Assembly: GCF_052425735.1 (NCBI RefSeq)
Contig: NC_135769.1
Coordinates: 30,566,001 to 30,630,000 of the forward strand
Length of the DNA stretch: 64,000 nt
Direction of reading: 5' to 3'
Source: Oculina patagonica
Taxonomy: Eukaryota
Shown here: in pieces, positions 1 through 64,000 of the stretch
How the letters are laid out: the number at the start of each line of letters is the position of its first letter
How positions within the stretch are numbered: the first letter of the stretch is position 1
The notes under the pieces: model-generated
What the model saw: only the letters and a program-made list of their open reading frames with translations
What the model was told of the DNA's origin: nothing
Database searches by the model: none
Program-made: the position numbers and the translations under genes

Positions 1-1159
1 CCAGTACAAAAACAAGAAAACTTCTTTGTTAAAGAATATAACAATTACAGTTCTAATTTGACGAAAAAATACAATTTTAAGATAAAAACAAATGATCTGT
101 ATTCACCTGCACAGGGAAGTTTTGATTGATCAGCTTGAAAATCCTTTATGATTGACCCTTCATGATTCATCGATGAAGCTCGATTGAACGAGGAAAATTA
201 TTTGACTCGTTTCTCTGTCTCACTGTAAAAATAAATTGAACTGACCGTCCCGCCGAGCAATCATGATATATGGTAAATTTTCTAAGCTTTTCAGTGAAGA
301 ATTAATTCACCTGTGATCAATAGAAGCGATCGTTTGTTGAACGTCTGAAAATCGATTAAGAACAAAGTCAATGGCGTGCCTTGCTTTCACTTGATTGCAC
401 ACAAATTAAGTTATATCCTCGACTCGTCCTTTCAAGCAATCTGTTTCCAGTGCGCTTTTTTTTTGAAGCTGTGATATTAGGCTAAAATTATTTACGAAGA
501 GAAGTTGTCGGCCGCGATGAATGAATCTCTAGCAAGTCAACTCCGTCACACAACGTACATATTAAACTTACTTGAACACGAACAACATTTGTCTGTCTTG
601 GTTAAAACACAGAACTCAGTCAATTTTCATTCCAAAGCTATCATCCTGTTTTCTATATTTTTGACAGGCAACTGAAAAAATAAATGTATAAACAAATTTC
701 GAAGCAACAAGAGCGTAAACTTTGCAGCTCAACTTCAGATCAAAATAAAAGTCTTGGATGTCCACCTTCACGCTTGGCTGCCCTTAGCCAATCATAAGGC
801 AGAAATGGTGTTTTCCCGCGAACCTAACTACAACTACCAGAAGTCTTTGCGCTTTTACGTCATAATGCAAATGGTCTATTAACGACCTCGAGCCTTTGTC
901 TAAATTAACCAATCAAGAGCAAGTTTCTGTCGTACGTCACCCAGTGGCGGGAATCTGAAAAGCTTTGTTGTCAATGGGAGATTTCTGTCCAATCAGACCT
1001 CGAGTTCGTTAATTAAAACAATCCCAAGAAATCCTTCTTCCGGCCGTATCCAAGTGGCGGAAACTGCGAAAATCTTAGCGTGTTACTAGTAAAAATTAAG
1101 ATAGCCCAAGGCGGAAACTTGAACAGTTACTTAATTTATTGTTTACAATTTTACAGTAC

Positions 1160-4100
1160 CTCTAAAACAGCTTTTCCAACTGCTGATGATATGGGGTTTC
1201 CGCCATAAGTGTTGAAATGAATGGCTTGGGAGAAGCTTTGGGCAATTTCTGAGGAATACGAAACACGAAATGATTAAACAATGACTCGAAAAATCGCATC
1301 CACGAACAACCNNNNNNNNNNNNNNNNNNNNNNNNNNNNNNNNNNNNNNNNNNNNNNNNNNNNNNNNNNNNNNNNNNNNNNNNNNNNNNNNNNNNNNNNN
1401 NNNNNNNNNNNNNNNNNNNNNNNNNNNNNNNNNNNNNNNNNNNNNNNNNNNNCTGGAGTTGTTACAACAGCAGCCAGAGGGAATCCGTTTCCAATACCTT
1501 TAGCCATGGTCACTAAAAGTAATGTAACGGATAAATAAGGTTAATCACACATAAAAACACGGCGAACTGGTCACAACTCAGTTTTCTATAGTACTAGTAA
1601 TGAAGGTGTAAAAGGATGATCAAAACCATACAAGATAATAATTAAAAACATGTTATAGACCCGTTAAAAGATGTTAAAGAAGGTCCAATGAAGAAATATA
1701 AGTGTGAAAAAGCTGCAGGCCTGGATATCTACTGGTTATTCATGGCATACCGATATCCGGCTCAACGTCTTGAGTTTCAAAACCCCAGTAATGGCTCCCA
1801 AGACGACCAAATCCTGTCTGAACCTACAAACAAAAACAATAGCCTTAGTTCACGTTGATGTACAAAACGAAATTCGCAAGTTTGAGACAAACTTTTAAAA
1901 CACCTTACCTCATCTGAAATACACACGCCACCTCTCTCGCGTATCAGTTCATATGCACCCTTCAGAAATCCCTTGGGAAGGTGAACTGAGCCACCAACGC
2001 CCTAAAAGACCAAAACAGAAGGAGAAAAGGGGAAAAAATTATGGACTTTTTCGAAGAATTTCCAATCCATTTTCATCGCAACTGTTCTTACCTGAATAGG
2101 TTCAGCAATGAATCCAGCGACCTTCTTACTGGTGGAGTGAACCAAGACATCTTTAAGTTGATCAACATACATCTTGGACGCCATACACTGACCTTAAAAA
2201 AAAAAAACATGTAGATATGTTATGCAATCTTTTTCAATGGCCATGGTATTCTGAGAACACCAAGCTTCCTCGAGTGTTTACATCAGGCCGTTTTCAATTT
2301 TTTCCTACAAAATAAAGCCAACAACATGCATGCATGTATATCGTTAACATTGTGCAAGGCACAACCAATCACAACCGCACTAGATATGATATGGATTAAA
2401 TATTATAAATTGCATTAAATAATTATAATTATTTGAAAATAAAAATAACAAACAATTCTAAATTACCTGCAGGGCAGTTACATGTCCTGTCCGTCTATTG
2501 AAACAGAAAAAAGTGGATATATTGAATTAACAAAATAGCACCAGTATTAGAACTCTTAACAATCAAGACATACATCAACTGAACTAACCTGTGCTACAGA
2601 GTCACGGCAGTTAGCTCCACCCCATGGTCCTTGGTAGACATCTGGATTCATAGTCTATGCACAGAATTGTTTGAAACGTTATAGCCAAGAAGATGGAAAT
2701 TTCACAAGTTTCTCCAAGTAATGATGTTTTTTTATTACAGTAGTAACATTTTCTGATTAGCCACCCAGATAATCAGCTTTTAAGTTCTAGTGTTTTTTAA
2801 TGAAATCCACGTTTTGACTTTATGAGGTCGCTAAGAACATGAAACTTGGTAAATGTAATTGTGATAGAGTAGCATGTATCTCCATAAGTAAAGTTTTTGT
2901 ATGAAAAGTTCAGAGGTTTAAAAAATGTTGTAAATGTGTTCTAGTTACCCTTCTATTTGGCAATATACAAATGTAACTAACTTGTTGCCCTTGAAAGAAA
3001 ACAAAATGACACAAAGTAACAAATATACGTCTGAAATACAGTTTTGCTAAAACCAAAAACCTTGGAATATATACTTGATCTGTGCTTTGCCAAAATAAAT
3101 GTGCTGTAAAGTTTCCCAACAAAGACCTTGAATGTACAGCCCAAATACTTGTACCAAACAACGCTCTTTCAATCTCTTTGTGGCATGGGTAGAATTTTGA
3201 TTGAATTCAGTGTGTTTCTCAGATACATGTAGATAGTGTACTGTACATTTATTATTAATGACTATCATTTTACCTGGAAAAACCCAAATCCTAGTGGAAC
3301 ATTTAGTTTCCATGTACTGTGGGATAGAATTCCCAGGGTGCATGGGCTCGCACCATGATATCCATTTCTAAAAAAAACAAGCACTTAAGTAAAATTTGAT
3401 CTCAAGATTTAATTTTGTCTGACAACAAATTACTGTATTTACTCAAATAAGTGCTGCGGCGCTTATTAAATTTGTCGCACCTCAAGTGCGGTGCTTATTT
3501 GAGGGTGGCACTGAACAACACAAACAATGTCATCTAGACAAAACTTCTACAGTACCTAAAAGAAGGGTATTTCTCTTACCGAAGAGAGTAGTGCACCCGG
3601 GGGGGGGGGGGGGGGTACTCCCATATGTGGCCTATATAGGTATGTGCCTCCCGATAGGGTATGGTTTTTGAGGTTCTCGGTCCTTAAATAGGGTATCATT
3701 TTTGCTCCTTTTGGCAATGTGTTCCCGGTGTGATCCTTAGATAGGGTACCTAAATTCTATTAGCTAAAATAAACTCCCAGCTAAACGAAAAATTTTCTGG
3801 TCAGGTATTAGAAAAGCGATTTTATAAAGATTTGTCTTGCTGTGCGCGGTTAGCCGTTATTTGGGTCGTCACGGAACGCTTCTACTGCCCTTAAATAGGG
3901 TGTCATTTTTCGGTTTTGGGCCTTAAAAAGGGTATCAATTTTCGCTTCCTTTATCCTTAAATAGGGTCTTGGTTTAAGAACCTTGGCGGCACACCCCTAT
4001 CCAAAATTTATGCAAGTACCCCCCCCCCCCCCCGGGGTAGTGCACTTGCTGTCCCGACAAAGTTCATGGCCTTCACAACGTTAACAGAACTCAGTATTGT

Positions 4101-7100
4101 AAGAATTTTGGATAGAAAAAAATTATGGGTGAGCGGTAAAACATATTAACTTGAACTGCAAAACATTGCTTTTGATGAAAAGGAATTTCCAAGGCTGTTT
4201 CATAGTGGCTTAGTAGTGCTATTTTTCTTTGTACAGAATTCTTCGAATAAGCGCCGCATGAAGACTCCGGCACTTATTCGGGGGCAGTGCTTATTACATT
4301 TTTTTGTCCCAAATGCGGCGGTTATTTGAGGGCAGCACTTATTTGTGGGCGGTGCTTATTCGAGTAAATAAGGTAGCTCGAGAAAGGTTTGTACCGTATG
4401 CATGTATCCTTAAGTTAACAACTTTAATGGCAAGTAAATGAAATAAGACATAACTGGAAGTCATCAAACAAGCATGACTCAGTGTCCACTCGTGTGTTGG
4501 ACATCCAAACTACCTAGATATCAGCAACGTGTAAGAACATTACTTACCTAAGAGAGAGGAAATCAAAGTTTCCAGTGTGAGCTCTTGCCATCATTATGGC
4601 CATGTCATTAGCTTCTGAGCCACTGTTTACAAAGTAGCACACCTGATGAAAAAAGAAAACAAAAACAATCAGACATATTGAATTCAGTTCAAGCCAAAAA
4701 AATGGCTAATGAGATGAACTTACATGAAATGCATTGTGTCTGTATTAAAGTTAACTATTACAGTAACTTTAAAGCTAAAAGGCACAGTTTACAGTCACTT
4801 TAACAACAAAATCACAGGATTGTACAGTAATTTATAGTCTAACAAAAGATTTTAATGACACGTGCTTCAGGTCTGAAATCCAAGGTCAAATAAGGTTACA
4901 ATGTTTGTGTAGACTATGAGCGTCCCTATTTTTCGAAGAGTCTGTATTTTTTTTGCACAAATCCATTGAGCATTTGCAGAGTCCCGTTAAGTGTAAAGCG
5001 AAAAAATAAATGACTATGTGAAAATGCTCCGCCTCGTCCCCATTTTCGCGCGGTCATTTATTTTTTCGCTTTACACTTGACGGGACTCTGCGAATGCTCG
5101 ACGGACTCTGCGAAAAAAGACAGCCTCTGCAAAAAATAGGGACTACTCGTAGTCTATACAATAGTCCACAATAATAATTAAACTAATTACTGGCAATAAC
5201 TGAATATATAAACAATTAATAATTACTGATAATTTGCATGCATACTAAGCTAGTACCATGCCTAATGACTAGCTACCTATCTTCCTGATTCATTGTCATA
5301 AGCATACAGTTATCTTCCAAACATCACCAAAATGCCTATGGATACAGATCAGAAACAACATACAGATCAGAGTTATCACTTGTGATCTTGAATCATCTGA
5401 ATTTGTTCTTAAAGTTGTGTTCTTGGGCAAGACACTTTACTCTCATAAGTGCCTCTCTCCACCCAGGTGTATATAAATGGGTACTGGCAACATAATGCTG
5501 GGGGGGGGGGGGGGTACCCTGCGATGGACTAGCATCCCATTCAGGGGGAAATAGAAATATTCCGGCCTCGCTGCTTAATGCTACAGAAACCGGGATAAGC
5601 TACGGGCTGCTTGGCTGGAGGCTTCCCTTTACATGTAATAACAATTATTTTGAAGCAGCAAATAAATGATGATGATGATGATGGTACACTGGACATCATC
5701 TTGAAAATGTAAAAGTAAAAAGATAAGTTCATGATGACCTTTTGTTACACTGTAGAAGGAAAAAAATTTTTCTCTCTGCATTATTAACATGATTGTAAAT
5801 AACGTACCTTAAGCTTTCCAGGAAGTTTTGAAGCCATCAGTTCTGCATATTCATGAATGGTGGGATGGTAATAGATGTTTGTTGTATGCCACAAGTTGTT
5901 GAGCTGTTTCTTAGCAGCTTCTGTCACGTGTCTGCAAAGAGGATCAATTCCAAATATATATAATTTATATATAAATAAAAAACTCTGAAACTGTTTTCCA
6001 AACTCATTAAGGGACTGGCCATCCAGGTACTTTCTGCAACACTGATGAAATGTCACTGCAGGTATTGATGAAAAGAGTTGAGATCTTTTGGATTTAAGCT
6101 TTTTTTGTTTATTTTATTAGTAGTAAGATTACTTTCAAAAAATTATAAACATATCATTAACAGCACCACAGAACAAACTCTTATAAGTCATGTGATCAGA
6201 ACTTACGGATGACAATGTCCGACACTGACAGTCACAATACCAGCAAACAAATCCAAGTATCTTTTGCCATCACTGTCCCATAGCCATTGCATGTGACCCT
6301 AAAGTGGGGAAAAAGAAATGTAGAATGGACACAATGAAAATAAAAAAATAGATGAGTAACCAGGATGTATAATTAAAAACAAGATTAAAAACCTTCTCTG
6401 GATAGAAGGTTTGAAACTATGAGCTTTTAATTTCCAGACAAAGATTGCAAACTGGCAATCAAAAGCTCATAAATAAATTAACTTTTAACAGGATAACATT
6501 TTTTAAATTTGTTACAAATTGTGTGTAACAATTCTTAAAATTAAATTACACAGATCAGGTACATGTACAGATGTAGGTAATTTGTACAATGATGTACTGT
6601 ATATATTTTACCTTAGTTATTAAATTTTTGGACCTTTAGGGTGGGCGTTTATTCAAGCCTGGGCAGTTATTAAATTTTTACCATTTTTAGCAAGTAGTAT
6701 GTTTATCTTGAAAGAAAATAATATAAAATAACTAAACGTGAAGGTGTAAAAAAGCTGAAATTTGAATGTTCATTATAATTTAAAAGTTTCAGTAAAAAAC
6801 TAAACAAAACTCGGTCTTCGGAATAGTCTCTTCGTAGTACTTAGTCAATTTTAATCTCAACTTCAACAATAATCAAATTTCCTCTTGTGCTCTCATTTTT
6901 AGTGGGGTGGGGGTGGGCGCTTATTCGAGGAGTGCGCTTATTTGAGGTTGGGCGCTTAAGGACGTTCGCGCTAATTGTTTATGCGCATCCTTACTGCGCA
7001 CGTAATTCATGTCGCAACGTCACGCACGAGCGCGCGCGCTGAGAAAACTTTCCAAACACGTATAGGGTTGGTAGCCGTTGCGTTAACTTCGCTTGCAGTT

Positions 7101-10100
7101 TCCTCTCTTAAAGGGTCGGTGACCCCCACTTTTTTCGGGATATACCACCTTTACCGATAAATCTCTACTGATTGACAAAAAATGAGCGAATTTCCAATGT
7201 TGGAACTTTGTTATTTTTTCATTTTCTCCCCTCGCGCGCGACCAAATTAGTCACATTTTCCAGTCTCGAGTGTTCGCAAATCCAATTCTTTAAGGCAAGA
7301 TTTTCCTAAGGGACTTCAAAACCGAAATATATTATTTTGTACAATAGACCCACTAAAATAAATTCAGACAAAGAAAGTTAGCCTACATCAATTAATTTAA
7401 AATATTTTGTCGCCCGAAGCTGCTGAGGTCATATCGAGTGACGGAGGAAAATTTATCCAAATACGCGCCCTCTTTCGGTTATCGTATTTCGGAAACGAAG
7501 TCGGTGACCCCCACTTTTTTTTACATTTCTGATAAAAGTAACTAATCAACTAGCTCTGGTGAAATTTTAAGAAAAATTGCAATGTTGGAAGATTTTCGTG
7601 CGAACGTCCTTAATCGAATAAATACGGTAATTTACTTTAAATTTGAACATCAGTATCCCACTTCACGGAGTACATGTACATAATAAATTTTATCTTTATA
7701 AAAGCCATTCTGTGATCATGTAATTCTGTATTGCAGTGTGTAGCACATTCATAAAAGTTATCAACAATGCCAGAGAGGAGGTTAAAACCACAGATCAACC
7801 TCAGATCAGTTATAGTATAGTTATATGTAAGCCGTGCGACGCGAGCGGTAAACGTCACCAACGGCGGAGGCCTAGAGCGGAGGCACAACGTGAATTCTAA
7901 ATGGATGCAAGGACTGGACTTACACGAACTTTATTGAAAACATAGAAAGCTACGTACAAAACAACGATAACAAGTTTAAGATGGTAATAACAACGTACGT
8001 AATAAAGACGGTGATAAAAACGGTATAAAAACGGGAATGAGTCACATTCTGAACAACGGCACAAACAGCAATCTGCCAGAGGTCTAGCAAGCCCCTCTGG
8101 GGAGCTAAGCTCCACGGCTAACTCAAATAAACTGCACAAAACTAATTGTATTTATACCAAACTATAGCACACATTTGTCTATGTGACCGGAACTGGAAAT
8201 TAACTACATCACAATTACGTGCAAGGGGATTAATCAACGCCATTGACTAAAGTCTAACTGATAACTAAAAGTGTTGACAACAGAAAACAGAAACATGACT
8301 TGTAAACCCACACACAGGATTTACCAAAAGGAACTGGGTGTTTACCCACTTAACCACTCATACAGTAAAAGTAGCAAAATCCTACACAATATACGTGATG
8401 TAAATCCCTCAATTACGTGATCTGACCTCTAAAGTAATCTAAACAATAACGCAACAACTTTCAAGACGGTGAGAGTAAACTGATCTGCTCACGTCTGCAA
8501 CATTATGTAATAGGTCACGGATAAAAATAAAACAACAGTACAGCCGTACTGAGAAACGCACAAGAAAACTATTTCTAAAATAGCTTAGAAAATTATTTAA
8601 AAACTTCGTTTAAAAACAAGCAAAGTGACACTGTCACATATAGTTATAGTTACATACCTTGCAAATGAACAGTGGATTCTTGTAGTATGAAAACAAAGCA
8701 GGATTGAGATTGTTCTTCCTCACTTCTTTGGCATGCTCAAATGTAATCCCCTGAAATAATACCAAATAATAAAAATAAATAATTTATTACAAACAAATCA
8801 AACAACAAACAGCTATAATTTACATACAGTTAATGTATGATCTGGAATTTAAAACGCAACAACAACCTTCATCCTAGATATTACATGTACTTACTCATAG
8901 TAAGGAACAATTAAAAAGACATATTGATAGGTCTACCTGGTATGGTTCAGGTTCAAAGTCACATTTCGGCATTTCCAACCCAGGATCCAATGGAGCAGTC
9001 TTTTGTAGCAAGGGTCCTAAAATACATTACAGGCTCGATATAAGGAAACATTGCAGATTGCATTTTCAAAATACTAAAATCACTATATTTTACATGTATG
9101 TGTCTACTTGGCATGACTTGGTGATTTTTTTTTTTATTTAATACTTAATTATATAGCTGTCAGTAAATCCTATATTGTTAGCGCAGCTATTTTTCCTTAA
9201 TTTCTGAGAACTGTCCAATTTGGGATTAAATTTGGATAGTTTCAATTAGGACTTTCAGGTAAAATGCACAAACTGTCCAATTTAAGAAAAATTAGACAGT
9301 TTTGTCTCAGCCAATAATTTGGAAATAATTAGATTCAAAAAATTCCTCTGACAGCCAAATTAGACTCGGCCTATGGCCTCATGCAATTTTGGCTGCCCTC
9401 AGAATTTTTTTCATCAAGTTATTTCCAAATTGGACAGCATGTAGTCCAATTACGTATATGAATTTTTACTGATGAAAGAAGCTACATACTAGGTGTTTTT
9501 CACATTATTATGTGGTTATAAATTAGCATCGCTTGTGACCAGAAAAAATAAAACACTATGTGCACAAGGTGTAGGGATTAGGTACATGACATAAGCAATA
9601 CAAACTTGGCCTGGCCAAACAAAAACAACAGCTTCCAAGAGTTAGGGGTGTCAAATAGTAAATGCAAGACTTTGCGAGATGGCGAGGTATCTTTTCTGCA
9701 AGCCCGAGACCTTTTTAGCCTTGCAAAAGAAATCAAGACTCCGAAAAGGCGTCAAAGAAAAATTTGAGATGATGAGACCCCTGAAATTTGGCTAAAAATT
9801 TGTGAGACATGCATTTTTTTAAGGACCATTCACCACCCCTAGTAAGAGTTGAATGATACCACAAGAATTTTGTTCAACTCTTCTTGTTCCTGTTTCAACA
9901 TTCCAAGGGAATTTGAGACAACTCATGATGACAATCGACAAAAAATTGAGCAGGATTAAAATTGACATAAGTTCCCCACCCCACCCCCAAGAGTTGTTGA
10001 GATTTACTGGGCTGCTGGGTACCTGCAGGCTGTTGAAAATCTTGAACATTGATCAACAAGCTGAGCAAAGCTACCTTGGTTAGAAAAAAAGCAATAACGT

Positions 10101-10838
10101 CTTCCAAATAGTAGAATGAGCTCAGAACAACTTTATGACAAGTGAAAACAAAACTAGCCAGGTCAGTTCTATGACAAGTTAATTGCACCACAATACCAGT
10201 CAGCATAAGCTTAATTGAATTTTATGTAATCAAATTTTATGTAATAAGATTTAATGTTATTTATTTCTTGGAAAAAGAGTCGGGTGTGAAGTAATTTAAT
10301 GATTTTTAGTTATTAAATTGCACGATTCAATATGTACCCACTATCACGGCGAGAAAGATCTGGGAAAGATTACCATATAGCCCTTTATTATGAAAGGGGG
10401 GTTTTTTTTTTTTTTTTTTTTTTTTTTTCCCATACATGTCAGTTTCTTTCAGCTTATCCTTTGACACGCAGTCATGAATAGGGACTCGCAATTGTATACA
10501 ACAAAGTATGGGGTTATGTACGGAAATCTTGCCGTAAATTACATGTACTTTGATATAAAATAATTCTCAATTACCACTTCCGCAGTACCGGATCTTTCTC
10601 AGTACCTAAAAGTCACTGTCTCGACCGAACTGAGAAGTCCCTGCAGGGAACTGCGCAATCCACACGACCGCCTGGATAATTATGCAGAGATCAAAATAAA
10701 CCTCGCTTAGCAGTTGATCGACAATCTCAATCAGAGAAACATACCTGAAGAAGCTGTGAAACTTCTTCGCACATACTGAAGCCCTAGCAGAGAAGCACGG
10801 GGCCGGATTTGGTTCAAAACTGCGCTCTTCGAAAACAT
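1160..10838 (-). CDS. AGXT2: Alanine--glyoxylate aminotransferase 2, mitochondrial (class-III PLP aminotransferase); 14 exons in window, 3' exons beyond position 1
   Basis: Spliced GT-AG exons: 10745-10838 ([27 protein letters not shown], Arg/Ser-rich mitochondrial presequence), 8937-9016, 8658-8750, 6207-6298 ([31 protein letters not shown]), 5808-5931, 4548-4642 ([13 protein letters not shown]), 3274-3367 (NGYHGAS), 2589-2654 ([17 protein letters not shown]), 2467-2494, 2092-2192 (FIAEPIQ), 1909-2001 (GVGG...ISDE), 1751-1823 ([15 protein letters not shown]), 1453-1512 ([19 protein letters not shown], containing the PLP lysine), 1160-1248 (HFNTYGGNP). Motifs are diagnostic of AGXT2 and phases are compatible. 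Confidence 0.95.
1312..1452. other. Assembly gap (141 N) within an AGXT2 intron
   Basis: Run of N. It begins immediately after the last base of exon 1453-1512 on the minus strand, so the donor site is hidden. Confidence 0.99.
3433..4373. mobile_element. Non-autonomous TA-flanked TIR element (CCGTA-type ends, Tc1/mariner-pogo-like) carrying a nested insertion
   Basis: Left end TA|CTGTATTTACTCAAATAAG, right end CTTATTCGAGTAAATAAGG|TA. Subterminal GCGCTTATT repeats at both ends. Confidence 0.7.
3596..4036. mobile_element. MITE with CCCGGG(G)nTACT termini and 8-bp TSD, nested in the element above
   Basis: TIR CCCGG(G)nGTACT ... AGTAC(C)nGGG. Perfect direct repeat GTAGTGCA at 3588-3595 and 4037-4044. 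Internal CCTTAAATAGGG repeats. Confidence 0.85.
4909..5156. mobile_element. MITE with TAGACT...AGTCTA termini and an internal inverted repeat
   Basis: TAGACTATGAG-CGTCCCTATTTTT pairs with AAAAATAGGGACTACTCGTAGTCTA. Internal arms GAGTCCCGTTAAGTGTAAAGCGAAAAAATAAATGAC / GTCATTTATTTTTTCGCTTTACACTTGACGGGACTC. Confidence 0.7.
5414..5605 (+). mobile_element. 5'-truncated SINE copy (same family as 30030-30300 and 60960-61200)
   Basis: GTTGTGTTCTTGGGCAAGACACTTTACTCTCA...GCCTCTCTCCACCCAGGTGTAT..AAATGGGTAC matches the reverse complement of 61050-61125. Confidence 0.75.
6960..7609. mobile_element. TTAA-flanked non-autonomous DNA transposon (Kolobok/piggyBac-like), inserted in the right end of a CCGTA-type element ending at ~7628
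   Basis: TTAA|GGACGTTCGCGC ... GTGCGAACGTCC|TTAA (TSD 6956-6959 and 7610-7613). Removing it rejoins GGGCGC-TTAATCGAATAAATACGGTA. Confidence 0.8.
7826..8638 (-). mobile_element. Probable solo LTR (~813 bp)
   Basis: Bounded by TG(TAA)...(TCA)CA with a 4-bp direct repeat TATA on both sides (7822-7825, 8639-8642). Minus-strand AATAAA about 110 bp from the minus-strand 3' end. No coding ORF. Confidence 0.6.
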
Positions 10839-11727
10839 GGCTCACACAAGAAACTGTCCCAGGAGAAAAGGACTGGAAATTCACTGCATGTAATTTGCAT
10901 GGAATGTCCACCCCAGAAGTACGTATGTGAACCAAGTCACAAGCGAGCGGGGCAGGCGGGGCAGGGGAGCGGGGTCTTTTAGAAACATCTTTAATAACAG
11001 ATTACACACCGAAATTCTACACAGATAACACTGACCATATTACAGTGGGGACTGAAGATTTCAAAAAAAAAAAAATCACAAAAGTACGGGGGATGGGGTG
11101 GGGCGAGTGGATCACCTAGGTTGAGCATTGAATAAAAATTTATGAGCAGCGCGCTTTCCGTCTCCTTATATCGCCCCAGTTACCCTGGCTGCCAGAGGGT
11201 TTTTTCTTTTTTGCAGGAGGAAATAATTATGTCTTCTGCGAAATGTCAACTCATTTAGCGCAAAATGCAATGAATTGTCTTAAAATGGTCCAGATAGCAT
11301 ATTTGCATGCCACTGTAGAATGTTTGTTCCTGAAAGAGTGGGGGATGGGGGGAGGGTGGTGGCTTTGTCGTCATGGGACAGAGCAGAGCGTACCATTGCA
11401 ACCACTTGAGAGTGACGTCGGGGCGGCTTGGTGACGGCGTCAGAGACCTTTCACCGTATGACTTGCCTCTGATTAGCCGCTGGCAGCTAAGAAGGGGTGG
11501 GGTGGTGTTGTCTCAAACCTGACCGCTGGGGCATTAAAATAACGACCTCAAAGAACAACGGGATGACATACATGTAGCAGAAGCTCGTGCCCAAATTCCC
11601 CTCCTCCCTTCCTTTTCTTGAAAACAATCACATATCGCCCGATAGAAGAAATAGAGCATGCATCAGAGACACCTGTTTCTCGCGCTGTTTGAAAAGCAAC
11701 AACTTAAAAAAAGGGTCACCACCAAAA

Positions 11728-12077
11728 AAGTCCTGACCAAACGGCAACGCAAGTAGACGCAAGTTGAAAACTTGCGTCTACTTGCCTCTCCGTTTGGCCA
11801 GGACTTGCGTGCGCTTGCGTACACTTGTGTTGACTTGCGTTCAATTTGATCGAGATCAAATTTGCACTTTAGTTCACGCAATTTGTTCACCATTTGGCCA
11901 CCCAACGCAAGTCAATGCATTTTTTTGCAGCTTACTTCAAATTGTGAATTGTTAAATGACTGTTTGCAAACTTGAATGCACTTGCGACTAAACTTGCGTG
12001 TCCGTTTGGCCACCCAACGCAAGTTCGTGCGCAAGTTGAACTTGCGTCCACTTGCGTTTCCGTTTGGCCAGGGCTTA
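11728..12077. mobile_element. MITE (Harbinger-like) with internal ACTTGCGT / ACGCAAGT repeats
   Basis: AAGTCCTGACCAAACGG ... CCGTTTGGCCAGGGCTT terminal inverted repeats. Multiple ACTTGCGT units in both orientations. Confidence 0.7.
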
Positions 12078-12102
12078 ACGGATTACACAAGTCATTACTT
12101 AT

Positions 12103-12258
12103 ATGGGCGCCTTCCATTTGTCAGAACTGGCTGGCCAGACCGGTATATTCGAGAACAGAATTCCGTTGTTAATCAGATTTGTCCTGTGAAAATAGTCAAG
12201 ACCAAGACACCAGACCAGCCGGCCACTTCTGAAAAATAGTACAAATGGATAGCGCCCA
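12103..12258. mobile_element. Short MITE
   Basis: TATGGGCGCCTTCCATTTGT ... ACAAATGGATAGCGCCCATA inverted termini. Confidence 0.6.
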
Positions 12259-13235
12259 TAGTTAACTACAAGCTAGCGTTTCTGTGAACCAAAACAAATT
12301 GATTTGTAAACTGTCAGTTTAACTTTTATTTGATCCAAAATTTCACTCTTGTATTAAAGTTACAGTCGGCTTGTACCTTCTCCATCTTCTGTATCTACAC
12401 GTCACAATAGTTGCACTGATATTATTAGCAATAGACCTGGTGCAAAAAAAAATGCTACGGCGTATGAATTACGTAACCTTTGCCAAGTTAGCTAACTATT
12501 TCATTATTTACTTCGAGTTCGTTAGTTAGTTATTTGGAACGGAAGGACTCGTCAAAATGACAGAACCTTCCCTTTCTCCAAAATGCAACTTCGTATTTTC
12601 TCTTTGTTACATAACTAGGCTACGAAAAGGCTTCATTTTTCTCAGGGGAAGTGAGCGAGCACGCGACCATGAAAGAAAATCGCTCGGACGAAGAGACGAG
12701 ACGCGCGCGCGAAATGATTTTCTCGCGCGCACGCACACTAGACGGACGCTGAAGAAAATGACGCCTTACTGTAGTCTAACCCACAACAGATAGATATAAT
12801 TTATCACACTTCGGACTTATGTATATCAAATATAATAATAAAAAAACGTTCAGCTGTACAAATGATGAGCACACTATATGATTCTTGCAAATAGATAGCT
12901 TAATATCTACACTTATCGCTTAAATACGGGCATAAATTTCGCATCGCGCTTTGAACACATGTAAAAATACCAAAACTAGTCACTTAGATAGGAGTTATAC
13001 ATATATATCTTTTTGAGAAATCAGCATTTTTCTCCTCTGAATTTAAGCTGAAAATGAGTTAGTCTACACAAATTGCAAGGGCCTACACGAGTCGATAGTT
13101 TATTTTTTACAAAACTATAAAAGCCGCAGTTCTTCCCGCACCACTGTGACGTCACGCGACCATGGCCTGGCACCAATACTGCGTGACATAACCAGCGTGA
13201 CATCAGAACGACGTGACTTGTCTAGTCAGCTGCTG

Positions 13236-16200
13236 TTATCTTTGCTTCCTCAGAGGCGGTACCAAAGGCTTGATTATCCCATCCCCTGGTGGTGGGGGTA
13301 CTCCAGCGTAGCGCTCCCCAGGGGCAGGGGGAGCGGGCGGTAGAAAATCTTCGTCGTCCGAAGGCGCTGATATGGTGTTATCGAAATCGCTAAGAATGTC
13401 CTCTATATTTAACCCCCCTGGTCCATTGGACATGGGGGAAGGAACCAAATCTAAGTCGTAATCTGGCGGACCGGACAGGGGTAATGTCGGGGGTGGGTCA
13501 CTCGGCGGGGGAGGGGGAACAATCGCAAGATCATAGTCCACATTTCCGCTGTTTTTCCAAGATCCCTTTTTAAGCCTTGTGTTCGTCTTCATTGAATTAC
13601 GCGAAGTTTTTTTAATATTAGTGTCCTCTATTCCTTCTTGCCAGCCTGAGGGTGGATTCACAGTCTGGATATCAAACGCCAAGCTCACAGTTTGTGGATC
13701 GTTGTTATTGTCGAGTTCTTTGAAGTGAACGGGAGGTGGAGGAACGATTTTGAGATCCAAGGAATCCACGCTTGTTTTTGAAGGTGATCGTTCAGATTTG
13801 CCATCCATCCACTCCAACGGAGGAGGGGCAATGATCCCAAAAGAATCTGTTCCATTTTGGGACCCAGCTCTTTCGCGATCTGGAGAAACTGAGCCAGATC
13901 TTACCCCGTAAGCTCTGGGGACGAGAGATGTTAATTTTGGCGGTGGAGGAGGTTTAAAGCTTGGCGGCCCGTTTACGTCCTTATTTTGGTTCAGTTTGGA
14001 ACCGAATTGAGGTTTTCGCGGTAAATCAGGCTTGGTCGACACAGCAGTATCAGAATCTCGACTTGGAATTTCGTCCTTGTCAAAGCGCTCCAAGACACCA
14101 TTAACTGGACTGTAGGAATTCAAACGGTTCCCTTCATTCGGGCTTTGCGTCGGGTGTGTCGTTTCCTCTTTTGTCGCATCTGCTATGGAAGATACTCTTG
14201 GGGGAGGTGGTGGTTTAAACCGCGGGGACCTTTCTAAGTTTGGCGATGAAGATGTTGACGAGGGAGCAGAGTCGGATACAATTTTAGCCGAGGCAAGTCG
14301 TGGCGATCCGGGCAACACAACTGGAAGTCGCGGTGAACTTGGCGACACAGGAGATTGAAGTCTACCCTCGTCCGACGGGGCATCTTGATTTGGGACACGC
14401 CCTTGTGTATTTTTGGGCTGGTATGGGGCAGGTTTGGGGGGAGGTTTTTTGACAGGACTTGGATCAGATGGAGTTTGCAGTTGTGAAGCATCTTGTACTG
14501 TGTTCTTTTGCTTGAAAGGAAGAGGTTTGGGAGGCGGGGCACGTTTTATATCCTCACCACTTTTGGTTGGCAAATTACGAACGACGTCCGTCGTGAAATA
14601 CGCCTCAACTTCGGGTGTCGCAACGGTATCTTCCGCCTCAGAATACAGAGTTTCGTTGTTAACAAGTGGCCTGCGGAATGCTTCTTTCACTTCTGCGTAC
14701 TCTGCATCGTTTTTCGCAGAGGAAGAAGAGGCTACAGACGCGCTAGACAGGCTAACGTTACGAGCAGGGGGCGCTGGACCCCTATCCCTGAACGGGCTGG
14801 GCGGTGCCGGGGGCATGTCTTTTCTGCTTTCAATGCGATGTTGATGAGGTGGTGTCGCAGGAGCTATAGGTGATTTTTCCTTTCGTGGTTCTACAACTTC
14901 GTACGGATTTTCTACATCACCTTGAGAAGTTTCCCCAGGGCTCGCGCTGGTCCTCAATGCATTAAAACGATTTTGCTTTGGAGACGCTTGTGGGGAGCTG
15001 TCGCGTATCGGTGGGGGTGGGGGTGGGGGCGATAGAGACGAAACGTCTTCATCTGTATAATAACGGTCAGGAATGACTGGTGACTCTTCGATAATGGCGT
15101 TTTCTTCCTCCGTTTTCTCAGTTACACTGGGAGCTTTGTTCTCGCTGGTGAAAAAAGACTTGGGCTTCTTTTGGGACATGTCAGGTTTAGAATAAGCAGG
15201 TATCTCTTGCTTTCCGCCTTCGAATAGCGACTTTATACCTTTCACGCCACCATTCGGGGAGGTACTGGGCACTGTTTTGCTCACTGCTGCGTCGCTCTTT
15301 AGTTCAAGTTTCGGGAGTTCCTCTTTGCTCGATTTCCCGTCCGTTCTGATTTCTTCATAGTCACTTACACGCTTGAGGGGTGCCACTTTACTAGGCTTCT
15401 CATTTCTAGCCGTTGCTGAAACTGGGCTTTTAGGGGCGCTAAGCTCTTTGCTGCGATCAAAACCAGGCGATTTCGGTTTTGTCTTCGGCGGCGGTGGTTT
15501 AGGTTTGGTGGGCACCGGTGGCTTAGCGCGCTCTATGACAACCTTTGAAGATTCTTGTTTCGGCGGGGACGCGCTAACATCCACGACAGTCCAAGTTGCA
15601 GCGGTACTCGGCTGCGGCTCGGCAGCTTTCGCTTCTGTGTCAACTGATGGTCCACGGGGTGAAGACAACGGAGAAAACACGTCTTCACTACTGCTCTGAC
15701 TCTGAAGGCGCTTCTTAAATTGAAATTCTTCTAAGCTCTTCTTCAGTTCACCTTTTTGGTCCAAATCAGGATCGCTCATGCTGCGTTGTATTTGCAGTTG
15801 CTTTGCACGTTCCTAAGTGAAACAAAACATTTTTTTCAACATTCTTTTAAACAAACATTAATTTTAACTCTTTTAGCATTCTTTTAACAATCTTTTTACA
15901 CATATTTTTAACTTTTTAATTTATGCGATTCAAATGTAATGTTCAAATTTAGGTCCATTTATCACATGGTTTTTTATCCGTCGAAGAGAGCAGACTGGCT
16001 GCTGATAGCTTATAATTTTTAAACAAATTTTTACCAGAGAACGCCTTTTACAATTTTATTTTGAAACAAAATAGCCTGTGTACAGCCGTCCCGCTCCGCT
16101 CAAAGAAATCGCGGAGTTGGATGGCTGTACACAGGCTAAAACAAAACAGTGTATTGGTAAATGACAGTACCGAATTTAGTATGATTTCGAGATACGGTAG

Positions 16201-19200
16201 ACAATACCTAGACCAAAGAAAACTCGACAATAACGGTGTGATTTTTTAGAACAGTACTCGACTTATGACAGGCACCAGGAGTACAGGAACCCATCAGGAA
16301 GTAAGGATGACTAGCGATGGCCAGGATGGAAATGGATTGAAAGGAAGGATCATTTCTTGTGTGTATGAAGTAGAGAGAGAAGCCGGAGAGATAAGTCTTA
16401 AGAAGTAGGGGCCAGTTACAGTGCGTAGGGCAGGGGGGGGGGGGGGGGAGGGAGGAGGAAAAGGGAGGGGGGAGGGTAAGGAGTGAGTGATTAACGCCAA
16501 AACATAAAAAAAATATATATAAACACTTTAAAAGTGCACTTTTTCCGTACCCCCCCCCCCCTCCACCACGAAAGAAAAGAAAAAGAAGACAAGAATGAAA
16601 GGGACCTTTCAAGTCCCAGACACTTAAATAGGGCAGGAAAGGAGGAGTGATCGTGGTGCGGTATGCTATAAATGCGTACGAACCTCTCTTTGTTTTTCTC
16701 GTTTAGCTTGTTCTTCCTTCTGCTTCAACTTGGATAAATTCTCTGCATGCGCCCTCTGTGGAATAAAAAAGAGGGATGAATAATTGGCCACAGAATATTC
16801 CTAACAAAAACTATAGAACATATATATTAAACAGCAAAAAGGTATGTATTCATGTAATTCTGGCAAACTTCAAAAGATTGACGGTCAAGTCTAAGACGCG
16901 AATGAAGTAACCAGCTCGGCTCCATCAAAAATCCTACAAAACCACCTGTTCTGCGGCTGTACAAACCCTGCTTCTGATTAAGCTTTTAATTTCGGCATCG
17001 TTTTAATCCGATTCTTAGTAGTCAGACGATACGCAAAACATATCAAACTCTGCTATGCAAACGCGTTTGCTCCAGACGAAATTCTTCCTTGGAAAGGCAA
17101 AGCTTCGTAGGAGAGTCTACGAAGGCTATTTACATACAAACAGCAATTAGGTCACTCACCTCAAAATTCATAATAAAGGCAGCAAAAATACCAAAGAAAT
17201 CTTCTGTGGTGGCAGACGTCGGTTTTTCCCCAAAGAATTTCACCGTTTCTCGGAACTCCTTTGTCGTCTTTTCTTGCAAGCTGAGCAGATCATTCAGTTC
17301 CCCTTCAGTTTCATCAATAATGCTCTAGAAGTTCCAACGAAAACGTTTTAGCTTTCATCAGTATTATTACAGAAAATTAACAATGCATGTTAATTTTATG
17401 CACCTTAATTTAAAGCATTGTTAATTTATTTAACACTAATTTACAGCAAAGTTACATGAATTCTACCTCTGCGTGATAGTCAGTCAGTCGACATGTCGTC
17501 ATTCAATATTGATTTTAAAATGTTTTTAGTTTTGTAACGTTTGTTTTGTCCAAGGGTAAATGGAGGAGCTGCTCACTTCGATTTTCTTGTGTTTTCTTGG
17601 TATTCTGTTGTTGCACGTTGTTGTTTTGTCTTGTCAAAAAGGCAGGTAGTTATATAAAATTTTTACCCATCAAGCATCAAATTCGCGTTGATTAAATGCA
17701 TGCAAACGTATATCACACGGAAATTCGCGTTAATTTAATGCATGTAAAGATAACTTTTCAAAAATTCACGTTAATTTTATTACGCGTAGATTTTGTTCGC
17801 GTTGTTAAAATGTTTCGTTATATTTCTATAATAAGGTACCATTTAATAAGTGTTCATACAAGGAATAGATTCAGGTCTGTGTCTGATAACATTCGTTTAC
17901 GCACGTCCGCTTTTTTGTTTTGTTTCAATTTATTTCACTTTGTGCCTAACCGCGAATAATCTTCGTCAGTTTAAAAAAAACCATAAAGAAATGTAACTTT
18001 TAGGCACACTTTGTATGTTTTCTTACATTGAAGTTAAATAAAGGGTTACAGTAAACAGACAAGATCTAAGGCTAATTCAAAACAACTGTTGCAGCGAAAT
18101 GTGTACAAAGAAACCCTTTGACAACTCGAAGCCAAAACATAGCTGGTGGTAACCGCGGGCGAACATGTAACCGGTGACCAGAAAGCGCGGGAAAATGGAA
18201 ACACGTGGCAAGAGGGTAAAGTGGTCTTTTATCTGATTGGCTAAGATCTTCAAGCAGCTTTATTTGATTGGTTAATTCTAACTCATAAGAAAACCTCAGC
18301 AGTACAAAGAAAATGTAAGACTTACCTTCACCGCCAGAGAAAAGCGATCATTTGGATCTTGCGATTTAAGTGATCGGAAGGCTCCAAGGTCTTTTTTCAG
18401 CTCCTATTTGAAAAGAAATGAATTAATCCGCAAGTGCAAACAGAAAGAAAAACCTTCAAGTTTGAAATAACATACCCATTTGAACAGAATAACAAATCCG
18501 AACGGAATAACTTGTTACAAACCTGCATTCCAGCCGATAAATCTTCTACTTCACATGAGACCATTTGCCCTGACACTAACAGAAGAAAACAGCAAAAATC
18601 AAAACAGGAAAAAATTGTCAAGTTTTTCCACTGAACACCTGTGGGGGGTGACTCTCATATGAAAGTGACGGGGATGCTCGTCGTCTCGCTTAGGGGTGTA
18701 TATTTTGGATTTTTGGTCTCGCTTAGGGTGTTCCGGGCAAAACGCCAATATTTTTTAGCCATAATGGTCTCGTTTAGGGTTACACACGAAGAAAGATACA
18801 AATATAAATTCTATTCTTAGTTTAGTGGTATCTTTTAGGGGTCAAAAAAACTTGAGCCACACCCAGATTGGTCTCTTTTAATTTTTTCAAAATTTCTGAC
18901 GAGCATCTCCGTCCGTTTCATATAGGAGTCCCCTCCCCCGGGTTGTTGGTCTTCCGATACGAAACAAGCTTCTAAACTAATCAAAAGGGCCACAATCACA
19001 TCCATGTGTAGTTTAGCTTCCAACACGTGATTATTTTAACTTCTCCACATTCCCAGACAACGATTTCAACTTTTACAAGTTTACACGAGTCTCTTTACTT
19101 TCGTCGCAACTTCATTGGTTAAGAAATGTTGCCTGTGCATGTAAGAAGCCAAATGCATCTTGCATGCGATAAGTGCTTTAACAAACTTGGAAAATGGAAA

Positions 19201-22200
19201 AAACCTACCTTTTGCAGCCGTTGGAACCGAAGGAATTTCCTCCTTGATGTTCAAAACTTCGGGACATTTTGATTCGATTGACTGCACTAAAAAGTGCAAG
19301 AGCGTCGACTTGTTATCTGACGTTTTAGTGTTGCTGAGCTAGAGAAGATAAAAAAGAATCAAAGGAGGAATGAAAAATTAAAATATATATGAATAAAGGA
19401 CAGAAAAGGAAGGAAATAATGAAAAAAGAGAGAAATTAAACATCAAGCAAACCGTTTTTAATGAGTCACGTTAGCTACGATGCGAGTATAAAAGGGACCT
19501 TCAGATCGGAGTACGAAGACGAGATCGACTACAAGTACTGACGACTTTTGAATTTCAATCCAGTTACGTTCCTAGAGCCTTAACTCCTTCCTGTTGCTGA
19601 CGGCAGACCAGTTAAAAAGAATGCGATCAGTACGCGATTGGTATGAAACGTGATAATCAAAAGCATAAGCACTAATTTTGAAAAGTCGTAACCGTACTAA
19701 CTCCGATCTGAAGGTTGCTAATATTGAATAAAAGGGAGCATTTGACGTATAATAAATTATAATAAATTTATGACTACAGACACGCGCGGGTACTGCCTTG
19801 ATTTATCTCCAAATTCTCAGTACTTACATGTAAAGAAATGTATGGAAATCTGTTAGGAGATGTTACACTTATACCTTGTTCAAATACTCAATCTTGAAGG
19901 CAGCAGCTGATCCTATTCTCATGTTGCCTTTGTTCATGTAATTACCCATCTTCAACACCAGCTGAAAATATCAGACAAACACAGCGATTAAGTGTGAGAA
20001 ACAGTGCCGGCAAATGCTTATGAAAAAAGTGATCGTCTTATGATCGCTACAGCATTTTAATCGTTTCAAGAAAATCAAGCCACACTGCTAGGAGCGGGAA
20101 AACTCCATACCTCTAAGACCTTCTGCAGTTTAGGACTTTTCCTCAGCTCTTCTGAAGCATCCAGAACAGATTCCAAATCCTACAAAAAAAAAAAAAAAAA
20201 GATTATTACTAAACGATTTCCACTAATCCAACGAAAACATAATAAGCAAAGACGACTGTGTTCATCCTGACTTATGACGCAAGTTTGCAGTAAACTTTGC
20301 TGGTTTCCAAACTTCTCAGCCAATGAAAAAGTAAACAAAAGCACGTGCAATTTTTCGACATGCTGCTATTTTAACGTCTCCGCCTCGACGACTAACTTGC
20401 TTAGTGATTGACCAGTTGCAAGCAACTGGAACCCAACAAAAATATGTCAAAATTTGTCAAAAAAAGAACAAAAACTAAATTGAGTACATTATTTTTTAAG
20501 GTACATGTATGCTCTACTTCTTACCGGCTTGATTTCTTCCACTTTGTCAGCAAAACGAGCTTTAAAGAGTAAGGCTTTCAGACGCTGTTTGTACCAGGAC
20601 ACTTTGCTCATCTGCAACAGTGAAAAATGCATAAATTTCAGCATCGACTGCATTTTTATCAAATTTCAGGCGTTATGCAATAAACTTAACAGAACACATT
20701 TTTGTAGCTGCCCGTAATTTTAGCGGAGAATATTCTGCACGGCAACACCATAACGTCCATCACTTGGATGAATTGAATGACTTAACACATCAAAAGAGAT
20801 GCTTTGAGTAATAAACTGTAAAACTTAGTCATACGTACTTCATAACAAAACCTGTCTGCCTTGTCCAACTTGGAAACATCGTCAGCAAAATACTTAAATT
20901 TCTGAAGCTGAAACAATAGAGACAAGAAACTTGTTTGTTACCGGCTATATCAAGATGCTGGGCCATCAGACAATTATTTCTAAAGAAATTACATGTAATA
21001 GGAGGTTAACAAGTTGCGCTGTTTTTTCTTTCTTTTCCTAGCGAGCCAAAGAATGGAAATAAGGAGTGCTTTCCATTTTTAAAACGCAACCGGTCGGACC
21101 AACAGGAAGTGACCGTTGTAAAATGGAACGACATTTTATATAAGTGTTATAATTTTAGTTGGTTTACAGTTGTCTTTACCTCTTCTTTATCCGGAGCGTA
21201 CAGGAGAAGTTGTTTCAAATGAGACTCACTAAACTTCTTTTCGTCCATTGCTAGAAGCGATTGTTTGATCTCCTCAAACGGTATTTTCAAGTGGCCCAAT
21301 AAAATTGCTGTCGATCAAAATGAACACAAACTTATCAGCAAAGGCAACAACTAAAAACAAAACAAAAAAACAAAACAAAAACAGACGAGATATGACTTGT
21401 TACTCACAAATGTTGTAGGATTTCTTTGGATTCATCACTGCTGGTTTTTCTGGCTTCTTTTCATCTTTGCCTTGAGAAAAAAAAAACAAGAATATTACAA
21501 TCACTTGACGTGTATAAGGTTTGGAAATTTGACAGACAATTTAGTGAGAAGACAAACTTACTTGATGCTCTCTGTATAGCGCTGAAACTCTGCTCGAGTT
21601 GTATAAATTCAATGACTTCTTCTGATGGCTCGTTGTGCCCCAACTGAAAACGAAAACAAGTACATTGGAAATTGAGTTGCAACAAAAGGAGGAACTGGGG
21701 AACAAGATTATGAGTGAGACAGCTTAGCTTTGAATTCTGTACGTTTACTTGGAAACAGAGTACTTATTTGACATCAAACCCTGGCTGGAAAACAGCTAAG
21801 CCAGGGTCTTAAACAGTGAAGCAAATTTGCAATTTCGTCATTCGCAGTCCATCTAATTCTTTCTTAAAATCACCCATCATTGTTCCTTTTTGGTTTTAAA
21901 CCTACTGTACAATGTTTTTCTCCCTTAGTGCACTAAACGTTTGAGGTTTTCTTTCGTTGAAGGTAATTTAAGACACCGAAAGATGTCTGACGAGTCTGTT
22001 AGCAGAGACAAAACATGCGTTTCAGACTAGCCACAACTTCTTGCGCACTAAAACGGGAGTTGTGTTGAATTTTAGAGTTAACCGCTGTGCACAGAGACCA
22101 TACCTGAGCCCACACTGTATCTTCCAGACCGGCAATACTCAGTTTTTCCCAGTTGACTCTTTTAAGCTGCATTTGTCCAGGGACATTTCCAAGGCCGCCC

Positions 22201-25200
22201 AGAGCTGGCGGTGGCGGAACTGTTGGTGGAGGAGGGGGAGGTGGTGGCGGAGGAGGGGGTGGGGGTGCTCCCATGGGGGGAGGTGGGGGAGGGGCGGCGC
22301 TTGTGCTTGCTCCATCTTGGTTCCCTGGGAAAAGAACACAGTTGAATGAATGAATGAATGATATGGGTTCTTATATAACACATTTACAAAGCTCAATGCG
22401 CTTCACAACAAGAACTGTGGGAGAGACCGGACTTATCAGGCGCCTTTGGCAGTAGTGATCCGTCCATGGGTATGATATCACCCCACCACCCAACCCAGAG
22501 ATACATGTGAATAGAACAGATCACAACACCTGGAATTCCGTGCCCTACTCTTTACGATTAGTTTCAGTTCACCAAATTAGTTTTATACAGCACGTTTGAA
22601 AAGGTAAATTTTTAATACAACAACAGCATCAAATCCGCTCTCTTCTGTCAAACTTACTTGAAAAGAGAACGCGTTACAAGGGTTTAACATATTACAGTAG
22701 ATCCCGATTTCTCACAACCTCGATTTCTTTAACCTTCCGATAACTAGAATCAAAAGTCAATTTCCTTGGATTTGCCACACAAAGTTGAACAATACAATTT
22801 TACTTCTAATTTCTTAAACCAATTTTCGTTCCGAGATATCGGGATTCGACTGAAGATCAACGCTTCACCTTACGATTTTTGTGTGTAACAGACGTACATA
22901 CCTTCTGTTTCTTTTTCTTCATCATTGTCCTTTCGTCGTGCTTTCACTGCAGCATCTAACGGATTCTCTGCCTTGTTTGGAGAGCTTGGTTCACTACCAT
23001 GATCTTGAACAAGGAAAAAAACAAAAACAGAAGGAAACAGCGATGAAGGAAAAAAAAACTGCCACATAGTGTTTACTGACCAAAATAACTCTTGTGCTCT
23101 TCACACGTACATCTTAAAGCAAACACAAACAATAATTTACAAATAAAGCAGGGAGAAGTCTAAGAACCCAAAAAAATTCGACACTTATGACGTATAACTC
23201 CACGGAGATATACGAGGTATCTGCGACTGGTTGCTATTGTTATAGACACGACACGGATCTGTGGAGAGCTACGTCATTAGTATGGAACATTTTTGGGCAA
23301 ATCTGAGAAAAGAAAGGAATTGAGCCCAGAAAGAGAGGCAAAGAGGGCTACATTGTTAGTGGTGAGAAATAGCAATGATAGTAGTATATAATAATTAACA
23401 TCAATAATACTACAGCTTATTTACCTCCAACCTCTTTCATTTCCGATATCATTTTCTCGCTCTTATCTAACGCTTCTTTAGTTTCCATCAACTCCTGAGT
23501 AGTGATGGCCAACTGATGCTGAATTTTCTCCACAGACTCTCCAGATGCCTCCCCAGAACCATCCCCAATACCACTATCCCCGCTCACTGAACGTGGGGTT
23601 GAAGTAACGATTCCTGCACCAGGGGATGTCGGTGTCCCGGGCTCGGGTGAGGATGCTGTTATGGGGCCATGATGGACCTGCGCTTGAGTCTGAATACTTG
23701 TTACACTGGACTTCCTGATCTCATCTGCTAATAATGCATCGGCCAGCTCTTCTGTTTAATGAGCAGAAAACAAAAGAAACAGCTTGATTTCTCTGTTCAC
23801 AGCCTCTCTATTTTTCAATGCAGAAGAACGTAAGAGAAACAGGGGATGCGAAAAACGGGGGAGGGAAGGGGGTGTGCGAAAATGCCAGGAACATGAATTA
23901 AAAAGCACTTTTAGACTGGTTTCCTCTCCTACTCCTCCAATAGACATGTACCACAAATCCTCACAAAGCAGAAAGCATTTGCCAGTTATGAAACCATGGA
24001 AGATCGAATTTTTTCAATAAGCATCTCAGCATTTTTCTTGATCCATTCAGTTTGTCTCTAAGTGTCAGAGCAGTGTTAGTTCAGTGTTTAAACTGTATCA
24101 GCCGATGGCTCGATAAATTAACTGTAATGTGTGGCTTATATTCTCCAAACATTTCTTGGCGATTCACCTAACTGTTTTGCAGATAAGATGGCTGCAAAAT
24201 GCACTAAGATGTCTAACACACTCATGTATAAATCAATTGAACTACTCAGTGTAAATGAGCAAAGTGTCAACACTTTGTTTTGTGGCATTTACATTGTTCA
24301 GTTTGTACTTTACTCAGTTTCCTCAACCCACCCCTCCCCCTTCCCATGTTCACATGCCCTACAGCACATCACAGGTAGCTTAATCACAGTATTCTGCTAA
24401 TAAATCCCCCTCTCACGGATTCTGTTCTCTAGAGCGTCCAATATAAATTTTATGGAACTTAATCTTACCAAGTCCTGCAAGATCAAGATCTACATCGTCG
24501 TCGTCCCACCCTGAATCAGGCGTACCATTTCTGGATCTTGTGTCACGCACTGGCACAGTATCCAGGTCTGATCCTGCCAAACAGTAACAAATCTGTCATT
24601 TTTAAATTTTATTTACTGGTATGGGCTTCTATTTTCTTTTCTTTTGCTTCTAGCAAGAAAAAACTATTTAACACCTGAATGCAGCTATCATGGGAGAGTG
24701 GAGGTTTTTACTTTAACGTCGAGCAAGATTACTTCAGTACATGAGGTAATTATGATAAAATATCTGAAACAAAGGAGACTAAGGGAGAACAGCATACATT
24801 TTCTGTATGATGTCAATTCCTTTCAGCCATATTGTCAAATTGTAGGACAACTGCTTTCAGTTAGATATCGAAATGGCTAAAAGATCAAATGAAAAATAGC
24901 AATGTGCCACCTACCATAACCAAATCCAGGACTAAGTCGACCCCTGGCGGCACCTGATGAAGGCCAGTGACCATACGGCTCCTCAGATACAGCTACAAAA
25001 TAAAAAGAGTGCACAAAGTCACATGCATTTAATCTAGAATCTGGTCAGAGCCACATGGTCTCACTCTGATTTTTTTTCCTTGCTTTCAGTACAAGTGACA
25101 TGGTGCATTTCAACTTCCTCCTTACCTGCTCCAGGCGTGGTATTGCGAGGTCTTGGTGCATCTGCAAGCCGCATGGCCTGCACTCTGTACAGTACATCAA

Positions 25201-28200
25201 CAACTTCATCATTGTTGGTATCCAGACTAGGAACAACACCAGCTAAAAAAAAAAACAAAAAAACAATCAAACTTGTAAACAAATAATGACTGGCTTGAAA
25301 GGCCTATCTTACATGTACAGTGTAGCTAAATAAACCAACAGATTCCCCATTGTGCCCTCTCAGTTCCTCCCTGGATCAAAAGATGTCTGAGATTCGACTC
25401 AAAAAAAGGAAAAACCAATAAGGCACTTCATGGACCTCTGCAAAGCTACATGGTTAAGGTAAAGGCTTTAGGTTGAATCTCAGCTGATACATTAATGTAC
25501 TTGTCCATGTATCACTTGAGCAAAGAGCTGGCTGATAAGAAAGGAAATGTCTGTAAAATGAGCCAAGTGTACTCAAGCTCCTCTTTCCAGTTTTAGAAAT
25601 ACAGTATCCAGACAAATGTACATAATTGCACAAATTAAAAAATATATATATTTTTCACATACTGTCCATTTTCCTAGAGATCATTCTTGCAGCTGCTCTG
25701 TCAAATGCTTGCTGCTCTGCGTCAGGCAGAAGCTCACTCAAGTAGTGCAACATCTGCAGCTTGGCTCCGTCATCCAGCACAGGCTCCAGTGCGTTGATAA
25801 GTCTCTGCACATTTCTGTCTTTACTGTATTGATTAAGGCTTTGTTTGACGACAAGTTGTTCACCACGTGTGAGAAGTTGACTCATCTGTTGAATGGTAAT
25901 TAAAAATATCTGTTTCTTAAAATTTCTTACTTAAGGGGTTACACAGTCTAGGACCTAAAAAATTAGGTTTTGCATAAAGTTCATGTAACCAAGAGTACCT
26001 TAGGTTTGACAAACAGATTTCTTTTCAAGTAAAAATCCCTTGAATACAGTCATGCAACTGTAATTTATTATCACTATATGAAATTTTTTTTACTTTGCAT
26101 GTAAAATTCCTCCATGAGGGAGGGTATAGAAATTTTCTGGAACACAATCTGATTGATAAAATAAATGTGTGGTTCCAGAAAATATCCATACTCTCCTTGT
26201 GGAGGATCATTGGAAATTCTGAGGGGGAGGAGGCTTTAAAGACCCAAAACTTTTAAAACCTTATGTGGGGGGAATATGATTGGATATTTTCTGGAACACA
26301 ATGGTATACCTGCCAACTCTCATGCCTTAAGCGTGAGTCTCACGCCCGGCCTGCAAGTTGAAAACTTCGATCTCATGCCAACTCACGCTTACAGCCAATT
26401 TCTCATGCCTTGTCGAAAAATGTGAGTAATTACAACCATAACTAACACACTTGCCAAAAAAAAGTAAACTCAAACCAATGCAAGAAAGAAAACTACATGG
26501 TAAATGTCTTGAGTAAATGACAATACTTTCTCGAAAATTTCAGAGTTTTGACAACAAAATTAATGCACTGGGAATGACGTTGTGTTTAGCAAAACACGTC
26601 CTTGGTCTGGAACCGGGATTCTTTTGAAACGTCTTGGGAATACTTCGGACTTCTTCAGAAATAAAAATCTTCGGACATGGTTGTGTCATTTTCAGGAATC
26701 CTGGCCCTCTCAGGATAAAAATCTCACGCCTTTGACCCAGAAAAAGTTGGCTGGTATACAATATGGTACAATTTTCATCTCAAAGGTTTAAACCTACCTG
26801 GATTTTGAACTGCCTGGCAAGCGATCGAAGATCATTCCTGTTGTATGGTCCTGCTCCATTCATGAACAAATCGCTTCTCAATGAAAAAGCCTTCGATGCC
26901 ATAGATGAACACCTTGACACTGTTGCAGGTCTTTCATTTTCAAATGTAACAGACAGCTGCGATGACTTGCTCGATGATGGAAGTGATGACAGTGATGACT
27001 GGTGTTTTAACGCACTCATAGGACGCCACTGAACCAAAAGGGTTGGCTGTGAGCCACTTCCCTTCAAAAGCTGCACAACATGATGGTGTGACTTTCCCCT
27101 GGAGTGAAATCAATAAATGCCATAACGGTGTAAAAAATAAGTTTAACAGGTTGCCCTTTAGGCAAGATGGGTACGTTGTGCACTAGCTTAAAGTTGAGTT
27201 CCAGTTTTTAGAGCAAGGTGTCAATAAGGAATTCCAATAAGTCGGTAGCTGTTAATTTGCCTCACCAAAACATCAGAACTTTTCTATTACATGTACTACA
27301 TGTAATTTGTTGGGTCAGGGAGCTGACCTTGTTGGGTCAAAATATCCAGAAAATTGCTTTGTTAACAATAACGGTTTGTTTTTAGCTACTGACACTTCTA
27401 AAGGCAACACTGTTCACATTATGAACTTACTATTATTGTTAATATTTATTGCAATGTCCACCACATAACGTGTTTTTGCTTTACCTGACATTTAATCCAT
27501 TTATTTCTAAAATGTGATCTCCAGCCTTAATCCCAGCCTGGGAAGCTGCTCCTCCTAAATAAATGAGAAAGACATGACTCAACTCTGAGCAACTACATGT
27601 AGTAAGTGATGTAATGAGTACTCACATTTTTTTGGACAATGTGTGGTTCCAGAAAATATCCATACCCCCACCACGGAGGGAATTGGAAATTCCAGAGGGG
27701 TGGGGGGGTCAAGGGCCCAGGAAATTCCGAAGAGGAGGGGGGTTGCCAGTGAAATTACGTTTCCAGACAGTCAAGTTTGATGCAGTGCAAACTAGTTTCA
27801 AAAATCGTTTCTTACCTACTCTACAAATGTTTTACATAGCAAAAATAGCACCCTGGGTTCTTGATTCACAATCGCTTTACATTTAAAACGGGTTTTCTTT
27901 CTCCTGAAAGCACACTGAAAGCAAATAATTTCACTGAAATCCTCCATGTTCGTTCGTGGATGCGGCCGCCATTACTTGTTACCAGTCCCCCGAAACTTGT
28001 CACGTGGTTTGACCGAAATGCACTGGTGTCAAATATTGCTTGTTTCACGTTCGATGGAAGGAAAATCGTCCTTGTTTGTGAAAAGTTTCACGTTTATTAG
28101 CGATGAAAATAGTGTAATGATGTCAGAAACTCGAGATTAACTTGTTCTTGTTATTTCTGGCTATTTGTTTGTAATTTTCCTGTTAAATTTTGCTTTCTCA

Positions 28201-31200
28201 GCGAGCATTAGCGATTTTCCGATCACGTCTACGGTGAATGTTTATATCAACACTTTTCAAATCCGTGTTCTGATACATTTAGCGGTTTTCTAAAGCGATT
28301 GGAATGAAAAGGGATGGAAGGTTATACAACAAGGTAATTTGGCAAGTGACTACCAGATATTTTGTCTGTTTGCTTTTGAGGAAATTTCTGTATTTTGTCT
28401 TCAACAGTACACGTATGTATCGTTTTAACATATCTTCCGATCGATCAGTTACACACTATAACTGTTTACAAGAGAGGTGGCCTAACATTTAGAGCATTGT
28501 ACAATTTATATTTTTTCCAGAGGGGCTGGGGGGTACGCAATATACTTTTGGAAATTCCGGAGGGGTGGGGGGGTTTATTTTTCTTAACAAAAACGGAAAT
28601 TCCAGAGAGGTGGGGGGTCTTACGTGAAATTCCCTCCGTGGTGGGGGTATGGATATTTTCTGGAACCACACAATAAGTTTTGAGCAGGAAATTATGTTCT
28701 CCTGACTGTTGACGCGACACTGGTCTACGATAGGATGCTACATCAGCCTTCCTAACACTTTGTTGACTTTTATACTCCTCCATGGAGAAAGTATTGTGAC
28801 AGGGAAGACGGACAATTTTTTTTTTTTTGCCCAAGAACAATGCACAACAAAGAAAAATGGTTACAGGCAAACCCAGACCTCCTGATTCAGACAGTCCAGA
28901 GTACTAACCATTACAGTATGACCATATTTTTCACCACTGTAACGTATCACACAAAGGTTTTCTTGTCCAAGAATTCACTCAGTACATGCAGACCATGCTT
29001 ACCTCTGTCAACAGTTTTGATGAACACCGGGGAGCTACCACTCAGCGTAAAACCAAAACCTGCACCAGGTCCCTCTCTTCTGACTTGCACAGGCCTGCAG
29101 CAAAATGGTAAGTGAAGATTACACCATGAGAAGTTACAATGTAGTTTGAAAATTTAGGTTGGACAACTAGCATGTAAATGACAATGTTTATTATAATTAT
29201 ATGTAGAGAACTTTTTGTAATTGTACTATTAAATATTGTTTTCTTTGTGTGTATTGCAATAAAAAAAGATGTTAATCATCAAAAACACCTAAAACAATGA
29301 TCGACCTCAGTCAGCGCTTGACCCAAACCACTCAATCTGGAGTCCAACCCAATTACCATTGGACCACAACCTCTCAACCCTTCCCTCCAGCCCAAACTAA
29401 TAAATCATTTTAATAAATAAAATCTGCTTTCTCATTGTACCAGCCAAGTATAAAATCTATACCCCAATGGGAGCAAACTACATGTTTTCAGGGCTACAAA
29501 TAACAGTCAGTCATCAGACATTGGCGACTAAAATTTGCTCATGTCCAGCGAAATCCCAAGTGTGGTCGGGCAAGATGTCCAGACAATTTTTTTTATCGTA
29601 AATCAGTTTACGGCAACAATGAATAAAAATCTGCCGACAATGTTCACTTTTGTTTTGTCCAACCAAGATGTTGTCTCAGTAGGACATAAATAATGTCCTT
29701 TCAAGTGAAAAAAATTATTTGCAGCCCTGTGTTTTAGACAGGACTTTCTTTGCATGCTATCCTAACAAAGTACGGTAACAATCTTTTCAGACTTAAACAC
29801 TACAGGTACTTACCTTGGAGGACCAGCAACCTTCTCTTGTGTTTGCTGTCTTGCAGCCCCCCTGGGCATGTATTGATTACTTGTTCCAACTGACCAAGTG
29901 CTGAAAGAAAATCGTAAAATAAATACACATCATCATTCATGATATTATGAGGAACATACTGTGCATAATGTCATGACTGTACAAGTCTTTCAGGACTAAG
30001 AAGTTTTAAGTCTGAATTCATCCAAGTGGCCCATACTGCTTGAACTTATCCCGAAGTGAAGTGACTAGACTAGACATATTTCTACTTCCCCCTGGATGGG
30101 ATGCTAGTCCACCGCAGGGTCTTACCGTCCCATAAGCATATGTTTGCTGTTACCCATTTATACATCTGGTTGGCGAGAGGCACTATGAGACTAAGGTGTC
30201 TTGCCCAAGAACCATTAATTTTTTACCCAAGAACACAATGCATTAATTCTGGCCAAGGCTCAAATCAGTCAAGCACGCTAACCATAAATAGGCCACGGCA
30301 CCTCCCAACAATTCTTGAACAGGTCTTGAATAGCAATTATTTTCAATTGGTTACATCACAGTTCACAAACATCATGCAAGCAGTCTGGTACACTGGGATA
30401 TTGCTACACCGTGAACTTACCCAAACCGTCCCAAAGCGGCAGTGTTACTGCTGTTATAATCTGAAAATTCCAGATCAGAAGCACTTGAAAAATCCGGGAA
30501 AAAGTCTTCATCAGCAGGCTGTCTCTTAGAATGCATTATTTCGCCATTTATTCCAACAAGGATGTCAAATAATGGCTGTTCACTTTTGGGAGTGAAACTC
30601 CTAGTAAAAAGAGAGAGAAAATAATTAAACAGAGTAAACAAACTGGAGACTTGATTTTTTTTTTTCAATTTATTTTGTATTAGCAAAGATTCTTGATCAG
30701 TACATGAAAATGAATTTTGGAAATAAATTTCTATTAAATTTTTAATAGTCTACCTTATGTCTCGCAATAGTTTCCTCTCTACAGGTGTCCGTAAGATTCC
30801 TTTCAGGCTCTGCGCCAGTTGCTCAATGGATCTGTCTCGTGCATACTGATTAAGGGCCTTGATGAGCTGCTTTTTCTTGCTTTCTTCACCAGCTAGATAA
30901 TAATTCATCTATAAAAATAAACAAATTATAAAGTGATTTTTGTGTGAAGCTTGCTGTGGTGTTACTTAAAGCAATTTAAAAATAATTATAGTAATAATAA
31001 TAAAATTATAAAGTGGTTTTTGTGTGAAGCTTGCTGTGGTGTTACTTAAAGCAATTTAATAATAATTATAGTTATAATAATAAAAAGAAAGAAAAAAGTT
31101 GCAAAGCCCTTCTTAAGCTTTATATTGTCGCGATAACAATAATTTGTAGACCAATATCAAACCCTTCATAACTACTTACTTTCAGTATATGACCAATATT

Positions 31201-32750
31201 AATCAATAAATGATCAAGCATTTATTTAAACAGCCTTGGACACTTTACTTTCAGACTGTTTGCAGCTATTTTCAGAATATTAGCTTGATGTGGTTTCAGT
31301 CAATTGATAACTAAATGATCTTGTTTTTTGAAAGATGACTTATAATGCAATTTGCTCACTAGTTGTCTGCTAACATAACAAGCTGATACCAAGCTGCAGA
31401 TAGCTAAATAAAACAAATTTTATCATTCCTAAATATCAGTCACCGACCACCCAGAATCCATAATGTGTATAATCAAAACATTCAGTCCACTATTCAGTAT
31501 TCTACTCTTGCATTTTGTGCTTACCAGAAATGAATTCTTTGATTTTCTTAATGTCAGGAAGCATTGCAAAGCTCTTTGATAGTTTATTTTGAAACTGATA
31601 CTGAAATAATATGTCTGTTTATAGTTCAAGACTATTTATACGATAACTCAGGAATTTAACAGAATAACTTTACTTAAAGCATAAACGCAACAACGCAATT
31701 GTGTTCTTTACAAGCAAAAAAATTAAACCTACTAATTAATTGCCTGCACGCTCTAAAAATGTTAACATATTAACCCCTATATTCCCTTTTGTTACAAAAA
31801 TTAAACAATTTAATGGTACGTTATAAAATCCTAAAGCTATATAATCACAGATAGCGACTACAGGTGCACACAGAAATATAATTAATTGTTATGTACAAAT
31901 AAAAAAACCTGAAGGTTGAACAATGCAATTAAATTCGTCTGAATTCCGATCTACAAATTATTTCTTTCTATGGGATATATCAAGGGCAAAGCTACTTATG
32001 AAAACGTAAATGACAGTTAAGATTGAAGCAATTTATAATCGCTTAGCAGAAGTAACAGAGTAAGCTTATGTTGTAACTACAACTCTATTAAATAAAAATA
32101 AACTTACTTCATGGCTGAAATGTCAACTTTTGTGTTTGATATCTACACAAAGACAAGAACTTTGATCAATAATAAATAACAATCTACCAACTGACCTGAA
32201 CGAAAAAATCTCTCGCTCTTCTATACCGCGAGGAGGAACTTTTTCCTCCACGTTTGTCAGTTATTCCAATATCTGCAGCGCCTGCAATAAGCACTATAGA
32301 AATCGTTGGTCCACAAGTATCGATCATTTGTCCTACTTGATCCTCATTCATATGTCTCAAGTTAACACCATTTATACGAAGAATAAGATCGCCGCGCCGA
32401 ATGCCGACATTTTGAGCCGGACTTCCTTGCTCTACTTCTGCAATGAACACGGGACCTTTGCCGCGGACAGCAAATCCAAAGCGACCTCTTCGACGACGCA
32501 GATCAAACGTTCGAATTCGAGAAATTACAGCGAGCGCTGGAGGAACTGTCCGCGATCGTTTAGCTAACAGGATTATTTCTTCTTTGCTTAATCCTTGAAC
32601 GTTCTCCCCATTGACTTCGAGTATTTGATCACCAGGTTGAAGTCCAGCTCTTTGTGCAACGGAATTCTCGTCGACAGAAAGGATTACAACAGGCGCCCGT
32701 CCACCGACGGTAAAACCGAAAGCTTCGGGCCAATTTTCGTTCGTTTTCAT
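13236..32750 (-). CDS. GRID2IP: Delphilin (GRID2IP)-type formin: PDZ-PDZ-HHD-PDZ-HHD-coiled coil-FH1-FH2 plus long proline-rich tail; 27 exons, ~2,100 aa
   Basis: Exon 32196-32750 starts MKTNENWPEAFGF (delphilin-type WPExFGF) and holds two PDZ domains. 30754-30908 and ~30420-30601 encode a harmonin-homology domain (KQLIKALNQYARDRSIEQLAQSL). ~29814-29900 is linker. PDZ3 spans ~29002-29094, ~27485-27554 and ~26798-27098 (GFGFTLSG...AGIKAGDHILEING...VVQLLKGSGSQPTL). HHD2 is at ~25660-25885. Linker exons ~25126-25242, ~24914-24992, ~24469-24574, ~23424-23752, ~22902-23004. FH1 22104-22324. FH2 exons ~21561-21643, ~21408-21471, ~21180-21307, ~20838-20907, ~20526-20611, ~20111-20179, ~19875-19961 (MGNYMN), 19209-19338 (LSNTKTSDNK), 18523-18575, 18326-18403, 17160-17324 (FFGE...DFFGIF). 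Then 16684-16755 and the last exon 13236-15812. Confidence 0.92.
16072..16138. mobile_element. 67-bp MITE with TAG...CTA termini and 8-bp TSD
   Basis: TAGCCTGTGTACAGCC ... GGCTGTACACAGGCTA, flanked on both sides by AAACAAAA. Confidence 0.8.
18638..18942. mobile_element. Degenerate MITE of the CCCGGG/poly-G terminal type
   Basis: GGGGGGTGACTCTCATATGAAA ... TTTCATATAGGAGTCCCCTCCCCCGGG. Internal GTCTCGCTTAGGG repeats. No clean TSD. Confidence 0.55.
19493..19720. mobile_element. MITE
   Basis: AGGGACCTTCAGATCGGAGT ... ACTCCGATCTGAAGGTTGCT inverted termini. Confidence 0.6.
26305..26758. mobile_element. hAT-like non-autonomous element
   Basis: TATACCTGCCAACT ... AGTTGGCTGGTATA inverted termini. 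Subterminal TCTCAYGCC repeats. Confidence 0.55.
27641..28671. mobile_element. ~1-kb non-autonomous TIR element; degenerate short relatives at ~26120-26300
   Basis: ~40-bp perfect TIR GTGTGGTTCCAGAAAATATCCATACCCCCACCACGGAGGGAATT. Flanked on both sides by AAT. Confidence 0.85.
30030..30300 (-). mobile_element. Degenerate SINE copy
   Basis: GAGAGGCACTATGAGA..AAGGTGTCTTGCCCAAGAAC and GCTAACCAT...AGGCCAC shared with 60960-61200. Confidence 0.65.
30923..31084. repeat. Tandem duplication, ~80-bp unit x2, at the acceptor of delphilin exon 2
   Basis: AAATTATAAAGTGRTTTTTGTGTGAAGCTTGCTGTGGTGTTACTTAAAGCAATTTAA... occurs twice, 80 bp apart. Confidence 0.9.
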
Positions 32751-35700
32751 GTTGATTAAACGAATTTAACCTAAATCTGAAGCTTCAATACTCCACTGTC
32801 CGTATCTCTGAGGCTTTTCACCACCACAAAGTCGGTAGTTGAATATCCAAAAATTGATCTGTTCTTGGATTAAATCATCCCGCTAATGACTCGACAGCCG
32901 AACCAGGTGTCGATTCGTAAACTTTCTACAAAACTTGTCCTACAAAGTCTTTGTGGACACTTTTCGCTTCAGTGATGAATTTAAGGGCTTGGAATCCTTG
33001 TTGTTGAAATCCAGTACAAGTTGATGACATTTAAAACAAGTGCAGTTCGGGACACGTTTTCGAGGACTAGCGCAATGTAGATTGACAGCAAGGTCAGTGA
33101 CGCTAAAATTCGAAACCAAGCAACCAGAAACTCGTAGGAAGCCGATCAAGTTAGCAACGAAATCCCGCACAAAACCGCTAGAAAACGTTCTCCAAGACAA
33201 TAATTCGTTTCGGTGAAGACTTTATCCTCGTTTTTCCAGTGAAGAATTCATCCACTTCACTCAAGTTGAAACTAAGAAACCGCCGTTGTTATAGTTCACT
33301 CGCAGCGCGAGATTACCGTAAAACAATTCACTTCTCTCAATTACGCTGTAATGTCCGCTCAGCAGTGTTCCTTTATGATTATTCATGCAAATAGCATGAC
33401 GAATTCAGCACTTCCAGCGAAATTTGCATATCTTTAAAATTCGGAGCGCCGAGGTTGTCATCTTCACAAAAACGCACGTCGGAAGCGAGGAAATGCCAAC
33501 ACAAAACGCAATGAGAGCTTTGTACGCACCAGGAGAACACTGGGTATTTTTCTCAAGAGGCCTTCTGAATGTCACTTTTGGCGCACTTTTGAGGAATTTG
33601 AGAACAGCTCGGGACAAAATAAACATACTTTGATTGCTACCCTTGACCCTACGTCATATCTTAGAGACAAAAGCGCTGTAACGCAAACAATTTTTTTCAT
33701 GAAATACGCTTGATAAAAGACCTTTAGCGGGGGTAAATTAATAAAAGTATTTCCTTCAGTGCGCACTAACAAAGCTGGTACCCAGATCTCCAGCAGCGGC
33801 TTTATTCCGCTACAACCACCAAAGGTTCTGCAAAACTTCAAAAGCTGTTTTCGCCATAATATTTATTCAAGGACATTGTTGTTCGATGTATTCGATACGT
33901 TTGTTTAACAAATTTTCCACGGCTGATTTCAACCGCAGGATCAAAACAATTAAAAACATTTTTGGAATGATGATTTATTTAACACTACACGATTTTATTA
34001 TATCGTACATCTGAATTATTCAGAAGTGCACTACAGAAAGTTCTTATTTTTGTCATGATCCGAATGAACCCGGGGAATGAAGCATCAGAACTGTGTAACA
34101 CCTCATACTTTTAACTTTTATGAATAATTTGTATGATCTCTCTCAAGTTCAAATATTATTTTCATATCATGTCAAATTACATTAAGCGAATCAACACCTT
34201 ATTTTGCATGAAACGACAGATACTGAACAACCGATATGAAATTAACAAGAGCCTTGAAATAACGATTGCTCGCATGGATGTACATTAGCATTTCCATTTG
34301 TTTCGTTAAGTCGTTACCGGATATAATTATGAAACTGTGGCAAATAATTTTTGAATGGAATCCTTCTCTTGATTAAATTCGCCAAGTTGACGTCATTTTA
34401 ATAAAGTGACGTCACAAGTTATAGCAGCTGAAAGTGTTTGTTTTAAATGTTGCCCTATTTTGTTAAAGTTTCTTTTTTGACTAGTGAATTTGACTTCCTG
34501 TCTTTGTCCAAGTCCATATGTGGCTTCTTCCTTGACTTGTTAAGTATAACAGAAAAACAGGGGATTTTCGTATATTATCCGTCCTCGTTGCGCAATGACA
34601 TGCACCCTCAATTTTTTTTTGTCAAAGTGAAATCAGCAGCGCTGCTCATTTGATGCAAAAGAAAAAAAAAATACCGGTACGTGACATTATTCAGATCGAT
34701 TTCATTCTGGCAAAAGAAGGCCACGAGGTCAACTTTATATCGTGGCCATGAAGTCAAAACATCTTTACAAACGTACTTTCATCAAGCTTGGCTAGATAAA
34801 AAGGTTCAACATTTTAACTGATGTAACTAGAGATATGCGCTATAGAATCGCTAGTAAACCAAATTTACCGCATAAAGAGGTATAATTAGCTAGAGGTCTT
34901 GAGTCGGGGCGCTCATATTAAAGTTGCCGTTTCCTACAAAAATTATACAGTGCCAACTTAACGTAATTTCAGACGAATGTGCACAAATTGATACCTTTTT
35001 AATTTATTCAAAACATCTTTTGATTTTTCATGTTTTTATCAAAGTAGCAGATGTGACTGTACTTGGATTACATGGATGTAGAGTAGAAGTTCAGTATTTT
35101 ATCATTATTTGCCATCATCACGTATTATTTGTAATTCATGTAAACGCGCATACCTGTTGTTGACATTTTTTTTCTGACAAAGAACAGTATACAAGAGATA
35201 ACAACTCATGTTAAATGTCATACTGGACTATTTCAGTGAAAGACTGACTACATGATTAACCTAGGGGGCAGATTAATGGTGAAAAAACAAAACTGTTAAA
35301 TGATCAACAATTTCAATAATTTTATTTATCCAATTAACGCCTTGTAATAGCGATTTAAAAGGCTCATGCATCACATCTATAACTACTTCAACTGCAGCCG
35401 AGAATTTAATTCAGGCAGAAATGTGATCGTGAGAGGGAAATTTGTTAAAATGGTCACTTTATCTGACAAAGATCTAGAATGATCGGTCATCATCGAATTC
35501 CAGTTTGTAAAATATCAATAGATTATCAATGGTATACAGGTTCGGGGAATGCATGAATTCGAGGAAAATCATGCATACATGATACTACATGTAGTATTTT
35601 ACATCCACGAGAATGTATAGACTGCGCATTGTATGGACGTTAAGGCCCAGCAAAACGAGCTAAAACGAGGAAACATGTTTGGAATGTTTCCATAATTGTT

Positions 35701-36355
35701 TCCTCGTTTTGCCATGGTTCCATGCCGCGCGGAAACGCGGAATGTTTTCGCCGTGTAGCAGAAGCAAGTTTTGCTTCTTGGAGACAAAAAATTGACCTTG
35801 GAAACAATGCTTCCCGCATGGCAAAACTGGGAAACGTTGGAGAAACATTGACGCGCTACGAAAGTTTCTGGAAACATGTTCCTCGTTTTGCCAGGCCTTA
35901 AGGACGTAACTGCTGTTCGAAAAGTTTGATCGACTTTATAAGACGCTTATAGCTACGAAGTTTTTGGTTTGGTAGTCCTGTGTCAATTCAGTGAATGTAC
36001 AATCCAATCCGGCATCTTTTAGACAGTTTTTTAAAGATACAAGTACCAGGCTTTGTTCACTGACTATGAGTACGTTTGCTCTCGCGAAAATGTATCGAAG
36101 CTCGCGCGCGAATGAAATTCTGACGCGCGCAAAATAATGAAGCGCGCGTTCGAACTAGTGACGAAATTAAACGTCAAAACACATTATGACGTCAGAAAGC
36201 CGCCGTTTTACAAAGCATCAAAGTACTCCGAGCTACTGTACAAACAGCTGCATCATGTAGAGGTTTTAGAAAAGCAACTCGAGCTAAATGAACGTTCACC
36301 GAAATTTTGGATATCAAATTGACGGAATGCGCAAGTGACGAAAAGTGAGTTTGGC
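32751..36355. promoter_or_regulatory. Divergent promoter/5'-UTR region between the two formin genes, with three full CRE palindromes
   Basis: ATGs at 32750 (-) and 36356 (+) point away from each other. TGACGTCA at 34388-34395, 34407-34414 and 36187-36194. CpG-rich patch (CGCGCGCG) at ~36080-36150. Confidence 0.55.
35643..35898. mobile_element. Harbinger-like MITE
   Basis: TAA-GGCCCAGCAAAACGAG...GAAACATGTT and AACATGTTCCTCGTTTTGCCAGGCC-TTA inverted termini. Confidence 0.7.
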
Positions 36356-39300
36356 ATGAGTACAACAGTCGAAAATAAAGAATCTACCAAAGAAGGTATG
36401 CGGTAATACTTGCTATGCAATTTCACAGTAATCTTCGTAAACTTAATTGTCGCTGGTTAGTGATAATTCCATGATCAGTTTTTCAGCCCTGTGCTATTAA
36501 GATTTAATCGACCCGCGCGATACACATTTCAGGAAGCGCATTGTTTCTGTAAGTCAGTTCTAGCTAGAGACGAGCAGACTTTCTTTCGGAACATGTCTGT
36601 CTTTATATCGATATCAGAAACGATTGACAATAACTTTGCGCTTTCTCTCAGAAGCGATCCAGCAGAAAATGGTAATTAACTAGTGTAGAAAAAGTGTGAA
36701 CTCGGTTGAAAATTGTTTGTGGCGTGATCTTTAAGCTTACTATTACCAAGAGAAAACACTAATCCAGAGCAAACATATCTAAAAAGCCGAATCATGTTGA
36801 TGAAAAAGTGTTTAGTTCAATTGCAGAAAAGCCGATAGAATAATGTAGTGGAAGTCGAAACTTTCTTTTTTATATATTAAATGTTATGTAGGTACACTAT
36901 GTTCAGCGCTTGTCCACAAAGAAAATTTTAATTCTGAAATTCCTTCAGTTTTGTTGTTTTAAACTTACAAATTTGCATGCTATCAAAATGACTGTAAAGT
37001 AGTTTACTAAAACAACTAAAACATTGAGTTATAGGAAGAGAAAGGGGCAGGAAACTAAAGGCAATACTAAAGCAATACTGTTGTCACCAGCAACAGTTCT
37101 TTTCAGAACTGCTCTCACCCGGACGATTACACTATACGAACAACTAATAGTATTTCAGCCCTTTATTTGTCAGGAAACATATGCATTCCGATAAGTCATT
37201 CATGCCTTAGTTTGCACTTCGCTGCAAAGTGATTCCAAACGTTCATTTAAATAGAGTTTCCTTAATCCCTAAATCCCAATTTGATTTGATTGCTGGCATG
37301 TTGTCAATTACTGTACGCGCTTACGTTTCACTTCTAAGCAATTTTGCAGAAACACTTTTTGTTCTCAAAGGTTTTCGTTCGTTGAAGTCTCCTTTTTTGG
37401 AACTTAGAAACTGCTCAATTCTGTTACCACATCTACGAAAAAAATTGTTGCTCATAAAACAAGTAGTTATCAAACAATTAAATTAAGTAAATTTAGTGGA
37501 AAGCCACAAGTATGTTTATGTTTTCTCAAGAACGCTGGATACCTTTGTGAAGTTAATAATAAGTAGATATCTTTTCACTTGTTGCCTTTTATTGTTTTTC
37601 ACGTTATTTGTCTTCATTTTATGATCTATCACTGTGCCAGAGACTTAAAAACATTGTCAGAAAGTGAAAATTTGATTGATCCTAATAACTTGACTATAAT
37701 TTACTAAAACAATAAGAAAATTCATTTAATTGCTTCCCTGCAATAAAGCTGAGGAATAAATTACGTCTACGATCGAGAAGGGAACAGTATTCTCGAAAAC
37801 AAAATGCAGCAGCACTGTATATCTTCTGTTTTAATTTTTGCCAGCATTGCCATCGTCTTTTTTTTCAGATGAGAGATCAAATTACTGGAACTTTGTCAAC
37901 AGTACCTCGGACTTTTTCAAATGGTAATTCATATCAAAGGGATTATTTCCCAGTTATCTTACAATTTGTTACAAACTTTTTTTTAATATAAAATAACAAA
38001 AGTAACTGATTATATTCTCATTTGCTTTTAATTTACTTTAGCAACTGGAAGTTAATTCTTCCTTTTTCTGTTGCAATTCTGCTGTTTTCTGCTACTTTTA
38101 TCACCAATAATGGCGTCACGTTTGCTGTTAACATTTGGGTATTTCCAAGTAAGTAATCTTTTTTCTGTGGGATAATGAATCACAAGAAAAGAGAAAGAAC
38201 TGATAAGAACACTATGTTGAATTTTTATTTTGCTAACACAGGTTTTGCTGTGCTCATGGCTTCCTTTGCGTGCTCAGCTGAGCTACAAAAATGGATTCCC
38301 GCAGGTAATTATTCGATGCTCGTACAACATCACTTGATGTAATTGTCGTTAGGAGGTAAAATATGCCACCAAATCTATTCTTTTATTGCGAACTATTCTA
38401 TTCTTTTAATGCGAACTAAAGTACATAGTAAATAAAACCCTTCAGGCGGCTGATATATTGAAGGATAATGTCAAGGCTGAAAGATTGTCCGAAAAATGAA
38501 CAGTTGGCCGAGAAGCAAAGCTTCGAGGGTAACTGTGAGCTCAATTTACACTCTATCTTATTTTACTACGAGAAAGTGTCGCCAAGGTAACAACTGTGTT
38601 GTCGATAATATCATGTCATAACAATAACAACAAATTTTAAAGAGAAACGAATTGTTTTAGCACTTGCAATAATTCAAATCTTTTATATTATTTTATTAGC
38701 AAGCGCTTTTAATTAGTCAAATATTATGAGTTCGTAAGTGTATATATTTATAACACAATATAAACTTTGCATTTCAATCTTTACATAGACTTCTGGCAAA
38801 ATCAGCGACCGCCATTTCTTCCAGTTGTGCCCTGTGCCCCTGCCCCACCTCCTCCACCACCGCGTGCCCCACCCCCTCCTCCCCCAAATACGGTAAACGG
38901 GCACAAACGGCAGAGGTTGGATTGCAGGAAACTGTCCTGGGAACAACTCAGCCCAGACCTCGTGAACAGGGACACGATTTGGAAAAAGGTATCTAACATT
39001 GTAAATTTGTATTTTTTATTCCAAACGTACGAAATTTTTAATATGAACGTAACCGAAATCCATGCTTCCTAACATACTGAACATTTTATTGTTAACTTGA
39101 TAAAAAGTGAAGGCGAGAAAATAACTTATTAACTTTTTAATTTAAAATTTCTTCCAGGTTAGAAAACATTTGCCTTTGGAAGGCATTTTTGACTCAGAAG
39201 ACATAATAAGAGAATTTTCGGTCATACCATCCACAGGTAAGCTATGTAACATGCTGGGTTTTTTTTTTTTTTTTACATAAAAAGCCATTGCACAATAAGT

Positions 39301-42300
39301 TAAGTTTTAAAAATACCAGGTAACTTATGAGAGTTTATGTACATTTCATCCGCCTTTGCTGATAAACTTATGAACTTTCGAAATAAATTAAATCAATGCA
39401 ACTACGTTGGAAAGTTTGATAATACGAGAAGACGATTGGCACAGACGAGTTGCGGCGTTTTAAAAATGGCAGGCATGCTCTCATGCTCGGGATACCTAGT
39501 AAAAATACTGCAACAATGAAAACCGAGCAAAGTCAATCATGAGATACGTCAATACAGCGAATGTTAGAGGGTAAAATCATCGCTGACTAAGGATCTGATT
39601 ACATGGCGAATCATGGCAGCCCCGGCTGAAATTTCAACCCGGTTTGCCGGGCTGAGATTTCAGCTCAGCTTCCAAAACAAATCGTCGTGAAAAGACGTTT
39701 GCGATTGCATGAAGAAAGTTTCATCCCGGGCCGAATTACCACCCCGGCTGAAATTTCCAGCCTGGTTTTTGAAACCGGGCTGGAAATCTCAGCCCGGGCA
39801 AACGGGCTGAAAAACCTCATGTAATCGCGTGCCAACCCCTCGTTGAAAGTGAGCTTACGGATGCGCAGTGATGGTTTTCAACGAAAGAAAATGGCTGCCC
39901 CGAATATTTTTCAGTTTTAAAAAGTGTTCAACCCGGGCTAAAATTCGCCATGTAATCGCAACAAACAGCCCGGCAAACCGGGCTGAAATTCGCCATGTAC
40001 TCAGGCCCTTATTTCTAAACAGGTATAATTGTTTTGTCCTTGATGCGATGATTTTCACCGATTCCCTAATGTCAAAAATAGTAACGTCGATGCATGAGCA
40101 TGAGTATGACAAACTGAATTAATTTTAAAATTACGGTACAAGCCTTGTATTTACTTTATAATATGTTCCGTGTCTTTTTCCTAAAGGAACCTCGCGAAAA
40201 AAAGCCAAACGAGAAAATGCCATGGACGAGAAAAAGATTTTTAACATCTGTAAGTATTGCTTCTAGAGGTTGGGTAGAAACTGACGGAATTGAGTAAATT
40301 TGAATGGCGACTTGAATAAAGTGAATAAACGAAGATGAGTTTTCAGGTCAAACTACGGAAAAAATTAAATTTCTGAGTAAAATTTATTAACGAAACAGAG
40401 GTTTTTAGACCAGGAGTTGTTGTTTGTTTTTCTTCAGGCAAAATTCCTGCCAGACACAAAAGGGCCAGGCTGTCTATTTTGCAGCGTAAAATTGCGAAAT
40501 GTTTGGAAGCAGGAAGCACATTTTATAGCAAATGCCCAGTGACTGTATTTCCATATGTCTATGAATCAGTTTAATATTGGTATTGTTACTTTGTGTTCAT
40601 TATTTCCGCCATGTTTTTCAGCAATCGTGTTGACGCATTACAAGCTGAAGGCAGAAGGAGTGGCACAATGTCTAATATCCGGGACTTCTGATTTGACATC
40701 TGATGTGCTTAGACAACTGTTGGCATTTGCCCCAGATGAGCGAGAGGTAAAGAGAAATGCCCTTGCTAGCCTTGCAAGTGCATGTTAATGAATGAAGTTT
40801 AGTGTTTTAATCGCTATAATACATACAAATGGACAATCTCTTGACAGTCGGATATTGAGAATCTTATCAGTCGGCAGTCTCGTTAATCGTACTATGCAAT
40901 TTTACTCTAACCCTGAGCCCAGGAAGAAAGTTCGCGTGGCCAAAATGAAATTGTTCCAATAATTATCCATTATGCAGTTTCTAAACACACAAGAGCGAGT
41001 CGAACGGTAAATGCATACATTTTCCTAAAGATGATACTCAGAATGAAGATAGGTGGTGATGCCGGGAACTTATAGAATACAGGGTCAGGATAGAGTATTC
41101 ATAATGTGTTTTTTCTTTTTAGGCAATAGCTTTAAGAAAACGTGAGAGGGAGAACGAGTTTTCACTCGAACCAGCTGAGCGCTTCTATCTTCAGGTATTC
41201 TAGCGTGAAAAATTGTAAATGTTAGTGTTGAGTCTAAAATAAAATGTTGTGTGTCAACCAACAGCGTTGAAAAGCAATTGGAGAAAAATATGAATGAATT
41301 TTCTTTTGGCAGATTGCGGCCTCGGTGCCTTCTTACAAAGAAAGACTTCGAACAGTATTACTTAAAGCACAGCTTCAAGAAAGGATCGCACAAATTAAAC
41401 CAGTAAGATACTTGAACTACCTACAATTTATCTTATTTGTAGATTACAGAAAGGAAGAGAGGATGATGATGATGATAATGTCGATAGCATTTCTCTCACG
41501 TTGACCGGAGGTCCCCGGTTCAAGACCTCCCCTTGCCACTAGCTGGATTTGTTTCTCGGTTGTCCCGAGTTCAAATCCTCGACCACGCTTTGTATATAGC
41601 CAACTGGTCTGCCTCCTGCCGGGCCTTGTTATGTTCATTTAAGATTATTTGTTTCCTCTGTTTCAGTGGCATGCCTGTAAACTAGCTATCTCGTTGAGAT
41701 ATGAAGCTGAGTGCATGACCACTATAAACATATATTTATATTTTATTTATTTATTTTTGTTGTTGACCACGTCAGTCACACTTAACCTGTTCATCGCGTT
41801 TTGATTCTGTCAATAAAGCGCCTTTCCTTTTTTGGTCAAATCAATCAAAGACGGTTTTGATCGTCATCGTCAATCTAAACACCTTTTAATTAATCGTCTT
41901 GTTTTCAGTTGTAGCTTTCCTCGACACAATATACGGCTTAAACTGGATAGGAACGAAGACCGACGTCTGTTTACCCGGACTAAATCATGTCCTGATTTTT
42001 TATTTTGCATTTCAGCATCTTGAAACAGTCATTACCGCGTGCCAGGAACTCATGTCCAGTGAAAAGCTCGCAACTTTTATTGAGGTATGGAAAATATGTG
42101 TAACACGTGCAGTCAAGTGTTTATCTGCCAAGTAAAATAAAAGATGCGTACTGATCGATGCTGCACAATTTTTTATCCATAGCTGCTTCTAACGATGGGA
42201 AACATAATGAATGGAAGCGAAATTTGTGCTTTTAAGATAACTTTTGTTACAAAGGTAAGCTTGACAGATTATGAGATGTATATATTAGGTATATACTCAA

Positions 42301-45140
42301 GGAGTGGATAGCGTTTTTGGCGCGCGCTGATTGGCTACTCAAACTCCGAATATCCTTTGTTATTATTCAACACATGCGCGCGCTGCCCAAATATGGTCAA
42401 AATAATAAAGTTATCTGTCATCCGTACATAACAGATATCCTGCGATATACGTAGGTTGCGAAGATTCATCCGAAATCTTGTAAAGCGCTACGTAATTACA
42501 GTTTTTCTATCTGCAAAATATGTTTCGTTGACAATTTGTTGAATAATAAAACAATTATCCTGCTTAATCTTGCGGAATATCGTCTGATTTTAGCCAACTC
42601 GGCCTACGGCCTCGTCGGCTAAGTATCAGGCGATATTCCGCGCGATTTCGCAGGATAATTGTTAACTATTCACCTCCGAGCAACGCGTGCGAGAAAATTG
42701 TGATCTTTTTACAAGAATAAACTAGTCAAAAATCATCCTTCGGGCTTTATCATCTCACTGTTTTAAAAGTATATACATACTTAAACAACTGCGGCTTCGT
42801 AAATATCCACCACTATAGCCACCTCCACTTCGATGAATAGATAGCCTGTTTGAGCAGGTCAGAGATTTTCCAATGATACTATTGCTTGTACTCTATACCC
42901 AGCTGATGGATTACAAATCGTCCGTGAACAAGACCACTTCAGTGCTGGATTACCTTACTAGGGTCATTATCACCAAATGTCCGCACATCGCAGCTTTAGA
43001 AGATGATCTTAGACACGTGAACCAGGCATCGCGAGGTCAGTAAAAATGAATTCTCATAACAAGCATTTATAAGGATCGACTTCAGTAACAGAAAGCAGAA
43101 ATCAAACTGGAACAAATCACAAATACATCAAGCCCACCAGCAACTCCGCACCACAACAATAACGACAGCAACAATAACAGTAATTGTAAAATTTATTAAC
43201 TATTCATGAGGGTGCAAACCAATCCCATGACTGTATTCAGATCACATGTACACAACTATAAACCCCAATACAAATCAAACAATAGAATTAACTTTTGATA
43301 CAGACTCCTGCTCAGCTAATTAGTATTCATTAACTTTTGATACAGATCTCTACTGATTCGCATAACAAAACTTTGCATTCAATTTATTGTTTTCATTTCA
43401 CAAGTAGAATAAAATATTCGCGTCTGACCTGTATGAGCGTTTACAACACTCGCCATTGTAAACGCCCATACAGATCTTCCGCTCATATTTTATCTACTGC
43501 ATAAATGTCTTATTTTTACTATACAGTGTTCTTTGGGATGAAGTTTTCTTATATTCCCTTTCAAATGATTTAACCAAAATTCAAGACCAGAATCTAACAA
43601 GTTACGAGTAGCTTTCAGTATATTTTGGACACTTCTTAAAATATAAAATTAAAAAAAATATAAAAGAACGTCAAGGTATTGAAAAATCATCGATTGCTTT
43701 CCTCTTATCGTTTGATTTGATTTCAGTTCCATTCAAGTCACTTGACAAGGAAATATGCGAACTGTCCACAGAAATTGAGGTAACAGCAGTGTATACCACA
43801 ACTCAATGTACTTGCATTTTTTTAGCTACTCAATGCATGTACATAACAAATGTACATAACAAATGTTTTAAATGCTCTTTCTATTAGGTTCTGGAAGAAG
43901 ACGTCGAGAAAATAAATAATGACTGCATAAAAGATGAAGGAGACTCTTTCCGCGCTAGTATTGAAGTATCCTTTCAGTGAACTATACCATCACGGCATGT
44001 GCTTGCGCAATGCGTTTGCTTTATAGTGAATACATGTATATTTTTATTACAAAATACAGAAACATTAGATATGTAATTCCAGAGTTTTGATTGGCTTAGT
44101 GCCACTGGATATGAAAAATTATACCATGCCCAACAAACATGGTCGACAAAAATCGTCTTCCGTCTCTTTGCCAAAACAAAATACAAGATTTAATAAATAA
44201 TAAATAATAATACATAATATTTTAAGAGGAGGCCTCCAATCACCTTGGGGTGGTTTTCAGGAGGGTCCTCTGAGAAAATAAATGTTAAACCTTAAAATAT
44301 ATTAAAATCTAAAAGACAATAAAAAGACAAAACCTATGCGGTATGCTAAAAAGATTAATTATAAAAACTAGAACAAGATCCTTTATTTAAGGATATCTAG
44401 TTGTTATTAAACAATTATTTCGCTTGCGGTTGTTGGAAAGAGATGATCATAGTCAAATAGGGGCTACTCGCCTCGTTGGTTTACCCTATCTACCATCTCA
44501 TATCTAACGCGCGCTCGTGGAATAGTTGCATGATAAAATCTGAAAAGTTCCGATCCTTGGAAGAGAAATAAACTGTAGTGATAGCAAGTCAGAATAATTC
44601 TTTGACAAACTCCTTAGCTATTTGCTGTCTCGGCAAAAGAAGAGCTTAAAGACGTGCTGTCGCTTCGGAAGAATGCCAAAAGAAAGTTCACCCTCCTTGT
44701 TCAGTATTTTGGTGAGGATTCTAGTAAGCCTGAAGAATTCTTTGGAATTTTCGCCACACTTCTTCGCCAGTTCGAGGTAAATTTTAATCAAAATTAATTG
44801 CCATGTGCTTTCGTTTCTTTTCAGTCTTTTCACGCAGTCTACACGCAATAATATCCTAAATGACTAGACTTATCTTGCATCAAGGCAATATACTCTTCAT
44901 GCAAACCACAGTTGAGCCCGCGATGAGTGGACTCGTGTTGATGTTATTGCCTGCAGAGAACATAATATCACACAACTTTTCGAAAATTATACCTCTGATA
45001 GAACGATAGGGAAAAAAACATTCATTCAGCTACCAACGGGCCACAAAAATGGATCGAGTCGAAAATTTATAACTAAATCGAAAGTATAAATGTTTATTTT
45101 ACTTTTTTCGTTTTAGGATGTGTTGAAGACGTACAAGTGA
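36356..45140 (+). CDS. Delphilin-derived formin with predicted N-terminal transmembrane hairpin (TM-TM-FH1-FH2), 17 exons, 493 aa
   Basis: Exons: 36356-36395, 37869-37923, 38042-38148, 38242-38304, 38789-38988, 39158-39236, 40187-40249, 40622-40746, 41123-41194, 41313-41402, 42016-42084, 42183-42254, 42903-43035, 43727-43779, 43888-43965, 44618-44776, 45117-45140. All are GT-AG and phase-compatible, total 1,482 nt, with no internal stop. FH1 is APAPPPPPPRAPPPPPP. FH2 motifs: KLSWEQL..TIWKK, FNISIVLTHYK, LLAFAPDERE, YKERL, MGNIMN, AFKI, LMDYKS, YFGE..PEEFFGIF. The FH1-FH2 exons are high confidence. The first four exons rest on splice signals and phase consistency only. Confidence 0.85.
39590..40008. 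mobile_element. Harbinger-like MITE with internal CCGGGCTGAAATTT repeats (intron 6 of the plus-strand formin)
   Basis: GGATCTGATTACATGGCGAAT ... ATTCGCCATGTACTCAGGCC inverted termini. Many CCGGGCTG/CAGCCCGG units. Confidence 0.7.
41500..41730 (+). mobile_element. 5'-truncated tRNA-derived SINE-like repeat (second family)
   Basis: B-box-like GGTTCAAGACC, followed by a body with a second GAGTTCAAATCC and a (TTTA)n-like tail. Confidence 0.5.
43966..44617 (+). other. U12-type (minor spliceosome) GT-AG intron
   Basis: Donor GTATCCTTT matches the U12 consensus RTATCCTT. Branch-site-like TTCTTTGAC at 44598-44606, 11 nt before the exon. No extended polypyrimidine tract. Confidence 0.85.
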
Positions 45141-46254
45141 AGAAACGAAAATTACTAAATAAAGCATTCCTCGAATGAAGAAAATTTTATTAAACGCGTA
45201 TAAAGATTAACATCCAAAAAGCTTCAAAATGATTCATTACTTGTAACTTTGAAAAGAGCAGTTTGTTTGGATATATCAAGATTGACCCAACAACTCTCTC
45301 TAAAACTGAATAAACTACTTTTGTTTTTTGCTCAAATATCATAATATTTAAACAATGTTTTATATCCCTTAAGTGTTTATGAAAAAAACGTGACGTGTAT
45401 AAAAAGAAGCAAATATTTTATACGATGAAACGATATTTACGGCCAAAATGCCAATATCCAATGAGTGTTCGTTTTGTAAATACTTTAAACTGAATAAAGC
45501 TTGAGTTATTAGATAACTTTGCACTTTTGTTTGTTACTGCTAATAAAGCAGGCTAAACTTCATGCGCGCTCAATCCAATGCGGACAAAATCCAAAAATGT
45601 GCAAAAACACAAAGAATAATAGGCTGGCGACAAAATAGTTCTTAAACAGGTGCTAAAGATTCCAACGCAGTAGTTAAAGAATTCTGACATAATTATGCAC
45701 ACAACTTTATTCAGTGTTTTCACCGTTTCCTATACACCTTCATTTCGCCAAAAATCCATATGAGAACTTTCAGTCCGCGGCGCGCCTTATGTATAGTATC
45801 AGCTACTGCTTGTATTTAAACTTCCCCAGCTTTGTCGAGTTAATAAATCTGTAGAGGGAGACTTTTACTAACGATGTGTATATAAGCGTCAAATACCCAA
45901 ACATTCAAGCATTGACTATATGCATATAAATGGTTAAAAAATTAGCATGTTCGACACGTTGTTTACATCTGGCACTTTTGCATTGATATGGTGAGAGGCC
46001 GGCGTTTGACTCCTGAATCGAGTTTGGGAGGCCAATAACAACAGCCGGACGCAAGTAAAGAGATTTGAGCTGCGCAAGACTTCGGTTGAAAATAAAATTG
46101 CAAATAAAATAAATCAATTCTTGAAACACATCTCTCGGCCCTTGAAGAATGATTAAACCAAAACAAGTTATGGGAAATAAAGGAGGTGAATCGTGCAACT
46201 TAAAGGTGCTATAAAACATGGAACGACAATTTTACCCTATACAAATCCTTTTAT

Positions 46255-46580
46255 GGTGATTGGTTAATTTAAGACAGACAACATGAAACCAGCCAATGAG
46301 AATCTTTCTTTTTTGCACCGTGCAAATCACGAGACGAATTCCACGAAGGAATGAATCAAGCCACATCGCCACTTATTCATCTTTCTCCCGCCAAAACGTT
46401 TGTGACGGTGATTGGTCACTTTATGACAAAGAATGATGAACAGCCAATCAGAAAATCTATTGAAGTGTCAAGACAATCATTTGCCACAGCAGCAGCCAAT
46501 GACGAGTTTGCGTTTTCTCCGTGCAGAAGTGACAGCTTTTTCCTGCACAATGCGCACGTGAGCTGGGGCCATATAAAGCT
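46255..46580 (+). promoter_or_regulatory. Histone H3 promoter: CCAAT boxes, E2F-like site, TATA box
   Basis: CCAAT/ATTGG at 46259, 46293, 46411, 46444 and 46496. TCTCCCGCCAAAA at ~46384-46396. TATAAA at 46572, ~120 bp upstream of the ATG. Confidence 0.7.
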
Positions 46581-46657
46581 TTGACAAACAATTTACTCTC
46601 TCACAACACCAAGAAGTCTTGTTCCTGCGCTTGTACTTCCAACAAAAACGTATTTGA

Positions 46658-47101
<444 letters not shown>

Positions 47102-47439
47102 TGAAGAAGAGCTCTTGGTATTAATTTTTTTTTGTTTGAGACTGTTTTGCTTTGTATATAGATTTGAATTTCGGAACTTTCTCAACTGTTTCAAATTTAC
47201 TCGATGTTACTTTACTAGTGTACTGTACAATTAAAATACAAGACTCGACGACTAGAAAATTGTTCATAGAATGATTTGTTTTCCTATGTAACTAAGAGAA
47301 CTTGTAAGATTGAATAGATTTTTGTAAATATGTATTGTAAATTAAACGCATGAATCTTCAGTTAGATGATTATCGCGGGAACGAGTTGATTTTACGACTT
47401 ATTCTTTGTACAATTAACACAAGTAAATTAAAAATTAGT

Positions 47440-48222
47440 ACTTCTCTATTACACGTGCAAAAAAATCGGCACGGCACGGCAAATTTTTGGCACCATGCTG
47501 ACAATTTTTGGGCACGGCACTCCCAATTATCGAAGTGTAAACGTACCGGTCCCAAAAAAAATGTGGCACCAGTGCCCAATTTTTTGGGGGTGCCGAGACT
47601 ACCTCAAGGAGGTAGTCTCGGCACGGGTAAATCGAGGCACCGTGCCGAAAACAAGTGTGACGCATGCGTTGTTTCCACGAAAATGGCGGCCACTGCGTCA
47701 TTCTCGCCCCAAGAGACTTCGTTTCTTTTAGTAACGTGGTCGGCGAAAAGAGTACAAAAAAGAGAAGTTCTGGGGGATGAGAATGCCACCGAGGCAGATG
47801 ATAAGAGAAAGCTCCGCTCTAAAAAAATCGCCGTGTGAAAGCTACTTCCACCATCACTGCAAAGAGCCATTTATTTTTCAATCTTCTTCTGATTTCGTCA
47901 ACTCCTTTCAGATGTCGATTTGTTTTGCCCCTGAACACTCTTCGATACGTTGAATGGTCGACAACTCGTTCCTTTCCGATAAAATTCGCGTTTTGCACTG
48001 AAAGCACGATGAACAATCACAGCAAAACATTTTCCTGCCATTTCTCGGGAAGAAAACCGATGGAAAGTAGGGGTGCCGATATAAAAATTGGTACCGTGCC
48101 TAGCGAGAGAAAACCTTCTTGTTTTGGTCGTGTAAATGGGTAGTGCCGTGCCGAAATGGTTTGGTCACGGTGCCAAAAATTTGCCGTGCCGTGCCGATTT
48201 TTTTACGCGTGTAAATGGGGTT
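47440..48222. mobile_element. Non-autonomous TIR element (Harbinger-like) with GGCAC/GTGCC repeats
   Basis: TTACACGTGCAAAAAAATCGGCACGGCACGGCAAATTTTTGGCACC is mirrored by GGTGCCAAAAATTTGCCGTGCCGTGCCGATTTTTTTACGCGTGTAA. Confidence 0.8.
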
Positions 48223-49340
48223 TTCATTATTGCTTGTAGCTGGACGCTTGCCTTGAAGTCGTAATTATACTTGGGAAATAGCTCGCAGCTTTGGTTTTGA
48301 ACATATTTTGATTTTAAGGACTATTTTCTCCCCTTGGAATGAAAATAATTAAAATTGTTTCTTCAGCATTAAGTTTCCAACTGATGAAATATTTTGTCTC
48401 GCAAAGTTGTTATTTTTAAATCGCAAATTGGATTGAGTGGAGTACCACGTGCTAGTAGTTTCAAAATCGGTGAAGAACGCAGCACACGAATCCTCTTTCA
48501 ATTTAATTGACAACACGGGACCAAATTATTAATTGTATCGGGAAATACATTCGAGGTAAGGAAGTCTTTGAGAGAACCTCTTGCAACACGGGTGGTTATA
48601 GGCGCAACAACACGTTCTGCACGTTTCAACTTGCAATGAAACAACGAAGGTTTTGTCTTTAAAGCAGCGAAAGGTTCTTGGTGTCAATATGTGGTGTTTG
48701 TTATGAAATAAAACCATCACGGGAATGGTAATGAAAACGTGGCGATCGAATATTCCCGCGCCCGTCGGAGCAATAGTTCTTGCTCTATTGTTTCGAGGTT
48801 GTTTGTCGACTTGGTCGTTCTTTGTTTTAACTAATTTTCAATCCTCATGTGGGCCAGTTGAAAATCGTGGTACAATCATTTGCATTTCAGCACTAAAAAG
48901 AAGCACAGCATCACAAAATTCTGCGTTCTTATAACTACACGACGATGACGAAATTTTCGGATAAACACACTGCTTTTAGATTTTTAGTTAAGAGAAATGA
49001 ACCCCTTTATAATAAGTGATTCCACGACATCGTAGTTGTGATTGCCATAGCTTCCATTTCGCGGGAAAAGATTGCCTGTTGCATCATCGTCCAAAAACCG
49101 CTGATTACATCGTGAATTGAGCGCGTTGCAAGTTGTGAGAGCATCGCTACTCGGTCCCAGACCTCGTTTCTATCCCCTCCTGGATTGCACTAATGAAAGT
49201 TAACAGTAGTTTGTATTTTCAATGCAAATTTTATTTTTTACACACAGACAAAGGACATACAAGCGCAACACATGCATGAAAACACGATGATGATTTATAT
49301 TACACATGAAAATGTTCCGTAACATCGCATACCATATAAT

Positions 49341-49968
49341 GGCTGCGGTCACATCTACGACGTAACTAAAGTTTAACTATAGTTAGTCTCAAGTTACGTG
49401 ACGTCATACCTAACTATAGTTAGTGCTTTCGGTCGTCTTTGCGGTCACACCAATGCAGTTAACTATAGTTAGTTCTGATTAGGTTGTGAATAATTTGGTA
49501 TTTAAATTAGTTCATGACAGCCCTTGTTGTTTATTTGTGTCCAGTTGTTCCTCTATTTTTTCAAGTTTTGCACGGCATTTCGGCGTTGAAGAGAATAAAA
49601 TGAAGTAAGGATGCTAGAAACCGAAGAATTCGAGCTTAATTTTTGCTAACATTGATGATATGTAATTTCTTGGCATGTTGTTTTTCTTGTTTTCCTTCCT
49701 TTGACGCTTTGTTTTGCAAATTTATGTTCATCTCGCACGTGCGAAAAGAATTGTCGCATTCTGAGTGGCTTTTCGTTTGCAAACTTAAGACTAACCCATG
49801 AACCTTGCTTGGGTATAACTATAGTTAGTGTGTATTGTTTTGGATCAGCGAGGCGTAAATTTTCTAACTATAGTTAGGGCGAACAGAGAAGCGGTCACAT
49901 TACCGAAATAGCTAACTATAGTTAACGCCGTCCTAACTATAGTTAGCAGTCTAGATGTGACCGCAGCC
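49341..49968. mobile_element. Harbinger-like MITE with 3-bp TSD and seven TAACTATAGTTA palindromes
   Basis: AAT|GGCTGCGGTCACATCTA ... TAGATGTGACCGCAGCC|AAT. Confidence 0.85.
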
Positions 49969-50446
49969 AATGCTTTTTTTTTTGCGCGAGAAGAACATTT
50001 GCGCACTGTTGATAAAATATAATAATAAAATAAATTAGATACAAAAATGTGTTCACTTATAAATTAATTCCACATTTTTTTCACATCAATATATTTCTTG
50101 TCAGCAAGCGTTCTGTTGCTATCTGTTTTCTTTTTTTATAATATTTTTTTCTAAAACAAATGTTCTGTTGAATTGATTATTCCACGGACTTTCGAAGGCC
50201 CAACGCCCGAAAATTCAGCTGCTTGATCAAAAACGGAGGTTTATCTACATTATTCCGAAGTATCAATATTAACGTGTCCAGGAGTCGGACGTCCACTCGT
50301 TCATAATGCGGCATTCCTGCTCTTGTACATGCGCAGTACTGTGGAAATGACCGGAGATGAAGGGGGTTTGAGGATTTTCGTGACCCACGTTGTAACTCAA
50401 ATAAAATCCAATGTCTAGTTTTACAGCTTGTTTAAACGAAAACCTT

Positions 50447-64000
<13,554 letters not shown>

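What the first reader, a model, noticed from the sequence alone, without database searches (positions are those of the whole stretch)
17160..45140. The two head-to-head formins share 12 intron positions: inverted partial duplication of delphilin with an N-terminal domain swap
Seen in sequence: every intron from the FH1 exon to the end of FH2 falls at the same aligned position and phase in both genes. Examples: DTVWAQ|/DTIWKK|, YNI|S/FNI|S, APDKEE|/APDERE|, RFCYE|/RFYLQ|, EIKP|/QIKP|, KVLE|/TFIE|, YLNK|/FVTK|, AAK|V/ASR|V, 53-nt and 78-nt exons of identical length, and NFE|/QFE|. Both FH1 exons also start in phase 1. SILLGHLK vs SIVLTHYK share the delphilin-type His. Inference: the plus-strand gene arose by an old local inverted duplication of delphilin's FH1-FH2 half. 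It replaced the PDZ/HHD scaffold with a membrane anchor and lacks the tail. The proteins are strongly diverged yet both frames are intact, which implies long-term selection.
Basis: partly seen in the sequence, partly recalled or inferred. Interest (0 to 1): 0.72.

Follow-up and report, generated by a model that had tools for sequence, protein, structure and literature searches.

The report
Coral membrane formin born from delphilin
Two neighbouring, oppositely oriented actin-assembly (formin) genes in a stony coral do share their whole intron pattern, but most of that pattern is ancestral; sequence trees and position still make the short membrane-anchored gene an old, selected copy of its delphilin-type neighbour's catalytic half.

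Summary
OBSERVATION: confirmed. The minus-strand gene has three PDZ domains, FH1 and FH2 (delphilin/GRID2IP architecture). The plus-strand gene has 17 exons and encodes 493 aa (36356-45140). From the end of the FH1 exon to the end of FH2 they share 12 of 12 intron positions, with identical phases and near-identical exon lengths.

INTERPRETATION: partly supported. The intron argument is weak.
- An FMNL-like formin 15 Mb away shares 11 of the 12 positions.
- The DIAPH-like gene shares 8, and another formin 6-7.
- Only one intron, between the 53-nt and 78-nt exons, is exclusive to the pair.

The conclusion still holds on other evidence.
- In a tree of this genome's formin FH2 domains, the plus family is sister to the neighbour (99/97 support). 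Four alternative groupings are rejected by AU tests (p 0.010-0.018).
- A plus-family profile scores the neighbour 59 bits above the next paralogue.
- The head-to-head pairing recurs in Porites and Desmophyllum.
- dN/dS is 0.11-0.14.

The plus gene keeps an ancestral U12-type intron that delphilin has converted to U2-type.

Named relatives were found only in stony corals. No delphilins from other phyla could be fetched, so the age and mode of the duplication remain open. The scan had already noted this stretch (s1-310634, s1-310818).

The parts
32187..32750 (-). Minus gene: first large coding exon (188 aa from its ATG) with two PDZ domains. This is the delphilin-type N-terminus.
   Evidence: Pfam PDZ E=8.2e-30, two stretches. 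90% identical to the exon upstream of the plus-type gene in Porites.
27484..27621 (-). Minus gene: exon carrying part of a third PDZ domain.
   Evidence: Pfam PDZ_6 E=2.7e-6 and PDZ E=2.5e-5.
22104..22370 (-). Minus gene: FH1 exon (polyproline) plus the start of FH2. It ends ..D-T-V-W-A-Q with a phase-0 GT donor. The acceptor lies inside this open stretch.
17160..21643 (-). Minus gene: the 11 FH2 exons after the FH1 exon. The last ends ..N-F-E before GTGAGT, and the gene continues into a tail.
   Evidence: Pfam FH2 exon hits.
32751..36355 (.). Stretch of about 3.6 kb between the two start codons of the divergently transcribed genes. It may hold a shared or bidirectional promoter (inferred).
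   Evidence: Start codons at 32750 (-) and 36356 (+).
36356..36395 (+). Plus gene: exon 1 with the start codon (M-S-T-T-V-E-N..), phase-1 donor.
   Evidence: Same layout as exon 1 of the Porites orthologue.
38042..38304 (+). Plus gene: exons 3 and 4 (38042-38148, 38242-38304), encoding two adjacent hydrophobic helices with a 5-residue turn.
   Evidence: Mean Kyte-Doolittle hydropathy is at least 1.6 only for 19-aa windows starting at residues 34-36 and 56-61. Conserved in all orthologues. No paralogue elsewhere in the genome.
38789..38988 (+). Plus gene: FH1 exon (two short polyproline runs) plus the start of FH2. It ends ..D-T-I-W-K-K with a phase-0 donor.
39158..44776 (+). Plus gene: the 11 FH2 exons after the FH1 exon.
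   Evidence: Pfam FH2 E=1.2e-66 on orthologue P0003.
43780..43887 (+). Plus gene: intron between the 53-nt and 78-nt exons. Its counterpart in the minus gene is 18404-18522. It is absent from all five other paralogues modelled through this site.
43966..44617 (+). Plus gene: U12-type GT-AG intron. The donor is GTATCCTTTC and a TTCTTTGAC branch-like site lies 12 nt before the acceptor. The minus gene has a U2-type GTAAGT donor at the same position (intron 17325-18325).
   Evidence: The same position is AT-AC U12 in the DIAPH-like gene and GTATCC U12 in the FMNL-like gene.
45117..45140 (+). Plus gene: last exon, seven codons (D-V-L-K-T-Y-K) plus the stop. There is no tail after FH2.
   Evidence: Same C-terminus in P0003 and P0001.
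46691..47101 (+). Histone H3 gene downstream of the plus gene. It serves as a synteny marker.
   Evidence: Same neighbour in Porites. Fused to the formin in the Stylophora model P0011.

Best explanation
The plus-strand gene encodes a 493-aa formin. It has a short N-terminus, two adjacent hydrophobic helices (a membrane hairpin), a short FH1, a complete FH2, and only seven residues after that.

Its FH1-FH2 module is the closest paralogue of the adjacent, divergently transcribed PDZ-formin (delphilin/GRID2IP architecture).

The most likely history is this.
1. An old local duplication of delphilin's catalytic half ended up head-to-head with the parent.
2. This happened before the split of the two main stony-coral lineages (Porites against Oculina, Stylophora and Desmophyllum).
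3. The copy gained four new 5' exons and lost the tail.
4. It diverged quickly and has since been kept under purifying selection.

The 12 shared introns are real but largely inherited from a framework older than delphilin. FMNL-like, DIAPH-like and one further formin share much of it.

Inferred function: the hairpin holds an FH2 dimer on the cytosolic face of a membrane. There FH1 recruits profilin-actin and FH2 nucleates and elongates filaments. No DID/DAD-type autoinhibitory domain was seen.

Shown here: the gene structures, paralogue relationships, synteny and selection. Inferred: the duplication mechanism, membrane insertion and activity.
For: - The 12 of 12 shared positions and phases are documented under the observation check.
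- One intron is exclusive to the pair among the seven paralogues modelled through it.
- ML tree (LG+C20+F+G4): plus family + neighbour 94/92. Support rises to 99/97 once a mollusc DAAM is added. AU tests reject the plus family with the FMNL-like (p 0.018), DIAPH-like (0.018), DAAM (0.015) or C4:4.31 (0.010) genes.
- The neighbour's own branch is short (0.58), so this is not a meeting of two long branches.
- Plus-family profile scores: neighbour 210 bits, DAAM 151, DIAPH-like 132, FMNL-like 61.
- Synteny: a PDZ/HHD gene on the opposite strand lies upstream of the plus-type gene in Porites evermanni and Desmophyllum pertusum. TFCD lies downstream.
- Named orthologues come from Stylophora, Pocillopora, Porites, Desmophyllum, Orbicella and Oculina.
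- dN/dS is 0.14 against Desmophyllum (373 codons) and 0.11 against Porites (274 codons).
- There is no DNA-level similarity between the two gene halves, so the event is old.
- Lasso Trp, knob Ile, the G-N-x-M-N motif and the post Lys are present. Their roles are from my own knowledge of mDia1 and Bni1.
- There are two hydrophobic windows and none elsewhere.
Against: - 11 of the 12 intron positions are also in the FMNL-like gene, so introns alone cannot point to delphilin.
- The single exclusive intron could be ancestral and lost in the other genes.
- The tree holds only this genome's ten formins, six plus-type orthologues, one mollusc DAAM and three plant formins. It holds no delphilin from another species. 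The neighbour is called delphilin by domain architecture only.
- The plus-family stem is long (1.46 substitutions per site).
- Raw identity of plus to the neighbour (31.8%) barely exceeds that to DAAM (30.6%) or the DIAPH-like gene (30.2%).
- The AU p-values are near 0.01-0.02, not extreme.
- The plus gene keeps a U12 intron that the neighbour lacks. This requires a later U12-to-U2 change in delphilin.
- No reads were laid on this genome, so the splice junctions here are predicted.
Confidence: 0.6

Rival explanations
1. The whole delphilin gene was duplicated, in tandem or inverted. The copy later lost its PDZ/HHD exons and tail and recruited the hairpin exons. The event was not 'partial' at birth.
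For: It rests on the same tree, synteny and intron evidence as the best explanation. Nothing in the data shows where the duplication breakpoints lay. The plus gene keeps the intron right after FH2, which suggests that it once had downstream exons.
Against: No relics of PDZ or HHD exons appeared among the plus-strand open segments between 34000 and 38700. The four 5' exons have no paralogue in the genome.
Confidence: 0.2
2. The plus family is an independent, old formin lineage, in effect a tenth subtype. It merely lies beside delphilin. The shared introns are ancestral and the tree grouping comes from thin sampling and a long branch.
For: 11 of 12 introns are also in the FMNL-like gene and 8 in the DIAPH-like gene. 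The plus stem is long (1.46). The plus gene keeps the ancestral U12 intron, as the DIAPH-like and FMNL-like genes do and the neighbour does not. Pairwise identities to delphilin, DAAM and the DIAPH-like gene are nearly equal.
Against: The grouping has 99/97 support under a site-heterogeneous model, to a short-branched partner. AU tests reject four alternatives. The profile score lead is 59 bits. The pair shares one exclusive intron and one exclusive His. The adjacency is conserved across both main stony-coral lineages. All named hits are stony corals.
Confidence: 0.15
3. The plus gene derives from the FMNL-like gene on the same chromosome, which shares 11 of the 12 introns.
For: The exon lengths are nearly the same: 128, 69, 87, 69 and 165 nt. 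The U12 intron is retained in both genes.
Against: The AU test rejects it (p 0.018). Its profile score is among the lowest of the paralogues (61 bits) and its identity to plus is the lowest (20%). It lacks the 53|78 intron. It lies 15 Mb away.
Confidence: 0.03

Closest known systems
Delphilin / GRID2IP formin subtype (PDZ-HN-PDZ-FH1-FH2), one of the nine animal subtypes of Pruyne 2016 (PMC5047451)
   Same: The FH2 is closest to this genome's PDZ-formin by tree, profile score, one exclusive intron and a shared His. FH1 comes before FH2. The plus gene lies next to that gene.
   Different: It has no PDZ or harmonin-like domains and no tail. It has a two-helix hydrophobic hairpin instead. The FH2 is highly diverged, with a 6-residue shorter loop after G-N-I-M-N. 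It keeps a U12 intron that the neighbour has lost.
Plant class I formins (for example formin-like protein 6), which are transmembrane formins
   Same: A membrane-spanning segment lies N-terminal to FH1-FH2. These were the only non-coral proteins hit by the single-sequence search.
   Different: By my own knowledge, plant class I formins have a signal peptide, an extracellular proline-rich domain and one transmembrane helix. Here there are two adjacent helices and almost no extra-membrane loop. The trees place the plant formins elsewhere, so this is analogy and not kinship.
Lipid-anchored animal formins: the palmitoylated short delphilin isoform, prenylated INF2-CAAX and myristoylated FMNL (all from my own knowledge)
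   Same: A formin catalytic module is tethered to a membrane.
   Different: Those tethers are lipid modifications. Here the predicted tether is a hydrophobic protein hairpin encoded by its own exons.
FMNL-like and DIAPH-like formins of the same genome (C12:15.26 Mb, C5:22.62 Mb)
   Same: They share 11 and 8 of the 12 intron positions, including the U12-type intron near the end of FH2.
   Different: AU tests reject either as sister of the plus family. The DIAPH-like gene has GBD/FH3 exons upstream. Neither has the 53|78 intron.

Membership tests
Formins (FH2 proteins) | FH2 domain over Pfam's threshold | tested here: met
   Orthologue P0003: PF02181 E=1.2e-66, residues 136-484. Window exons hit PF02181.
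Formins (FH2 proteins) | Proline-rich FH1 directly N-terminal to FH2 | tested here: met
   Two polyproline runs in exon 38789-38988.
Formins (FH2 proteins) | Actin-binding residues: lasso Trp, knob Ile, G-N-x-M-N, post Lys (list from my own knowledge of mDia1 and Bni1) | tested here: met
   All are present in the plus gene in the alignment. No activity was tested.
GRID2IP / delphilin subtype | FH2 groups with delphilin FH2 domains of other animals | tested here: inconclusive
   It groups with this genome's PDZ-formin at 99/97 and four alternatives are rejected. No delphilin from another species was in the tree. All three homologue searches failed to return one.
GRID2IP / delphilin subtype | N-terminal PDZ (and harmonin-like) domains | tested here: not met
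   Plus gene: Pfam finds only FH2 in P0003, and the N-terminus is a hydrophobic hairpin. The minus gene does meet this feature (PDZ E=8.2e-30).
Plant class I (transmembrane) formins | FH2 groups with plant class I formins | tested here: not met
   In the unrooted trees the plant formins do not group with the plus family.
U12-type (minor) introns | Donor matching RTATCCTTT, with a TCCTTRAY-like branch site 10-15 nt before the acceptor (consensus from my own knowledge) | tested here: met
   Plus intron 43966-44617: GTATCCTTTC and TTCTTTGAC 12 nt upstream. The DIAPH-like gene has ATATCCTTT..TTCCTTAAC..AC. The FMNL-like gene has GTATCCTTT..TTCCTTGAC. The minus gene has GTAAGT. Splicing was not observed.

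The most novel reading that the evidence does not exclude
Stony corals carry a lineage-specific tenth formin type. It is the first animal formin anchored by an integral-membrane hairpin. It was made by copying delphilin's FH1-FH2 half beside the parent gene and capping it with new exons. It also preserves an ancestral minor-spliceosome intron that the parent lost. That would date the duplication before the loss.
Probability: 0.45. Interest if true: 0.65.

Novelty: new variant of a known kind. Interest (0 to 1): 0.5.

Why it matters
Animal formins are held to fall into nine ancient subtypes (PMC5047451). A coral-restricted, strongly selected offshoot of delphilin with a protein membrane anchor would be a clear case of a new formin type built by local duplication plus exon gain. 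It would be a candidate for actin assembly directly at a coral membrane.

The work also gives a caution about method. Shared intron positions among formins are mostly ancestral. The FMNL-like, DIAPH-like and delphilin-type genes and this family share one exon framework, including a U12 intron. Introns therefore cannot by themselves assign parentage.

Tried and rejected
After that I sent no reference containing those places to any database or search tool. Local scripts did read the window file. One local BLAST of the two gene halves and one of contig C1366 included that stretch.
- Plant-first profile search: a profile search with a plant formin as first row, meant to reach long animal formins, returned only plant formins.
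- Coral-only profile search: this returned more plus-type fragments and one mollusc DAAM, but no delphilin.
As a result the INF-like gene lacks its 5' FH2 part. The C-terminal FH2 exons of C4:4.31, C4:30.1, C4:9.07 and C7:17.20 are incomplete.
- The look-up of encoding contigs found nothing for the Stylophora and Pocillopora proteins.
- The atlas search named only generic FH2 clusters.
- The hairpin N-terminus has no other copy in the genome.
- Many weak FH2 'hits' at profile positions 257-346 appear to be an unrelated repeated ORF, and the C6 hit resembles them. I excluded all of these.
- The FMNL label rests on a weak best PDB match to FMNL3 (E=2.8e-4) and on motif memory. No GBD/FH3 exons were detected near that gene.
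Full report
WHAT IS THERE

The window is C12:30566001-30630000 of a 529-Mb genome. Contig C1366 is a 94-98% identical second copy of window 42816-51334. Its exons match the 147-aa NCBI protein 'formin-A-like [Oculina patagonica]' almost exactly: three of four exon matches are 100% identical and one is 96%. That protein sits on a contig of the same length, 11516 bp. The genome is therefore almost certainly Oculina patagonica, a stony coral.

Two genes face away from each other.
- The minus-strand gene starts with an exon holding two PDZ domains (32750-32187; Pfam E=8.2e-30). It has part of a third PDZ further on, two harmonin-like stretches by eye, then FH1 and FH2. This is the delphilin/GRID2IP architecture described in PMC5047451.
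- The plus-strand gene runs from 36356 to 45140. I modelled it as 17 GT-AG exons encoding 493 aa. It is collinear, exon by exon, with the 492-aa Stylophora protein P0003.

CHECK OF THE OBSERVATION

I enumerated frame-compatible GT/AG pairs between in-frame anchors and read the small exons directly.
- From the end of the FH1 exon to the end of FH2, both genes have 12 introns with phases 0,1,1,0,0,0,0,0,1,0,0,0.
- Exon lengths are 82,63,128,69,87,69,87,130,53,78,165 nt (minus) and 79,63,125,72,90,69,72,133,53,78,159 nt (plus).
- In an alignment the introns fall in the same columns, or one column apart in a variable linker.

The His of G-H-L-K / T-H-Y-K occurs in no other paralogue modelled at that site.

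ARE THESE INTRONS SPECIFIC TO THE PAIR?

They are not. A Pfam FH2 search of the whole genome found ten formin loci plus the haplotig. I fetched them and modelled their FH2 exons with home-made profiles and splice-site enumeration.

Labels for the other loci:
- C13:8.09 Mb is DAAM. It has GBD/FH3 exons upstream and is sister to a mollusc DAAM at 97/95.
- C5:22.62 Mb is DIAPH-like. It has GBD/FH3 exons upstream, and its best solved relative is mDia1 (E=4.5e-14).
- C12:15.26 Mb is FMNL-like. Its best solved relative is FMNL3, but only at E=2.8e-4.
- C5:22.46 Mb is a DRF/INF-like gene with GBD/FH3 exons upstream.
- C7:17.20 and C4:9.07 are FHOD-like by motif (from my own knowledge).
- C4:4.31 and C4:30.1 are unnamed.

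Number of the pair's 12 intron positions also found in each gene (and the junction calls):

| Gene | Shared positions | Notes |
|---|---|---|
| FMNL-like (C12:15.26) | 11 | all but the 53\|78 split; one sits within one codon in an ambiguous stretch; exon lengths 60,128,69,87,69,81,127,101,165 |
| DIAPH-like (C5:22.62) | 8 | |
| C4:4.31 | 6-7 | |
| DAAM (C13:8.09) | 0 exact | some lie 1-4 codons away, in other phases |
| INF-like (C5:22.46) | 0 exact | |
| FHOD-like (C7:17.20, C4:9.07) | 0 exact | models incomplete |
| C4:30.1 | 0 exact | model incomplete |

Most of the shared pattern is thus an exon framework older than delphilin. Only the intron between the 53-nt and 78-nt exons is exclusive to the pair. 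It is absent from all five other genes modelled through that site: FMNL-like, DIAPH-like, DAAM, INF-like and C7:17.20.

A U12-TYPE INTRON TELLS THE SAME STORY

The intron after the 78-nt exon differs in type between the genes.
- Plus gene: donor GTATCCTTTC, with a branch-like TTCTTTGAC 12 nt before the acceptor.
- FMNL-like gene: GTATCCTTT..TTCCTTGAC at the same position.
- DIAPH-like gene: an AT-AC intron, ATATCCTTT..TTCCTTAAC..AC.
- Delphilin-type neighbour: an ordinary GTAAGT donor.

Human DIAPH1 is reported to depend on U12 splicing (PMC6239176). The plus gene therefore keeps the ancestral state and the neighbour has changed.

WHO IS THE CLOSEST RELATIVE?

I built an ML tree under LG+C20+F+G4. 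It holds the ten FH2 domains of this genome, six plus-type orthologues and three plant formins.
- The tree joins the plus family to the neighbouring PDZ-formin at 94/92.
- With a mollusc DAAM added, support is 99/97.
- AU tests reject the plus family with the FMNL-like gene (p 0.018), the DIAPH-like gene (0.018), DAAM (0.015) or C4:4.31 (0.010).
- The neighbour's branch is short (0.58) and the plus stem is long (1.46).
- A profile of the plus family scores the neighbour at 210 bits, DAAM 151, the DIAPH-like gene 132 and the FMNL-like gene 61.
- Raw identities are close: 31.8% to the neighbour, 30.6% to DAAM and 30.2% to the DIAPH-like gene.

The tree lacks delphilins from other species, because all three homologue searches failed to deliver any.

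AGE, DISTRIBUTION AND SELECTION

- Named relatives come from Stylophora, Pocillopora, Porites, Desmophyllum, Orbicella and Oculina. There are also unnamed transcript contigs of 1.7-2.0 kb. Automatic names disagree: DAAM1-like, Delphilin, formin-A-like, hypothetical.
- In Porites evermanni and Desmophyllum pertusum the gene again lies head-to-head with the PDZ/HHD gene. The PDZ exon is 90% identical in Porites. TFCD lies downstream, and a histone gene too in Porites. The window has the same histone H3 at 46691-47101.
- The pair therefore predates the split between the Porites lineage and the lineage of Oculina, Stylophora and Desmophyllum.
- dN/dS is 0.14 against Desmophyllum (373 codons, 84% identity) and 0.11 against Porites (274 codons, dS about 1.4).
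- The two gene halves share no DNA similarity beyond a few marginal, non-significant short matches.

THE N-TERMINAL SWAP

- Four small 5' exons encode M-S-T-T.. and then two hydrophobic stretches separated by T-N-N-G-V.
- Only 19-aa windows starting at residues 34-36 and 56-61 reach a mean hydropathy of 1.6. Outside the first 100 residues the maximum is 1.05.
- The module is conserved in all orthologues and has no other copy in the genome.
- The protein stops seven residues after FH2. The minus gene continues into a tail.
- Membrane insertion and hairpin topology are inferred, not shown.

VERDICT

The evidence for an old local duplication of delphilin's catalytic half is:
- tree position and profile score;
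- one exclusive intron;
- a shared His;
- conserved adjacency.

The 12 shared introns are mostly ancestral. Two questions remain open: whether the duplication was partial or whole-gene, and how far back it goes.

Noticed in passing
L035:5421-6051 (C5:22.62 Mb) and L044:5799-6320 (C12:15.26 Mb): At the same FH2 position, the DIAPH-like gene has an AT-AC U12-type intron with a perfect TTCCTTAAC branch site. The FMNL-like gene has a GT-AG U12-type intron. This looks like an ancient minor intron shared across formin subtypes.
   Followed up: partly
G000 C5:22471396-22489879 (-): There are about seven successive Drf_GBD-like matches of 100-180 aa, spaced about 3 kb apart, upstream of the INF/DRF-like formin at C5:22.46 Mb. 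They may be a tandem array of alternative or duplicated GBD exons.
   Followed up: no
L036:620-623 (C5:22.62 Mb, - strand): The first FH2 exon of the DIAPH-like gene changes frame inside a run of eight A. This is probably a homopolymer error in the assembly rather than a broken gene.
   Followed up: partly
L048 (contig C1366) against window 42816-51334: An unplaced 11.5-kb contig is a 94-98% identical copy of the 3' part of the plus gene and its downstream region, probably the other haplotype. Its annotated product names the species as Oculina patagonica.
   Followed up: yes
L049:12072-16585 and 20269-23361 (Porites evermanni): Several plus-type exons occur twice in tandem blocks about 2.9 kb and 2.2 kb apart. 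This is either a local segmental duplication or an assembly artefact in that genome.
   Followed up: no
window 13236-15779 (-): An 847-aa open reading frame is rich in Pro and Ser with many polyproline runs. It lies downstream of the delphilin FH2 on the same strand. It may be the delphilin tail exon or a separate gene.
   Followed up: no
L045 about 530-535 (C12:15.26 Mb, - strand): The FMNL-like gene seems to use a GC-AG intron (AAG|GCAAGT) at the linker position where the other genes have GT donors.
   Followed up: partly
many loci, e.g. C2:19425797, C3:26021302, C5:13691995: There are about 20 weak FH2 'hits', all to profile positions about 257-346 and mostly in open frames of roughly 200-330 aa. 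They look like a repeated, probably transposon-borne, coiled-coil ORF and not formins.
   Followed up: no

Follow-up and report, generated by a model that had tools for sequence, protein, structure and literature searches.

A minimal, probably delphilin-derived formin of stony corals with a predicted two-helix membrane hairpin

Formins at membranes and the coral gene

The formin delphilin (GRID2IP), with representatives in human, mouse and zebrafish, reaches membranes through PDZ-mediated binding and N-terminal palmitoylation. INF2-CAAX, FMNL and delphilin carry prenyl, myristoyl or palmitoyl groups that are added post-translationally, and all retain their regulatory domains (see also PMC11194305). 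The class I formins of plants, e.g., Arabidopsis AtFH1, possess a cleaved signal peptide, a cell-wall-binding extracellular proline-rich domain and a single transmembrane (TM) helix (PMC11194305). A 2024 review knows of no integral-membrane formin outside plants (PMC11194305), which agrees with the initial annotation of the locus described here, and a membrane-embedded formin layout has so far been described only in plants.

In a 64,000-nucleotide stretch of Oculina patagonica genomic DNA (the window), we characterized a gene that probably codes for a minimal formin with a two-helix membrane hairpin, derived from delphilin by a partial inverted duplication. Its predicted product parallels INF2-CAAX, FMNL and delphilin in placing an FH1-FH2 module on the membrane surface, but the anchor would be a genetically encoded hydrophobic polypeptide instead of a lipid. 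It also recalls the plant class I formins, in that a (predicted) membrane anchor lies N-terminal to cytosolic FH1-FH2 and Rho-regulated autoinhibition is lacking. Unlike these, it shows no signal peptide and no ectodomain, has two predicted helices following a 35-residue polar head, and its FH2 domain is of the metazoan type; any resemblance is convergent and not homologous.

Gene structure, expression and conservation

The gene model comprises 17 exons (Table 1) and yields a protein of 493 residues, as originally proposed. Its first five exons have GT-AG ends at every intron boundary and join with phases 1, 2, 1 and 1 into a single open frame, as the initial annotation had claimed for the four short upstream exons and the FH1 exon. 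An in-frame TGA (36320) lies 5′ of the start codon, and the 5′UTR features two upstream ATGs: one at 36255, immediately followed by TAG, and one opening a short upstream ORF (36288-36338). The protein is laid out as the polar head, an uncharged stretch of 45 residues with two predicted helices around a tight turn, a linker of about 25 residues, a short FH1 and a complete FH2; neither GBD/DID and PDZ domains nor a DAD/WH2 tail were found in its 493 residues.

Table 1. Features of the coral formin gene and of the adjacent delphilin gene (window coordinates)
Feature	Position	Strand	Basis or remark
Delphilin/GRID2IP, canonical, head-to-head neighbour: FH1-FH2 exons	17160..22324	-	domain and intron comparison
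Delphilin/GRID2IP: first coding exon (two PDZ domains)	32184..32750	-	3.6 kb upstream of ATG 36356
5′UTR	36201..36355	+	RNA contig starts 36201-36238
Exon 1, coding part: start codon, polar head	36356..36395	+	model; joint 36395/37869 in X1, X2, X5
Exon 2: polar head, N24-S-T sequon, K31, first two bases of C32	37869..37923	+	model, RNA joints
Exon 3: invariant C-N-W-K, helix 1, turn, first half of helix 2	38042..38148	+	model, orthologues, RNA joints
Hydrophobic helix 1: L36-I52, 17 residues, mean KD 2.41	38052..38102	+	KD
Turn T-N-N-G (orthologues: T-K-K-D or T-N-K-D)	38103..38114	+	alignment
Hydrophobic helix 2: V57-S79, 23 residues, mean KD 1.69	38115..38276	+	split by intron 3 (38149-38241)
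Exon 4: second half of helix 2, linker	38242..38304	+	model, RNA joints
Exon 5: linker, FH1, FH2 lasso with both Trp	38789..38988	+	model, RNA joints, FH2 alignment
Exon 6 (FH2)	39158..39236	+	model, RNA joints
Exon 7 (FH2)	40187..40249	+	model, RNA joints
Exon 8 (FH2 knob, conserved actin-binding Ile)	40622..40746	+	model, Pfam, RNA joint, FH2 alignment
Exon 9 (FH2)	41123..41194	+	model; X1 loose end past 40747 matches its start
Exon 10 (FH2)	41313..41402	+	model, Pfam
Exon 11 (FH2)	42016..42084	+	model
Exon 12 (FH2, G-N-x-M-N motif)	42183..42254	+	model, FH2 alignment
Exon 13 (FH2 post, conserved Lys in D-Y-K-S)	42903..43035	+	model, Pfam, FH2 alignment
Exon 14 (FH2)	43727..43779	+	model
Exon 15 (FH2)	43888..43965	+	model
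Intron 15, U12-like donor GTATCCTT	43966..44617	+	sequence
Exon 16 (FH2 C-terminal part)	44618..44776	+	model, Pfam, orthologues
Exon 17: last 7 codons, stop (45138-45140)	45117..45140	+	model

Spliced RNA from three runs of two studies (X1 and X2 from one, X5 from the other) supports this model. The four junctions singled out at the outset (36395/37869, 37923/38042, 38148/38242 and 38304/38789) are all present in contigs of X1, X2 and X5, as are 38988/39158, 39236/40187 and 40249/40622; all seven joints, which connect exons 1-8, have GT..AG ends, and X10, a DNA-like run with even coverage of the introns, displays none of the seven. A single contig of 1406 nt (X2 record 16) reaches from the 5′UTR (36207) to exon 8, and at the boundary of intron 4 and exon 5 an unspliced piece occurs only at a depth of 2.7, versus 54.6 for the spliced contig. 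The RNAs begin 5′ of the first exon and contain all of exons 1-4, counter to one of the refuting conditions named in the initial annotation; no skipping of exons 3 and 4 and no start at the FH1 exon was seen among the RNA joints listed.

The FH2 assignment is supported by exons 8, 10, 13 and 16, which match colinear parts of PF02181 (14.5, 12, 26.8 and 29.1 bits), and by the full-length orthologue P0003 (76% identity), which matches profile positions 12-371 at 225.8 bits (cutoff 34.8); the Pfam search of P0003 returned FH2 alone, with PDZ and HN absent. The FH1 polyproline runs (residues 106-113 and 116-121, at about 38839-38886 in exon 5) lie directly N-terminal to FH2 and are kept in orthologues. 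The lasso Trp pair, the knob Ile, the G-N-x-M-N motif and the post Lys are conserved in alignment with DAAM1 and mDia1 and invariant in the family; judged from this alignment, the set of FH2 actin-binding motifs is intact.

Full-length orthologues from Stylophora and Porites, together with four transcript contigs of other corals, are 69-77% identical to the O. patagonica formin, an identity that extends through the N-terminus, and partial predictions from Pocillopora and Desmophyllum reach 79-80% over the part covered. The expectation that other corals keep the hydrophobic segment holds, since Stylophora, Porites and the four transcripts all retain C-N-W-K, helix, turn and helix; robust and complex corals alike conserve the whole architecture. 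Moreover, for this segment nine of the ten pairs give a dN/dS of 0.11-0.19 and the remaining one gives 0.41, compared with 0.06-0.13 for FH2, 0.2-0.55 for FH1 and 0.4-1.0 for the polar head. Hence, the hydrophobic segment is under purifying selection nearly as strong as that on FH2.

These data bear on the explanation that the gene model is an artefact of prediction, with exons 1-4 being part of another transcript or chance ORFs and the protein either starting at the FH1 exon or corresponding to the 3′ half of some longer gene of the delphilin type. Such an explanation could invoke the Nematostella relative labelled as partial in Pruyne 2016 as well as P0011, P0012 and P0017, database models of family members that suffer from truncation or fusion. 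It is, however, contradicted by the spliced RNA joining the 5′UTR and exons 1-8 in one molecule, by the four independent coral transcript assemblies with the same ORF (each with an in-frame stop 5′ of its ATG) and by the purifying selection on the hydrophobic segment. Further, the PDZ exons are read from the other strand, where they form part of a GRID2IP gene that is complete and includes an FH1-FH2 of its own. We accordingly rejected it as extremely unlikely: the formin is a real, expressed stony-coral gene, an observation far beyond chance.

The hydrophobic segment and its topology

Residues 36-80 are 45 successive uncharged residues bordered by K35 and E81; the uncharged run had been described correctly, but not its C-terminal flank, for which K84 was named although the first charge is E81. 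With a Kyte-Doolittle (KD) window of 19 residues and a TM threshold of 1.6, the best windows in the two stretches reach 1.94 and 1.77 and the FH2 maximum is 1.05-1.31, so that both stretches are hydrophobic and of TM length, as first suggested, and nothing in FH2 exceeds the threshold. The same 17- and 23-residue segments recur in all seven family members analysed (mean KD 2.2-2.9 and 1.6-2.05), and both helices have a low hydrophobic moment (0.01-0.19). The second helix has a near-invariant core, F-A-V-N-I-W-x-F-P-x-F-A-V-L, that includes invariant Asn, Trp and Pro residues, and additive estimates of its insertion free energy come out unfavourable, at +2 to +4.5 kcal/mol (Hessa-type scale). 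Being marginal on this scale, it may not cross the bilayer unaided. AlphaFold places a helix-turn-helix at the segment in both models, at low confidence (pLDDT 27-66). For the first 105 residues, the nearest neighbours by language model are CHUP1, TM formins of plants and small membrane proteins of viruses, at low scores that make them a lead only.

Taken at the level of sequence, the conserved pair of greasy helices most likely embeds the formin in a membrane. A different interpretation would be that the segment does not span a bilayer, and forms instead a monotopic hairpin that dips into a single leaflet or into a lipid-droplet monolayer, or a buried module for oligomerisation or partner binding in a soluble formin. 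The shortness of helix 1 (just 17 residues), the central Pro and Asn of helix 2, its unusually strong conservation, which suggests specific contacts, and the low confidence of the structure models all speak in its favour. We nevertheless hold it to be improbable, given 45 residues without one charge, the high mean KD of helix 1 in all orthologues, the membrane proteins among the low-scoring language-model neighbours, and the searches, in which no soluble-domain family matched the segment.

In the hairpin that we favour, helix 1 would serve as signal anchor and helix 2 would lead back across the bilayer, leaving both the N-terminus and FH1-FH2 in the cytosol. The appeal to the positive-inside rule made for this topology stands in part: Lys and Arg number 3-5 in the two outer flanks versus 0-2 in the turn, and these counts favour an N-in/C-in orientation in all seven proteins; the argument is weakened because the turn of most orthologues has two Lys. 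In addition, an N-x-T sequon at residues 24-26 of the head is kept in six of the seven proteins, which leaves room for a single-pass, N-out (type III) membrane formin. There, helix 1 alone would span the bilayer, with the 35-residue head in the lumen or outside the cell and bearing an N-glycan at N24, the K-K-D turn serving as the cytosolic positive flank, the second hydrophobic stretch lying in the cytosolic leaflet or acting as a protein-binding motif, and FH1-FH2 still cytosolic; such a layout would be nearer to that of the plant class I formins. Consistent with it, the middle residue of the sequon varies while the sequon itself is kept, and helix 2, whose hydrophobicity is only marginal by the additive measure, is conserved beyond the needs of a simple membrane anchor. 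We judge it unlikely: the invariant K31 and K35 directly before helix 1 disfavour translocation of the head, the T-N-N-G turn of O. patagonica has zero charge, and one orthologue has N-P-S and thus no usable sequon. Likewise, helix 2 lies above the KD threshold and, with a near-zero hydrophobic moment, is not amphipathic in the manner of an in-plane helix.

If the hairpin topology holds, an FH2 dimer would be held by four membrane helices and could nucleate filaments from profilin-actin and extend them right at the membrane. As it lacks autoinhibitory domains, its activity would be set by the place and amount of its synthesis and not by Rho GTPases. The 17-residue length of helix 1 may point to an early-secretory or endomembrane site.

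Relationship to the neighbouring delphilin gene

The head-to-head neighbour of the formin gene codes for a canonical delphilin of the architecture PDZ-PDZ-HN-PDZ-HN-FH1-FH2, and all 11 introns between its 12 compared exons match those between formin exons 5-16 in position and phase. Both proteins have FH1-FH2 and lack DID/DAD, and the top three Swiss-Prot fold matches of the formin are delphilins, which also show the highest identity (28%) but come just ahead of DAAM. The PDZ and harmonin-N-like domains are absent from the formin, whose ORF is N-terminally complete as indicated by upstream stops in the window and the four transcripts; at 493 residues it is dwarfed by the neighbour's orthologues (>2100). 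It differs further in its fast-evolving FH2, in which the loop after G-N-x-M-N is 5 residues shorter than in the neighbour. Its FH2 is 33-35% identical to that of the neighbour and about as similar to that of clam DAAM (30%), and a small FH2 tree of 10 sequences leaves the GRID2IP assignment without resolution, with the formin on a long stem branch. Judged by sequence and intron structure together, the formin is most probably a delphilin (GRID2IP)-derived paralogue and no orphan. We propose that part of the adjacent delphilin gene was duplicated in inverted orientation and that the copy retained the FH1-FH2 exons and swapped the PDZ-HN N-terminus for four new short exons. The gene order GRID2IP(-), formin(+), H3(+), TBCD(-) is also seen in Porites and Stylophora, and the duplication would be at least older than the divergence between robust and complex corals.

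A candidate relative is found in the sea anemone Nematostella vectensis, namely NEMVEDRAFT_v1g198008 (EDO48258.1), which Pruyne 2016 lists as 'GRID2IP (partial)' of the GRID2IP subtype. By eye, in the supplementary alignment of that work, where the published model is without an N-terminus, it shares with the coral formin the FH2 motifs C-R-R/K-L-S-W-E, E/D-T-I-W-K, F/V-L-D-Y-I/L-T-R and D-E/D-L-x-H-V as well as the shortened G-S loop. Its genome, like that of the coral, also has a canonical GRID2IP. It looks orthologous to the coral formin from these motifs, and if so, the duplication would precede the split of corals and sea anemones.

Gene model and transcription of the short formin

The initial annotation had proposed four small exons upstream of an FH1 exon; their coordinates were borne out, with AG/GT boundaries at all of them, and the phases that it gave (1,2,1,1) join the exons into one open frame from the ATG. 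Extension of this model by splice signals yielded a gene of 17 exons coding for a protein of 493 aa (hereafter the short formin), with an in-frame TGA upstream of its ATG. To check transcription, sequence contigs from four public runs were mapped to 34900-40800, which spans exons 1-8. Of these runs, X1 and X2 (a single study) and X5 (a second study) are RNA, and X10 is DNA-like, with even cover over introns and exons and none of the short-formin splice joints in this interval. In the RNA-run contigs all four junctions predicted by the annotation (36395/37869, 37923/38042, 38148/38242 and 38304/38789) appear as GT..AG joints, as do 38988/39158, 39236/40187 and 40249/40622. The 5′ ends of these contigs lie at 36201-36238, and a loose contig end behind 40747 corresponds to the start of exon 9. 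One 1406-nt contig (record 16 of X2) runs from the 5′UTR at 36207 to exon 8 and hence places the hydrophobic exons and the FH2 domain on the same mRNA. Skipping of exons 3-4 or a start at the FH1 exon, named beforehand as the contrary outcome, is absent among the joints listed for 34900-40800, and at the intron 4/exon 5 boundary an unspliced piece occurs at a depth of only 2.7 as against 54.6 for the spliced contig. We regard the gene and its architecture as solid, and the explanation of the short formin as an artefact as highly improbable.

At the junction 38304/38789 the Oculina patagonica protein is four residues shorter than its orthologues, between W-I-P-A and D-F-W-Q; most orthologues have L-R-H-Q here, and the shorter junction is confirmed by RNA in this species. 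The 5′UTR also carries two upstream ATGs, which may affect translation of the short formin.

A conserved hydrophobic head as a putative membrane hairpin

Full-length relatives were recovered from Stylophora, from Porites evermanni and, as four transcript contigs of 1.7-2.0 kb (P0010, P0013, P0015 and P0016), from RNA runs of other corals, whereas those of Pocillopora and Desmophyllum are partial predictions. All four transcript contigs have stops in frame upstream of the ATG, so the N-termini of their proteins are complete. Every full-length member keeps the hydrophobic segment, as the initial annotation expected of orthologues, in the same layout: an invariant K-C-N-W-K, a 17-residue helix (helix 1), a turn and a 23-residue helix (helix 2). 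The turn is T-K-K-D or T-N-K-D in the relatives as against T-N-N-G in the Oculina protein, and the core of helix 2, I-T-F-A-V-N-I-W-x-F-P-x-F-A-V-L, is nearly invariant. Regional dN/dS values (Nei-Gojobori) are 0.11-0.19 for the hydrophobic segment in 9 of 10 pairs (0.41 in the remaining one), 0.06-0.13 for FH2, 0.2-0.55 for FH1 and 0.4-1.0 for the polar head, indicating that the hydrophobic segment is translated and under constraint. In the Porites evermanni locus (L006), the equivalents of exons 3 and 4, the exons of both hydrophobic helices, are present as a tandem pair (12407-13029 and 15322-15922), which reflects a duplication within the gene or else an error of assembly.

Residues 36-80 are indeed 45 uncharged residues in succession. 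Over windows of 19 residues, Kyte-Doolittle hydropathy peaks at 1.94 (starting at residue 36) and at 1.77 (starting at residue 59), above the classical transmembrane threshold of 1.6, with at most 1.05 elsewhere in the protein. Across the family, helix 1 has a mean Kyte-Doolittle value of 2.2-2.9 and an additive insertion energy around or under zero; helix 2 has a mean of 1.6-2.05 and an unfavourable energy of +2 to +4.5 kcal/mol, attributable to Asn, Trp, Pro and Ser/Thr within it, these energies being only indicative. The hydrophobic moments (0.01-0.19) show that neither helix is amphipathic, so that amphipathic in-plane helices were rejected, and a signal peptide was likewise rejected on account of the 35-aa polar head standing before the hydrophobic stretch.

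In all seven proteins the two outer flanks carry 3-5 Lys+Arg as against 0-2 in the turn; this distribution favours an N-in/C-in topology, as does the fact that FH1-FH2 has to reach actin in the cytosol. AlphaFold returned helix, turn and helix in the head (pLDDT 27-66 there; 51 and 53 overall from 6- and 7-row alignments, and hence used weakly and for secondary structure only). Among the language-model neighbours of residues 1-105 are CHUP1, clusters of plant formins and small membrane proteins of viruses, whose low scores make them a lead only. We consider a putative membrane hairpin fairly probable. Its rivals can draw on an N-x-T sequon at residues 24-26 in six of the seven proteins, and on a conservation of helix 2 that exceeds the needs of a simple anchor. 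We judge a single-pass form with its N-terminus outside to be unlikely, and a monotopic or non-spanning module to be rather improbable.

Formin identity and probable descent from delphilin

Database and structure searches used single exons and an orthologue as queries, and the Oculina protein itself was analysed by script. Exons 8, 10, 13 and 16 match colinear parts of the Pfam FH2 profile, and a search with exon 16 against 1.8 billion representatives retrieved that orthologue, P0003 of Stylophora pistillata (492 aa), which scores 225.8 bits against Pfam FH2 and is 76% identical to our model over its full length. Alignment to the DAAM1 and mDia1 structures revealed that the expected FH2 motifs are all kept: the two lasso Trp residues, the knob Ile in N-x-S-I-x-L, G-N-x-M-N and the post Lys in D-Y-K-S. 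Two proline runs make up the FH1. GBD/DID and PDZ domains are absent from the short formin, which stops seven residues past FH2 and therefore has no DAD/WH2 tail.

The evidence on its FH2 subtype is mixed. The best three Swiss-Prot fold matches are delphilins (28% identity), with DAAM close behind (22-25%), and a tree of 10 FH2 sequences, covering part of the nine metazoan subtypes, did not resolve the branching, having long branches and a long short-formin stem. By descent, the short formin is probably a paralogue of GRID2IP (delphilin), a complete copy of which lies head-to-head with it: in the comparison of the 12 FH1-FH2 exons of that gene with exons 5-16 of the short formin, the intron position is the same in 11 of 11 cases and the entry phases are identical in all 12 (1,0,1,1,0,0,0,0,0,1,0,0), with 35% identity over 386 aligned positions. 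Fission of a single delphilin gene was rejected, as the neighbour holds its own complete FH1-FH2.

Earlier work apparently recorded a member of the family, though solely in the form of a truncated delphilin. Pruyne (2016) listed two GRID2IP-subtype formins in Nematostella, one of them (v1g198008) entered as 'partial', and this protein has motifs specific to the short-formin family (C-R-R-L-S-W-E, E-T-I-W-K-R, a shortened G-S loop, F-L-D-Y-I-T-R and D-E-L-L-H-V); hence, the origin of the family probably dates back to the first hexacorals or earlier. Whole-protein and profile searches, which reached saturation at 8000 candidates with shared words, had only scleractinian family members and distant formins among the matches listed; that these included none from Acropora, sea anemones or octocorals is uninformative on the range of the family. 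Under labels such as 'DAAM1-like', 'Delphilin' and 'partial', its distinctive feature is invisible in the databases. The N-terminal 100 residues found only the short-formin family among 5.8 billion proteins, and thus no donor of the hairpin, and a tblastn comparison of the model with the window detected exons 1-4 only once. It is possible that these exons arose de novo from T-rich sequence.

The short formin would resemble plant class I formins in function, in that a polypeptide anchor is predicted to be combined with a cytosolic FH1-FH2. Still, it does not belong among them, for it lacks their signal peptide and ectodomain, and has two helices and a metazoan FH2; it also lacks the PDZ-HN head that defines the GRID2IP subtype. 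A 2024 review of transmembrane formins withdrew four former non-plant candidates, leaving none supported now (PMC11194305). This agrees with the initial annotation, which knew of no described metazoan example, and we found no coral or cnidarian transmembrane formin in the literature. We lean slightly towards the view that these proteins constitute the first integral-membrane formin family of animals, restricted to hexacorals, which would have emerged as an inverted partial duplicate of delphilin in which four short hairpin exons, T-rich and possibly of de novo origin, took the place of the PDZ-HN head, to become a constitutively active, membrane-built actin nucleator convergent with plant class I formins. 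If real, such a conserved and expressed coral family would show that animals solved the same problem independently, and would provide a natural test of processive elongation by a bilayer-embedded FH2 dimer and a clear case of local inverted duplication followed by domain replacement, with parent and daughter still adjacent. In corals generally, membrane-bound actin assembly is relevant to phagocytosis, symbiosome handling, secretion and calcifying epithelia.

Neighbouring genes and repeats

The neighbouring GRID2IP gene also has harmonin-N-like (HN) exons and a third-PDZ exon, giving the architecture PDZ-PDZ, HN, PDZ, HN, Ser-rich region, FH1, FH2 and Ser/Pro-rich C-terminal exon; its orthologues yield products of 2141 aa in Porites and 2133 aa in Stylophora. 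The syntenic loci were reached via P0011 and P0014. The order GRID2IP(-), short formin(+), histone H3(+), TBCD(-) recurs in Porites evermanni and Stylophora pistillata, the TBCD exons completing a four-gene block syntenic in three corals, and the arrangement is therefore older than the split between complex and robust corals. In the Stylophora database model P0011 the short formin is wrongly fused with H3. Four intronic or intergenic stretches, in which the word depth is 10-600 times as high as in the sequence next to them in both DNA and RNA runs, are interspersed repeats.

Features of the short-formin locus and its surroundings
Feature	Coordinates	Strand	Remarks
Run of 141 N	1312-1452		Assembly gap or masked
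Delphilin/GRID2IP gene, complete	about 15000-32765	-	
GRID2IP two-PDZ exon	32750-32184	-	
GRID2IP FH1 exon	22324-22104	-	
GRID2IP FH2 exons	down to 17160	-	
GRID2IP intron at position of short-formin intron 15	18325-17325	-	U2-type; begins GTAAGT
GRID2IP long Ser/Pro-rich C-terminal exon	15812-15000 and beyond	-	
Interspersed repeats	35688-35884, 37067-37263, 38249-38642, 39628-40021		
Upstream ATG-TAG	36255	+	5′UTR
Upstream 16-codon uORF	36288-36338	+	5′UTR
Upstream in-frame TGA	36320	+	
Short-formin ATG	36356	+	
Stretch with inverted 'CCGGGCTGAAATTTC'-type arms	39580-40000		MITE-like
Short-formin intron 15	43966-44617	+	U12-type donor GTATCCTT; TTCTTTGAC element 11 nt before acceptor
Short-formin stop	45138-45140	+	
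Histone H3, intronless	46673-47101	+	1.5 kb 3′ of short-formin stop
TBCD (tubulin-folding cofactor D) exons	50632-58205	-	Colinear with Stylophora TBCD gene
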